Below, in pieces: positions 1 to 55,351 of a stretch of DNA of 55,351 nt (position 1 is its first letter; the number at the start of each line of letters is the position of its first letter). Source of the stretch: a virus. Taxonomy: Duplodnaviria > Heunggongvirae > Uroviricota > Caudoviricetes. Location of the stretch: positions 1 through 55,351 of the IMG/VR virus record IMGVR_UViG_3300033146_005641, one strand, 5' to 3'. The notes beneath the pieces are model-generated. The model was not told the origin of the DNA, did not search any database, and was given only the letters and a program-made list of their open reading frames with translations. The position numbers and the translations under genes are program-made.

Positions 1-483
1 ACCTCTCTAGAAGGGGCTCCTGAGATAGTTAATGGTAGTTTTTACTGTAATGAAAACAATCTAACTTCTCTAGAAGGAGTTCCTAAGGTAGTTAGAGGAG
101 ATTTTAATTGTTCTTACAACGATATATCTTCTCTAGAAGGGGTTCCTGAGTTAGTCGGTGGTATTTTTTATTGTTATAAAAACAATCTAACTTCTCTAGA
201 GGGTTCTCCTAAGGTAGTTAGAGGAGATTTTGATTGCTCTAAAAATAATCTAACTTCTCTAGAAGGGGCTCCTGAGGTAGTCGATGGTATTTTTTATTGT
301 TATAAAAACAATCTAACCTCTCTAGAGGGATCTCCTAAGGTAGTTAATGGTAGTTTTTACTGCTATGATAATCGATTATCTTCCCTAGAGGGACTACCTT
401 ATTCTAAATATGTATACTCTGATTTTAATAAAAATGAAGTTAATGATTACTTAAAATCTAAATTCCCTCAACATTTTATCTAA
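1..483 (+). CDS. LRR-like 21-aa repeat protein, 5'-partial (6 repeats plus C-cap ending FPQHFI)
   Basis: Frame 1 is open from base 1 to TAA at 481-483; 63-bp periodic LTSLEGxPxVVxGxFxCxxNx repeats; same C-cap as 538..1830 and 37628. Confidence 0.9.
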   Translation, partial: TSLEGAPEIVNGSFYCNENNLTSLEGVPKVVRGDFNCSYNDISSLEGVPELVGGIFYCYKNNLTSLEGSPKVVRGDFDCSKNNLTSLEGAPEVVDGIFYCYKNNLTSLEGSPKVVNGSFYCYDNRLSSLEGLPYSKYVYSDFNKNEVNDYLKSKFPQHFI

Positions 484-484
484 T

Positions 485-537
485 TTTAAGTCTCTTTATT
501 CTATAATATGTTAATATAAAGATAGAAGGATAGAAAG
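485..537 (+). promoter_or_regulatory. Early promoter/RBS module TTTAAG-N11-TATAAT...AAGGATAGAAAG-ATG
   Basis: The same spaced motif recurs at 13 or more intergenic sites; resembles Campylobacterota housekeeping-sigma promoters. Confidence 0.75.
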
Positions 538-1830
538 ATGAGGTTTAAAGATACTAAATATGGTGATTTAACAGGACAAACCTATGAAGGAGATATTGAT
601 GTAGTTAATTCGGAACTAGCCTCTCTAGAAGGGGCTCCAGAGGTAGTTAAAGGAAGTTTTTACAGCTTTAATAATCAATTAACCTCTCTAGAAGGGGCTC
701 CTGAGATAGTTAATGGTAGTTTTTACTGTAATGAAAACAATCTAACTTCTCTAGAAGGAGTTCCTAAGGTAGTTAGAGGAGATTCTCTAGAAGGTGCTCC
801 AGAGGTAATTGGTGGTAGTTTTTACTGTAATGAAAACAATCTAACTTCTATAGAAGGAGCTCCTAGTGTGGTTGATGGTAATTTTTATTGCTCTAAAAAT
901 AATCTAACTTCTCTAGAGGGGTCTCCTGAGGCGGTCGATGGTAATTTTAATTGTTCTAAAAATAATCTAACTTCTCTAGAAGGTGCTCCAGAGGTCGTTA
1001 AAGGAGATTTTGATTGTTCAGAAAATGATCTAGCTTCTCTAGAAGGAGCTCCTAAGACAGTTAAAGGAGATTTTTATTGTTCTTACAACAATTTAACTTC
1101 TCTAGAGGAAGTTCCGGAGGTAGTCGATGGTAGCTTTTATTGTTCAAACAATCAACTAACTTCTCTAGAGGGAACTCCTGAGGTAGTCGATGGTAGTTTT
1201 GATTGCTCTAAAAATAATCTAACTTCTCTGGAAGGTGTTCCAGAGGTAGTTAATGGTAATGTTAATTGCTCTAAAAATAATCTAACTTCTCTAGAGGGGT
1301 CTCCAGAGGTAATTAAAGGAGGATTTTACTGTAACGAAAACAGTCTAGTCTCTCTAGAAGGATCTCCTGAAGTAGTTAGAGGATATTTTGATTGTTCAAA
1401 CAATCAACTAACTTCTCTAGAGGGGGCTCCTAGGGCGGTTGATGGTAATTTTAATTGCTCTAGCAACAATCTAGCTTCTCTGGAAGGAGCTCCTGAGGTA
1501 GTTAATGGTGTTTTTTATTGTTATAATAATCAATTAGCTTCTCTAGAAGGGTCTCCTGAGGTAATTAGAGGAGATTTTGATTGTTCTTACAATAATTTAA
1601 CTTCTCTAGAAGGTGCTCCTAGGGTGGTCGATGGTAATTTTTATTGCTATGATAATCAATTAACTTCTCTAGAGGGTGCTCCGGAGGTAGTCGATGGTAG
1701 TCTTGACTGTTCTAAAAATAATCTAACTACTCTAGAGGGTCTACCATACTCTAAAAATGTTAGTTCAGATTTTAGTAAATTAGAGGTTGATGAGTATATG
1801 AAGGATGTATTTCCTTATCATTTTATCTAA
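538..1830 (+). CDS. LRR-like 21-aa repeat protein (N-cap, 18 repeats with one truncated, C-cap ending FPYHFI)
   Basis: LxxLxxxPxxVxGxFxCxxNx repeats throughout the translation. Confidence 0.9.
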   Translation: MRFKDTKYGDLTGQTYEGDIDVVNSELASLEGAPEVVKGSFYSFNNQLTSLEGAPEIVNGSFYCNENNLTSLEGVPKVVRGDSLEGAPEVIGGSFYCNENNLTSIEGAPSVVDGNFYCSKNNLTSLEGSPEAVDGNFNCSKNNLTSLEGAPEVVKGDFDCSENDLASLEGAPKTVKGDFYCSYNNLTSLEEVPEVVDGSFYCSNNQLTSLEGTPEVVDGSFDCSKNNLTSLEGVPEVVNGNVNCSKNNLTSLEGSPEVIKGGFYCNENSLVSLEGSPEVVRGYFDCSNNQLTSLEGAPRAVDGNFNCSSNNLASLEGAPEVVNGVFYCYNNQLASLEGSPEVIRGDFDCSYNNLTSLEGAPRVVDGNFYCYDNQLTSLEGAPEVVDGSLDCSKNNLTTLEGLPYSKNVSSDFSKLEVDEYMKDVFPYHFI

Positions 1831-1831
1831 C

Positions 1832-1883
1832 TTTAAGTCTTGTTATATTATAATATATTATATAAAGAGAAAAGGATAGAAAG
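1832..1883 (+). promoter_or_regulatory. Early promoter/RBS module
   Basis: TTTAAG-N11-TATAAT then TATAAAGAGAAAAGGATAGAAAG-ATG. Confidence 0.75.
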
Positions 1884-3191
1884 ATGAATTCTTTACAAGA
1901 AAAATTTCAAGAAGCCGTAGTAAATTTGATCAGTAATGAAAAATACGTAGATCTTAGCTTTTACGGATTTATTATAGCTAAACTAAATGTTAAATATGCC
2001 AAAAATATGCCTACGGCGGGTGTAAGTTTTAATAAAGATTCATTAAATTATAATTTGATGATTGGACATGCTTTCGATAAATGGAATCTTGAAGAAAGAA
2101 TTGCGGTGCTGATTCACGAATGTAGACATATTTTAGGTCTTCATACAATTCGTAAAGGCGAAAGAGATCATCAATTATTTAATGTAGCTACAGATATTGC
2201 TATTAATCAGTTGATTAGAAACATTCCCGAGGGTGGAGTTTTTCCAGAGACTTTTGATTTTCCCAAAAACGAAAGCGCAGAAACTTATTATGAACTTCTC
2301 AAAAAAGAGAAAGAAAAACAAGAGCAATCTAAAAAAGAGCACGAAGAAAATGAAAAGGATAGTGAGAATGACGAAAATGAAACAGACTCTCAAGAAGATT
2401 CTAATTGTTCTTCTAGCGGATGGAAACCTGATAAAAATTCAAAAGGTGAAACTAAACCTGATTTAACTAGCCTTGATAAAGAGCCTCAAACTTTAGATGT
2501 TCATGATTGGAGCGATGAGGGAAATTCAGATGAGGGATTAGAAGAGCTTCAAAAATCTATAGCCGAAAATATGGTTAGAGAGGCTATAGATCAAACAAGA
2601 GGAAATTTACCACAGGATATTGAAAAAATTCTTGAATTTCTTAAAAAGAAAGCTAAAATTTCCTGGAAAAAAGAGCTTCGTAAAATTATTAGTTCAAGAA
2701 ACGGAGCAAGAATTGAGACTATTAAACGAAAAAATAGAAGATTTCCACACAGAGCAGATCTTAGAGGTAGAAAAGTACAAAAAGATAAACCTGTTGTTTT
2801 TGTAGGTGTAGATACTTCAGGCTCTATGGACGATAGCGATGTACTCAATGGGTTAGTAGAAATTAATGAAGTCATTAAAAATGTAGGTGAGCTTAAAATT
2901 ATCCAAATTGATACTGAGATTAAAGGTATTCAGAGTTTCGATAAAAATAATTTTAAAAGATTTAAAAGAAAAGGTTATGGTGGTACTTATATGGGTGCAT
3001 GTCCCGAATATATTGAAAAAAATAGATTGAAATGTGATGTATTGATAATGATTAGCGATATGTGGATCGAAAATATTCCTTCCGATGATAATTGGAAAAG
3101 TTTTAAAAAATCTGTCCTATGGCTTAGTACTTCAGGCGAAACACCAGAAATTCTAAGACATCATAAAATCTTTAATATCAGAAACGCCTAA
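1884..3191 (+). CDS. Putative metallopeptidase plus VWA-like domain protein (DUF2201-type)
   Basis: HECRH (HExxH), NxAxDxAINQ, acidic linker, MIDAS-like VDTSGSM, GYGGT. Confidence 0.85.
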   Translation: MNSLQEKFQEAVVNLISNEKYVDLSFYGFIIAKLNVKYAKNMPTAGVSFNKDSLNYNLMIGHAFDKWNLEERIAVLIHECRHILGLHTIRKGERDHQLFNVATDIAINQLIRNIPEGGVFPETFDFPKNESAETYYELLKKEKEKQEQSKKEHEENEKDSENDENETDSQEDSNCSSSGWKPDKNSKGETKPDLTSLDKEPQTLDVHDWSDEGNSDEGLEELQKSIAENMVREAIDQTRGNLPQDIEKILEFLKKKAKISWKKELRKIISSRNGARIETIKRKNRRFPHRADLRGRKVQKDKPVVFVGVDTSGSMDDSDVLNGLVEINEVIKNVGELKIIQIDTEIKGIQSFDKNNFKRFKRKGYGGTYMGACPEYIEKNRLKCDVLIMISDMWIENIPSDDNWKSFKKSVLWLSTSGETPEILRHHKIFNIRNA

Positions 3192-3229
3192 AGTTTCTGA
3201 TATATTTCACTTATCACTTAGAGGTAAAG

Positions 3230-3628
3230 ATGAACCTAAACGAATTTATTGATCTTATTAGATCTAAAAGAACTATTAGTTTTAGAATAGATTCTCTAGA
3301 AGAGTTTAAAGAGATTTCAACTATTATAAACATTTTAGAAGATATAGGTGTAGTAAAGAAAAAATTACATATTGAGAAAAGAGTAGGAGATATAATACTC
3401 GATTCTTATAAAGATGAGAGTAAAGACTATCATAATATTCCTTGTTATGTTTCTTTAATGGCGAATAATGATGAAATTTTAACAGGACATCAGGGTGTAA
3501 ATACAAAAATGGAAAATCCTCTAAATACTAGTAGCTGGCCCGCCAGGCTATATTATGAGACATATAAAAACGCTAAACATTTGAAAGATTATATCGATAT
3601 TAGTAGATATCCTCAATATTTTATATAA
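3230..3628 (+). CDS. Hypothetical protein ending YPQYFI
   Basis: ORF with GAGG RBS; C-terminal motif. Confidence 0.75.
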   Translation: MNLNEFIDLIRSKRTISFRIDSLEEFKEISTIINILEDIGVVKKKLHIEKRVGDIILDSYKDESKDYHNIPCYVSLMANNDEILTGHQGVNTKMENPLNTSSWPARLYYETYKNAKHLKDYIDISRYPQYFI

Positions 3629-3629
3629 C

Positions 3630-3681
3630 TTTAAGGTGGACTATATTATAATATGTTATATAAAGAGAAAAGGATAGAAAG
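3630..3681 (+). promoter_or_regulatory. Early promoter/RBS module
   Basis: TTTAAG-N11-TATAAT plus AAGGATAGAAAG-ATG. Confidence 0.75.
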
Positions 3682-4794
3682 ATGTTAATTTCAAAAATGA
3701 AAGATGTATTTCAAGTAGCTCATATGAGTAATGATGCTGTACGTATGGTAGGACTTCACGGTATTGGTAAGTCTCAAGTAGTTGAACAATTTGCTAAAGA
3801 TAATGATTATCATATCGAAACATTATTTTTAAGTCAAAATGAGGTAGCTGATCTTATCGGTATTCCAGATATGAGAGATGGTATTACTTATTGGACAAAG
3901 CCGGTATGGTTAAAACGTATGGAAGATGCTAATCAAGCAGGTAAACATTGTGTATTGTTTCTCGATGAGCTTGCTAGAGCACCGATCGAAGTAAGACAAA
4001 GTGCTTTACAACTAGTTCTTGAAGGACGTATTCATGAACATAATCTACCTATACTCGACGGCTTGAGAACATTGATTGTAGCTGCGGACAATCCGAGTGA
4101 TATCTATCAAACAGATGAGCTTGATGATGCTCTACTTGATCGTTTCGGTAATTATAATGTAACCGTTGATGTAAAAGGTTGGTTGAAATGGTCAAGATTA
4201 AATAATATTAATTCTGTAGTAACCGATTATATCGCCGAGTTTAGTGATAAACTTCATTTCATTCCTGAGGATGAAAATGATAAAGGTGCTACACCTAGAT
4301 CTTGGGCAAAACTTTCAGATTTGATTAATAATGCAGAAAAACTAGGTCTTAGTAAAGGCGTTTTTTCAGAAATGCTTAAAAGTAAACTTGGAGAAACTGT
4401 TGGTTATAGTTTCCTTCATTTCTATAATGATTATGTAAAAATCGTAAAACCTGAAGATATTGAAAAAGCTATTATGAAAAAAGCAGGTAAAGATCTTAAA
4501 AAATCTGAAAAAGAATTTACTAAAATTTCTGAATCAATTCAAAGTATTACGAAAAATATCGAAGCTCTAGCCGCGAGTGAACTTGCTAATAAGATGAAAG
4601 AATTAACTAAAGAAGATGAAAAATGGTATGATATCCTTACTATTTATCTTGATTCATTGAATGTCGAAGTTTTTGTAAGTATTATTAAAACTTGGAAAGA
4701 GGGTGAAGATAGTGAGTTTTATTTCAAATGGTCAGAAACAGTACCAAATTTTTATATTTTCCAAAAAGTTCTAAGAATTAAAGAAGATTCTTAG
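3682..4794 (+). CDS. MoxR-like AAA+ ATPase
   Basis: Walker A GLHGIGKS, Walker B LFLDE, ALLDRF arginine finger, TPRSW; neighbour of the VWA gene. Confidence 0.85.
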   Translation: MLISKMKDVFQVAHMSNDAVRMVGLHGIGKSQVVEQFAKDNDYHIETLFLSQNEVADLIGIPDMRDGITYWTKPVWLKRMEDANQAGKHCVLFLDELARAPIEVRQSALQLVLEGRIHEHNLPILDGLRTLIVAADNPSDIYQTDELDDALLDRFGNYNVTVDVKGWLKWSRLNNINSVVTDYIAEFSDKLHFIPEDENDKGATPRSWAKLSDLINNAEKLGLSKGVFSEMLKSKLGETVGYSFLHFYNDYVKIVKPEDIEKAIMKKAGKDLKKSEKEFTKISESIQSITKNIEALAASELANKMKELTKEDEKWYDILTIYLDSLNVEVFVSIIKTWKEGEDSEFYFKWSETVPNFYIFQKVLRIKEDS

Positions 4795-4803
4795 GATTTT
4801 CTT

Positions 4804-5022
4804 ATGATGAGTAATAGTATCGAAGAAACGCTTATTAAGAAGCAGGATATAGTCCGAAAGTTGTATTAAAACCTTAGACGGAACTATAACCTTTCTTCGA
4901 GAAAGTAAAATACTTATAATGTCTATAGAGATATTTTACTTTAAAGATAGAATACAAATAGAATTATTGAAATAGAAAATTCAAAAATATTGAGAGAAAA
5001 ATATCCTCAGTATTATATTTAG
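4804..5022 (+). pseudogene. Disrupted ORF ending LREKYPQYYI
   Basis: ATG at 4804 and the tagged 3' end share a frame but are separated by stops; could be indel errors. Confidence 0.45.
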
Positions 5023-5031
5023 GACGTATGC

Positions 5032-5253
5032 GTGACAGATTTTTTTGATATTCCTGCTAAAATAGGAGATAAAATATTATTCGTTAATCAAGATGAGTTT
5101 TGCACGGGAGCTATTCTGGAAAAGATACTTCACTTCGATAATATCAAAGTCTTGGTTAACATTGACAATGAAAAGAAATCTGTATTAGTACATAATAAAA
5201 ACTTTATTATTATAAATGATATTATAAAAAATCATCCTCAATATTTTATGTAG
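5032..5253 (+). CDS. Small hypothetical protein (SH3/KOW-like start, IGDKI) ending HPQYFM
   Basis: ORF with AGGA RBS; C-terminal motif. Confidence 0.7.
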   Translation: MTDFFDIPAKIGDKILFVNQDEFCTGAILEKILHFDNIKVLVNIDNEKKSVLVHNKNFIIINDIIKNHPQYFM

Positions 5254-5254
5254 T

Positions 5255-5306
5255 TTTAAGTTAAATTATAATATAATATATTATATAAAGAGAAAAGGAT
5301 AGAAAG
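5255..5306 (+). promoter_or_regulatory. Early promoter/RBS module
   Basis: TTTAAG-N11-TATAAT plus AAGGATAGAAAG-ATG. Confidence 0.75.
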
Positions 5307-5675
5307 ATGACTAAAGAACAAATTAAAAAACATGGTAAAGTAATTAAATGGTTCTGCGATAACCCTGAAAAAGGTGTATGGGTTAAAATATCAAATCGTT
5401 GGGAACAAACAATTGAACCAGCTTTTAATCCTAAACTTATATATATACAAAATGATGAATATGTTGAACTTAGAAAAGCATTGGCTGAAGGTAAAACAGT
5501 ACAATTAGATAATCAGTTTGGATATGATAGTAGCAAATTAAAAAGCTGGATTAAAGTAGACGAAATATACAACCATATACCTATAGCACATTATCGTGTT
5601 AAACTAAATTCAAAGAATGGTATGAAGATGAGTAAATATTTAGATGATAAAGAGATAGAAGATGAAGATAACTAA
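5307..5675 (+). CDS. Hypothetical protein
   Basis: ORF directly after the promoter/RBS module. Confidence 0.75.
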   Translation: MTKEQIKKHGKVIKWFCDNPEKGVWVKISNRWEQTIEPAFNPKLIYIQNDEYVELRKALAEGKTVQLDNQFGYDSSKLKSWIKVDEIYNHIPIAHYRVKLNSKNGMKMSKYLDDKEIEDEDN

Positions 5676-5850
5676 TGCAATGGTGTTTGTAGAACTAGAT
5701 AATACAAAAGAATTAAGACAGTTATTTATTACAAAGGAAATGACAAAAGTTTTAATCAGCATGATTGAAGCTGGAGCCTTTCATAAAGAAGATGTAACTA
5801 TCAGTGATAAAATCTGTGAAGTATTAAGGATAAAAGATGAAGATAACTAA
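5662..5850 (+). CDS. Hypothetical protein
   Basis: Overlapping ORF, GAGATAGAAG-ATG start. Confidence 0.6.
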   Translation: MKITNAMVFVELDNTKELRQLFITKEMTKVLISMIEAGAFHKEDVTISDKICEVLRIKDEDN

Positions 5851-6080
5851 AAGTTAGACAAGTTTTTGCTTAAGTATGATACGGCTGTTGGAGTAGTTTT
5901 ATTAGTAATGACTGCTTTTGCAGTTATAGGAGCTATATGGGCAGTAGGGAGTATATTATGAACCCAAGTAGCCCTGAAGAAGCGATTGTTGGAATAATAG
6001 GATGTATAGTATTAGTGATACTCGGTAAAATATTCTTAGAAGGCAGGACAGGATAATATTAAAAATTTAAGGAGTACAAA

Positions 6081-6557
6081 ATGAAAAAATACACAGTAGA
6101 GCTAACAAAAGAACAGTTACAACAATTAGGAATTGAGGTAGAACCTGAATTTACATATCCACTATACAAACGATGGAAAGCTACAGGAGAAGTTGTAAAA
6201 TTCACTTCTATGACAGAAGGTGTTACAGTATGGAGTGGTAATGAAGATAATAAAGTAGGTTATACTTCTGATGCATTTGTAGAGCATACTACCGATATGT
6301 GGGAAGATGTAGCTTATGATTCTGACAGAGATTTATGGGACGGACAACCAATAGAATGTTGGGATAATGCAGGTACTCATCAAAGATTAATTAAGTTTTA
6401 TGATACTGAACATACATGTTCTTTTGACTATACCGGGAAAAGAGATGGCTTGGCTTATAATAATTATAAAGCACTTCCATCCGATAGATACGACAAATGG
6501 ATACTGGAAGCTTATAAAACACTGGAGAAATACAATGACACTCAAACAGCCGATTAA
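6081..6557 (+). CDS. Hypothetical protein
   Basis: AAGGAG RBS, 158-aa ORF. Confidence 0.75.
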   Translation: MKKYTVELTKEQLQQLGIEVEPEFTYPLYKRWKATGEVVKFTSMTEGVTVWSGNEDNKVGYTSDAFVEHTTDMWEDVAYDSDRDLWDGQPIECWDNAGTHQRLIKFYDTEHTCSFDYTGKRDGLAYNNYKALPSDRYDKWILEAYKTLEKYNDTQTAD

Positions 6558-6827
6558 AGAGTTTACAAGATGGAAATATGCAAAACCCGTTAAACCTGAA
6601 GATTTATATCAAGGAGAAAAATATGACTGTTGCTAAAAATAGTTGTGCAAGTATCGGCGATTATCTTCAAATAAGAAGACTAATCAGATACCACATAAGA
6701 CAAAGAGCTGATAGATTTTATCGACTAAGATATTTGAGAAGCAAAAGATGAGTGTTACGACAGAAGGTATAAAAAATAGTGGGCTACTTCATAATATAAA
6801 GTTAAGTATTCTTAAAGGAGATAGAAA

Positions 6828-7196
6828 ATGTATCCAAAATATACAAGTTCAGATGGCTACGAATTTGACGATAAAGGTGATTGGGCTATATACGAATTAG
6901 AAAGTTCAAGCAATCCATATTGTAGAGCTGAAAATTATGGTGGAATAAAGCCAGATGACGACGACAATGATAATAGTTATAGCACTTCATATTCACATAA
7001 ACCGACCTATACAATTATTACAAACTTTAAGATTATATATGAAACAGAAAAGGCTATATTATTAAAAGGAGTACCAGATGATTGTTGGATACCAAAAGCT
7101 ATGATATATAATAAAACAAAAGATGCTATCAAAGTATATAGTAATTTTGATGGAAAAGATGCACTGAAACAAAATAGGATTATATGGAATAAATGA
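6828..7196 (+). CDS. Hypothetical protein (ETEKAIL...WIPK motif)
   Basis: AAGGAG RBS; motif common in small phage proteins. Confidence 0.7.
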   Translation: MYPKYTSSDGYEFDDKGDWAIYELESSSNPYCRAENYGGIKPDDDDNDNSYSTSYSHKPTYTIITNFKIIYETEKAILLKGVPDDCWIPKAMIYNKTKDAIKVYSNFDGKDALKQNRIIWNK

Positions 7197-7384
7197 TGAC
7201 AGTAGAAGAATTAACAGAAGTTATAAAAAATAGTGGGCTACTTCATTGTGAAATAGCTAAAGCAGTTACAGATGCTATCAAAGAAGATATGGAGAAATAT
7301 TTTAATTCTTCTGCAATGGAAGATTTAGTAAATAATAATGATTATATTTCTTTTTACTTAGCAGCAAGAAGATTTGGAGATTAA
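7193..7384 (+). CDS. Hypothetical protein
   Basis: ATGA-coupled ORF. Confidence 0.6.
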   Translation: MMTVEELTEVIKNSGLLHCEIAKAVTDAIKEDMEKYFNSSAMEDLVNNNDYISFYLAARRFGD

Positions 7385-7429
7385 TAATAGTAGGAGTAAT
7401 GCTATACTTCCACTATAAGGAGATAGAAG

Positions 7430-7586
7430 ATGAATAATGCAGTTTATGTCAATGGAAAACTTGTTGGATATAGATGTTCTGTTTGTGATGAAATTAAGTC
7501 TAAAATGTGGGGGAACAACATGTAATCAATGTAGAATACTTTTGAAAATTGAAAATATAGCAAGAAGATTTGGAGATAGAAAATGA
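7430..7586 (+). pseudogene. Zn-ribbon mini-protein (CSVC...CNQC) frameshifted at a G5 run
   Basis: AAGGAG RBS; removing one G at about 7509-7513 joins two CxxC motifs and ends the frame at TGA 7584-7586 overlapping the next ATG. Confidence 0.5.
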
Positions 7587-7852
7587 AGATTAAACAAGAA
7601 GACATAAGAAATAGTATTATATGTATATTTCGTTACTGCTTACACAGAAATACTTATGCAGTATCAACAGCACAAAATATCATAAATTACAATCTGCAAG
7701 ACTTGTCTAACCATGATATAAAGCTTTTTATTAGAGAAATAACTGAAGCTTTTGATGAGTATTCTAAGCATAAATATGCAGGTATAGATAAATCATGGAT
7801 GCAAACAAGAGACCTATTAAAAGATGAATTACAAAGGAGAGACAATGAATAA
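7583..7852 (+). CDS. Hypothetical protein (FRYCLxRxTY motif)
   Basis: GGAG RBS, ORF. Confidence 0.7.
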   Translation: MKIKQEDIRNSIICIFRYCLHRNTYAVSTAQNIINYNLQDLSNHDIKLFIREITEAFDEYSKHKYAGIDKSWMQTRDLLKDELQRRDNE

Positions 7853-8009
7853 AGAAAAAGCATTGGAGATATTAAGATTATTATCTAACCTTGAAAGTGT
7901 TATGAACATGAAGATGTTTAGAGACCAAATACCAAGTGGTATTATTGATGAACTTGATAATGAGATATTATGGTTGTTTGACTATATAATGGAGATAGAA
8001 AATGACTAA
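7824..8009 (+). CDS. Hypothetical protein (likely start about 7845)
   Basis: AAGGAG before the second ATG. Confidence 0.6.
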   Translation: MNYKGETMNKEKALEILRLLSNLESVMNMKMFRDQIPSGIIDELDNEILWLFDYIMEIEND

Positions 8010-8044
8010 AAAAGAAATAATTAAAGAATTTAGGAGCATTAAAA

Positions 8045-8434
8045 ATGACAAAAATAGAAACTAAAACAGAAGAGGAAATGATAATACCTCATAAACGATT
8101 TAAAACTGTAATGAGTAGTAATTATAAACAAAGATTAGTAGAAATTATCAAAATTGAAGATAATTTTGTAAATACATATTATGACTGTGGAAAAGGTAAA
8201 CCAACATGTTTAGGTGAAGAAATAAATATCTATGAATTTGTACATATATGTAAAGAATGGGCATTAAGCGAAGGGATTACATTTAATATACAAATGAGCA
8301 AAGACATTACATTGCTTTATATACCTACACATAATATGGACATAGAAGCTAAGACTGAATTTAAAGCTGTTATTAAAGCGTGCAGCTGGTTATTAAATAA
8401 TAAAAGAAGACATAATTATGTATCAAATGAATAA
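8045..8434 (+). CDS. Hypothetical protein
   Basis: AGGAG RBS, ORF. Confidence 0.7.
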   Translation: MTKIETKTEEEMIIPHKRFKTVMSSNYKQRLVEIIKIEDNFVNTYYDCGKGKPTCLGEEINIYEFVHICKEWALSEGITFNIQMSKDITLLYIPTHNMDIEAKTEFKAVIKACSWLLNNKRRHNYVSNE

Positions 8435-8495
8435 TAAATTTGGTTCTAAAAGTTATGTAGTTATTTTAGTAGAATTTAATAAATAAGGAGTTGAA

Positions 8496-8840
8496 GTGTT
8501 AACGCAAGAACAGTGGTTGATATATTTGTATGGAATATACCCAGAAGGTGGTTTAACAATAGCAATGATAGTAATAACATTAATTGGATGGGGATTTATG
8601 ATACCTATAATAAAAATATTTACACGAGAAGATATAGAAGAAGATATAACTATAAATAAAGCTATAACTATAAATAAAGCTATAACAATAGCTACTTTAA
8701 TAATTGCTTGTATAGGATATTTTATACCTCCTAAAAATGTATTCTTCACTATGATTGCTGCACCCTATGTAAAAGAAAATCTTATTGATGAAAAAGGTAA
8801 GTTACATAAGATAGATAATATATCATTGATAAAGCATTAG
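8496..8840 (+). CDS. Membrane protein; 3' end possibly frameshifted
   Basis: AAGGAG RBS, hydrophobic segments, 18-bp tandem duplication (ITINKA x2). Confidence 0.65.
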   Translation: MLTQEQWLIYLYGIYPEGGLTIAMIVITLIGWGFMIPIIKIFTREDIEEDITINKAITINKAITIATLIIACIGYFIPPKNVFFTMIAAPYVKENLIDEKGKLHKIDNISLIKH

Positions 8841-8879
8841 AAAAAGCAGATAAATATTTAGATGAGAAGGAGGTAAAAG

Positions 8880-9134
8880 ATGAATAGAGATGAAGCAATT
8901 GGAGAAGTACACAAATATAAATTTTGGTCTGGCGAAGAAGGATATGCAAACTATGTAGAGGAAACACTATCACTTATTGATGAAATCTATGATGATTTTG
9001 AAAATCAAGTATGTAGTAATTGTAAAGAATTAAAAAGTGGTATAGGGTGTGAAATATATCCTTGTGTTTGGACATGGCTATCAACACATGAAAATGAATT
9101 TGGATGTAATCAATGGAAACCAAAGGGGATATAA
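8880..9134 (+). CDS. Hypothetical Cys-containing protein
   Basis: AAGGAGG RBS; CxxC...C...C. Confidence 0.7.
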   Translation: MNRDEAIGEVHKYKFWSGEEGYANYVEETLSLIDEIYDDFENQVCSNCKELKSGIGCEIYPCVWTWLSTHENEFGCNQWKPKGI

Positions 9135-9137
9135 AAA

Positions 9138-9347
9138 ATGCAACTTGATATTGAACCAAACAATGGAGAGTTATTCAGATGTCAAAAAAACAAGCATAAA
9201 GATACATGGATAACAAAAGATGGTAAAGTATTGATCATTAGTAAATTGACAACAGAATATATTAAAAATGCAATTGAATTATTTGGAGTGGATAATGTTC
9301 CAAGAACAATACTTGAAGAATATTATAACAGAACACAACAAGGATAG
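9138..9347 (+). CDS. Hypothetical protein
   Basis: ORF in operon. Confidence 0.65.
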   Translation: MQLDIEPNNGELFRCQKNKHKDTWITKDGKVLIISKLTTEYIKNAIELFGVDNVPRTILEEYYNRTQQG

Positions 9348-9350
9348 AAG

Positions 9351-9566
9351 ATGAATAAAACATGTAAAATATGTGGGCAAACAATGCAAATAAAATATAT
9401 ACCTAAAGGTAAAATATTTTTATGGAAGTATCCAGATAATATGAAATCAGATTGGTTCGATAGAAGGGAATTTAGTCTTGGTTCAGATTATAAACTAAAT
9501 AAGGACTTAAAATATCTATATTGTTCTTGTGGATATAGTGAATATAAGGAGATAGAAGATGAATAA
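9351..9566 (+). CDS. Small Zn-ribbon protein
   Basis: CKICG...CSCG. Confidence 0.65.
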   Translation: MNKTCKICGQTMQIKYIPKGKIFLWKYPDNMKSDWFDRREFSLGSDYKLNKDLKYLYCSCGYSEYKEIEDE

Positions 9567-10008
9567 AAAAGATGTATTAAACACATTTATAGACAGGTTA
9601 GATAATGAGTTAGTAGAATTAAGAGAGAAGTTTAATAAATTAGAATTATTTCTTAATGATAAAAAGAAGACAAAAAAGATTCCAGAGAAACAGATATTTC
9701 TATTAAGAAAGCAATATAAAATAATGCAAGATTATATTGATGTATTAGTTGAAAGAATATCATTAGCAAGAAATCCAGATAAAGATGAAAAACCTCAAGA
9801 AGCAGGAAAGAAAGTACAAACAATGTGGTCTGATAATGATAGAGAATTGCCTTATGTTTTTGATTTATTATTTGACATAAAAACAGAGGCACAACTTTAT
9901 AATGCTTTAAATTATGAAAAAACCGGTCACAGTAGAGATGTTGATGAAATTTATAGTGTAGCTTTAAATGAAGGATATACTAAAGAATATCTATCTAAAT
10001 ATAAATGA
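9559..10008 (+). CDS. Hypothetical coiled-coil protein
   Basis: AAGGAG RBS; helical-hairpin N-terminus. Confidence 0.7.
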   Translation: MNKKDVLNTFIDRLDNELVELREKFNKLELFLNDKKKTKKIPEKQIFLLRKQYKIMQDYIDVLVERISLARNPDKDEKPQEAGKKVQTMWSDNDRELPYVFDLLFDIKTEAQLYNALNYEKTGHSRDVDEIYSVALNEGYTKEYLSKYK

Positions 10009-10022
10009 TAAGGAGATAGAAT

Positions 10023-10268
10023 ATGAATAAATATGCAATAGCACAAAGCTCACTAACTAATAATATTTATGTTGGTAGGCTTAACGAAAAACGTACAGAG
10101 TGGCTAGATAAAGAAGATGCAACACTTGAAACTGTAAGTGCGGTAGTAAATCATATATTACAAAACATAGAAGATGAGAATAACAACACTGTCAATATTA
10201 GCAGAGGAGATAAAATATATAGCTTAACTTTAACAGTGGAAACAAAAAAGGAAAATCAAAGGATATAG
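10023..10268 (+). CDS. Hypothetical protein
   Basis: AAGGAG RBS. Confidence 0.7.
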   Translation: MNKYAIAQSSLTNNIYVGRLNEKRTEWLDKEDATLETVSAVVNHILQNIEDENNNTVNISRGDKIYSLTLTVETKKENQRI

Positions 10269-10271
10269 AAG

Positions 10272-11189
10272 ATGACTCATATAAAATTAAATAAAGGGTT
10301 TTTAAATGGATATAAAAAAGTAGGCGGACTAACTTATAGTCTACCAGAAGTTTGGCTATTGCAAAATACTGGTATTGGTACTTGTGAACTAGCCGCTAGA
10401 ACAGCTTATGACAGTTTTATAAACAGTGAACATGAGGTTATTGCAGAGGATTTTAATAGTGGAGCATTTAATACTGAAAGTATTAACCAACTTAATGATA
10501 TCAAGTCTAGCAGTTTACTTGATGATCTTGCTTGGACTTACTTTCACCATAGTGTATTAGAACATGCAAATCTAACATACTTGATTAAAGGTATTTCAAG
10601 AGGGGTATTACAAGAACATGCAAGACACCGTATTCAAGGTATCACTGTTAGAAGTACTCGCTATACAATGGGTAAACTCATTAATGCTTTTAATACAGAT
10701 AAATATATCAATCAGGGAAATGCTATTCCATCTGATTGGTTCATTGAAACAGTTTTAGGGTTTAATATGTTTGTAACTCAAGATGTAGAATACAATAAAT
10801 TACAAATTCAAGATATTTGGAAAAAACTAACATATCAAAAATCTGCAATGGATGAAGGAACTTTTTTAAAAGATACTATGTCAAGAGAACAACTAAATTG
10901 GATTACAAGTGACCTGTCTTCATCACTGACCCAAGATGATGTATTTACAATGCTGCAACGGCTAAAAAAGAAACGTAATGTAGGTGATATACTAAAACAT
11001 ATAGTTAATGACAATTGGAAAGTTGATATGGTGGTAACCTTTAATCTTCGCTCATTGAAAAACTATTTTGAACTTCGTGACTCAGGTGCTGCATTTTGGC
11101 AAATCCAAAAACTAGCTAAGGCTATGAAAGAAGCCACTCCTGAAAAATATCTCAGACTTATTGATAAGTCATATAAGAAGAATAAATAG
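10272..11189 (+). CDS. thyX: FAD-dependent thymidylate synthase
   Basis: HHSVLEH, RHRxxxxxxxSxRY, NLRSLxNYFELR...AFWQI. Confidence 0.93.
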   Translation: MTHIKLNKGFLNGYKKVGGLTYSLPEVWLLQNTGIGTCELAARTAYDSFINSEHEVIAEDFNSGAFNTESINQLNDIKSSSLLDDLAWTYFHHSVLEHANLTYLIKGISRGVLQEHARHRIQGITVRSTRYTMGKLINAFNTDKYINQGNAIPSDWFIETVLGFNMFVTQDVEYNKLQIQDIWKKLTYQKSAMDEGTFLKDTMSREQLNWITSDLSSSLTQDDVFTMLQRLKKKRNVGDILKHIVNDNWKVDMVVTFNLRSLKNYFELRDSGAAFWQIQKLAKAMKEATPEKYLRLIDKSYKKNK

Positions 11190-11267
11190 TGTTTTGAATA
11201 TTATGGTTTATTTTATCCTTATAGAGTATATACATATCATAAAAAGAAATCCTCAAAGATATATTTA

Positions 11268-11501
11268 ATGACTAGAATTAGAAAATTTATTACGAGAGAA
11301 AAAGCGGATTCTATGAGCTTTTATATCCTATTAGATTTATTTGATAGGTTTCCTGAATTAGAAAATAATTATGTGATCTTAGATGATATAGCTTATAATT
11401 ATAAAGGACATCCTATAATAGTTTTAGATTATTATTTTGATGATGATTTAGAACTAAATGAAGAAGAGGCTAAAGCGAAGTTACCTCATCTTTTTATCTA
11501 A
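11268..11501 (+). CDS. Hypothetical protein ending LPHLFI
   Basis: ORF; C-terminal motif. Confidence 0.7.
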   Translation: MTRIRKFITREKADSMSFYILLDLFDRFPELENNYVILDDIAYNYKGHPIIVLDYYFDDDLELNEEEAKAKLPHLFI

Positions 11502-11502
11502 C

Positions 11503-11559
11503 TTTAAGTCTTATTATAATATAATATAATATATTATATAAAGAAAGAAGGATATAAAG
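11503..11559 (+). promoter_or_regulatory. Early promoter/RBS module
   Basis: TTTAAG-N11-TATAAT plus AAGGATATAAAG-ATG. Confidence 0.7.
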
Positions 11560-12372
11560 ATGAATATTTGTTTACAATGCGGAAAAAATTATAAACGTTC
11601 TCATACGTGTAAAAAACCAGAAACTTTTAAAAATAAATTAAAAGATATAGAAAACTATAAAGAGTTCTGGAATATATTAGAAAATCACTTAAAAGACCTA
11701 AACATTAAAATAGAATTTGATGAATATCCTACAATTTTTTCAGATAACGCTTATGATTCTTATGAATATAAAGGACCTGGGTGGAGTGGAAGATTTGTAG
11801 GAAAGATAGAATCTGAATACGACATTTCTTTCTCTAATGTTTTTGGATGGTTTGATTCTTTATTAGAGGGAGGTGTAGAGACAGGTTCAGGATGCTCGGG
11901 AGAGAGATTTAGTATGAGCAATTCTCGAATAGATATGAGATTGTTTCCTAAGATGTATAAAGAATGGGAGAGAGAAAGTAATTATTTTTATAATGAAAGA
12001 GAACAAATTTCAGATAATATAAAGAATGTTATAAAAGATAGAAAAAGAAAATCTCATCATTATGCTGAGTATAGTGAAGAATATAGAGAGTTATATTGGA
12101 AGGAAAAGGAAATTAGAGAATGTCTTGTAGAGATTTCAAGAGTAAAAGATTTAATTTGGGATAAAAAAGTAAAAGAATTTCAATCAAATAATCCTATAGA
12201 TCTTCCAGATCCGAAAAGTGTTTCAGAAGCCGAATATTTTGAATTAAAGAAATTAAACTATACTATTCCTGAAATGGAATATGAAGATTTACAACACAAA
12301 GTGAGAAAAATAGTCGAGAGACTTAATAAATTAAAAGATTATATAAAAAATCACCCTCAATATTTTATCTGA
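11560..12372 (+). CDS. Hypothetical protein with N-terminal Zn-finger-like CxxC..HxC, ending HPQYFI
   Basis: 270-aa ORF after a promoter. Confidence 0.8.
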   Translation: MNICLQCGKNYKRSHTCKKPETFKNKLKDIENYKEFWNILENHLKDLNIKIEFDEYPTIFSDNAYDSYEYKGPGWSGRFVGKIESEYDISFSNVFGWFDSLLEGGVETGSGCSGERFSMSNSRIDMRLFPKMYKEWERESNYFYNEREQISDNIKNVIKDRKRKSHHYAEYSEEYRELYWKEKEIRECLVEISRVKDLIWDKKVKEFQSNNPIDLPDPKSVSEAEYFELKKLNYTIPEMEYEDLQHKVRKIVERLNKLKDYIKNHPQYFI

Positions 12373-12373
12373 T

Positions 12374-12420
12374 TTTAAGTTTTATTATACTATAATATAC
12401 TATATAAAGAGAGAAGAAGA
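12374..12420 (+). promoter_or_regulatory. Early promoter module
   Basis: TTTAAG-N11-TATAAT, TATAAAGAGAGAAG. Confidence 0.7.
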
Positions 12421-12490
12421 TATTTATTCTGCAGATTGTGTGGATACTATTATTTTGCTCTTAATTATAGTCTCTAAAGATTAGATAGGA

Positions 12491-12790
12491 GTGATTGTTT
12501 ATATGAAAAAAGTAGAAAAATTTAATGAAATAGATGAAGAAAATGTTATAGTTATTAAAAATATGTGTCACGCTATACCTGAAAGTCATATGTTTGAATA
12601 TACCGTATCTTATGAAATGAGAAATGATGAAGAAATTTTTGAAATATTGGGTATAGTTACTACTTCTCGTTCATATACTACCTTAAAAAATTTAAGAAAC
12701 AATATCAAAATTACTTTATATGAATATGATTTAGATTGGTGCGAAATGTTCGAGGATAACAAATCTGAATATCCTCAATATTTTATATAG
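12491..12790 (+). CDS. Hypothetical protein ending YPQYFI
   Basis: ORF with AGGAG; C-terminal motif. Confidence 0.7.
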   Translation: MIVYMKKVEKFNEIDEENVIVIKNMCHAIPESHMFEYTVSYEMRNDEEIFEILGIVTTSRSYTTLKNLRNNIKITLYEYDLDWCEMFEDNKSEYPQYFI

Positions 12791-12805
12791 AACGTAGGAG
12801 GATAA

Positions 12806-13162
12806 ATGTATAGAGCTTCAGAGTTTATTAATAAAGATAATATGATTAGAATTCTTAAAGATAATCTACCTCTATTCTTATTGAGAGATAGTGAAATTAT
12901 AGAAATTAAACATGTTTCTAAAAAATTTTATAGAGATAGAGCACCTTTAGAGACAGATAAAGACCATCCTGAATTTCCCGAAGATACCGGAAAATATGCT
13001 ATAGATACTAGGAAAGATGTATTGTTTGAAAACAGTATTGAGGCTGAGGCGTATAAAAGAATAGAGTATTCTAAACATATTATGAAAAATTTTGATTCTA
13101 TTAGGAGAGAATATTTAAAGATGAAGAAATTTAAGGAGGAGAATCCACAATATTTTATATGA
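12806..13162 (+). CDS. Hypothetical protein ending NPQYFI
   Basis: AGGAGG RBS; C-terminal motif. Confidence 0.75.
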   Translation: MYRASEFINKDNMIRILKDNLPLFLLRDSEIIEIKHVSKKFYRDRAPLETDKDHPEFPEDTGKYAIDTRKDVLFENSIEAEAYKRIEYSKHIMKNFDSIRREYLKMKKFKEENPQYFI

Positions 13163-13256
13163 GGAAGAGTAATGGAATATGTGATAATATTTATTATGAT
13201 GGTGATAATTTTAGGTACTACTTTAATATGTGCTGTAGAGTATAGTGAGGATTTAG

Positions 13257-13646
13257 ATGACTAAATATAAAAGAAACGAAAGATTAAATAAAAGCCTTTA
13301 TTGGGGATTCTTTAAAGGTGGATATATCTCACCTAACCTAATTAAAAATAAAACTTCTAAAAATAGAAGTTTGGTACAATGTTCTTTTGAGATAGAAGAA
13401 ATTCCTTGTAAATCTGAGTTTGTGGTTATTAATACTATTGCTGATCCTTTAGAGTCTCTCTTGTTTAATCCTTTAAGAGATAAAAAATATAAATTCCAAT
13501 ATTGGTTATGGGAAGTTGAAAAGAACGGAAAAAGAAAAAGAGCTAAAGAAACCCTATTTAGAGACAGGAAAGATTTAGAAAATTATATCTATAAGATATG
13601 TAAACCTAACATATTAGAAAAAATTATAAAATTTATAGGGATGTAG
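13257..13646 (+). CDS. Hypothetical protein
   Basis: GAGG RBS, ORF. Confidence 0.7.
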   Translation: MTKYKRNERLNKSLYWGFFKGGYISPNLIKNKTSKNRSLVQCSFEIEEIPCKSEFVVINTIADPLESLLFNPLRDKKYKFQYWLWEVEKNGKRKRAKETLFRDRKDLENYIYKICKPNILEKIIKFIGM

Positions 13647-13824
13647 AATGTGGAGATTAATAAAATTTTTATTTACCGGTTATTGGAATGAGCACGAGTG
13701 GGAGATTTTAGGCAAAACTAAAATATATAATGCTGATAGTATAGAATACGATATACCTGTTAGGATTGAATATATTTTACAATGTAAGAAGTGTGGAAAA
13801 TTGAAAAAGACAAAAGGATAAAAT

Positions 13825-14067
13825 ATGAAAATTATAAAAACGATGTGTGATATAGAAAAGTGTAATAATGAAAATTGTAGTGAGAGAACAATTCAATGCA
13901 TTCGAACCACAGATACTACAGAAGGCAGATCATGTAATAGATATTTCGAAACCAATAAAATAGATATTTGTGAAGAGTGTTATAGCGAACTTCTACGCGG
14001 AGGTTACATTATTGTTTATGGCGCTCAAGGATATAATACTTACAAACTATATAAGAGATATAAATGA
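13825..14067 (+). CDS. Small Cys-rich protein (CDxxxC...DICxxC)
   Basis: AAGGA RBS, Zn-ligand pattern. Confidence 0.65.
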   Translation: MKIIKTMCDIEKCNNENCSERTIQCIRTTDTTEGRSCNRYFETNKIDICEECYSELLRGGYIIVYGAQGYNTYKLYKRYK

Positions 14068-14269
14068 AAAAATAGAGATAGAAAATAAAATAAAAAAATT
14101 ATATAGAGAGATAGGTCATTTAGAATCAAGACTTCAGGAATATCCACAGATAGGCGATATCATTCAACATATATCAGAAGGAGATCCTTTTATATTGACT
14201 TCGAAGGAATCTGAAAAGATTGATTTTTATGATGACTGGTCTTATTACAGAAAGGTAGAAGATGAGTAA
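13970..14269 (+). CDS. Hypothetical protein; start uncertain (ATG at 14064 is out of frame by an A-run)
   Basis: The 3' part reads as a plausible protein and couples to the next gene. Confidence 0.45.
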   Translation: MKSVIANFYAEVTLLFMALKDIILTNYIRDINEKIEIENKIKKLYREIGHLESRLQEYPQIGDIIQHISEGDPFILTSKESEKIDFYDDWSYYRKVEDE

Positions 14270-14768
14270 AACATATTTCACGTCGGACTGGCATTTAGGT
14301 CATAAAAATATTTGCAACTACAGACCTAAATTTAAAACACCTGAAGAAAATGATCAACATTTTATTGATGAATTTAATAAGATTATTCGAAAAAGAGATA
14401 CAGTTTATTTTCTTGGTGATATAGCTTTTACAGAAGAAGCTTTAGAAAAACTAAAAGATCTTAATTACTGTAATAAGAAAATCTTATATTTAGGTAATCA
14501 TGATTATTTATCTACCGAAAAATATTTAGAAGTATTTGATGAGGTTTATGGATTAAGATCTTGGAATTCTTACTGGTTAAGTCATTGTCCTATTCATCCA
14601 CAGGAATTAAGAAATCGTAAAGGAAATATTCACGGACATCTTCATGCTAGCGTCTTAGAAGATATTGATAAAAGATATTTTGATGTTTCACCAGAAAAAA
14701 ATAATTATTCTTTAGTAGATTATGAGATTATTAGGGGGTATTTTGAGGAGTCAGAGAATGATAGTTAA
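14262..14768 (+). CDS. Calcineurin-like metallophosphoesterase
   Basis: SDWHLGH, LGD, GNHD, HGHLH motifs. Confidence 0.9.
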   Translation: MSKTYFTSDWHLGHKNICNYRPKFKTPEENDQHFIDEFNKIIRKRDTVYFLGDIAFTEEALEKLKDLNYCNKKILYLGNHDYLSTEKYLEVFDEVYGLRSWNSYWLSHCPIHPQELRNRKGNIHGHLHASVLEDIDKRYFDVSPEKNNYSLVDYEIIRGYFEESENDS

Positions 14769-15000
14769 AAATGTAGATATGAACTATAATAATTTAGACG
14801 GTAATTCTTACAGCTATTATCCTCTAGAGATACATATTTGTTTAGGCTTATCGTTAGATGAGATGAAAGCTATAGGCACTTCATCTCCGGGAGAGATTAT
14901 GCAAGACGTTATTAAGATTTATTTTAAGAGTATAGGTTTTGATAGAGATGTATCTATAAATGAAATATTAAAAAAAGCATATCCACAGGATTTTATATGA
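14758..15000 (+). CDS. Hypothetical protein ending YPQDFI
   Basis: GAGGAG RBS before ATG 14758; C-terminal motif. Confidence 0.7.
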   Translation: MIVKNVDMNYNNLDGNSYSYYPLEIHICLGLSLDEMKAIGTSSPGEIMQDVIKIYFKSIGFDRDVSINEILKKAYPQDFI

Positions 15001-15236
15001 TTAGAATAGAAGTAGGAGATTTTATACTATATGAATATGATGAAAACAAATATATCGGTGAGATTATAGATATTAAAAAACATATTCTATTAGTTAATCC
15101 GGAGATTAGCCTCGATAAGGAAGAATTCTATACGGATACTATAGAGGTAAAGAGGTCACGGGTATTGAAAAAGCTTGAGGGTGTTAAAAGTGTATATAAT
15201 CAAGTAAAAGAAAAATTTCCATATTACACTATTTAA
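14997..15236 (+). CDS. Hypothetical SH3-like protein ending FPYYTI
   Basis: ATGA coupling; IEVGDFI start. Confidence 0.7.
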   Translation: MIRIEVGDFILYEYDENKYIGEIIDIKKHILLVNPEISLDKEEFYTDTIEVKRSRVLKKLEGVKSVYNQVKEKFPYYTI

Positions 15237-15292
15237 GCCTAGTATAATATTATTATTATACAATTAAACAATTAAATGATTAAGGAGTTAGT

Positions 15293-17545
15293 TTGAACGT
15301 AAGGAAAAGAAGCGGAAATGTTGAGCCTTTCACAGTAGAAAAAACAAGAGGTCAAACAGAATTCGCAGTACTCGGAACTAGTATTCCCCATATTGAATTT
15401 GAATCTAGCATTCATTTTCCTCAAAAAGATACTATTACTTCTGATGATATTCAGAAGACTATTATTAGCACGGCAGTAAATAAGATTTCGGTTGAAGAAC
15501 CCGAATGGAATTATGTAGCAGGTAAAGCTAATATGTTTAATCTTTATAGACACGTATATAAAAATACTAAACATGATGTAAGAGAATGGGAAAAGCATAT
15601 TAGATATCTTATTAGAAACGATTACTATCGTTCAGATATTGGAGAATATTTAGATAATCTAGATGCAAAACAGAAGAGAAAAATAGATAATATTATTAGT
15701 TCTGTCAATGCTTCTAAAAATTATGATTTTAGTATGGTATTTGCTCAAGTAGAAGTATTAAAAACTAAATATCTTATTAAAAATAAAAGAGGTGTTATTG
15801 AATATCCTATTTTATCAGATATCGCTAATGCTTTAATTTTATCTAAAGGAGATAAAACTTTTGATAAGATTTTTTATTATATTCACAATCAATACATTTC
15901 GCTAGCATCCCCTTTTAAAAGAAATCTCAGAAGACCTAATGGAAATGTTGGTTCTTGTTTTATAGGCGAAAATATAGATTCTCTAACGGGACTAGCTAAA
16001 TCGTGGGCTGATATGGCGAACATCTCTAAAAACGGCGGAGGAATCGGATGGTATTTAGGTAAAGTTAGACCTGAAGATACTTGGAGTTATAGTGTAGTAA
16101 AAGCTAATAATATTACTAAATGGGTTAAAGTTATTAATGATATTGCGGTAGCTGTAAATCAAGGAGGCCAAAGACCAGGTGCTATTACTTTGGGATTAGA
16201 TTGGTGGCATATGGATATTGAGTCATTCCTTGATGTTAAATCTGAACTGAATGGTGATTTACGAGATAAGGCTTTTGACATTTTTCCTCAAATTGTAGTA
16301 GATTCATTTTTCATAAAAATGAAGAAAGTCAAAAAAGATGTATGGTTATTTAATCAACATGAATATCTTCAAAAGACGGGTAAAGATATTACCGAGTTAG
16401 TAGACGAAGAATTACAAGAGGCTATCTTAGAAGCTCAGGATATGGCAGAAAGGGGTACAATCTCCGGAAGAAAAGTTAACGCTAACGAACTTTGGAAGAA
16501 AGTTATGTGGACTTGGATAGAAATTGGTGATTTATTTATTACTCATAAAGATAATCTTAATAAATCTAACTACGTCAAATATGATCCTGAGGGCGGAATT
16601 ACTAAACAAGGTAATCTTTGTGTAGAATCTTTCAGTTTATCTAGGGCTCCTACAAAATGGAAGGAAGAGGTAGATGGTAGAACCAGAAAAACTACAGAAA
16701 CCAATGGATGGTATCACTCCTGTAACCTATGTTCAATAGTAGTTACAAATTTAGTTGGTGCTTCTGACAAGCTAATTGAAGACGTTTGTTATTATACTAC
16801 GCTAATTCTTGATAAAAGCATTGACGAAGGAAAGATGCCTGTTTTAGAAGCTAAAAGGTCTTCAGATGCTATTAGAAATATTGGTATTGGTGTTGTAGGA
16901 ATGGGTGACTTAATGGCATATAATAATAAAATGTATGATACAGAAGACGGTCAAAAATTTGGAGAGAAATTTGTAGAAAAAATTTCATGGTATTGTTATA
17001 ATGCTAGTGTAAGATTAGCAGAACAATTTGAACCTTATCCTATGTTTAAGCCTGAAAATTATGATAAAATTTTAGGATATGACCCTAAAGAACTAAATAA
17101 AATGTCTTTAAATGGATATGATTGGACAGGATTACAAAAAGATATCAAAGAGAAAGGTATTAGAAACTTTTATCTTTTAGCTTTTGCTCCAAACTCAACA
17201 ACCGGAGTTATGATGAATGCTGTAGCTAGTTATCTTCCGGTTTATAATAAAGAAATGTATCAAACTTTTGGAGATATGTCAGTACCTATTATTCCTAGAT
17301 TTATTAAATCTAAATATTGGGGGTATAAAACTAAATTTCAATATCATCCAAAAGATATTATTAAATTTACTAGAGGAATTCAAAGATGGATTGATACCGG
17401 CTGTTCAATGGAAATCAATATGTCTCCCGAAGTGATAAAAATTAATGAAGTATCTGATGCTATTATCGAAGGCTTTGAATCTGGAGAACTTAAGACTGTT
17501 TATTATAGTATGAGTGCCGAAGGATGCTCCGATTGTTCGAACTAG
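15293..17545 (+). CDS. nrdA: Class I ribonucleotide reductase alpha subunit with ATP cone
   Basis: VRKRSG ATP cone, GSCF, NLCVE, CNLCS, APNSTT, YY and C-terminal CxxC. Confidence 0.95.
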   Translation: MNVRKRSGNVEPFTVEKTRGQTEFAVLGTSIPHIEFESSIHFPQKDTITSDDIQKTIISTAVNKISVEEPEWNYVAGKANMFNLYRHVYKNTKHDVREWEKHIRYLIRNDYYRSDIGEYLDNLDAKQKRKIDNIISSVNASKNYDFSMVFAQVEVLKTKYLIKNKRGVIEYPILSDIANALILSKGDKTFDKIFYYIHNQYISLASPFKRNLRRPNGNVGSCFIGENIDSLTGLAKSWADMANISKNGGGIGWYLGKVRPEDTWSYSVVKANNITKWVKVINDIAVAVNQGGQRPGAITLGLDWWHMDIESFLDVKSELNGDLRDKAFDIFPQIVVDSFFIKMKKVKKDVWLFNQHEYLQKTGKDITELVDEELQEAILEAQDMAERGTISGRKVNANELWKKVMWTWIEIGDLFITHKDNLNKSNYVKYDPEGGITKQGNLCVESFSLSRAPTKWKEEVDGRTRKTTETNGWYHSCNLCSIVVTNLVGASDKLIEDVCYYTTLILDKSIDEGKMPVLEAKRSSDAIRNIGIGVVGMGDLMAYNNKMYDTEDGQKFGEKFVEKISWYCYNASVRLAEQFEPYPMFKPENYDKILGYDPKELNKMSLNGYDWTGLQKDIKEKGIRNFYLLAFAPNSTTGVMMNAVASYLPVYNKEMYQTFGDMSVPIIPRFIKSKYWGYKTKFQYHPKDIIKFTRGIQRWIDTGCSMEINMSPEVIKINEVSDAIIEGFESGELKTVYYSMSAEGCSDCSN

Positions 17546-17597
17546 GAACTTATAGATTCAAAAACATAAAATAAAAAACAATAAAGGAAAAATAAAA

Positions 17598-18626
17598 ATG
17601 AAACCACTATACAATCCAGACGTAGACGATAAAAAACAAAAAATATATAATGGAGAGACGACTAACTTATTAAATTTAAGTAATGTTAAGTATCCTCAAT
17701 TTATCGAGTATGTAAATACTGCATACTCTAATAATTGGCTTCCACAAAAAGTAGATATGTCTAAAGATAGAAAACAATATGAAAATGTTCTCTCGACAGA
17801 TGAAAGAGATGCTTTTGATAATCTTATCAGCTTTCTAACATTCCTAGATAGTATTCAAACTAATAATTTACCTAATATTAGTGATTATATTACTTTACCA
17901 GAAATTGTATATTTTCTTGCTAGACAAACTTGGGATGAGGCTCTACACTCTAGAAGCTACGGTCACATTCTACAGAATATGTTAAGTAAAGAAGAAGCAG
18001 ACGAAATTGTTTATAAATTTAGAGAAAATTCAATTCTAGCTAATAGAAACAAATATATTGCTGATACCTATACAGAGTCTAGAGATAATCATAATGATAA
18101 AAACTTTATTAGTGCACTAATCGCTAACTATCTTCTAGAGGGTGTTTATTTTTATAATGGATTTCAATTTTTTCATAATCTTGCTAATAGAGGATTAATG
18201 ATTGGAACAGATACTCAAATTAGATATATTCAAAGAGATGAAAATGTACACCTTGTAGCTTTTAAGGAAATTATTAGTCTCTTTCAACAAGAAGATCCTG
18301 AGATCTGGGAGAAACATACAGAAACAGTTTATGACATGTTTAAAAAAGCTGTTGAATGGGAATTAGAATTTAGTCTAGATGCTTTAGGCGATAAAATTCT
18401 AGGAATTACTAAACAAAGTATTACAGATTATACGTACTATCTTGCTAATAAGAGACTAAAAGACATCAATATGACTCCTATCTTTCCAAAAGTAAAGAAT
18501 CCTTACGAGCATCTTGAAAAAATTGCTGCTGTTGATGATGAAAGCTCTAATAGAAGTAATCAATTTGAGGTAACTAGTATTACATATAAATCACCAGAGA
18601 TTTTTGATGGTTGGGAGGATTTATAA
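17598..18626 (+). CDS. nrdB: Ribonucleotide reductase beta subunit
   Basis: LDSIQ, EALHSRSY, LEGVYFY, RDENVH metal and radical motifs. Confidence 0.95.
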   Translation: MKPLYNPDVDDKKQKIYNGETTNLLNLSNVKYPQFIEYVNTAYSNNWLPQKVDMSKDRKQYENVLSTDERDAFDNLISFLTFLDSIQTNNLPNISDYITLPEIVYFLARQTWDEALHSRSYGHILQNMLSKEEADEIVYKFRENSILANRNKYIADTYTESRDNHNDKNFISALIANYLLEGVYFYNGFQFFHNLANRGLMIGTDTQIRYIQRDENVHLVAFKEIISLFQQEDPEIWEKHTETVYDMFKKAVEWELEFSLDALGDKILGITKQSITDYTYYLANKRLKDINMTPIFPKVKNPYEHLEKIAAVDDESSNRSNQFEVTSITYKSPEIFDGWEDL

Positions 18627-18634
18627 ATCCTCCC
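18613..18634. repeat. Perfect 22-bp palindrome over the nrdB stop (possible terminator)
   Basis: GGGAGGATTTATAAATCCTCCC; no clear U-tract. Confidence 0.5.
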
Positions 18635-19215
18635 GAAAGCAATATATTGTTGTGACAGAAACAATAATACAAAAGGCAGGACTAACATTATAAGACGTTA
18701 GAACACCTAGGAGGTGTAGGTGTACCAGCTATAAAAGAATAAGGTTTAAAAGATACTTAAAGAAAAACTTAATTCTAAGATAATAGAATTTAATAAAGTT
18801 TTTAAAACTAAATTTGTAATAGACGCGGAGGATTTAGGAAAGATTCTTAAAAGGTTCGCTGAATTACATATGCCTCAAATTTTAGTTTAAAATATAAAAA
18901 TATTAAGGTAGTAGTATGGAATGGTATTATATTATAATTTATAGTATTTTAATTATTGGTGCAGTGAGCTCATATATGAATTATAAATTACAAAAGAAAT
19001 GGTTTGATCTAACTCATCCTCCAAAAGATGTAGAATATAAAACCGAACCTCATAAAGATTAAATATGAATAGAATTTTAGAAGTATTAATGATTTTACTT
19101 ATAGTTTTTGGAGTAAGCTTATGTACATTTTTTCTTACTTTAATATTTCTTTTATAGTATTTTAAGTTTCTTTATTATATAATATAGAACTTAACATAGG
19201 AATACAGGAGGATAG

Positions 19216-19560
19216 GTGTTAATATTTGCGAATAGAAAAATATGGAGAGCGCTTCCAGAAGAGCTAAAAATAGATTATATTAGAGATAATATGAATGATC
19301 TTATAGAAGAAGAGAACCTAGAAGAAGCCGATATTAAAAATATATCAGATATGATTAATAATATTATTCGAAGAAATGAAAAAGCTATTGATACTTTCGG
19401 TATAGAAAAATATTATAATATGGATTATCCGGCGGAATTTCACGAATGCGGATTTAGACATTCTACGGGCATTTATGCTGTTGGTGTTTTTGATTGGAGT
19501 ATGGAATCGTTTACTGATACGTCGTGGAACTACTCTTTCAATATCTATAAGGTTCTATAA
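19216..19560 (+). CDS. Hypothetical protein
   Basis: Promoter at 19161, AGGAGG RBS. Confidence 0.7.
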   Translation: MLIFANRKIWRALPEELKIDYIRDNMNDLIEEENLEEADIKNISDMINNIIRRNEKAIDTFGIEKYYNMDYPAEFHECGFRHSTGIYAVGVFDWSMESFTDTSWNYSFNIYKVL

Positions 19561-19805
19561 TGTCTTTAGCTGTTATTGGTGGACTGCTAATGATCGTAGG
19601 ATCTTTTACTATGTATAGGGGTTTTATATTTTATAGTGTATTTTCTTATCTTGTAGCTGATCTTATATGGGCTGTTCTAGCATTTCAATCTGGAGATATG
19701 TTTGGAGGAATTACAATAGTATTGGGTACTATTTTTGGTATATTAACGTTTTTAAAAATGCATAAAGGCGAATTTGTAAAACATTTAAGGATAGATTATG
19801 AATAA
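19560..19805 (+). CDS. Small membrane protein (about 3 TM)
   Basis: Hydrophobic segments. Confidence 0.7.
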   Translation: MSLAVIGGLLMIVGSFTMYRGFIFYSVFSYLVADLIWAVLAFQSGDMFGGITIVLGTIFGILTFLKMHKGEFVKHLRIDYE

Positions 19806-19977
19806 ATTAAACGTTTTTAGTGATTTAACTATAGAAGATATTAGAAAACACTCTCCTCAACAAATTAAAAATTTTGCAGAAGTACTAAAGGAATATAAAA
19901 ACTTAAAAAATAATTTTGATGTTGTTTTAGTTAATATTAAAATTATGGAAGAAAACTATCCATATCTTTTTATCTGA
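19798..19977 (+). CDS. 59-aa hypothetical protein ending YPYLFI (not in the ORF track)
   Basis: AAGGA RBS, open frame, C-terminal motif. Confidence 0.65.
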   Translation: MNKLNVFSDLTIEDIRKHSPQQIKNFAEVLKEYKNLKNNFDVVLVNIKIMEENYPYLFI

Positions 19978-20164
19978 CCTCAGGCTTCTTTATTATGTAG
20001 TATGTGTATAAGAGATAGTGAGGCTCGCTACGTAAATGAGAAAAATGGTGTTTGAAACAGATTACTTTAAATAGGGATCTATATTATATAAATCAAACCA
20101 AGCTTTTAGAGATTTGCTAGGCTTCCCGGATTTTGGATATTTTTCTTTAAAGAATTTTTTACAT

Positions 20165-21532
20165 TTATTCTAATTTTGTAATAGATAAATACTCATTATT
20201 TATCCATTTATACTTACCTTTTTTTCTAAATAATTTTCCATCTTTTCTTAATGCCTCCATCCATATATTTTTAGGTATACTATTATCATTTATAAGATAC
20301 TGCTCTAGATATCCTTTAAAAATTATTTTATTTTTCTTTTTGATTTTAACTTTTTGTGTTTTTATACCTACTAAATATTTATTATTTTTCATCTCGTCTT
20401 TAGATACTGTTACTTTAGTGTCTGTTCTTATATCTATTGCAAATACTTTATCGTTTGTATTAAAGTTTTCTCTATATAATTGTCCTTTTTTCCAACCACT
20501 ATTACTATTTAGAAATTCATTTCTTTCCTGTTCAGATCCAAAGTGTTTCTGAATAATACCATCAGTCACATGAAAACGTCTACCTATAATGATATTGGTT
20601 CCTTTTTGCCATCCTTTTTCTATATAAGAATTTACGTCTTCTATATCGATAAACCTATAAACCTCATCCTTAAAAACAGCTACTTTATTCTTTATATATA
20701 TATTACTTCTTCCAGGATAATATCCTTCAAATAGTGATATATCGTTTACCCTAACTTTTTTATCTTCTACACCATTAGTTATCCATATCATATTATTATT
20801 ACCAGAGAAACCGCAATACCAGTCAGTATTATTTTTTAAGAAAATCTCTGCTTCTTCAATGGTCATTAATTTATTATTTATTCCATTAGTAATTCTTTTT
20901 TTAATATGACCTAAATTATAGTTATCTATCTCTTCTTTTTCTACATATAGATTTCTTATTCCGTCGTTAACCGGTATTTTTTTACGTATTTTACCATAAA
21001 CCCAATTACTATTTTTAACTAGTTTTTCAGCATTTCTTATGCTCATAACCTTATTAACATTTCCATTATTAACCCATTTTTTATTTTTATTACCTTCAAT
21101 ATTTTCCGAGTTAAAATAATTTCTTAAATCACCTTCTAAATTATACATAACGGGCGATTTAAAATATTTTCCTAAAATGTTTTTATTATAATAAAGAGAA
21201 TCCTCGCTCAAAACATCTCTTTCTATCTGCTCTTTTACTTCTAAATATCCGCTCTCTCCTCGTGTTCGACATAAATAAAGTATTTCTCTCTTAAAATTAT
21301 GTTTACCATATTTTTTTATATCCTCTTGAAGATCTTTAGACGAGCCGTAGTAATCTTGCCAATCAGATTCTTTCTTTACTCCACCTTTTAACTTATTAAA
21401 AAATACCTTTTTACCTATATAATATATGGGTCTATTAGGTTCTTCTATATAATTTAACCTCGTAATTAAATATACAAAGCTTTCAAATTCCTCTATAATA
21501 TCACTAAATACTTGATTATTATATGTCCACAT
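20165..21532 (-). CDS. GIY-YIG endonuclease (Seg-like) with repeated C-terminal WxxNG modules
   Basis: FVYLIT...YYIGKK...YYGSS...E..YYN; lone minus-strand gene; TATAAATA upstream. Confidence 0.8.
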   Translation of the reverse strand: MWTYNNQVFSDIIEEFESFVYLITRLNYIEEPNRPIYYIGKKVFFNKLKGGVKKESDWQDYYGSSKDLQEDIKKYGKHNFKREILYLCRTRGESGYLEVKEQIERDVLSEDSLYYNKNILGKYFKSPVMYNLEGDLRNYFNSENIEGNKNKKWVNNGNVNKVMSIRNAEKLVKNSNWVYGKIRKKIPVNDGIRNLYVEKEEIDNYNLGHIKKRITNGINNKLMTIEEAEIFLKNNTDWYCGFSGNNNMIWITNGVEDKKVRVNDISLFEGYYPGRSNIYIKNKVAVFKDEVYRFIDIEDVNSYIEKGWQKGTNIIIGRRFHVTDGIIQKHFGSEQERNEFLNSNSGWKKGQLYRENFNTNDKVFAIDIRTDTKVTVSKDEMKNNKYLVGIKTQKVKIKKKNKIIFKGYLEQYLINDNSIPKNIWMEALRKDGKLFRKKGKYKWINNEYLSITKLE

Positions 21533-21609
21533 ATTCTTCTCTAATATTAATAATGTCTTTTGATTTTAGTTGAGTAAGATTTTGCATTTTCCCTCCAATT
21601 CCTCTATTT

Positions 21610-21617
21610 TATTTATA
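21610..21617 (-). promoter_or_regulatory. T4-type late promoter TATAAATA
   Basis: Exact octamer upstream of the GIY-YIG gene. Confidence 0.5.
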
Positions 21618-21668
21618 TTTAAGTTAAATTATAATATAATATGATATATAAAGAGATAAGGATGGAAG
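21618..21668 (+). promoter_or_regulatory. Early promoter/RBS module
   Basis: TTTAAG-N11-TATAAT, TATAAAGAGATAAGGATGGAAG-GTG. Confidence 0.7.
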
Positions 21669-21893
21669 GTGATATTATTGAAGATTAGAGATATTGATGA
21701 CGTTGAATTAAATATTGATGATAAAATTCAATTAGTTGATGAAAATACTTATGAACCTATTGGAGATATATCTAGCGTTAGATTATCTTTAACGGATGAG
21801 GGTGCTTATGAGATTAAAGCATTTGAAAAAGAATATTCATACGTAAGAATTTATGAAGGCGCTTTCGCTCCTTTATTTAAAATTATTAAATGA
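21669..21893 (+). CDS. Hypothetical protein
   Basis: ORF after the promoter module. Confidence 0.65.
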   Translation: MILLKIRDIDDVELNIDDKIQLVDENTYEPIGDISSVRLSLTDEGAYEIKAFEKEYSYVRIYEGAFAPLFKIIK

Positions 21894-22168
21894 TAGAGAG
21901 ATGTTTTTATTAATAGCTTTAATTTTATTATTTTCTGGGAATATTCCCTGGGCTATAGGAATGATAATTTTACATATGTTGTTAGACGAGGATTGTTGAA
22001 TGGATTTAATTATAAATCCTGTCTATAATTGATATCCGTCGAATATTTATTATAGATCTGTAAATTGTAATGAGTCTATTAACCAAAATATAGAATCCGT
22101 TTATAGTTATTTTTACTATATTAGTGATGATGTTAATTATAGCATACGTTTATAAAAAGGAAATATAA

Positions 22169-23452
22169 ATGATTAAACAAATATTAGATGAGCTGAATTT
22201 AGAAAATGGCTCTAATTATAAAATAGCGGTTCTTGAAAAATATAAGGATAACGAGCTTCTTAAAAGAGTCCTTAAAATGACATATGATAAAGTATGTTAT
22301 ACCTACGGTATAACTATGAAAAATATTATTTGGGAGTCTGAGTCTCAAAGAGATATTAACGCTACCCTAATAGATGCTTTAGATTATTTGGAGGAATTTT
22401 TAAATACTAGGGAGCATACGGGTCATAAAGCTTTAAAAGGAGTTACTAATTTATTAGAAAGACTACCTAAAGATGATGCTGAAATTTTAGAAAAAATCAT
22501 TAATAGAGACTTGAGAATCAATCTCGGTACTAAGCAGATTAATAAGGTATTTAAAAATCTAATATTTGAAGTTCCCTATCAAAGATGTTCTCTACCTTCA
22601 GAAAAAACTTTCAAAAATATTAATTATCCCGCATATTCTCAAGAAAAATGCGATGGTCGATTCTGTTATGTTGTAAAGGATACCGATATTAGATTCTTTG
22701 CTAGAAGCGGAGAAGAAAATTATTTTCCAGAGTTAGCTAAAGAATTTGAAAATATTCCTAATGGAGTGTATACCGGTGAGTTATTAGTACACTCAGAAAC
22801 TAATAGATTTCTCGCTAATGGATTAATAAATTCTGATAATCCTCCGAGCGATATTTTTATGGTTTGCTGGGATTATTTAACTATTGAAGAATTTAATAAT
22901 AAAAGGTCAAATAGAATATATAAAGATAGATTTAGTGATCTGATGAAAAATATTAGACAATCAGGAATTCATCTGGTAGATACTAAAATAGTTCAAAACT
23001 ATGAAGAAGCGTATCATCACTTTACAGGTTTATTGAAGGAAGGAAAGGAAGGAACTATATTAAAAGATATGAGTTCTAAGTGGAAATCTAATACAGCTAC
23101 AGATCAAATCAAAATGAAAATGGAGATGACTATAGATGTTCGTTGTGTCGGTTTTGTTGAGGGAAAGGGTCGATTAAAAAATAGCCTTGGAGCCCTCGAG
23201 TTTCAAACAGATGATAAAACGGTTATTGGTACGTGTTCAGGTTTTTCAGATGAGCAACGACAAACGATATGGAATAATAAAGAAAAATATTTAAATAGAG
23301 TTTTTGAGGTTAAGTGTAATGAAGTTACTAAAGCTAAGAATAAAGATACATATGGGTTAAGCTATCCAAATTTTGTAGAGTTTCGTGATAAGGATACTAC
23401 AGATAATATTGAAAGAGTATTAGAAATTAGAGATTCTGTTTTAGGAGTATAG
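22169..23452 (+). CDS. ATP-dependent DNA ligase (T4 gp30-like)
   Basis: EKCDG adenylation motif, TGEL, EGTILK, OB-fold YPNF..FRDK. Confidence 0.93.
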   Translation: MIKQILDELNLENGSNYKIAVLEKYKDNELLKRVLKMTYDKVCYTYGITMKNIIWESESQRDINATLIDALDYLEEFLNTREHTGHKALKGVTNLLERLPKDDAEILEKIINRDLRINLGTKQINKVFKNLIFEVPYQRCSLPSEKTFKNINYPAYSQEKCDGRFCYVVKDTDIRFFARSGEENYFPELAKEFENIPNGVYTGELLVHSETNRFLANGLINSDNPPSDIFMVCWDYLTIEEFNNKRSNRIYKDRFSDLMKNIRQSGIHLVDTKIVQNYEEAYHHFTGLLKEGKEGTILKDMSSKWKSNTATDQIKMKMEMTIDVRCVGFVEGKGRLKNSLGALEFQTDDKTVIGTCSGFSDEQRQTIWNNKEKYLNRVFEVKCNEVTKAKNKDTYGLSYPNFVEFRDKDTTDNIERVLEIRDSVLGV

Positions 23453-23456
23453 AATT

Positions 23457-23753
23457 ATGAATGCAAAGACGATTTATATAAGAAAATATCAAACACCTAT
23501 GAAAATCACCACGTATTTTAAAATAATTAAGAAATGGGGACCTTTTAGATGGATTTTACATAAAGAGGTTGATTTACATATAGAACATATGTCGTATGAA
23601 TATACACCTATAAAAATAAGAGAAGTACATGAAGTTGTTAAGAATAGAATAGATGATTTTGTTTGGAGACTAATTTTTAAAAAAAGTTCAGAATTTGTTA
23701 AAGAATATACTATAAAAGAATTTGAGAGAGAATATGGAGCATATTTAATATGA
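23457..23753 (+). CDS. Hypothetical protein ending YGAYLI (motif variant)
   Basis: AGGAG RBS. Confidence 0.65.
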   Translation: MNAKTIYIRKYQTPMKITTYFKIIKKWGPFRWILHKEVDLHIEHMSYEYTPIKIREVHEVVKNRIDDFVWRLIFKKSSEFVKEYTIKEFEREYGAYLI

Positions 23754-24088
23754 TTATAGAAGAACATAAAGGAATGAAAATATTTAGAAACGTCTCTGAA
23801 TCTACTACACCCAAAGATATTAAAATGATATCTATCGATGAAAAAGATATCTCAAATTTTTTATGTATATATAAAGGCACTACGTTTGACGTATATAATA
23901 ATGATCCTATGAAATCTAAAGAAATTGAGTATTATTATATTTATTTAGATGATAGTGACGAATTCGGATTAAGATTTGATAATATAGAAATAGCTAAGTG
24001 GTATTTTGAGAAATTAAGAGAGAGTCATATACCGCATTTTAAAACTAAAGAAACTATTGAAAAAGATAAACCTAGCTTTTTTATATAG
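23750..24088 (+). CDS. Hypothetical protein ending KPSFFI
   Basis: ATGA coupling. Confidence 0.7.
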   Translation: MIIEEHKGMKIFRNVSESTTPKDIKMISIDEKDISNFLCIYKGTTFDVYNNDPMKSKEIEYYYIYLDDSDEFGLRFDNIEIAKWYFEKLRESHIPHFKTKETIEKDKPSFFI

Positions 24089-24104
24089 TTCGTATAGGAG
24101 ATAA

Positions 24105-24331
24105 ATGGAATTACGAATGGGCGATTTATTATTTAGGGAGGTCCTGTTGGTCTAAAGATATAAGAAGACTAGAGAAATATATTATCTATACAGTTCATCC
24201 TATTTATTATAAATGTATTATTTTAGATGAAGAGGATAGATATAATGATAGATATAAACAAGTTAAAAATTGGAGGAGATTTTCTTACTAAATCACAAAC
24301 AAAAGTAAAATTTCCTCAATATTTTATATAA
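24105..24331 (+). pseudogene. Frameshifted ORF ending VKFPQYFI
   Basis: AGGAG-ATG start, several frame switches, intact tagged end. Confidence 0.5.
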
Positions 24332-24375
24332 ACTTAATAATATTATATTATAATAAATCATAAAAGGAGAAAAGA

Positions 24376-24789
24376 TTGAATAAACCAATAATTTATTTGT
24401 CGGGTAACATGACGCCTTCACCAGAATTTTATAATAGTTGGACCGAAAAGATTATACATAAGGTGGGTTCTAAGTTTCGGTGTACTCATTCAAGATATAA
24501 GGAAGGTGGTAGTTTTATAGTTCAAACAGATTTAGCCAGATTAAAAAATTCACACATTTTAGTAGTTAATTTAGGTGTACAAGATAAATCTCATCACTTA
24601 ACAGGTTCAATAGTAGAAATCTATGAAGCATTTAAGAGAAATATACCCGTATATGCTTTTACCTGTAATAATTTAATAAGAAGCGAACAAGCAGACTCTC
24701 CATGGATTCAATCCTTCATAGCTAAAGAATTTAGTTCAGAAATAGAACTAGTCAGATATTTAATGATTAATGAGAATTTAGTAGTATGA
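24376..24789 (+). CDS. Nucleoside 2-deoxyribosyltransferase-like protein
   Basis: IYLSG, IVQTDLxxL..S.I, GS..EIYEA..NIPV pattern. Confidence 0.7.
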   Translation: MNKPIIYLSGNMTPSPEFYNSWTEKIIHKVGSKFRCTHSRYKEGGSFIVQTDLARLKNSHILVVNLGVQDKSHHLTGSIVEIYEAFKRNIPVYAFTCNNLIRSEQADSPWIQSFIAKEFSSEIELVRYLMINENLVV

Positions 24790-25274
24790 AGACATTAATA
24801 ATAGATGTAGATGAAACTATAGTATCTCTACGCAAAAAATGGAATAAATGGAGTGAAGATAATCTAGGATATTCTCTAGACTTTACTAAAGAGATTAATG
24901 ATGATAGAGCTCTAGAGTTCTGGAAAAGAGATAGTTTATATGATAATCTTGAACCTATTCCGGAGGCTCTTAATACTATTAAAAAGATAAGTAAAGATTA
25001 TAATATTATATTCTGTAGTCATTGTTTTGATGAGCATGTGGAATCTAAGAAAAAATTTATACAAAAATATTTTGATGATATTGAATATAGGTTTATTAAT
25101 ACAGGAGATAAACATAATGTAGAGGGAGATATTATAATTGATGATAGAGAAAGATTTCTGACATCTGATGAACACATAACAATTTTACTTAAGACAGAGT
25201 TTAATAGTACAGGTATAGCTGATTATGAAATGAACTGGAAAGAAATCGAAAAATTTTTAGAAAAGGAAGTATAG
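24786..25274 (+). CDS. HAD-family 5'(3')-deoxyribonucleotidase
   Basis: DVDET motif I, K....GDIIIDD motifs III-IV. Confidence 0.85.
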   Translation: MKTLIIDVDETIVSLRKKWNKWSEDNLGYSLDFTKEINDDRALEFWKRDSLYDNLEPIPEALNTIKKISKDYNIIFCSHCFDEHVESKKKFIQKYFDDIEYRFINTGDKHNVEGDIIIDDRERFLTSDEHITILLKTEFNSTGIADYEMNWKEIEKFLEKEV

Positions 25275-26045
25275 ATGATTAAAGATATAGATAATATATT
25301 TAATAAGTCGCTAGATAAGAAATGTTTATTATATAGTGGAGGATTAGATTCTTATATTATATATCAGCTAGAAAAAGATAATTTAGATTTTATTTTATAT
25401 ATAGACTCTAAATCTAAATATAGTAAGTATGAAATTGAATATCTAAAGAAGCAGAAATTAGATATTCCTATTATTATAGATGATAGATTAGATCTATCAG
25501 ATGTAGAGATGTCTAATAGTTATGTGCCTCTACGAAACCTATTTTTTAGTATGATAGCTGTTTTACACGGTGCAAGCGATATTCTTATTGGTGTAACTAG
25601 CGGAGATAGAGCTAAAGATAAAGATACTACCTTTAAAAAATTAACCGAAGATGTAATAAATTATCAACTTGAATCTCAGTGGTGGCATCCAGGATCTAAA
25701 ATTAATATTAATATGAAATATAAAAATTTTACTAAAAAAGATTTAATAGAGGAATATATTAGAAGGAGATATGATGTTAGAGATTTAATAGATAAATCAT
25801 TTAGTTGTTATCATCCTACCAAAGAAGGAAAAGAATGTCTATCATGTAAACCGGACATTAGAAAGTATACATTCTTGAGTAAGTATATAGATATTGGACA
25901 AGAAAGAAAAACAGCTTTAAGAAAATTTTATACTAAAGATATTATAATTGAGATAAAAGAAAGAGTAAATACTTCTAATAGTAGAGGTCAAGAAGATTTA
26001 GAAACTTTAGAAGCTATAGAAAGGAATTTTGAATGTCAAAAATAA
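25275..26045 (+). CDS. queC: QueC-like PP-loop protein (7-cyano/amido-7-deazaguanine synthase)
   Basis: YSGGLDS, VPLRNLFF, SFSCY...CLSCKP. Confidence 0.8.
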   Translation: MIKDIDNIFNKSLDKKCLLYSGGLDSYIIYQLEKDNLDFILYIDSKSKYSKYEIEYLKKQKLDIPIIIDDRLDLSDVEMSNSYVPLRNLFFSMIAVLHGASDILIGVTSGDRAKDKDTTFKKLTEDVINYQLESQWWHPGSKININMKYKNFTKKDLIEEYIRRRYDVRDLIDKSFSCYHPTKEGKECLSCKPDIRKYTFLSKYIDIGQERKTALRKFYTKDIIIEIKERVNTSNSRGQEDLETLEAIERNFECQK

Positions 26046-26584
26046 TTTTTGTTGGAGCTCAAGGAACAGGTAAGACTACTATGAATAATATAATAAGTTC
26101 TTACCTTCCCGATTATAGAGTTATTGATAGTATGTCAGAGAAGTTTTTTAAGAAGGATTTCTTTAAAGATGTTAATTCTGATAGGTATCTAAGAGCTCAG
26201 ATAGATATATATAACTATGCTTCTAGTGAGTATCTACAGAATGCAGATATTATAAGTTCTAGAGGATTTGCAGATAGTTACGGATATGTAAAGCATAGTT
26301 TAGATCAAACAGGAAAAGAGGAATTTAGAGAAATAATCAGAAGAATATTTTTAGATCAAGAAGCACTTTTAAAACAAGATGTGGTTCATTTCTATTTTCC
26401 GATTGAGTTTGATATAGAGAGTAAAGAACTTAGAAGTACTAATAAAGAATTCCAAGAGAAAACAGATAAGAATATATTAAAGTTTTTAAAAATGACAGAT
26501 ACTCCATTTTATGAAGTTAGAGGAACGGTTGAAGATAGAGAAAAATATATTCTAAAAATATTAAAAGCGAGGAAAATTATATGA
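26033..26584 (+). CDS. P-loop nucleotide kinase-like protein (AAA_28/dNMP kinase type)
   Basis: GAQGTGKTT, SRGFAD, R...FQ..D. Confidence 0.7.
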   Translation: MSKIIFVGAQGTGKTTMNNIISSYLPDYRVIDSMSEKFFKKDFFKDVNSDRYLRAQIDIYNYASSEYLQNADIISSRGFADSYGYVKHSLDQTGKEEFREIIRRIFLDQEALLKQDVVHFYFPIEFDIESKELRSTNKEFQEKTDKNILKFLKMTDTPFYEVRGTVEDREKYILKILKARKII

Positions 26585-27330
26585 TTTTCAGTCATGAAAT
26601 TCCTAAAAACCTATTAGACGTTTCTAGGTTTTTTAATCATTATGATTATGCATTAGACATACACTTCGATGATGAGAAATACTATAATTTTTTTAAAGAA
26701 AGTATAGAACTAGGCAGAACTGTAATATTAGATAATAGTTTATATGAGCGTAGAATTACTAATATATCTTTCGACGAAGAAAAGTATGCAAAATATATAA
26801 AAGACCTAAATCCTACATATTATATAATTCCTGATGCTTATGAATCTAGTGAGAAAAATATTATGTTATTTGAAAATTGGATGAAAAAGTTTAATATAGA
26901 TATTATAGGTAATAGTAAAATAGTCGTAATTCATGGTAGGGATTATAGTGACTATGTAAAATGCTATAAGTATTTTGATACTCATATACGAGATGAGGAT
27001 ATTATAGCTTTTAGTGGCGGAGATTCAAATATAGATAGAGAAAAGGTAATTCGTAGGATGTATTTAGAAGGACATATTAATCTAAAACGAAAACATCATC
27101 TATTAGGATTAGTACATCCTAAAGAACTAGAATCATATAAACATTTTAGTTTTATTACAAGTGTAGATACAAGCTTACCTATTATTTGTGCTGTAGAAAA
27201 TCATAAAATAGACGAGATAACAGAAAAACCTAAAACAGTAATTACTAAGATATTTAATGAAGATGTTAAATTAGATTTTAGATTACTATATTATAATATA
27301 TATAAATTAAGAGAGGTAGTTAATGATTAG
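26581..27330 (+). CDS. TGT/DpdA-like transglycosylase-fold protein
   Basis: ILDNS, IPD, HHLLG, SVDTS motifs; lies between queC and queE. Confidence 0.65.
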   Translation: MIFSHEIPKNLLDVSRFFNHYDYALDIHFDDEKYYNFFKESIELGRTVILDNSLYERRITNISFDEEKYAKYIKDLNPTYYIIPDAYESSEKNIMLFENWMKKFNIDIIGNSKIVVIHGRDYSDYVKCYKYFDTHIRDEDIIAFSGGDSNIDREKVIRRMYLEGHINLKRKHHLLGLVHPKELESYKHFSFITSVDTSLPIICAVENHKIDEITEKPKTVITKIFNEDVKLDFRLLYYNIYKLREVVND

Positions 27331-28099
27331 TATAATGGAGATATTTTACTCGGTTCAGGGTGAAGGTGAAAGAACCGGTAGACCGAGTATTTTTGTAAGA
27401 TCGGGATTATGTAATTTTACATGTCAGGGATTCGGCGTAGAATACGAAGATCCTAGAACAGGAGAATCTAAATATGGGTGTGATAGTTATTATTCAGTAA
27501 ATCCCGGATTTGCTAAGAGTTGGGACCTTTATGAAAATTATATAGATATTGTATATAGAATAGATGGTTGTATTCCTAAATTTAGTAAGCATAATTTGAT
27601 TAAACCCGATATAGTATTTACAGGTGGAGAACCTCTTATTCTCTGGAAAGATAAGGAATATCAGAAGCTTTTAGCTCACTATATTAGTAGAGGACATCAC
27701 GTTACTATTGAAACTAATGCTTCTATAGATATTGAATTCACTAGAAAATATCAAGAACAAATACAATTCAGTATGTCAGTTAAACTTAGTAACTCGGGAG
27801 AGCCTAAACATAAACGTATTAATATTAATAATATAACAAATATATTAGAAAATAGTACTAATAGTTATCTAAAATTTGTAGTTGATAGAGATACATGGTA
27901 TACAGACTTCGACGAAATTAAAGAAATTTTAAAAGATATTCCATACTATGTAGAAGATGTATATCTAATGCCCTTAGGAGATACTAGAGAAAAACTAGAG
28001 CAGAACGCAAAATTTGCTATGGAGAAATGTATAGAGATAGGTTTTTTATATAGTGATAGAGTACATATTAGAGTATGGGATAATAAAGGAGGAGTATAA
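27323..28099 (+). CDS. queE: 7-carboxy-7-deazaguanine synthase (radical SAM)
   Basis: EIFYSVQGEG, CNFTC...GCDS, TGGEP, IETN, RVHIRVW. Confidence 0.92.
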   Translation: MISIMEIFYSVQGEGERTGRPSIFVRSGLCNFTCQGFGVEYEDPRTGESKYGCDSYYSVNPGFAKSWDLYENYIDIVYRIDGCIPKFSKHNLIKPDIVFTGGEPLILWKDKEYQKLLAHYISRGHHVTIETNASIDIEFTRKYQEQIQFSMSVKLSNSGEPKHKRININNITNILENSTNSYLKFVVDRDTWYTDFDEIKEILKDIPYYVEDVYLMPLGDTREKLEQNAKFAMEKCIEIGFLYSDRVHIRVWDNKGGV

Positions 28100-28330
28100 G
28101 TGAAAAATAATGGAGGAGATACAGACTACTATAAAGTAAAGCCTGAATGGAAAATGGCTCAGGATATTATAGAAGATAGAGATATGAACTTCAGTCAAGG
28201 TAACATACTTAAAGTGGCTTTTACATTTAATCTAGGAAGACATTCCGGTACAGACTATGAAAGAGATCTAAATAAAATTATATATTTTGCTCGAAGAGAA
28301 TTAAATAAAATTAAAAATAAAGGAAATTAA
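28100..28330 (+). CDS. DUF3310-like small protein
   Basis: YY...DII...NF..GNILK...DLNKI.YF. Confidence 0.65.
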   Translation: MKNNGGDTDYYKVKPEWKMAQDIIEDRDMNFSQGNILKVAFTFNLGRHSGTDYERDLNKIIYFARRELNKIKNKGN

Positions 28331-28782
28331 TGGTAACGGTATATATTCATAAAGAAAACAAAAACGCGGTAACACCGGAGGTAGCATATAACAATACGAG
28401 TGCATGTTTTGATTTAACGTGTACGGAGACAGTAACGATTCCTGCCGGTGAATCCCGAGTAGTAGAAAACGGTTTAAACGTTTGTATAGATCAAGGAGAC
28501 CCATATTGGATGCAAATCCAGCTAAGAAGTTCTAAGGGATTTAAGTATGATTTAATACCTCACTATGGAACAGTAGATGCGGGATATACAGGTCCTTTAG
28601 GAGTAAAAGTATATAATGTTGGTAAGGAAGATGTAACTATTCAAAAAGGTGAAAGATATGCACAAATTGCAGTAATTCCTAAACCACAATATAACATTAG
28701 AGAACTATCTGATGATGAGTTTAAAGAATTTGAACAAAAGCAACATAGAGGTTCAGGCGGTTTTGGTAGTTCTGGTAAGTAA
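28330..28782 (+). CDS. dut: Trimeric dUTPase
   Basis: ACFDL, RSS, GTVDAGYTG, RYAQ, RGSGGFGSSG. Confidence 0.93.
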   Translation: MVTVYIHKENKNAVTPEVAYNNTSACFDLTCTETVTIPAGESRVVENGLNVCIDQGDPYWMQIQLRSSKGFKYDLIPHYGTVDAGYTGPLGVKVYNVGKEDVTIQKGERYAQIAVIPKPQYNIRELSDDEFKEFEQKQHRGSGGFGSSGK

Positions 28783-28833
28783 TTAATATAATATTAATAC
28801 AAAAGTTATATTATAATAGTAGAAAGGAGCGTA

Positions 28834-31800
28834 ATGGAGTTTACTAAATATCAATATGAAAATATCTTTCAGGTTAGTAGAAAAGAGGGTAGAAAAAATA
28901 TAGTTGAGGTAAAGGCTCGGATTTTTGATCCCGAATCTAAAGAATCTTTTTTTATAGACGTGACAAGTGATAGTATACCAGATTTATATACTATCACAAC
29001 CCAAGATACACTATGGAAATCATATTTAGATAGTAATGTTAGCCTACAAAAACACTCATTTGAAAGTATTCAAGAATATAAAAAATTTTTAAAAGACTAT
29101 AAGTATAATGTACTTGATGAGGAGGGTAGTCAAGTATATAAAACTATCGATTTTGATGGTGAAGAAATAGAAATACCTGTAACAGAGTTTAAAGATACTA
29201 TATTTGGATATCAGAATTTGTCTCATACGTTTATTCGAAATAAATTTAAAGATTCTGAAAAAAGTAATCATACTCATAGAGTATGGTTCTTAGATATTGA
29301 AACTAGAGCTAATCAAGCAGTTGACCACTTTCCGTGGCCAGAAACAGCACCTGAAGAAATTACTATGATTCAGATATATGATAATTTCGATAATATGTAT
29401 TATATATTTGGTAGAAAGGATTTTACGGGAGCTTTCGAAAAGAGTAATGTAAAATATATTAAAATAGCCGAAGAAAAAGATCTTTTAGAAATATTTCTGA
29501 GACTCCTAGAAAAGAAGAAACCGTCTGTTATATCTGGGTGGAACTCTCTAGGTTTTGATATGACATATATAACAAATCGTATAGCTATAGTCTTAGATGG
29601 TGTACGAGCAACAGAAAATGAACTAAAAGAAATTCTAAATCATAAGCATAGTTATAAAGAACTTAAAAATGTAAAAAGATTAAGTCCTGTAGGCATTGTA
29701 GAAGCTAAATCTAGCTTTACTATGGACGGTATGGACTGTACGGAAGTAAAATGGTATGGTATTAATCTTATAGATTATAGAGAACTTACAATCAAGTATG
29801 GATTTTTAGGACTGCCTAGTTATAGTTTAAAAAATGTTGCTAAACATTTTGATCTATCTCAAAAACTTGATAATAGTATGTATAAATCTTTTGATGGATT
29901 TTATACAGGAGAGGGTTGGATTCAGCCACCCGAGGATGAAACAGACCTAGATGATATAGTTACAAGATATCAACTAGGATATAAATCAGGTAAATATTCT
30001 AAAAAAGAATTACAACAGGTAGTATATAATAGATTCGTTGACTATTCCTTAAGAGACGTGGAAATACTTGTTGAACTAGATGAACTGACTAAATATTTAG
30101 ATTCACATAAACAAATTGCATATTTTGCTGGTGTATCTATGGATGATAATTGGGGAACGCAAAAACACTGGGTTTCTATGATGTATAGAGAATCTCTAAA
30201 TAAAGGATTAGTTCTTCCCCTAAAACAACAGTATGGTGATGAGAGCACTCCGTGGTTAGCAGGATGGGTTCGTACAATTCCTGGTAGATATAGATATATT
30301 AGCTCGTTCGACTTTACCTCTCTATATCCTAGTCTTATTAGAGCGTGGAATATTGGAGGAGATACATACCTAAAAGAATATCAGATTCCTCAAGAATTAA
30401 AAGATCTAAGAGATAAATATTTCTGGTATTTTACAAGAAAAAACCTTAATAGGGATGAAGCGTTTGGAGAGCTAGGCGAAACCGTTAAGAAATATGATGA
30501 TAAAATCAATGATATACCTGAAGAGAAGAAATTTTATTTAGAACTTATGGAGAATAGAGATATTATCTCTAAAACTCTTAAAAAATATAATGTTCAAATT
30601 ACACCTAATGGATATTTTTATAGAAAAGATACCCAGAGTATTTTCTCGGGACAGATGGAGAAATTTTTTAAAGAGAGACTTAAAGAAAAAAGACTAGGTC
30701 AAAAATATGAAGCTATTTTATCAGATACAGATAAAGATAATGATAAATATCAAGAGATAAAACAAAAGAAAGAATATCATGAAAATAGATCTATCGTACT
30801 TAAAGTACTATTAAATAGTGCATATGGTGTTTCAGCCTTAAGTAGTAATCCTTTCGGACAGGGAAGAATTACGGGAGGTAGTATTACTATTAGTGGTAGA
30901 ATGAGTAATAATCTTGTCTCTATGAATCTGAATAAATATATAGCAGAGGTCGTTGACGATAAAGAGACTGTCAAAAATCCGTGGAATATGAAGTATATTA
31001 TTCAAGCCGATACAGATAGTTGCTACGTTAATCTGGGATCTATTATAGAGAAAAAGTTTAAAAATCTAGAGGAATCTAAAAAAATTAAGCTTTTACTTAA
31101 ATTAAGTAGTGAAAAACTTCAAGATATTATTAATAATACTATACAGGAGATAGGAGATACTTTTAATCTTTCAGAGCCTGAAGCACTAAAGATGGAAAAT
31201 GAGGTAATTACAGAAAGTTTTGTATCTCTAGCTTTAAAGAGATACTTTACAGATGTAGTAGTAAATGATGGACATATACTATCTAAACCTAAAAGAAAAA
31301 TAGTAGGTGTTTCTTTGGTATCATATAGTACTCCACCTGCCTTAAAGAGGTTACTATCACCTGTTGTGGATATTGCTTTAGAGGGAGGAGAGACAGAGGT
31401 AAGAGAATATATACATAAGTCAAGACACGAATTTGCTGAATTAGATCCTGTTGAATTTGCTAGAACAGCTAAAGTGAATAATTTAAATTATATGGAAAGA
31501 GATGGAAAGTATAAAAGACAAAAAGAGGATGGTACGTGGTTAACAGCACCTCTAGGTAGTACGGCCGCTCTTAATCATAATAAAATTACTAAAATGTTAA
31601 ATATTCAAGAGATATTCCCGCCTGTAGAAAAAGGTGATTCTTTAAGCTATGTATATATAAAAGAACCTAATAAATTAAATATACGTTCTGCACTAGGATG
31701 GACAGATCCTAAATTAAGTAAAAAGATAAACTTGAAATCATTTGCAGACTATGATTTACACTGGGAAAAAGATTTTATAAATAAGATAGATATAATTATT

Positions 31801-31854
31801 AAACCATTAAATTGGAATATTCACGCCAGAACTCAAGAAATTGATGAATGGTAG
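28834..31854 (+). CDS. Family B DNA polymerase (T4 gp43-like)
   Basis: Exonuclease LDIE and GWNSLGFD; polymerase DFTSLYPS, KVLLNSAYG, DTDS. Confidence 0.95.
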   Translation: MEFTKYQYENIFQVSRKEGRKNIVEVKARIFDPESKESFFIDVTSDSIPDLYTITTQDTLWKSYLDSNVSLQKHSFESIQEYKKFLKDYKYNVLDEEGSQVYKTIDFDGEEIEIPVTEFKDTIFGYQNLSHTFIRNKFKDSEKSNHTHRVWFLDIETRANQAVDHFPWPETAPEEITMIQIYDNFDNMYYIFGRKDFTGAFEKSNVKYIKIAEEKDLLEIFLRLLEKKKPSVISGWNSLGFDMTYITNRIAIVLDGVRATENELKEILNHKHSYKELKNVKRLSPVGIVEAKSSFTMDGMDCTEVKWYGINLIDYRELTIKYGFLGLPSYSLKNVAKHFDLSQKLDNSMYKSFDGFYTGEGWIQPPEDETDLDDIVTRYQLGYKSGKYSKKELQQVVYNRFVDYSLRDVEILVELDELTKYLDSHKQIAYFAGVSMDDNWGTQKHWVSMMYRESLNKGLVLPLKQQYGDESTPWLAGWVRTIPGRYRYISSFDFTSLYPSLIRAWNIGGDTYLKEYQIPQELKDLRDKYFWYFTRKNLNRDEAFGELGETVKKYDDKINDIPEEKKFYLELMENRDIISKTLKKYNVQITPNGYFYRKDTQSIFSGQMEKFFKERLKEKRLGQKYEAILSDTDKDNDKYQEIKQKKEYHENRSIVLKVLLNSAYGVSALSSNPFGQGRITGGSITISGRMSNNLVSMNLNKYIAEVVDDKETVKNPWNMKYIIQADTDSCYVNLGSIIEKKFKNLEESKKIKLLLKLSSEKLQDIINNTIQEIGDTFNLSEPEALKMENEVITESFVSLALKRYFTDVVVNDGHILSKPKRKIVGVSLVSYSTPPALKRLLSPVVDIALEGGETEVREYIHKSRHEFAELDPVEFARTAKVNNLNYMERDGKYKRQKEDGTWLTAPLGSTAALNHNKITKMLNIQEIFPPVEKGDSLSYVYIKEPNKLNIRSALGWTDPKLSKKINLKSFADYDLHWEKDFINKIDIIIKPLNWNIHARTQEIDEW

Positions 31855-31909
31855 CGATATTTAATCTTATCTTAAGATTATTATTATATAATTATAAAAG
31901 TTAAAAAGA

Positions 31910-31917
31910 TATAAATA
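31910..31917 (+). promoter_or_regulatory. T4-type late promoter TATAAATA before the tRNA array
   Basis: Exact octamer; a TTAAG/TATAAT site lies just upstream. Confidence 0.5.
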
Positions 31918-31944
31918 ACTAAAATTTAAAAAAGGAAAGCTAAT

Positions 31945-32109
31945 ATGTGTAAATATATAAGACAAGATTTATTACAACCGTCATCATATAGTTATAGTAT
32001 TGGTTTTCCCAGTGATATAAAACAGTCACATAACTCTTGTGATGAGTATATGAAAGCTAATACGGTCGAATTTAAGGCCTGTATTAATTTTCAAGGTCTC
32101 ACCGAGTAG
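31945..32109 (+). CDS. 54-aa leader ORF ahead of the tRNA array
   Basis: AAGGA RBS, open frame, stop inside a hairpin arm. Confidence 0.5.
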   Translation: MCKYIRQDLLQPSSYSYSIGFPSDIKQSHNSCDEYMKANTVEFKACINFQGLTE

Positions 32110-32179
32110 TTCCTATTATCAGGAACTACGAAAGTGGTTCCTGACTTCAAAATCAGAAATCACTTCAAAAAAATTTAAT

Positions 32180-32256
32180 GCCGGTTTAGCTCAGTTGGCC
32201 AGAGTGCTTCACTTGTAATGAAGAGGCCGAGGGTTCGAATCCTTCAACCGGCACCA
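32180..32256 (+). tRNA. tRNA-Thr(TGT)
   Basis: Cloverleaf, GTTCGAATC, CCA. Confidence 0.93.
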
Positions 32257-32265
32257 CTTAAATAT

Positions 32266-32342
32266 CTAGGTATAGTTCAGTTAGGCAGAACACCTGGTTT
32301 GGGACCAGGAGGTCGTAGGTTCGATCCCTACTACCTAGACCA
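32266..32342 (+). tRNA. tRNA-Pro(TGG)
   Basis: Cloverleaf, CCA. Confidence 0.93.
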
Positions 32343-32345
32343 TAT

Positions 32346-32420
32346 ACACCTATAACTCAGTGGTAGAGTACTTCTCTTACAAGGAAGGAGTCGATAGTTC
32401 GAGTCTATCTAGGTGTACCA
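32346..32420 (+). tRNA. tRNA-Val(TAC)
   Basis: Cloverleaf, CCA. Confidence 0.92.
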
Positions 32421-32434
32421 TGTAGATCGTAAAT

Positions 32435-32510
32435 GGGGTGTTAGCTCAGCGGGTAGAGCGCTTGTTTTGCAAGCAAGAGGTCCAGAGTTCGATTCTCTGA
32501 CATTCCACCA
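32435..32510 (+). tRNA. tRNA-Ala(TGC)
   Basis: Cloverleaf, G3:U70, CCA. Confidence 0.92.
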
Positions 32511-32514
32511 TTTT

Positions 32515-32601
32515 GGATACGTCGTCAGTAGGGAGACAGCCGGTCTTGAAAACCGTGTGCGGATCAAACCGTTGTGAGTTCGAGTCTCACCGTATCCTCC
32601 A
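32515..32601 (+). tRNA. tRNA-Ser(TGA), atypical D arm
   Basis: Acceptor GGATACG/CGTATCC, long variable arm, CCA. Confidence 0.8.
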
Positions 32602-32702
32602 TAAAATAAAAAGGGTTTATAAATGGAAAAGAGTTTAGAGTTTAAAGGTAGCTTTAGATAATAAAATAGTTGTTTTGTGAAGCTTTTTAGATGATTTATT
32701 AC

Positions 32703-32778
<76 letters not shown>

Positions 32779-32781
32779 TTT

Positions 32782-32857
<76 letters not shown>

Positions 32858-32862
32858 GGTGG

Positions 32863-32946
32863 GCTCCGATGGCGAAATTGGTAGACGCGCTAGATTTAGG
32901 ATCTAGTACATTGAGTGTGAGAGTTCGAGTCTCTCTCGGAGTACCA
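32863..32946 (+). tRNA. tRNA-Leu(TAG)
   Basis: Cloverleaf with variable arm, CCA. Confidence 0.92.
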
Positions 32947-33057
32947 AAGAAATTTAATATTTTATTTGTTTTTAAGGTATATTACTATATAATATATGTA
33001 TAAAAAGAGATAGATAATATTTTAGGTTATTTAAGTTATAATTGTTAATAATACATT

Positions 33058-33187
33058 TTATATAAACTCAAATTATATGAAGATTGGATAGACTGAGCGA
33101 ATGAGTTCGATTCTCATTAACAAAGGTATGGTACAGATCGCGAGGTAGTTAGTCGGTTCGATTCCGACATAATTTGAGTTTATATAA
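33058..33187 (+). ncRNA. Putative double-T-loop tRNA-mimic RNA, copy 1
   Basis: Perfect 19-bp terminal stem enclosing two GTTCGATTC hairpins. Confidence 0.6.
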
Positions 33188-33307
33188 GGCGTTGATTTTT
33201 CTCTTGTAGTGAGAGTTTCCTGTCTCGTCTGAAGCCGAATTATTAGATAGTCGTTCTAACCAAACGATACTTTTAATTTGAGGGATATTAAATAGGAAAA
33301 AATAAAC

Positions 33308-33384
33308 GTACTGGTAGCTCAGCGGGTAGTAGCATCCGATTTTTAATCGGAAGGTCGTGAGTTCGATTCTCACTCAGTACACCA
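33308..33384 (+). tRNA. tRNA-Lys(TTT)
   Basis: Cloverleaf, CCA. Confidence 0.92.
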
Positions 33385-33386
33385 AA

Positions 33387-33460
33387 CCTCAGTTAGTTCA
33401 ATGGTAGAACGTTCGACTGATAATCGGAAAACGGAAGTTCAATTCTTCCACTGAGGACCA
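33387..33460 (+). tRNA. tRNA-Ile(GAT)
   Basis: Cloverleaf, CCA. Confidence 0.92.
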
Positions 33461-33465
33461 TAAAC

Positions 33466-33550
33466 GTAGTCTAAAAGCTGATCGGATTCAGCAGCGGGAC
33501 TGTAAATCCCGTCCTTAAAGGGGGTGGTTCGAGTCCACTAGACTACACCA
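33466..33550 (+). tRNA. tRNA-Tyr(GTA)
   Basis: Anticodon arm CGGGA-CTGTAAA-TCCCG, variable arm, CCA. Confidence 0.88.
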
Positions 33551-33555
33551 TTAAT

Positions 33556-33640
33556 GCATCTATGGCGGAATTGGTAGACGCGCTGGACTTAAAATCCAGT
33601 TCTTTAGAGAGTTCCGGTTCAAATCCGGATAGATGCACCA
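33556..33640 (+). tRNA. tRNA-Leu(TAA)
   Basis: Cloverleaf, CCA. Confidence 0.93.
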
Positions 33641-33731
33641 GACAATATAAAAGAACGTTTTATAAAAGTTTAAGAAAATTTTTGTAAAGCGTTCTAAAAT
33701 AAGTCCTAGGTTTATTTTGGAGCGTGAGATC

Positions 33732-33817
33732 ACAAATAAAGTTCTTGGTTAGACGTGCGGTGCAAATCCGTTTTACCATAGTAGGTGCGGAAGGTTCAAT
33801 CCCTTCGCTTTATTTGT
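33732..33817 (+). ncRNA. Putative double-T-loop tRNA-mimic RNA, copy 2
   Basis: 11-bp terminal stem, TTGGTTAGAC, two 7-nt T-loop hairpins. Confidence 0.55.
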
Positions 33818-33882
33818 TAAAACTTATAATGAAGGCCAAGTTATAAGGATTTCCGGTTAGGTCTTCCGTAAAAAGACTATCA

Positions 33883-33967
33883 GGAAGTGGCACGTAAGGT
33901 ACGTAAGAGGTTTGCTAAACCTTGGCCGGTAAAACGGTAGTGAGTTCGATTCTCACCATTTCCACCA
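33883..33967 (+). tRNA. tRNA-Ser(GCT), shortened D arm
   Basis: Anticodon arm, long variable arm, T arm, CCA. Confidence 0.8.
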
Positions 33968-34014
33968 TATTTAATTGTATTTTAAGCAAGATTATTATAT
34001 AATATGTGTATAAT

Positions 34015-34088
34015 GGCTCCTTAGATTATTGGTAGATCGACGCTCTTTCACAGCGTAGAGACCGGGTCAGTACCGGTAGGAGTCACCA
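34015..34088 (+). tRNA. tRNA-Glu(TTC), non-canonical T loop
   Basis: ACGCT-CTTTCAC-AGCGT, CCA. Confidence 0.85.
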
Positions 34089-34090
34089 TT

Positions 34091-34165
34091 GCTCTCATAG
34101 TATAGTGGTTATTACGCCGGTTTGTCACATCGGTAACCGGAGTTCAATTCTCCGTGGGAGCGCCA
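34091..34165 (+). tRNA. tRNA-Asp(GTC)
   Basis: Cloverleaf, GCCA. Confidence 0.92.
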
Positions 34166-34169
34166 TTAA

Positions 34170-34246
34170 GGACTAATAGCTCAGTTGGTTAGAGCCCTCT
34201 GCTCATAACGGAGTGGTCGTAAGTTCGAATCTTACTTAGTCCACCA
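34170..34246 (+). tRNA. tRNA-CAT (Ile2-like or elongator Met)
   Basis: Cloverleaf, CTCATAA loop, CCA. Confidence 0.88.
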
Positions 34247-34254
34247 TTTTATAT

Positions 34255-34328
34255 TCCGGTGTACTCAATTGGCACGAGGCGGAGCTGTTAACTCTAAATA
34301 TGCTGGTTCAAATCCAGCCACCGGAGCC
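34255..34328 (+). tRNA. tRNA-Asn(GTT); no exact encoded CCA
   Basis: TCCGGTG/CACCGGA acceptor, CTGTTAA loop. Confidence 0.85.
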
Positions 34329-34376
34329 CACCACCAAGTTTTGACTTATTGAACTTCAAAGTTCAGGTGGTGACCA
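34329..34376 (+). ncRNA. Putative 48-nt mini-tRNA (acceptor plus T arm, ACCA end)
   Basis: CACCACC/GGTGGTG stem, TGAAC-TTCAAA-GTTCA arm, ACCA. Confidence 0.5.
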
Positions 34377-34389
34377 TCATAAAAAATAA

Positions 34390-34465
34390 GGATGAGTAGC
34401 ACAACTGGCAGTGCAACAGGTTTTGAGCCTGTGGGTTAGAGGTTCGAATCCTCTCTCATCTTCCA
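34390..34465 (+). tRNA. tRNA-Gln(TTG)
   Basis: ACAGG-TTTTGAG-CCTGT, CCA. Confidence 0.88.
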
Positions 34466-34475
34466 TTTTAAATAT

Positions 34476-34552
34476 CGCTGGCGGGAGGTAGGTATCTCAC
34501 GAGGGCTCATAACCCTTGTTAACTCGGTTCAATTCCGAGGCTTCAGTAACCA
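34476..34552 (+). tRNA. tRNA-fMet(CAT)
   Basis: C1:A72 mismatch, GGG/CCC anticodon stem; irregular acceptor. Confidence 0.8.
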
Positions 34553-34555
34553 AAT

Positions 34556-34631
34556 ATATCAGTAGCTCTAATGGTAGAGCAGGAGATTCCAAATCTTCAG
34601 GTTGTGGGTTCAAATCCTACCTGGTATGCCA
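34556..34631 (+). tRNA. tRNA-Trp(CCA)
   Basis: Cloverleaf, GCCA. Confidence 0.92.
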
Positions 34632-34786
34632 AAAAATTAAAAAATTTTAGTTAAGTTTTTCGACATTAAATAAAGTTTATAGGAGGCTACTCGAGCAGAA
34701 TCTAATATTCTGTGCTTCTGAAAAAGTTCCTGTGGAGATAGGACAATTATTATAGTTAACTCAGAAATTTTCTAGAAAATTTTTAG

Positions 34787-34862
34787 GGTGACTATAGTAC
34801 AACGGTTAGTACACTCGTCTGTGGAACGAGGTATTGGAGTTCGATTCTCCATAGTCACACCA
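34787..34862 (+). tRNA. tRNA-His(GTG)
   Basis: Cloverleaf, encoded G-1, ACCA end. Confidence 0.9.
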
Positions 34863-34865
34863 AAT

Positions 34866-34942
34866 GCCGCCTTATCTCAGCCGGATAGAGCAGAGAACTT
34901 CTAATTCTCGGGTCACACGTTCAAATCGTGTAGATGGTACCA
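34866..34942 (+). tRNA. tRNA-Arg(TCT)
   Basis: GAGAA-CTTCTAA-TTCTC, CCA; acceptor mismatches. Confidence 0.85.
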
Positions 34943-35297
34943 TAGAAAATTTTAATAGGTCTTCATATTAGGTTGAAGATCTACAAAGTTTTCTTATTTT
35001 TGATGAAAAATAAGTGGTGAGTCCTAATAGGCAATCAGCGCCTCTCAATCATATAATATCTGTATGTAAAACATCGACTTAGTATGATAAGCGGGAACCT
35101 AAAATAGTTTTATATTTGGCTTCAAACAAATATAAATTAAAAGTAATTCTATTGAAACTACTGACAATCTATGACAAACAGGATAAAACACTCCATTGTA
35201 TCTCTGTGATAGAAGGAAGCGGGAAAATCCTTACAAATCCTGTAGTTAAGTTATTAAAAGACCTTGAAAGAGGTCGCTTAACTTTAAGATATATAAT

Positions 35298-35370
35298 GGC
35301 TAGATTCAATGGAGAAAACTCAGATCTCATAAGTCAGAGAAGTGCGGGTCGGTGCCGCATCTAGTCACCA
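35298..35370 (+). tRNA. Degenerate tRNA-CAT (Met-like)
   Basis: GGCTAGA/TCTAGTC acceptor, CTCATAA loop, ACCA; aberrant D and T loops. Confidence 0.6.
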
Positions 35371-35386
35371 TCGGAAGGAAAAATAA

Positions 35387-35674
35387 ATGCTAAAAGATGT
35401 CAAGAATGTAGAAGATTGTGAGATTGGAAACTATCTTTTCATTTTATTTCGACGTTCTAGGGGAAGATTTTCAGAAGCGTTTATTAGTAAAGTGATAGAT
35501 GATAACATATTTAAAAATACCCTAGTTCTGAAAGATATTAAGAATTTTACAAATCCTGAAGATATTAATCAAGAATGGTATTGTAATTTTAATTCTGAAT
35601 TTAAAGTTATTAAAAAAATAAAGAAAGAAAATATTGAAAATTTTGAAGAAAAGTTTCCTCAATATTTTATATAA
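35387..35674 (+). CDS. Hypothetical protein ending FPQYFI, inside the tRNA array
   Basis: AAGGA RBS; C-terminal motif. Confidence 0.75.
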   Translation: MLKDVKNVEDCEIGNYLFILFRRSRGRFSEAFISKVIDDNIFKNTLVLKDIKNFTNPEDINQEWYCNFNSEFKVIKKIKKENIENFEEKFPQYFI

Positions 35675-35676
35675 AC

Positions 35677-35751
35677 GTCGCAATGTCTGAATGGTAAAGA
35701 ACCTGATTGCAAACCGGGTATTAGTGAGTTCGATTCTCACTTGCGACTCCA
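35677..35751 (+). tRNA. tRNA-Cys(GCA)
   Basis: Cloverleaf, U73, CCA. Confidence 0.9.
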
Positions 35752-35756
35752 TAGAC

Positions 35757-35833
35757 GTCTCGATAGTTCAACTGGATAGAATATTCGGCTACGGACCGAA
35801 AGGCTGAGGGTTCGAATCCTTCTCGGGACACCA
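35757..35833 (+). tRNA. tRNA-Arg(ACG)
   Basis: Cloverleaf, CCA. Confidence 0.92.
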
Positions 35834-35920
35834 AAGGGAAAATGAAAGCTTTAGACTTAGATTCTTTAGAAAGAGAAGTAGTTATCTTAAGATCATATCT
35901 ATCTTTTAGAGAATGCGTTT

Positions 35921-35948
35921 TGCAAAACGCAAAACGCAAAACGCAAAA
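35921..35948 (+). repeat. (GCAAAAC)4 tandem repeat
   Basis: Seen directly. Confidence 0.8.
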
Positions 35949-36020
35949 CAAACAGGATACTTATAGAATTAGTTTTAAAAAGAAGAAAGTTAAAAAATTT
36001 CAAATATATAAAGAATAAAA

Positions 36021-36488
36021 ATGAAAAAAAGAGAAAGAAAAGTTCATACGATGGATGTAGAGGAAGTGAGGAAGTTTATATTAGATTATCCAACAGCTAA
36101 AATTTATCTCGGAGCCGATTCTCAAAGAATCCGAAAGAAAAGAGTAAAATTTGTCGTTGTTGTTGTTGTTCACTATGAGGGTCATTGCGGAGCTAAAATA
36201 TTTTATGAAACATCTTATGATCACATTACAGATGCTAAACTTTCAAGACCCTTCAATAGAATGATGAAGGAAGTTCAGCTTTTAACAGAATTATATACTC
36301 AATTAGAAGATATTTTATGGAATAGAGATTTTGAAATTCATATCGATGTTAATCCTGAAAAAGGTACCGGTTCTAATGTTGCTTATCAGGCAGCTAAAGG
36401 TGTTATTTGGGGTATGATAGGTGTAGAGCCTGTATGTAAACCTGAGGCATGGTGTGCCTCAACTGTGGCGGATAAATATTCGAAATAA
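36021..36488 (+). CDS. RNase H-like YkuK (DUF458) family protein
   Basis: IYLGADSQ, VVVVH, R...EV, EIHIDVN, KP.AWCAS..AD. Confidence 0.75.
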   Translation: MKKRERKVHTMDVEEVRKFILDYPTAKIYLGADSQRIRKKRVKFVVVVVVHYEGHCGAKIFYETSYDHITDAKLSRPFNRMMKEVQLLTELYTQLEDILWNRDFEIHIDVNPEKGTGSNVAYQAAKGVIWGMIGVEPVCKPEAWCASTVADKYSK

Positions 36489-36490
36489 GT

Positions 36491-36706
36491 ATGAAAAAGA
36501 GTATATACCTATACGTTATTAATAATAAACTCTATGAGGTTTACTATAAATATAATAAAAATATTACTTATAGATATGTAAAAGAGTATGGATCACGAGA
36601 TAAACCTATAAGATATTATGATTATGGAAGAAAAAAATCATTAGGTATGGCCCGGGTTCTTACTAAAGAACAAGCTAGAGAAAAATTTCCTCAATATTTT
36701 ATTTGA
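36491..36706 (+). CDS. Hypothetical protein ending FPQYFI
   Basis: ORF; C-terminal motif. Confidence 0.7.
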   Translation: MKKSIYLYVINNKLYEVYYKYNKNITYRYVKEYGSRDKPIRYYDYGRKKSLGMARVLTKEQAREKFPQYFI

Positions 36707-36707
36707 T

Positions 36708-36759
36708 TTTAAGTTTTATTACACTATAATATATTATATAAAGAGAAAAGGATAGAAAG
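36708..36759 (+). promoter_or_regulatory. Early promoter/RBS module
   Basis: TTTAAG-N11-TATAAT plus AAGGATAGAAAG-ATG. Confidence 0.75.
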
Positions 36760-36927
36760 ATGAAAACGAGATTTAACAATGCTGAATATTATGATTTTAT
36801 ATATGGTGAAGATATTGTAATAACTTCATTAGAAGGATATCCATATTCTGAAGATATTAATTCAGATTTCAACGAAAACGATAGTAATTAATATTTTAAA
36901 TCTAAAATTAATCAATATTTTATTTGA
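36760..36927 (+). pseudogene. Repeat-less relic of the LRR family (C-cap only), in-frame TAA at 36889
   Basis: TSLEGYPYSEDINSDF...*YFKSKINQYFI aligns to the LRR C-cap. Confidence 0.6.
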
Positions 36928-36938
36928 TTTATAGAAAG

Positions 36939-37628
36939 ATGAAGTTCAGAGACACTAAATATGGTGATTTAACGGGACAAACTTATGAAGGAGATATTGA
37001 TGTAAGCGAATTAAGTCTTACTTCTCTAGAGGGGCTCCGGAGACAGTTAATGGTAATTTTTATTGTACTCATAACAATCTAACTTCTCTAAAAGGATCTC
37101 CTAAGGTAGTTAATGGTAATTTTAGTTGCTCAGATAACAATTTAACTTCTCTAGAGGGGGCTCCAGAGACAGTTAATGGTAGTTTTAATTGTTTAAACAA
37201 TCAACTAACCTCTCTAGAGGGGGTTCCAGAGGTAGTTAACGGAAGCTTTTATTGTTCAAACAATCGATTAACATCTCTAGAAGGGGTTCCGAAGGTAATC
37301 GATGGTAGTTTTTATTGCTCTTACAACAATTTAACTTCTCTAGAGGGGGCTCCGGAGACAGTTAATGGTAATTTTTATTGTACTCCATAACAATCTAGCC
37401 TCTCTAGAGGGATCTCTGAGAGAAGCTAATGGTAATTTTAATTGTTCTTACAACGATCTAGCTTCTCTAGAGGAGGTTCCGGAGGTAGTTATTGGTAATT
37501 TTTATTGTACTCATAACAATCTAGCCTCTCTAGAGGGATTACCTTATTCTAAATATGTATACTCTGATTTTAGTGATAAAGAAGTTAATGATTATTTAAA
37601 ATCTAAATTTCCTCAATATTTTATATAA
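36939..37628 (+). pseudogene. LRR-like repeat gene (N-cap, 8 repeats, C-cap FPQYFI) with -1 and +1 frameshifts
   Basis: N-cap MKFRDTKYGDLTGQTYEGDIDV; G4 instead of G5 at 37031; extra C at about 37385. Confidence 0.8.
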
Positions 37629-37629
37629 C

Positions 37630-37670
37630 TTTAAGGTATATTACACTATAATATATTATATAAAGAGAGG
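37630..37670 (+). promoter_or_regulatory. Early promoter module
   Basis: TTTAAG-N11-TATAAT, TATAAAGAGAGG. Confidence 0.7.
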
Positions 37671-37780
37671 ATGAAACCTTTCAATATTATATTTTGGAAT
37701 ATCGTTAGTAGTCTTTTTAGGTCAGATAATTGTTTCTATTTGACTTGGAGTAAAAGTTGTTAATGAGGGTATGAAATAAC

Positions 37781-37788
37781 TATAAATA
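37781..37788 (+). promoter_or_regulatory. T4-type late promoter upstream of tmRNA
   Basis: TATAAATA. Confidence 0.55.
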
Positions 37789-37841
37789 TTAAGCGTTGGT
37801 TCGTCAGTGACGACGCTATATAAAAGAACTGCTGACGTTAT

Positions 37842-38129
37842 GGGGTTGATAGGTTTCGATTAGATTCTTATTAATTTTCAAAATCAAGCGGTTTAGAGTA
37901 ACCTAAAAGCTCACCAAAAAATAACTGTAAACAACACAGACTATACGCCAGCGGCGCAAGTAGCCTAATACTACAGGGTTATATAGTACCTAGTAACAGA
38001 AACTATATAAAGTGTCTACTTAAAAATTCAAAGCGTTATGATTCGTTAAAAATCTATCCTTAAAGCTTGTATAAATTTTAATTATAAACGGGATTTAAGA
38101 CTGGAGTTCGATTCTCCACAACTCCACCA
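37842..38129 (+). ncRNA. ssrA: tmRNA; tag (A)VNNTDYTPAAQVA at 37927..37968
   Basis: 5' GGGGTTGATAGGTTTCGA, 3' GAGTTCGATTCTCCACAACTCCACCA, G3:U70, ATAACT-resume context. Confidence 0.92.
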
Positions 38130-38345
38130 ATTAAGAAAAAAAATATGAAAAAACAGATTTAAAAATCAACTCAGACGTACTCGCTTTAAGAAGATCTCTT
38201 ATGAATAGATTTTAGAATGTTTTTATCTATTATAACTGAAGATAATTTCTACGGTTAGAAATATATTTTTAAAAAATATGACTACTAAAAAATTCAAGAT
38301 TATTTTAATAATCGTCCTCAATATTTCATTTAAATATCTAAAACA

Positions 38346-38353
38346 TATAAATA
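38346..38353 (+). promoter_or_regulatory. T4-type late promoter
   Basis: TATAAATA about 20 nt before AGGA...ATG 38374. Confidence 0.6.
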
Positions 38354-38373
38354 AAATAAAAATAGGAAAATTT

Positions 38374-39465
38374 ATGCCTAAAGAAATTTTATTATATGAA
38401 GAAGATATTAACACCACTTCTTTGACAGAAGGAACAGATGTTCAAGATGTTGCTCCTACTGCTTCAAATCTAACTAATATAGCAGTACCTACAGTTTCTC
38501 AAACTTTACCTTTTATGGTAGGATATGTTCAAAATATTAATGCACCTCAAGGATTTGTTTTCGGATTAACTTCTAGAGATAGAACATCTATATCTAACCC
38601 TGATTACCCAGCCACTCCTGATAATTCTGCTAGTCCCGATACTCCAGATGATTTAATAGTTACAAGATCACTAATCAAAACTTCTGAAAGAGGAGTAAAT
38701 ATTTCAGTAACTAATGAAGTGGAACATGATGTTATGACTTTATTTAATCCTATTTCTAGTAATACTGAATTTTATGGTAGTGAAAACGGTAAGGTAGGTC
38801 AATTCTTTTTAGAGTACGGAAACTGGAGACTTAATAATAAAACTAATGTTGATTTTATGAATTGGTTAGATAGTGTATGTACAGTAAAGGGTTCAGCAAC
38901 TATAGATAATTATGCTGAGATGAATAAAATACTTGGAATTATTGGTGAATTAAAGGAAGCTCTTTTTAAACAATCTGAAAAATCAGGTAGAACCTGGGTA
39001 ATTGTAACACCAAGAATAGCTAATTATTTATCTACAGTAAACGGATTCATAAACCATAATAATTCTGACTGGTTTATGAATGGTAGAAAAATACCTAGCA
39101 CTAGCATTAATCCTTATGTAGGTACTTTTGGAGATACTGATGTATTCATTTATAATAGTACAAGTCTAAAAGGAGGAACTTCTAATACTACAGAAACCTC
39201 AGGAGAAATTTTTATGGGATTATCGGGAGGACCTGGCACATCATCTATATTCTACTCACCTTATAAAAAGTTCGTTATAAAAGGTGGTAGTGATAGTTAT
39301 ACAGGTCAAAGTGTTATGTTCTTTAGAATTAGAGATGCTTGGATGCTAAACCCTCAAGATACTTTAGACGAAAATACAACGGGGACTGAACTTCCTGAAC
39401 CTAATAATAACTCTAAGTTTGTGGTTAAGGCTGATATAACATTTACAGAAACTTTATTATCATAA
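38374..39465 (+). CDS. gp23/gp24-like capsid protein paralogue
   Basis: P.G.VFGL, IVTPRIA..L, FYSPY...D..TGQ......R.A...NP resemble T4 gp23 motifs; start moved to the RBS-backed ATG. Confidence 0.65.
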   Translation: MPKEILLYEEDINTTSLTEGTDVQDVAPTASNLTNIAVPTVSQTLPFMVGYVQNINAPQGFVFGLTSRDRTSISNPDYPATPDNSASPDTPDDLIVTRSLIKTSERGVNISVTNEVEHDVMTLFNPISSNTEFYGSENGKVGQFFLEYGNWRLNNKTNVDFMNWLDSVCTVKGSATIDNYAEMNKILGIIGELKEALFKQSEKSGRTWVIVTPRIANYLSTVNGFINHNNSDWFMNGRKIPSTSINPYVGTFGDTDVFIYNSTSLKGGTSNTTETSGEIFMGLSGGPGTSSIFYSPYKKFVIKGGSDSYTGQSVMFFRIRDAWMLNPQDTLDENTTGTELPEPNNNSKFVVKADITFTETLLS

Positions 39466-39480
39466 TATAGGAAAATAATA

Positions 39481-39957
39481 GTGTCATATAAAGATGAGCT
39501 CCAAGAATTAGTTAAAAAAAGAATGATAGACGAAATTTCGGCAGCAACTTTTTATTTAGATGCTGCATCTCTTATCAGAGATCTTGAGTTAGCAGAAGAA
39601 ATACAAAAACACGCATTAGAAGAATTTGATCATTTTTCAAGATTGATAACGTTTGCTAGAGCTCACGGATTAGAGGTTAAATATGATTTTGATAGGAGTG
39701 TAATAAAAAATGTACCTCCTAGAGAAAAAGCACTAATATCTATTATCCAAAATCTAGAAAGAAAAGCCATTACCGATTATAGAGAAATGGTTTTACTATG
39801 TAGAAATAATGAAGATATAGAAGGTGAGAAGTTTTTTAAAGAAATAATGTTAGAAGAAATAGAGCATTTTGATGATGTAGCGCAAAAGACAGGCGAAACT
39901 AGAAAACTAGGAGAGTCTTTTAAGAAATTTAAAAAATTTAAAGATAGATTTAAGTAA
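39481..39957 (+). CDS. Ferritin-like di-iron four-helix protein
   Basis: E..A..FY, EEFDH, ERKAI.DY, EEIEH. Confidence 0.8.
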   Translation: MSYKDELQELVKKRMIDEISAATFYLDAASLIRDLELAEEIQKHALEEFDHFSRLITFARAHGLEVKYDFDRSVIKNVPPREKALISIIQNLERKAITDYREMVLLCRNNEDIEGEKFFKEIMLEEIEHFDDVAQKTGETRKLGESFKKFKKFKDRFK

Positions 39958-40007
39958 TTTTTAAACTCCTTATATTATAATACTAATATATAAAATAAGG
40001 AGACCAA

Positions 40008-40274
40008 ATGACAGAACAAACAGAACAACCTAGAGAAATAGCTACAATCAATAATAAACACTATTTTAAAGATTCCATGTCCGAGGATGCTCAGGTAGCT
40101 TTTGAACAAGCTATAGAAATGAATCAAAAGATTGCAGCTAAAGAAACTGAAATTAGAGATTTAAAATATGCTAGACAGTTTTTAATTAATTTTGTAGAAG
40201 ATAAGTCATCAGAATTTAAAGAATATATTCCAGAGGAAGAGGATTCTAGAGAGGATTCTAAAGATGGTGAGTAA
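40008..40274 (+). CDS. Hypothetical protein
   Basis: AAGGAG RBS. Confidence 0.75.
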   Translation: MTEQTEQPREIATINNKHYFKDSMSEDAQVAFEQAIEMNQKIAAKETEIRDLKYARQFLINFVEDKSSEFKEYIPEEEDSREDSKDGE

Positions 40275-40557
40275 TTACGAATACATAATACTCACTAATA
40301 ATGTTATCCTAATCGGTAAAACTTCTTTTGAGGAAAATTTTACTACTATAGAAAATCCATACCTGGTTCAAAATAATGGTACGGAGGTGCTGCTTTTACC
40401 TTTCTTAGAAGCGGCTTTAAAACAAAAAGTACCTACTTTTAAAACTCACAATAGAAATATTCTTTCTACAATACCTGTAGAAAAAAATGATATATTAGAT
40501 ACATATCTTTCCTCAATTACTAATATAGAACTTCCAAAACAAGAGATCGTCGTTTAG
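40264..40557 (+). CDS. Hypothetical protein (Sm-like small T4-type)
   Basis: L.N...LIG...I.NP...L.PF pattern. Confidence 0.65.
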   Translation: MVSNYEYIILTNNVILIGKTSFEENFTTIENPYLVQNNGTEVLLLPFLEAALKQKVPTFKTHNRNILSTIPVEKNDILDTYLSSITNIELPKQEIVV

Positions 40558-40570
40558 ACGATCTCTTTTA
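40541..40570 (+). terminator. Intrinsic terminator
   Basis: AAGAGATCGTC-GTTTA-GACGATCTCTT followed by T-rich tail. Confidence 0.7.
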
Positions 40571-40630
40571 TCTTATTTTAATAAATTTACTATATAATAT
40601 AATAATAATATATTAAAACTAGGAAACGAA

Positions 40631-41029
40631 TTGTCAACAAAACTAAATCAAAAACTTAGCCCCTATAAAATTATGACATCTGTTCTAACCTCGTACTCAC
40701 CTACTAGAGAAGAAAAAAACTCTATAAATTCTTTCTTTCTTTGTAGATGGTTATCTAACTCTCCTAGAGCCATTTTCATAAGTAGTATAATTAATAGGTA
40801 TTACAAGGAAATTCCTCCAAGCATACAATATGATTTCGTAAAAGATACTTTATCTAGAGACGGAATAAAATATATAAAATATAGTAAAAAAGAGCAATCT
40901 CCCGAACAAACCGTAGAAAATATTTCTAAATTTTATAAAATATCTATAGTAGATGCTAAATCTTATTTTGATTTAATGGATAACGAAGAAAAAAATAAAT
41001 TTAAACATCTATATGATGGGCTAGAATAG
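40631..41029 (+). CDS. Clamp loader small subunit (T4 gp62-like)
   Basis: F.L.RWLS...N...QYDF...KY.K...I.KFY.IS...A..Y pattern. Confidence 0.7.
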   Translation: MSTKLNQKLSPYKIMTSVLTSYSPTREEKNSINSFFLCRWLSNSPRAIFISSIINRYYKEIPPSIQYDFVKDTLSRDGIKYIKYSKKEQSPEQTVENISKFYKISIVDAKSYFDLMDNEEKNKFKHLYDGLE

Positions 41030-41061
41030 AAACAAAGAAACAAAGGAGAAAAAGGAGAAAA

Positions 41062-42519
41062 ATGGAAGATATTAACACATCAAACGTAACTAAAATTTTT
41101 GAAGAAGAGGTATTAACTCATTTAGTTAATGATTCTAAATATTTTAAATCTGTAATGCCGTATTTAAAGAATAATTATTTTTCTAAAGCAGGAACTGCTG
41201 AATTATTTACGGTAATAAAAGATATATATTTAAAATACGATTCAATACCAACGCTAAAAGACATAGTACTAACAGTTAAAGATTTACCTAAAAGAGTAAA
41301 GGAAGATGTAGTACCTGTTCTAAAAGAGGTATCATCTAACGCTACTAAAAATGAATCATCTGTGAATTATAAGCTTTTATTAGATAGAACGGAAGAGTTT
41401 ATTAGTAGATCTATTCATACCGAGGCTTTATTATTAGGTGCTGAAGCTATGGGCGAAGATGATAAAGACAAATTATTAGAATCCTTTAGATTATCAGAAG
41501 AGGCATTGAAGGTATCTTTAGATGAGGATTTTGGAGTTAGTTTAGATCAAATTGACGAAGCTATAGATAAATATCAAGATAAACAAATACAACTACTAAC
41601 AGGTATTGATAGTTTTGACTATATGATAGGAAGAGGATATGTTACTAAAACTTTACATAACTTTTTAGCACCTCCGGGAATTGGAAAGTCTGCAACTATG
41701 GCTGCTTTTGTATGTCAATTTTTAAGACAAGGAAAAGATGTTGCTGTTTTTACACTAGAAATGGATGAATACGAATGGTTAAAAAGAATATATGCTAATA
41801 TAGTAGATATTCCTATTAGTGATCTTGAAAATGTTCCGAAAGAGACTATTCTTAAAAAATGGGATGAGGTTAAAAACGGTTTAGGTAGATTAGTGGTTAA
41901 AGAGTATCCTTCATATACAGCGTCTTCTTTAACTATTGAAAATTTCTTAGATAAATACGCTTCAAAAACAGGAATAACTAATCCTATAGTATTCATAGAC
42001 TATTTAGGATTAATGAACTCGTCAAGACTGCCGGCTAATACACAATCTTATGAATATATTAAAAGTATTACAGCAGAAGTAAGAAGCATAGCTCAAAAAT
42101 TAGATATAGTTATCTTTTCGGCTCATCAGTTAAACAGAAGCGCTATTGGTAATCTAGAAGCAGGACAAGAGGCTGTTTCAGATTCCGCGGGTATTTCTAT
42201 GTTCTCAGATAGTATGGTATTTTTATTACAAACTAAAGAAATGAAAGAATTAGGTGAGATTGTAGTTAATTTTGAAAAAAATAGGATGTCAGGTAAGACC
42301 ACATCTTTTAAAATAGGGTTTGATTATTCTAAAATGAGATTTGAGGATAGATTTATAGACCCTCAAATTAGCGAGAAACTACATAAAAATATAGGTGAAA
42401 ACACTAAACATATATTTAATATAGATACCGGACTATCTTTAAGAAAAGACAAAAATGAAGAGGATGAATTTTTAAAATCGTCTACTAGTGATTTAGATGA
42501 TCTTTTGAACGACTTTTAA
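41062..42519 (+). CDS. Replicative DnaB-like helicase (T4 gp41-like)
   Basis: APPGIGKS, TLEM, KEYP, IDYLGL, SAHQLNR, SDS, KNR. Confidence 0.92.
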   Translation: MEDINTSNVTKIFEEEVLTHLVNDSKYFKSVMPYLKNNYFSKAGTAELFTVIKDIYLKYDSIPTLKDIVLTVKDLPKRVKEDVVPVLKEVSSNATKNESSVNYKLLLDRTEEFISRSIHTEALLLGAEAMGEDDKDKLLESFRLSEEALKVSLDEDFGVSLDQIDEAIDKYQDKQIQLLTGIDSFDYMIGRGYVTKTLHNFLAPPGIGKSATMAAFVCQFLRQGKDVAVFTLEMDEYEWLKRIYANIVDIPISDLENVPKETILKKWDEVKNGLGRLVVKEYPSYTASSLTIENFLDKYASKTGITNPIVFIDYLGLMNSSRLPANTQSYEYIKSITAEVRSIAQKLDIVIFSAHQLNRSAIGNLEAGQEAVSDSAGISMFSDSMVFLLQTKEMKELGEIVVNFEKNRMSGKTTSFKIGFDYSKMRFEDRFIDPQISEKLHKNIGENTKHIFNIDTGLSLRKDKNEEDEFLKSSTSDLDDLLNDF

Positions 42520-42527
42520 GAATAGGA

Positions 42528-43034
42528 TTAGGCTCCTATTCTTTTCTTAGTATTATGTAAACCTCTTTTTATAGCATCATTACGAGATTTTTGATATTTT
42601 TTAATCTTCATTTTATTTTTTCTTCTATATAATTTATTTTTAATTTTATTTTTTCTATTTCTAATCTTATTTTTGATTTTTTCTTTTCTTAATTGAGATT
42701 TAGTTTTTGTAAATTTACGAAGACCTTTTCGCTTGTTTTTAAATCTAGCGGAGACTGTTTCGTCTAGCTCATCATCAGATTCATCGTCTTCCCTGTCTTC
42801 CTCATTGAAGCTCACCCCGTCGAGGTCGTCGTCGAGGTCGTCGTCGAGGTCGTCATCAAGGTCATATTCATCATCAAGGTCATATTCATCCTCAATAAGA
42901 TCTACTATTAGCTCAGCCACTTCAGCATAGTCTTCAGGCTCTAAATCTTCTAATAGATCTCTTAGATCTTCTATAGTGATATTTTCATCCTCCTCTTTAA
43001 TTTGAGGTCTTAATATTTCTTTGAAACTTTTCAT
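42528..43034 (-). CDS. Acidic/basic prohead core-like protein (gp67/gp68-like)
   Basis: MKSFKE start, D/E-rich middle, LDE site, K/R-rich tail; TATAAATA at 43076..43083. Confidence 0.55.
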   Translation of the reverse strand: MKSFKEILRPQIKEEDENITIEDLRDLLEDLEPEDYAEVAELIVDLIEDEYDLDDEYDLDDDLDDDLDDDLDGVSFNEEDREDDESDDELDETVSARFKNKRKGLRKFTKTKSQLRKEKIKNKIRNRKNKIKNKLYRRKNKMKIKKYQKSRNDAIKRGLHNTKKRIGA

Positions 43035-43101
43035 TTGATTCCTTTAAACTTTTTTAAGTTTATTAATATATAATATATTTATAAAATAAAAAGGTTATAA
43101 T

Positions 43102-43344
43102 ATGAATAAAGGGCTAGAGTATGATAAATTTGTTAGTCTATTATCAGAATTTCAGCTGAAAAATCCGAAAGAGTTAATTTTAGATATTAAAGAAACATCT
43201 TTTAAGGATAAATATAAAGAAGAAGAGATAGAATTATTAGTTAGTGATTTATTTATAGAATATTTTGAGATGAGATATCCGGAGAAAGATTTCGATCTTT
43301 CTCTAGATAATTATATTGAACGGAAATTTTTAAGATCTATTTAA
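43102..43344 (+). CDS. Hypothetical protein
   Basis: AAGG RBS, promoter-like upstream. Confidence 0.65.
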   Translation: MNKGLEYDKFVSLLSEFQLKNPKELILDIKETSFKDKYKEEEIELLVSDLFIEYFEMRYPEKDFDLSLDNYIERKFLRSI

Positions 43345-43352
43345 TATTATGT

Positions 43353-44141
43353 TTATGCTCCTTCAGATACTTTAACATATCCGCCATCATTCCACAATTT
43401 TCCTGCTACTCCAGGATCAGAGTGCGGAAGAGAGTTTCCAAACTCTGCACTAAATAGGTATTCCAGAGTAACTAAACACTCGTTATCTATAATTTCATCA
43501 GGTCTTATCGAAGGAGCTAAAATAGCACCCGTAGAATGAACCTCTAAGGCATTAGAACGTGTAGAATCACTATTACCGTTTCCTACCTCGAATAGAGTTC
43601 CTAAAACTGGAGAATTATACTGACCTATAGCCGTCTGGTTGTTATTAACGGCTTTAGTATATAATCCACCAGCATGTGAGTAATCACCACTAGCTTCTAC
43701 AAAATATCCTTCTGCATGAGCGCTGTTACCCGACGCATTAGCACCAGACCCTTCCGCATGAGACGCATAACCGTATGCCTTAGTCCACGCACCTTCTGCA
43801 TGTGAGTAAAGACCCGATGCATCAGTATCCCATCCTTCTGCATGAGACGCCATACCGAAGGATTTAGTATACGCGCCTTCCGCATGCGAGTAAAGACCCG
43901 ATGCATCCGTTCCGTATCCTACAGCAACAGAACATTCTCTTGATGCCTCTACATTCTTACCAATAGCAACAGAACATTCTCCTGATGCCTCTACATTCTT
44001 ACCAATAGCAACAGAACATTCTCCCGTTGCACCATATGATGATCCGCCTCCGCCTCCGCCTCCGCCTCCGCCTTCACCTTTACCTAAATTAAACGTAAAA
44101 CTATCTATAAATAGTTTTCTAAAAATTTTAAATAACATCAT
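43353..44141 (-). CDS. Fibre/adhesin with YadA-head-like 14-aa repeats (SVAIG/SHAEG)
   Basis: ASGxxSHAEG repeats, F.VGNG...RSNAL.V, poly-Gly. Confidence 0.75.
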   Translation of the reverse strand: MMLFKIFRKLFIDSFTFNLGKGEGGGGGGGGGGSSYGATGECSVAIGKNVEASGECSVAIGKNVEASRECSVAVGYGTDASGLYSHAEGAYTKSFGMASHAEGWDTDASGLYSHAEGAWTKAYGYASHAEGSGANASGNSAHAEGYFVEASGDYSHAGGLYTKAVNNNQTAIGQYNSPVLGTLFEVGNGNSDSTRSNALEVHSTGAILAPSIRPDEIIDNECLVTLEYLFSAEFGNSLPHSDPGVAGKLWNDGGYVKVSEGA

Positions 44142-44144
44142 TTT

Positions 44145-44558
44145 TTAAAAGCCTCCCTGTTCTTCTTCGTATATTGAAAGATCTATAGCATGATTACCTA
44201 TAGGACCCTTATTAGATCTATCATCACCTGCTAAATAATATCCTTCTCCGTTACCCTCATCAACCTTCACTAGTCCTTCGCCTCCTCCGGTTCCTCCTCC
44301 AGGAGTTCCACTAACAGGGTCACTCCAGATAACATCTCCGTCGATATTAGTGTTTTTAGTAAGAACTTGTCCGGCTATTCCGCCTGTAGGTATCTCGTCT
44401 TCTAATTTACCCCATTTTATTGTTACACCATCTTCATCAAGAAAACCAAAATTAGTAGTATTTAAATCCATTACTAATTCGCCAGGGATAGGTGTTTCCT
44501 CTCCCGTGAATAGATTTTTTCCTAATTTTCTCCTTAAAATAATTCCCGTACTAGCCAT
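44145..44558 (-). CDS. Tail fibre N-terminal module
   Basis: TGIILRR..GEL start shared with the 47901 gene; GG..GQVL.K motif; TATAAATA at 44584..44591. Confidence 0.65.
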   Translation of the reverse strand: MASTGIILRRKLGKNLFTGEETPIPGELVMDLNTTNFGFLDEDGVTIKWGKLEDEIPTGGIAGQVLTKNTNIDGDVIWSDPVSGTPGGGTGGGEGLVKVDEGNGEGYYLAGDDRSNKGPIGNHAIDLSIYEEEQGGF

Positions 44559-44586
44559 TATTTCACCTTATCTTCAATTATCATAT

Positions 44587-47500
44587 TTATATTATATAAT
44601 TAACTCTTACCCAGTCACCGCCTACGAAAGAATTGACGAAAGTAATAGTGGTGTCTGTACCGTCATCTGAAATAGAATAGTCTGTTGTAATTCTTTTTAG
44701 AGTACCGTTTACAAACACATCCATAATTTTATCATCATTTAAAACTTTACCAGATATTACAACTGTAGCATCTAAAGCGGCGGGATCAAAATCTTCTTTA
44801 TTAATTGTAAAATGGATTGAGGAGTCACTAGTATGATTATCAATATGACTATCTACTTCATTAATTGCATTAACGGTGTTATCTTGAACATCTGTAGTTA
44901 AATTAGATAGTGTACCTATATTAGTAGCGTTAGTATCTGAATGACTATCTACTTCATTAATAGCTGAAACCAGATCTGTTTGAACATCTGTAGTTAAACT
45001 AGATAGTGTACCTTCTACACCTGTCGCTCTATTCACCTCATTATCTATATTAGTTTGAAGAGTAGAATCTGATGAATCAACATATGTAATTAAAGCATAG
45101 TCATCTATATTATATTGTTCAGTAGTATAAATTCTGAAATCTTTAGTTCCCGGATTACCGGAACCATCATCATCAAAATATTTTCTAACGATAGGGTCTA
45201 ATCCATAATTAAGAGCTTCCGTAGAATATAGTACAGTCTGAACATCTTTATCACCTACTTGTACATCATTATTTCTATAAAAATTGCCTGTACTTGTAGT
45301 AGTTCTCTTAATTAAATTAACCGTCTCTGTTAAATCTGACGCATTTTCTTTAAGACCTTTAATGGAAAAATCATTGTATACTAATATATCTGAAATAATA
45401 GTTCCTGATAGTTTAATACCCTGATCGTCTTGTGAGATATCTACATATTTTAAATCAGTACCAAAAGGTGGAAGATTTACTGGTTCTTTATTCCACTTAA
45501 TTACATTATTAGTAGTGATAGAACCGTCATTTATAGTAATACCTATATTATCTACAAAAGAATAATCCGCTTTTAAATCTAAAGCTATCTGTGTTAGGTT
45601 ATTGATTGGTTTATCTAAATCAGCAGTATTATCACAACTACCTAGTCCTACGTCAGATTTCGTTACATTATGAGGATTACCTACTATTTGAGATATATGA
45701 TTATCGACATGACTATCTACTTCATTAATTGCATTAACGATATTATCTTGAGCATCTGTAGTTAAATTAGATAGTGTACCTATATTAGTAGTATGATTAT
45801 CGACATGACTATCTACTTCATTAATTGCATTAACGATATTATCTCTAACATCAGTAGTTAAACTACTTAATGTTCCTACGTTAGTTTCATTTTGTAACGC
45901 TAAATCTCTAGTATCGTAATAATTTTGATAAGTAAATCCCTCATCAGTATGAATCATATAGTCAGCTTCTGCACCTGAAGATCCTTTTCTAACTATAGGA
46001 TTTAAAGTACTATTTTCGGCTCTTATAAAGGATTTTATTCCGAAATCGCCAATTTCTAAATCATTATTAGAGTTTAATTTAACTAAATTTTTAACATCAT
46101 TATAAAATGAATTATTAGAAGAAATGCTTATATCATTATTTAATTTAATATTAGATTTAATATCACTATCTATAGAAACTAAAGATAAAGAATCTCCTAA
46201 TTTTATTTCTGAAATCGATGAAGTCTTACCAAAAGACGTTCCGTCTATAATAGAATATTTTAAAATACTTTCAGTAGAGTCTGTACCTTCAGTTACTAAA
46301 GAAGCATCGGTATTTAAAATAAATTCTCCTACTCTATCGCTTCCACCAATTCTTTCGTTAAGTTTTTGTTGAAGGACACTAGGATTAGTAGTTTCGTCTC
46401 CTGAAATATCTATCATACCTATATCATTAATAGATAAAGAATTAAATTCTAATCCATCTTCTGTATGTTTTACTCTAGGAAAAAGATATTGTGAACCAGT
46501 ATACGTTTCTGGAGTATCGTGAAGATCGTTAAATCTTTTTTCACCTGTTAGGAATATCTCTACATTTAATTCAACACCATCCAACCAAGGTCCTCCTGAC
46601 GCTGAAAGTGGCGTTACTGAAATATTATAATAAGACGGATCTGTTCCTGCTATAGGTGGTGTATTAACTACAAATATCATATAACTATTATCAGTAGAGT
46701 CTCTGAATCCTATTAGATCATCTTTTTGTAATGATTCTATTCCAAAAGCCCTATCGTTTAAATATCTATCTAATTTAGAAATATATAAAACACTTATAGA
46801 TGAAAAATCGGAATTATTAGTTCTTGCTTGACTATCATACTGTCCGGCAGGATCAACAGTTTCGCTATCAAAATAATAATCAGCAGATAATATAGAATTT
46901 CCAGCAGATGGTTCAAAAATTAACCCATCTTCATTGTCATTAACTGTTACTCTCATACCTTTATAGCCTAGATAAGGTTTTAAAGTATCTTGCGAAACAG
47001 GGGTATCTTCTAAGGTTACGAATTTAGTTTTATGTGGATTAGATCCATCTTGTAGAGAAATATGTGCTTGAATGGCTGAATCATAAGGTTCATATTCTAT
47101 TTCGGAACCGTTTCCTGGATTATGTGAGTGACCTATATTAGATTTTAAATCTAAACCTGTCTGTAGTGTTTGTTGATTAACCGCATCTAGAGGATTTTCA
47201 GGATCTTTAACATTTCTTACTAAATGATTATTAACATCAATATCGCCAAACATAGAAGTAGTTCCGTCTCTTCTTAAATAGGCGTCGGGATTTACATTTC
47301 CCGGTACTACCATCCATCCTGAAGTAGAATAAGTTAATTGATCATTATTAAAAACCGTTTCTGATTGTAGTTCACCTGTTTGATATGTGTAACCATTATT
47401 TACATCTACATTAATAACTAAGAAAAAATCTCCAGTAACTAATCCCGAAACTTCTGGATATTCATTGCCTATTTCAGGTGTAAATTGTCCTTTTAAAGTA

Positions 47501-47901
47501 AATGAAGTAGATTCTATTAATGTATTATCTATTAAACCGTTAGAATTAGTTTTAACAGGTTGACCTGATATGCCTGTTTTATGATCTATAAAATCAGTTT
47601 TAAGATATCTACTATTCAGTTCAGAGTCTAAATTATTAACATCGTCAATTGAATGAGAGTGATTAATATCTGACTTAAATGCTAGAGCATCTTTAAGATC
47701 TATTTGATTATCTAAAAATCCTTGAATATCCCCCCATTCTACAGAGTTTTCTCCTAAAGTAGTCCAATTTACTACATCACCATCAAATTTTACATATCCA
47801 AATTCATCAGTATCTGTAGCGTATACTAATTCACCTTCAACAGGCGGTGTAGCTACCAATTCTGCTTTAAAGCCTCTTCTTAATACTATTCCTGTTGCCA
47901 T
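44587..47901 (-). CDS. Long tail fibre protein
   Basis: 1104 aa; HSH motifs, NPHNVTKSDVGLG, repeated GTLSxLTTD..DN.VNAINEVDSH. Confidence 0.8.
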   Translation of the reverse strand: MATGIVLRRGFKAELVATPPVEGELVYATDTDEFGYVKFDGDVVNWTTLGENSVEWGDIQGFLDNQIDLKDALAFKSDINHSHSIDDVNNLDSELNSRYLKTDFIDHKTGISGQPVKTNSNGLIDNTLIESTSFTLKGQFTPEIGNEYPEVSGLVTGDFFLVINVDVNNGYTYQTGELQSETVFNNDQLTYSTSGWMVVPGNVNPDAYLRRDGTTSMFGDIDVNNHLVRNVKDPENPLDAVNQQTLQTGLDLKSNIGHSHNPGNGSEIEYEPYDSAIQAHISLQDGSNPHKTKFVTLEDTPVSQDTLKPYLGYKGMRVTVNDNEDGLIFEPSAGNSILSADYYFDSETVDPAGQYDSQARTNNSDFSSISVLYISKLDRYLNDRAFGIESLQKDDLIGFRDSTDNSYMIFVVNTPPIAGTDPSYYNISVTPLSASGGPWLDGVELNVEIFLTGEKRFNDLHDTPETYTGSQYLFPRVKHTEDGLEFNSLSINDIGMIDISGDETTNPSVLQQKLNERIGGSDRVGEFILNTDASLVTEGTDSTESILKYSIIDGTSFGKTSSISEIKLGDSLSLVSIDSDIKSNIKLNNDISISSNNSFYNDVKNLVKLNSNNDLEIGDFGIKSFIRAENSTLNPIVRKGSSGAEADYMIHTDEGFTYQNYYDTRDLALQNETNVGTLSSLTTDVRDNIVNAINEVDSHVDNHTTNIGTLSNLTTDAQDNIVNAINEVDSHVDNHISQIVGNPHNVTKSDVGLGSCDNTADLDKPINNLTQIALDLKADYSFVDNIGITINDGSITTNNVIKWNKEPVNLPPFGTDLKYVDISQDDQGIKLSGTIISDILVYNDFSIKGLKENASDLTETVNLIKRTTTSTGNFYRNNDVQVGDKDVQTVLYSTEALNYGLDPIVRKYFDDDGSGNPGTKDFRIYTTEQYNIDDYALITYVDSSDSTLQTNIDNEVNRATGVEGTLSSLTTDVQTDLVSAINEVDSHSDTNATNIGTLSNLTTDVQDNTVNAINEVDSHIDNHTSDSSIHFTINKEDFDPAALDATVVISGKVLNDDKIMDVFVNGTLKRITTDYSISDDGTDTTITFVNSFVGGDWVRVNYII

Positions 47902-47916
47902 TATTATTCCTTTCCG

Positions 47917-48492
47917 TTATTCACAATTTGTAGAAGGTTCGTTACCGTCTACATCATCTATATTTCCGTCGACTAAAACATCATCACCATAAATTCTACA
48001 ATCTAAAATGACGCCATCGCCTGTCTCGTTGATATTATAATCTGTATTAAAAGATTCGGCAAATTCTTTAGATACACTCTCACAAATATTAATCATTTCG
48101 TGTTTGTCAAAAAAGCTAAAACTAAAAGACTCGTCAAATCCTCTCTTATATGTTAAGCACTCATCTTCTCTTTCTAAAAAAGATACAAATTTTTTCGATT
48201 CACATTCACACTCTACTAACACACCTCCAAGATGTATTAATAACTCGGAACCAGATAGACATTTATTAGATATTGGGAGTTTTTTAGTTATGAACGTTCT
48301 TCTATAGATGTCCAAATAAACATTTAAATTGTTATATCCTTCTTCAAGTTCTTTACAATTTATTTGTATTAATGAATCAGATATAAAACCCCTTACATCT
48401 ACACCCTTAAAAGATCCTCCAGCAATATATAATTCATTATATTTTAAAGATTTATCTTTATCTATATCTATATTACTAGTTAAAATATACAT
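47917..48492 (-). CDS. Hypothetical protein (structural module)
   Basis: ORF in operon. Confidence 0.7.
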   Translation of the reverse strand: MYILTSNIDIDKDKSLKYNELYIAGGSFKGVDVRGFISDSLIQINCKELEEGYNNLNVYLDIYRRTFITKKLPISNKCLSGSELLIHLGGVLVECECESKKFVSFLEREDECLTYKRGFDESFSFSFFDKHEMINICESVSKEFAESFNTDYNINETGDGVILDCRIYGDDVLVDGNIDDVDGNEPSTNCE

Positions 48493-48494
48493 AA

Positions 48495-49007
48495 TTACTC
48501 TTTAATTATCGTTAGGATTTCTACTTCATCATCTTTATTAAGAGGACTTAATAACGTTACCGATGTACCTGTATTAGTGATAATTTGAGATTTTTTAATT
48601 TTCCTACCGTTTACATAAACCTCTACTAAATCTTCAGAATAATTACAAGCAAAAACATTCTGATTTTTAGAAGCTATATATTCATAGTTTTCACGTTTTT
48701 CGCTTACAGGTGATATATTATTTGATATTTGTGTGAGAAATTTTCTATCTTTAGGTTGATTTATCTGAGAAATATATAAACCATTTTCTTTAGGAGTGGA
48801 TTTATAGATAGAAACTAAAGAACCCTCATAAATCGTAGGATTATCTTGCTCTTCAAATTTTTCTAATGTAGTAAATTTATTAATAATAACCTCTTTATCT
48901 TCGAATATATCATCAATAAATTTTCTTAACGTTTCTGCCGTAATATTACCTACAGTATTATCGGCAAAAAGACGTAAGAGAATATCTTTTTTATTATTGT
49001 TAGTCAT
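48495..49007 (-). CDS. Virion protein, N-terminal paralogue of 53344..54204
   Basis: Shared LF.DN...ITA...DKEV...IYEGSL block; C-terminal VYVNG beta domain. Confidence 0.75.
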   Translation of the reverse strand: MTNNNKKDILLRLFADNTVGNITAETLRKFIDDIFEDKEVIINKFTTLEKFEEQDNPTIYEGSLVSIYKSTPKENGLYISQINQPKDRKFLTQISNNISPVSEKRENYEYIASKNQNVFACNYSEDLVEVYVNGRKIKKSQIITNTGTSVTLLSPLNKDDEVEILTIIKE

Positions 49008-49015
49008 GTTTATTA

Positions 49016-49052
49016 GACCTCTACTTTTTTAATATTTATAAAAAGTAGAGTC
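49016..49052 (-). promoter_or_regulatory. Hairpin with late promoter TATAAATA at the loop and RBS in the 3' arm
   Basis: GACTCTACTTTTT/AAAAAGTAGAGGTC. Confidence 0.6.
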
Positions 49053-49056
49053 CTGG

Positions 49057-49560
49057 TTATTGTGTTGGTGTTATAGGAAGTATAGGAAGTTCATTAACGA
49101 GATCTGTCTTAGTAGAAGGGAAAGTTCTTATGCCTGCTTGTATATCACTAAAAGCCTGAATAGTATACGTCCAACATTCGGTACACCATCGAGCAATATC
49201 GGTACACTCCGCCTGAAAAGGATTAGAGAATCCGGTATAGCTCCTAACGGACTTTATATCATCATATCCAAAAGATAGAGATGTTTCGTCTAAATATTCT
49301 TGAATCCACTTCTTCATTTCTTCTACTTTATTAGAAAAAATTAGAGCATCTTTATCTTCTTTCGTTAAATCAAAATACGATTCAGCTAAATCAAATATTT
49401 TCTCTTCACTAACGTCACTAGAACATGTTATAACTAAATATCCGTTATTTATAGCCATATCATAAATTAAATCTATATTTTTAAAGAAAACAGTATATTT
49501 TAATTCCAATAAATCAAAGCCGTTATCATATATTTTTATATTTTTTGTTTGTAAAATCAT
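49057..49560 (-). CDS. Tail fibre assembly-like protein
   Basis: IQ.YLD....GYD.I.S..SY....FQAE.....W...W...ELP motif. Confidence 0.65.
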   Translation of the reverse strand: MILQTKNIKIYDNGFDLLELKYTVFFKNIDLIYDMAINNGYLVITCSSDVSEEKIFDLAESYFDLTKEDKDALIFSNKVEEMKKWIQEYLDETSLSFGYDDIKSVRSYTGFSNPFQAECTDIARWCTECWTYTIQAFSDIQAGIRTFPSTKTDLVNELPILPITPTQ

Positions 49561-49569
49561 TTAAACTTC

Positions 49570-50466
49570 CTATATACTAGTTAAGGTGAGTTTATCTATA
49601 CATAAATCTCCCTGATATCCTGTAGCTCCTACGTATTCAAATCTTATAGCCTCTATCTTTTTTCCTGTGGTATCTATGTTAACGTATTTCCATTCTTCAC
49701 CCTGACTATCAGAGACAATAAAAATCTGCTGCCATGCTCCTTGAATATTTCCTAGGATCTTAAATTGACCCGAATTAGATCCTGATAAATAATAATATAG
49801 TTCAATAGTAGTCAATTCAGCAAAATCTTCAGTTTCTAACAAAAAGTCTGTAGTGTTAGCTCCGCTAGATACTTCAGCATATATAAAATTAGTACCACTG
49901 TATGCGCTTGGAGCTCCCGTGTTAGATGATGGTGTTTTATTATTAATATTCCATAATCCTGGAGTGGTAGAACCAATACTATTCGAAATCGTTGTACTAG
50001 TAAGATATCCAGCGTCAAAATCACTTAAATCATCAAACTCGTAAATTTTAACTCCTGGTAAACCTAATCCTTTACCGATATAATTTAATCTCGTGCCTTT
50101 GAATGTTAGCCATGCTCCTGTTAACTCACTCCAATATCCTGGTTCTCCTAGATCGGTAATATATACTATCTCACCAGGATACGCAGCAACAGCATCTTGA
50201 GCATCTGTAGATAATAATCTTCTCATACCATTTTCTGGTGAAATTTTTCCTGCTAGTATTAAGAAAGAATCTGTAGTAGGAATCTCATTTCCGTAATTAT
50301 CTACTAGTACTATATTACCTGAAGCTAAATTATCAGACAAATCTATAGAATACCTATACTGAACCTCGATATCTTCATCAAAAGATAAATCAGAATTAGC
50401 TAGAACAGTTATTCCTCCCAAATCACCTAATTCTATATCTTCAGAGGTTTTATTTCTTAATAACAT
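49570..50466 (-). CDS. Virion protein with C-terminal MAM-like domain
   Basis: W...TPSSNTG....G..FIY.E.S, YY..G...G, QG..W, GDLCID. Confidence 0.7.
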   Translation of the reverse strand: MLLRNKTSEDIELGDLGGITVLANSDLSFDEDIEVQYRYSIDLSDNLASGNIVLVDNYGNEIPTTDSFLILAGKISPENGMRRLLSTDAQDAVAAYPGEIVYITDLGEPGYWSELTGAWLTFKGTRLNYIGKGLGLPGVKIYEFDDLSDFDAGYLTSTTISNSIGSTTPGLWNINNKTPSSNTGAPSAYSGTNFIYAEVSSGANTTDFLLETEDFAELTTIELYYYLSGSNSGQFKILGNIQGAWQQIFIVSDSQGEEWKYVNIDTTGKKIEAIRFEYVGATGYQGDLCIDKLTLTSI

Positions 50467-50467
50467 A

Positions 50468-51118
50468 TTATAGTCTCCATCTTATTCTCAGCTCTATTAT
50501 AGTGTCTTGTATAGTATGACCACTATTACACTTTAATCTTAATTTTTGCCCTGCATCTACATCTATATTTATGGTATTATCTATCTGTCGATCTTCAGTA
50601 CTAGTACCTGCAAAGGAAAATAGGGTTCCGTTGTTGTTATCATCTATATATAAATCTATAGGTTTAGCAGAAGAGTCTACTTTTGAAGATTGAGCCATAA
50701 CACCGACAATAGTACAATTCATAGAAGCTACCCATCCGGATAACCTATCTACCGCTCTAGACAATCCTATCCACTCTTTTGAACTTAGTTTATTCTCAGA
50801 CCATAGTACGTTTTGAGTCTCTACAGATAAAAATTTATTTCTATCTATGTCTCTAAAAAAATATATAGTTTGTCCGTCTATATTTCTAGATATTTGATGT
50901 ATACCTACATTTTGTAGAGCATTTAGTGTATCTATAGTCTCTCCAAAATCTCCTATAATGCTTAAGTCACCTAAACTTATTAAATTTTTTAATTCGTTGT
51001 TATGTCTCCAAACATTACTTATTCTATGATTAATTAAATAGTCAGAAGAAGCAGGAATTGTGATTCCTTTTAAACTAATAATATGTATATCTGATGCAGT
51101 GTTATTTCTAATTACCAT
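50468..51118 (-). CDS. Putative tail/virion protein
   Basis: N-terminus similar to the 49570 gene, C-terminus similar to the 51123 gene. Confidence 0.7.
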   Translation of the reverse strand: MVIRNNTASDIHIISLKGITIPASSDYLINHRISNVWRHNNELKNLISLGDLSIIGDFGETIDTLNALQNVGIHQISRNIDGQTIYFFRDIDRNKFLSVETQNVLWSENKLSSKEWIGLSRAVDRLSGWVASMNCTIVGVMAQSSKVDSSAKPIDLYIDDNNNGTLFSFAGTSTEDRQIDNTINIDVDAGQKLRLKCNSGHTIQDTIIELRIRWRL

Positions 51119-51122
51119 TTAT

Positions 51123-51860
51123 TTAAATCCTATATCTTAATCTTATTTCTATCATAGTATTATCTATAGATGCTAAGAAACCACTAAAATCACCAGACTT
51201 GATTCTTAGTTTATCACCCTGATTAATATTTATATTTAAATTATTAACTATAATAGTTTCTTCGCCACTATTTCCTACTAGTGTATTATTATATACTGAA
51301 GTTCCTCCAACAAACAAATTAAAAGGAACAGCGTGTCCATTAGCGTCTATCGTATATATTGTGATACCTATAATTGTAGCATTATAGGGTACGATATAAC
51401 CAAAATTACCATTAGAACCATTTCCAAAAGATATCCACTGATTCTTACTTACCGAAGAATCTGTAAAAATGATATGATTTATGTTTGTACTTAATTCTTT
51501 ATTCCTAGTGTCATTAAATACCGTAAAGTTTTCAGTATTAATAATTTTTATATTTACATTTTGAGAGATCCAGCTTCGAACACCTGAAGCGGATGATGAT
51601 AGAATTAATCCGTCGGTAGAAGGATTATTTAGGTAGTTTTCTTTACCGTTTAATGCGGTTTGTAAATCTGATTGATTAGAGAGAATACCATTAATATTAC
51701 CCCATACCGCGTTTTCATCTTTTCCTGAAAAAGAAATTAGGTTTCCGGAGCTATTTGCAGAATATATTATCTTATCTGATAGATTCCATGCTAATTCTCT
51801 TTCGCCTAATCCTGTAGGTACTGCTCCAGATGTTTCAGAGCCTTTAAATTTTATTGCCAT
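51123..51860 (-). CDS. Putative tail fibre/receptor-binding protein
   Basis: MAIKFK...ELA.N..DK.IY N-terminus; WG.I.G.L..Q.DL..AL motif. Confidence 0.7.
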   Translation of the reverse strand: MAIKFKGSETSGAVPTGLGERELAWNLSDKIIYSANSSGNLISFSGKDENAVWGNINGILSNQSDLQTALNGKENYLNNPSTDGLILSSSASGVRSWISQNVNIKIINTENFTVFNDTRNKELSTNINHIIFTDSSVSKNQWISFGNGSNGNFGYIVPYNATIIGITIYTIDANGHAVPFNLFVGGTSVYNNTLVGNSGEETIIVNNLNININQGDKLRIKSGDFSGFLASIDNTMIEIRLRYRI

Positions 51861-51910
51861 ATTTTACCTTATGCTTTCGCTATACACTAAAGTGTTTCGG
51901 TTAATTTTAG

Positions 51911-52240
51911 TTATTTATTATATTTTAATTTGTGATATATTCTCACACCATAATAAAATATTGTAATAATTGTTTTATTGATTCTAATTTCCCGCATAAT
52001 ATCTTTGAAATATTGATCTGCTTTTTGATACTCTTTCATATCAGTTAAATAGTCGTGTATTATTACGGCAGGCATATAATCACTCTTATTAGGAGGAAAT
52101 ATGCTCCAGAATATTCTAGGTATATTAGCGCCGTTAGTCATATATCCCTTAGGTACTATTATATCTTTATATTTTATGTCTTTTAGAATTTTATATCTGT
52201 TATTTCTGAGAGGTTGTATTTGTATATCTGTATATTTCAT
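51911..52240 (-). CDS. DUF1353 family protein
   Basis: VPKGY.T.GA.IPR.FW...A.IIHDYL...AD..F. Confidence 0.8.
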   Translation of the reverse strand: MKYTDIQIQPLRNNRYKILKDIKYKDIIVPKGYMTNGANIPRIFWSIFPPNKSDYMPAVIIHDYLTDMKEYQKADQYFKDIMREIRINKTIITIFYYGVRIYHKLKYNK

Positions 52241-52270
52241 TTTACTCTCCTCTTAGTGACCTACCCGTCA

Positions 52271-53311
52271 CTAGGTGTATAAACCGTAGTCTACATCGAT
52301 AGGCATAAATGATGCGTTAAGTTTATTAACAGACCATGTTTTAGTAGTATTTGCAGCAGTAGCAGTATCATCTACTTCTGTAGCTCCTGTTACTAAAGAT
52401 TCGATTTGTTGACTAGAATATGTAGTTGTAGATGAAATATTAGCATCGTCTATTTTAGCAAACCCCATAGTATTTACATACGTATCAACCCTATTATCTG
52501 TATAATATAAACTAGTAGAACCTTCAACAATATCGTCTGTCGTTAAAACTACTACGCCTTTTTTACCATTAACGCTTTGTACCTCATTACTATTAATAGA
52601 TCTTTCCCATACAGCCGAAACACCATCATAAATTACTGCGTCACCAACGTTAAAAGTTATAGAACCCGAACCTAGGTCTTGAGTTCCTGCTACAGATACG
52701 ATATAATAATCGCCGTTATTACCTGTACCGTCCGCGATAGTCGGTGTATTAGTACTAGCATCCCAATGACCCTTATACTTAACACCCGATGTTACTAGAG
52801 CTTCTATTTTTTGACTAGAATATAGTGTTGTAGAAGAAGACGTAGTATCGTCGATTAGTGTACCTGTTACATATGTATCAACTCTAGCATCCGTATAATA
52901 TAAATTAGTAGAGCCTTCTGTTAAGTCATCTGTAGTCGCTGCAGCTAATTTATTATCAAACATCGACTCACCGCGAGCTACGGTCCAATATAAATTAACC
53001 CCTTCTGTTAGATTAGACGTTGTTTTAGTACTAAAAGAGGTATCGAATCTAGTTTCTGTATAATAAAAATTAGTAGAGCCTTCACTAATATCGTCAGTAG
53101 ATAAAGTTACATTTCCGTTAGTGTCAGGTCCGATAGTATTAACTGACAGTACTGTACCGGCACCACCACCCGCAATTTCAATAACGTTTGTACCATCGCT
53201 TGAAGTATATATTTTTTTATCAAACGTATTTAACGCGATCTCACCTGCTAATAATGAACCGGACGCCGGAGCACCCGATGCGGAAGTTTTCCTTTTAAAC
53301 TGAATAGCCAT
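52271..53311 (-). CDS. Tail fibre-like protein with TDDxxEGSTNxYYT repeats
   Basis: Repeats, YKG.WDA..N.P....G..GDYY.V, VQSVNGK.G.V.L. Confidence 0.75.
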   Translation of the reverse strand: MAIQFKRKTSASGAPASGSLLAGEIALNTFDKKIYTSSDGTNVIEIAGGGAGTVLSVNTIGPDTNGNVTLSTDDISEGSTNFYYTETRFDTSFSTKTTSNLTEGVNLYWTVARGESMFDNKLAAATTDDLTEGSTNLYYTDARVDTYVTGTLIDDTTSSSTTLYSSQKIEALVTSGVKYKGHWDASTNTPTIADGTGNNGDYYIVSVAGTQDLGSGSITFNVGDAVIYDGVSAVWERSINSNEVQSVNGKKGVVVLTTDDIVEGSTSLYYTDNRVDTYVNTMGFAKIDDANISSTTTYSSQQIESLVTGATEVDDTATAANTTKTWSVNKLNASFMPIDVDYGLYT

Positions 53312-53343
53312 TCTAGTTTTCCTTTTTTATTTATTTATAAAGA

Positions 53344-54204
53344 TTATAGATATTCGCCGTAGTCTGCGGTACTAGTCCATGATTTATATTTTCTCCAGTA
53401 TACGTTTCCATCGTCAGGAACATCGGGTAGAAGCACGTTTTCCCAAAATGAAGGAGAGGTATCTGGCTGATTACCTGTATTAGTTTGAAGTGCTTTCCAC
53501 ATAAATCCATTAAAAGATACCAGAGAGTTAGCATTATACATTATACCTGAGGCCCACTCTATAGCTCCAGGTATAGTCGGTTGCCAAAGCTTAGTTCCAT
53601 TGGTATCTAGTGTTAATATATATCCTGCAGAACCGGAAGGTAATTTATCTTCTTTTGTATCATTTAGTAGTTTACCCATACTAGCTGACAGTGCATCTGA
53701 ATCTGAGGACGAGTCTAAACTGTTTATCACACTTATGTTACCCGAACTTACGAGAATCCAGTAAGAACCGTCAAATGCTCCGGCAGGAATAGGAGTATTT
53801 TGAATACATATATATGCGTTATTTTGGTTTGAGGCGATATCTCCTACAAGATAATATTTTAGTTCATCGTATGGTAAACCTCCTCTTTCAAATCCTCCAC
53901 TAAACGCCCCTGTTATTCTAGATACTTGTATTAAATCTGTTGGCAATACGGGTTGATTAACTTTAGATAGATATATTCCTACATTGTTAACATCATCATC
54001 GTTATATATAACTAGAAGAGATCCTTCGTATATATTAGAATTATTAGCCGCCAGATCTGAGAGTTGTTTTATTTTTATAATAACAACCTCTTTATCATTA
54101 AAAATAGCCTCTACATATGTTCTCATGTCTGATGCAGTAATTTCAAAATTGTTATTATCTGGAAATAGTGCTAGTATTTGATCTTTTAAATTATTATTCG
54201 TCAT
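53344..54204 (-). CDS. Virion protein with CBM5/12-like carbohydrate-binding modules
   Basis: Y..GD......Y.C and W.....Y.....V...G..WKA......P.....W. Confidence 0.7.
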   Translation of the reverse strand: MTNNNLKDQILALFPDNNNFEITASDMRTYVEAIFNDKEVVIIKIKQLSDLAANNSNIYEGSLLVIYNDDDVNNVGIYLSKVNQPVLPTDLIQVSRITGAFSGGFERGGLPYDELKYYLVGDIASNQNNAYICIQNTPIPAGAFDGSYWILVSSGNISVINSLDSSSDSDALSASMGKLLNDTKEDKLPSGSAGYILTLDTNGTKLWQPTIPGAIEWASGIMYNANSLVSFNGFMWKALQTNTGNQPDTSPSFWENVLLPDVPDDGNVYWRKYKSWTSTADYGEYL

Positions 54205-54214
54205 TTATCTCTCC

Positions 54215-55156
54215 CTATTGTATCTCGAACCTATATAATAGTTTTTTACTAGAGGATAGATCACTTTGAGGATTTTCTACTAAACCGAATCTATTATATA
54301 AAAACATACTAAAATCACCTGAATCTGGATTAATAATGTCTTGGATCTCATATTGATATGGCGCAAAGATTAGAGAACTATATCCTATTTCTTTAGATTT
54401 TAAACCTACATAACAATAGTCTTTATCATTTGAGCTATTAGAGTTTTCATAGTCATTACTAAAATCATTATTAAATTGATTTCTATTCGGCGAAATAGGG
54501 TTAATATAGAAATCGGTTCTACCATATCTTCCTACAAAATACGTGCTATTATTATCTTTATTATCTAGTACAAAAGAAGCGGTACCTAGAAAAGCCTCAG
54601 CCCATTTAGCAGGAAGGATACAAAAACTATCTAAGGTTTTAAAAGATTTTGAATTCATTTCTATGACACATTCGGCTACTTTCATAGATATTTGAGATGT
54701 AATCCATCCTGTATTGGTAGAATTAATCGCTAAGATAGATTTAGATATAGAGTTATTTCTCAAATAGTCTATTAAATAAAAATTTTCTTGATCATCTGAA
54801 ATACCTCTAAGAATAGAGGCGGCTTTTTTAGAACTATCATCTTTAAACATTCGTATTATATCTTGCCATGCCTCTCTCGTGAATCCTGTAGGTATTTTAA
54901 TATTTTGAGTATATATATCTTTTCTTAAAATTTCAAAATTAGTTGTATCTGGATTTCTAAATGTAGTGAAGAAGCTTCCCCAGGTACTATCTAACGGAAA
55001 TACTTCACATACAGAATACATCAGACTATTATTATATTTTTCATCTATTAAGCGAGATAAAATATCTTGTGTACTAGCAATATCAAAAGAATTTGTACCT
55101 TCCGTAAGGTCGATTCCTGAATTTTTTTTAATTATCTCTAGGCTATTTTCTTCCAA
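54215..55156 (-). CDS. Second gp23-like capsid paralogue
   Basis: T.EA.QD, YVG.K, LIFAPY, NPDSG......RFGL.ENP; TATAAATA at 55174..55181. Confidence 0.65.
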   Translation of the reverse strand: MEENSLEIIKKNSGIDLTEGTNSFDIASTQDILSRLIDEKYNNSLMYSVCEVFPLDSTWGSFFTTFRNPDTTNFEILRKDIYTQNIKIPTGFTREAWQDIIRMFKDDSSKKAASILRGISDDQENFYLIDYLRNNSISKSILAINSTNTGWITSQISMKVAECVIEMNSKSFKTLDSFCILPAKWAEAFLGTASFVLDNKDNNSTYFVGRYGRTDFYINPISPNRNQFNNDFSNDYENSNSSNDKDYCYVGLKSKEIGYSSLIFAPYQYEIQDIINPDSGDFSMFLYNRFGLVENPQSDLSSSKKLLYRFEIQ

Positions 55157-55230
55157 GTTTTCTCCTTACTAATTATTTATATATTTTTAAGTTAAATTAC
55201 TATATAATATAATAATAAAAAGGAGTTGTG

Positions 55231-55351
55231 ATGTATAGTATTAGTGAGGAGGAGTGGAATAAAGTTTTAAAAAGATTTAAAAATAAATCTAAAGAGATTG
55301 ATCTTTTAGAGAAAGAAATTTTAGAGTTAAATAAAAAACTAGAAAAACAAG
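55231..55351 (+). CDS. Hypothetical protein, 3'-partial
   Basis: TTTAAG-N11-TATAAT at 55186, AAGGAG RBS, frame open to the window end. Confidence 0.6.
   Translation, partial: MYSISEEEWNKVLKRFKNKSKEIDLLEKEILELNKKLEKQ

Follow-up and report, generated by a model that had tools for sequence, protein, structure and literature searches.

Why should about 20 mostly unrelated reading frames of one phage stop at the same few amino acids? The first-pass annotation had listed 21 such ends in the window (the whole stretch of 55,351 nt analyzed here) and had attributed them to selection on a peptide with a free C-terminus. All 21 tails were found at the stop coordinates and with the sequences that it gave (Table 1). 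Proline is fifth from the end in 19 of them, and all three stop codons and synonymous codons are in use, as had been claimed. As a list of genes the annotation stood only in part: about 16 tails end credible ORFs, but the remaining five (stops at 5022, 11268, 18890, 24331 and 36927) belong to relics or doubtful ORFs. The phage belongs to an uncultured T4-like clade whose members probably infect Campylobacterota (a Campylobacter-type host).

Table 1. Loci of the window that end with the tail, and one example of a junction cassette.
Feature	Position	Strand	Tail	Remarks
LRR-family ORF, 5' end open	1..483	+	FPQHFI	promoter TTTAAG-N11-TATAAT from 485
Junction cassette (example)	485..537	+		one pyrimidine after the stop, then TTTAAG-N11-TATAAT, conserved leader, Shine-Dalgarno site, ATG
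LRR-family protein, 430 aa	538..1830	+	FPYHFI	promoter at 1832
ORFan, 132 aa	3230..3628	+	YPQYFI	promoter at 3630
Relic, 23-codon open frame	4951..5022	+	YPQYYI	no ATG; sole possible start TTG at 4990 (10 codons before the stop); no promoter downstream
ORFan, 73 aa	5032..5253	+	HPQYFM	promoter at 5255
Doubtful ORF with TTG start, 35 aa	11161..11268	+	NPQRYI	
ORFan, 77 aa	11268..11501	+	LPHLFI	promoter at 11503
ORFan, 270 aa	11560..12372	+	HPQYFI	promoter downstream; homologue in L068 (25% identity) ends NLERFV
ORFan, 99 aa	12491..12790	+	YPQYFI	stop followed by Shine-Dalgarno site and ATG; no promoter
ORFan, 118 aa	12806..13162	+	NPQYFI	CCA codon; no promoter
ORFan, 92 aa	14722..15000	+	YPQDFI	deviant; CAG GAT makes the Shine-Dalgarno site AGGA; ATA TGA overlaps next ATG (14997)
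ORFan, 79 aa	14997..15236	+	FPYYTI	orthologue in G003 (42% identity) ends LPQYFI
Relic or non-gene, 46-codon frame	18750..18890	+	MPQILV	no usable start
ORFan, 59 aa	19798..19977	+	YPYLFI	no promoter
ORFan, 98 aa	23457..23753	+	YGAYLI	no proline; TAT GGA GCA makes the Shine-Dalgarno site GGAG; stop overlaps ATG of gene at 23750
ORFan, 112 aa	23750..24088	+	KPSFFI	Shine-Dalgarno site downstream; orthologue in L059 ends KPNFFI
Doubtful ORF, 34 aa	24227..24331	+	FPQYFI	orthologue in L059 has 76 aa
ORFan, 95 aa	35387..35674	+	FPQYFI	tRNA-Cys next, no promoter; orthologue in L059 ends YPQYFI
ORFan, 71 aa	36491..36706	+	FPQYFI	promoter at 36708
Fragment of broken LRR gene (36760-37082)	36892..36927	+	INQYFI	after an in-frame stop
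C-terminal LRR piece, 87 aa	37365..37628	+	FPQYFI	promoter at 37630

Tails were counted over the entire 183,351-bp record (81% complete), using a greedy set of 276 genes. Of these, 32 ended with P-x-x-[FYL]-[IMV], compared with 0.25 expected from the internal rate of the pattern; in 2000 resamplings at random positions, the mean was 0.26 genes and the maximum 3. Within the genes of the record, PQYFI occurred 15 times at the C-terminus and never internally. The motif is also specific to frame and position: six-frame translation of the whole record gave 30 occurrences of P[QYH][YHL]FI, 29 of them on the plus strand immediately before a stop codon and one elsewhere. About one in eight genes of the phage (12%) thus share a tail of six residues, F/Y-P-Q-Y-F-I; more fully, a short charged amphipathic helix is followed by [F/Y]-P-[Q/H/E]-[Y/L]-F-I-COOH. 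Its carriers number at least 25: soluble and mutually unrelated early proteins of 59 to 430 aa, most of them ORFans, with a variable LRR family and a nucleotidyltransferase-like protein among them.

Because the tail is part of the junction between genes, its final codons do double duty for the gene that follows. Genome-wide, 20 of 34 tails are followed, one base past the stop and at a fixed spacing, by a host-type promoter, TTTAAG-N11-TATAAT; in the window such a promoter stands behind 8 of the 21 tails, and the earlier estimate that about half lack one holds. Sites of the form TTTAAG-N10-12-TATAAT number 51-55 in the genome, nearly all of them on the plus strand and with a conserved leader, then a Shine-Dalgarno site and ATG, behind them. 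TTTAAGTnTT is the -35 consensus of C. jejuni (PMC3824568). A T-rich box upstream of the promoter, TTTAT, coincides with the F-I codons of the tail. The first-pass reading of peptide selection therefore needs a qualification, since TTT ATH TRR, the two final codons with their stop, doubles as part of the downstream promoter. In the 31 promoters without a tagged gene before them, the TTTAT/TTAAT box is kept at the same place, with 0.4-1.1 bit there only; the positions of CCTCAATA have about 0 bit, so that the codons for P-Q-Y contribute no information to the promoter.

Codon choice follows the type of junction. Promoter-linked tails are biased toward ATC and CCT, the rare Ile codon ATC being used in 10 of 19 compared with 9.5% in the genome. 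Promoter-less tails are near the codon usage of the genome (CCT 8, CCA 5, CCC 1; ATA 7, ATT 4, ATC 3) and have a Shine-Dalgarno site within 0-1 nt of the stop or overlap the next ATG. The two deviant tails YPQDFI (15000) and YGAYLI (23753) arise because a Shine-Dalgarno site for the overlapping next gene is embedded in them; the latter is identical in the relative L059. Three arrangements serve the next gene: TTT ATH TRR supplies the T-rich box directly before a host-type promoter, a Shine-Dalgarno site comes immediately past the stop, or one lies inside the tail with the stop overlapping the next ATG. Between 1 and 16000, a search for stem-loop terminators gave 4 terminator-like sites compared with 3.7 in shuffled sequences, none in a junction. 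A candidate RNA hairpin at 12790, between UAUCCUC of the tail and GAGGAUA downstream, was rejected, the pairing being absent from other junctions. A tag-like sequence before the promoter at 33981 was likewise rejected as a tail relic; it is the CCA end of a tRNA-like element.

These junctions resemble the PeSL (promoter-early stem-loop) cassettes described in hyperplastic regions of T4-type phages (Arbiol et al. 2010, PMC2839356; Comeau et al. 2014, PMC4122927), which are implicated in ORFan shuffling. In both, strong host-type (sigma-70-type) early promoters are repeated between ORFan genes of a T4-like phage, and the cassette starts at the stop of the upstream gene in an AT-rich tract, a likely site of modular shuffling. 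The junctions here differ in that no stem-loop or terminator was found in them (1-16000) and in that the repeat extends into the upstream ORF, giving it a conserved, selected peptide end; a shared C-terminus is not mentioned in the earlier PeSL paper (PMC2839356).

In the strongest of the alternatives the tail has no function as a peptide: a repeated DNA module (AT-rich tract, stop, then promoter or ribosome-binding site) has been copied and homogenized by recombination and gene conversion, with the peptide merely tolerated. We consider this unlikely, though it accounts for a good deal: the fixed spacing of 20 of 34 tails before a promoter, the promoter box that reads as F-I codons, the ATC/CCT bias as a sign of DNA-level constraint or gene conversion, and the Shine-Dalgarno sites inside tails in the relative L068 and at 15000 and 23753. 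It also has a precedent in the PeSL cassettes, which begin at the stop of the preceding gene in an AT-rich tract and mediate ORFan shuffling in T4-type phages (PMC2839356, PMC4122927). In G000, moreover, the DNA of promoter-linked tails is nearly identical, and gene conversion between junction cassettes would look alike. However, such a by-product offers no reason for the P-Q-Y codons, where the promoter has nothing to specify; a tolerated scar should fall in any frame, but the motif keeps to one frame and to the stop; and the 14 promoter-less tails keep the peptide with ordinary codon frequencies.

Comparison with relatives also argued against a by-product, as the peptide persists across three types of junction and, with synonymous changes, in orthologues of 25-33% identity. 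In several pairs the tail was kept with bodies of 25-42% identity. Orthologues of a tagged 305-aa protein (28-33% identity) end KFPQYFI, NPHLFI and KYPQYFI, and the last 12 columns are the best conserved of the alignment. A more distant relative, L068, has a row of 23 tandem genes of which about 18 end x-E-Y-F-I; their junctions, a GGAG with an ATGA overlap and no TTTAAG-type promoter, form a third nucleic-acid context. Two successive genes of L054 have the ends KPQLFI and KYPQYFI, with the codons CCA, TAC and ATT. Relatives that keep the DNA and lose the peptide would have pointed the other way; what we found was the peptide kept at 25-42% identity in different nucleic-acid contexts. The tail was lost in one orthologue pair (YPQHFI versus NANKMI), and in L068 Pro gives way to another residue at every place where a codon ending with G creates GGAG; the motif therefore partly yields to needs at the RNA level. 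Among the few long relatives compared, L059 has an extra tagged gene of 76 aa after the ligase gene that is missing in the window. Relative to the consensus, tail codons showed 44 synonymous and 37 non-synonymous differences; the resulting N/S, about 0.2 of the single-step expectation, agrees with selection on the peptide but is biased, because tails were picked by their peptide pattern. Two Campylobacter phages in culture, NCTC12673 and CP220, lack [Q/E]-Y-F-I-stop, 10 kb of the window matched no cultured phage by megablast, and a search for related loci with the phage polymerase as query found none.

What the tail is attached to was the next point at issue. The first-pass annotation had called the bodies unrelated apart from the LRR loci. 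BLAST after trimming the last 8 residues, which remote homology may escape, agreed with it: about 24 bodies stood alone, two formed a duplicate pair and 8 belonged to one LRR family. Apart from the LRR proteins, the tagged proteins matched no Pfam or PHROG family, and a search among 5.8 billion proteins with the 118-aa protein (12806..13162) matched only itself. The further claim that no recognizable enzyme or structural gene is tagged needs narrowing: the tail is absent from all recognizable replication enzymes (the end of the gp43-like polymerase, 28834-31854, is ...TQEIDEW), but an enzyme-like protein outside the window does. The latter is nucleotidyltransferase-like and bears the precomputed Pfam label Gad2 (anti-Gabija).

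Each tail might instead serve its own protein, Pro capping the helix and Y-F-I stapling onto the core or shielding against proteases, so that it aids folding or stability without docking. The hydrophobic stripe of the tail helix (-13, -10 and -6, then P, then Y-F-I) would suit such an element. So would the confident model of an LRR protein (pLDDT 95.5), in which helix 192-202 and the tail end the solenoid where a cap is expected and could simply be its C-cap. However, pLDDT falls over the last residues of both predicted structures, the other being an AlphaFold2 prediction for the 305-aa protein that drew on a 4-sequence alignment (pLDDT 56, tail below 50). It is also hard to see why more than 25 unrelated folds of such different length should need the same cap, exactly C-terminal and never internal. 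We regard an intramolecular role as improbable.

The strict register to the stop codon also suits a role in translation, in which the last nascent residues, or their codons and tRNAs, tune termination and pass the ribosome to the next start by coupling or re-initiation. The promoter-less tails, with their adjacent Shine-Dalgarno site or overlapping ATG, would fit. However, coupling is needless for the 20 promoter-linked tails, where a promoter intervenes and the next ATG is about 53 nt away, and behind some tails there is a tRNA gene or a long gap. We know of no example with a PQYFI motif, and this role appears very unlikely. Least credible of all, the tagged small proteins could be very diverged copies of a single family with the tail as its best-kept segment; weak BLAST links over 60-100 aa joined some pairs (composition-based statistics off, tail included) but disappeared after the last 8 residues were trimmed, and the lengths (59-430 aa) and folds, among them an LRR solenoid and a nucleotidyltransferase-like one, are too diverse.

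Known terminal peptides provide partial parallels. The T4 internal proteins (IPI, IPII, IPIII, Alt) carry an N-terminal capsid targeting sequence, cleaved by the prohead protease at L/I-x-E. Like the tail, it is a short terminal peptide on otherwise unrelated variable-region proteins, and in T4 it is an address label; the tail differs in sequence and in being at the extreme C-terminus (29 of 30 directly before a stop). C-terminal docking peptides include the clamp-binding tails of T4 gp43, gp33 and gp55, the beta-clamp motif QL[SD]LF, DDDIPF of SSB, and SspB XB and ssrA for ClpX. They too are short, partly aromatic free C-termini behind a flexible or helical linker, on many proteins that meet at a hub, but the tail fits none of their motifs and the phage polymerase is untagged. 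In poxviruses, ankyrin-repeat proteins end with PRANC/F-box, a folded domain of about 40 aa whose partner is Skp1. Variable repeat binders (here LRR) with one constant C-terminal element, possibly linked to one host machine, are common to both, whereas the element here measures 6-14 aa. The tail is also unlike an ssrA-type degron in ending Y-F-I; the phage's own tmRNA tag ends AAQVA, and that of H. pylori ends AKAA (PMC12493166).

No partner of the tail and no known motif like it was found. A profile of 60 tails gave nothing significant against PDB sequences (best E-value 0.87), and neither 'PQYFI' nor a described tail of this kind was found in the literature searched. If the tail mimicked a host protein, K-F-P-Q-Y-F-I-stop might be met in bacterial genomes; the 18 scattered matches were at chance level except for one, a related phage contig binned with a Sulfurovum MAG. 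No gp45 clamp homologue (PF02916) was found in the 81%-complete record, and the same family was also missed in all control genomes. When the DUF2201 metallopeptidase/VWA protein (1884-3188) and the 71-aa tagged protein (36491-36703) were co-folded, the score lay below the mark in a run without controls and weighs neither for nor against binding.

The enrichment, frame specificity and conservation of the tail support selection on a peptide that has to end the protein, even where its codons overlap expression signals. We tentatively favor the view that this portable C-terminal peptide, residing in PeSL-like junctions, acts as a common docking handle, although we hold this at somewhat less than an even chance. 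It would be a short linear motif that needs a free carboxyl end and brings many early proteins to one partner; candidates are the prohead, a hub protein, or a protease or chaperone of either host or phage. Recombination at the repeated junctions, in the manner of PeSLs, probably also carries the tail to further genes. A bolder version, which we consider speculative and improbable, is an adaptor library: variable bodies would bind different host targets, and the common F-P-Q-Y-F-I-COOH would plug all of them into one hub. Its bodies would comprise LRR binders with variable faces, a Gad2-like anti-defense enzyme and dozens of ORFans; its hub might be an AAA+ protease or chaperone of the host or, with co-injection in view, the prohead of the phage. 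If so, one reader would serve about 30 effectors, and new effectors would gain their address by recombining into a junction cassette.

The junctions are a clear case of dual coding: bases that specify a selected peptide end belong at once to the promoter or ribosome-binding site of the next gene. This suggests how genes newly acquired by the phage could receive an address label from a junction cassette. Among the early genes of large phages, most are ORFans without a handle, and a six-residue tail on 12% of the genes offers a direct experimental one. A single peptide pull-down could name a hub where about 30 host-takeover or anti-defense proteins converge.

All 21 tails that the first-pass annotation had reported in the window, C-terminal peptides of the type F/Y-P-Q-Y-F-I-stop, were present where it had placed them; 5 of the 21 end unconvincing genes (see table). 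Using a greedy gene set for the whole record (n = 276), we counted 32 genes with P-x-x-[FYL]-[IMV] ends, against 0.25 expected from the internal frequency of the pattern and a maximum of 3 upon resampling of random positions. PQYFI itself occurred 15 times at a C-terminus and never internally in this set. When all six reading frames were searched for P[QYH][YHL]FI, 29 of the 30 occurrences lay on the plus strand with a stop codon directly after, and the motif was never out of frame. The tail is real, strongly non-random and undescribed. Tagged genes, whose products carry it, were concentrated at 1-38 kb and 169-183 kb, where they make up 27 of about 75 small plus-strand genes, with a few more at 81-143 kb; their products, at a median of 98 aa, are soluble, mildly acidic proteins.

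Features of the tail-bearing regions (window coordinates unless marked G000, the whole record, or L050, a piece of it; tails by stop coordinate)
Feature	Position	Description
Tail	5022	23-codon open frame without ATG; sole possible start TTG, 10 codons from the stop
Tail	11268	35-aa ORF with TTG start
Tail	18890	46-codon frame without usable start
Tail	24331	34-aa ORF; orthologue on L059, a contig of a related phage, 76 aa
Tail	36927	within a broken LRR gene, past an in-frame stop
Broken LRR-family gene	36760-37628	at least three pieces (36760-36891, 36924-37082, 37365-37628), one the source of the INQYFI site
DUF2201 metallopeptidase/VWA protein and MoxR-type AAA+ ATPase	1884-4794	own early promoter each; interleaved with tagged genes
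SegE-type GIY-YIG homing endonuclease	20165-21532 (-)	only minus-strand gene within the plus-strand early region
Promoter	21618	shortly past the SegE-type gene; degenerate tail-like sequence upstream
tRNA-like 3' end	33930-33985	T-arm and CACCA; directly upstream of a promoter; outside ARAGORN-called tRNA genes
tmRNA	37842-38129	phage-encoded; Rfam RF00023, 89 bits
Two larger proteins	41062-42519; G000:C1:135641-136564	similar acidic ends, …DLDDLLNDF and …DLDDLLADLG
305-aa tagged protein	G000:C1:174911-175828 (L050:5911-6828)	nucleotidyltransferase-like GG...DxD (GG...DID) signature

Behind 20 of 34 tails, the stop codon is followed by exactly one pyrimidine and the promoter TTTAAG-N11-TATAAT, which leads into a conserved leader, a Shine-Dalgarno site and ATG. 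In total, the genome has 51-55 of these promoter sites. At the 31 sites not behind a tail, a TTTAT/TTAAT box (0.4-1.1 bit) is kept at 6-10 nt before TTTAAG, at the position of the tail's F-I codons, with almost no information at the positions where the tail has CCTCAATA. Because untailed promoters keep the box but not CCTCAATA, F-I-stop (TTT ATH TRR) is of dual use and P-Q-Y is not promoter-encoded. Dual use is visible in the codon choice of promoter-linked tails, in which Ile was ATC in 10 of 19 (9.5% genome-wide) and Pro was CCT in 18 of 20. The junction is dual-coded: the last codons and stop of a protein-selected peptide end also belong to the expression signal of the gene that follows. 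No terminator hairpins were found in the junctions. The tRNA-like 3' end probably belongs to an odd RNA noted in the first-pass annotation.

Such repeated junctions might be a scar without function, maintained through gene conversion, which we consider rather unlikely. In the 14 tails without a promoter, Pro codons (CCT 8, CCA 5, CCC 1) and Ile codons (ATA 7, ATT 4, ATC 3) occurred at about genome frequencies, and the peptide was still kept. We compared relatives at about 89% (G007) and 74% (G001, G003, G005, G011 and G012) nucleotide identity and several metagenome contigs. Their own ORFans carry FPQYFI, NPHLFI, FPHRLI, LPQYFI, IPHLLI, FPHLFI, YPQLVI and KPQFFI, with the promoter present in some and absent in others. 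The tail was kept in orthologue pairs at 25-42% identity and lost in one pair (YPQHFI versus NANKMI). Relative to the single-step expectation, crude N/S values from codon differences to the consensus were about 0.2 and 0.13, inflated figures in that the tails were picked by peptide pattern. The earlier argument for selection on the peptide holds, but has to be joined with a clear overlap with DNA and RNA signals.

Aligned from the end, 43 tails showed hydrophobic residues at -13 and -10, E at -12, K at -9, K/R at -7, F/Y at -6, P at -5, Q/H at -4, Y/L at -3, F at -2 and I at -1. This pattern reads as a putative amphipathic helix of two turns, ended by Pro and followed by three hydrophobic residues up to the free terminus. 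In a confident AlphaFold2 model (pLDDT 95.5) of an LRR member, residues 192-202 form a helix and the tail follows, the last residues at lower confidence. The tail as an intramolecular cap or stabiliser of the protein that bears it is an improbable reading; the same end is kept on proteins with unrelated bodies.

The two deviant window tails can be explained at the RNA level. The codons CAG GAT TTT ATA TGA of YPQDFI (15000) supply an AGGA Shine-Dalgarno site, with the overlapping ATG of the next gene six bases further on, and those of YGAYLI (23753; TAT GGA GCA ... ATA TGA) supply GGAG before an overlapping ATG at 23750. On L054, a short contig of a related phage, the gene preceding the orthologue of the 305-aa protein ends KPQLFI with a Shine-Dalgarno site directly after. 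In a more distant relative (L068, metagenome contig Ga0164315_10005034), a 482-aa protein shares 51% identity with the gene preceding the tagged array of our phage, and about 18 of 23 tandem, mutually unrelated small genes at 700-6300 end [N]-x-E-Y-F-I. Their junction DNA, nnG GAG TAT TTT ATA TGA, comprises Shine-Dalgarno site, spacer and a next ATG overlapping the stop, and no TTTAAG promoter was found in the array, in which the same tail family takes the form of a translational-coupling junction. An effect on translational termination or coupling, suggested by such overlaps, is a very improbable explanation of the tail. Promoter, Shine-Dalgarno-after-stop and overlap junctions together present one peptide in three nucleic-acid contexts, a combination that no single DNA or RNA signal readily explains.

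With the last eight residues removed, relatedness by BLAST was confined to the LRR family (8 tagged members and fragments) and one recent duplicate pair; about 24 tagged proteins were singletons in this search, which may miss remote homology. Neither Pfam nor PHROGs gave a family for tagged proteins other than the LRR proteins, and descent of all tagged proteins from a single hyper-diverged family is the least probable reading of all. Orthologues of the 305-aa protein (28-33% identity) end KFPQYFI, NPHLFI and KYPQYFI, and the last 12 columns of the alignment are the best conserved; the L054 orthologue encodes its tail with CCA, TAC and ATT codons. The Pfam label PF26128 Gad2 (anti-Gabija), precomputed for this protein, was not recovered by our own hmmscan at E <= 0.01, and the AlphaFold2 model of this protein was too poor for use.

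The window makes up the first 55 kb of an IMG/VR virus record (183,351 bp; estimated completeness, 81%; G+C, about 29%) and contains 23 tRNA genes and one tmRNA gene. Its gp43-type DNA polymerase, encoded in the window, is 28% identical to polymerases of Campylobacter T4-like phages; the window also encodes a Gp23-like capsid protein, the SegE homing endonuclease, ribonucleotide reductase, ThyX, ligase and an RNase H-like protein. The tmRNA tag, VNNTDYTPAAQVA, and the Helicobacter pylori SsrA tag, VNNTDYAPAYAKAA (PMC12493166), have the first six residues (VNNTDY) in common, which points to a probable Campylobacterota host, and the repeated promoter TTTAAGTnTT...TATAAT agrees with the Campylobacter jejuni '-35' consensus TTTAAGTnTT (PMC3824568). 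A 6.5-kb contig of a related phage (L088, CAZOBE010000044.1), binned as an uncultured Sulfurovum sp. MAG, encodes a 485-aa protein 68% identical to G000 167949-169379 and an LRR gene with the tail FPQYLI, followed by the promoter. We infer that the phage is T4-like and infects a member of the Campylobacterota, the bin membership being a weak hint. The tail was absent from the cultured Campylobacter phages NCTC12673 and CP220.

We tentatively favour, at slightly short of an even chance, the reading that the tail would be a common docking handle requiring a free C-terminus, because the motif is strictly terminal, body-independent and kept on proteins unrelated to one another, among them LRR proteins that resemble binders and a putative anti-defence enzyme. 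A candidate partner, raised in the first-pass annotation, would be the pair of MoxR AAA+ ATPase and VWA/metallopeptidase protein. T4 internal proteins carry an N-terminal capsid targeting sequence, and clamp, SSB and ClpX are bound through C-terminal hub-docking peptides. These are the closest protein-level analogues, but none of their sequence definitions fits the tail and, in contrast to clamp-type docking, the DNA polymerase here has no tail. The acidic …DLDDLL… ends of two larger proteins may represent a second C-terminal docking motif, shared among replication-type proteins.

Among known systems, the PeSL cassette of T4-type phages is the nearest at the DNA level, as it likewise has a promoter, begins at the stop codon of the upstream gene and lies among ORFans; the stem-loop is missing here, and a shared peptide is not described for PeSL (PMC2839356, PMC4122927). 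The searched literature contained no mention of PQYFI, and further searching found nothing relevant.
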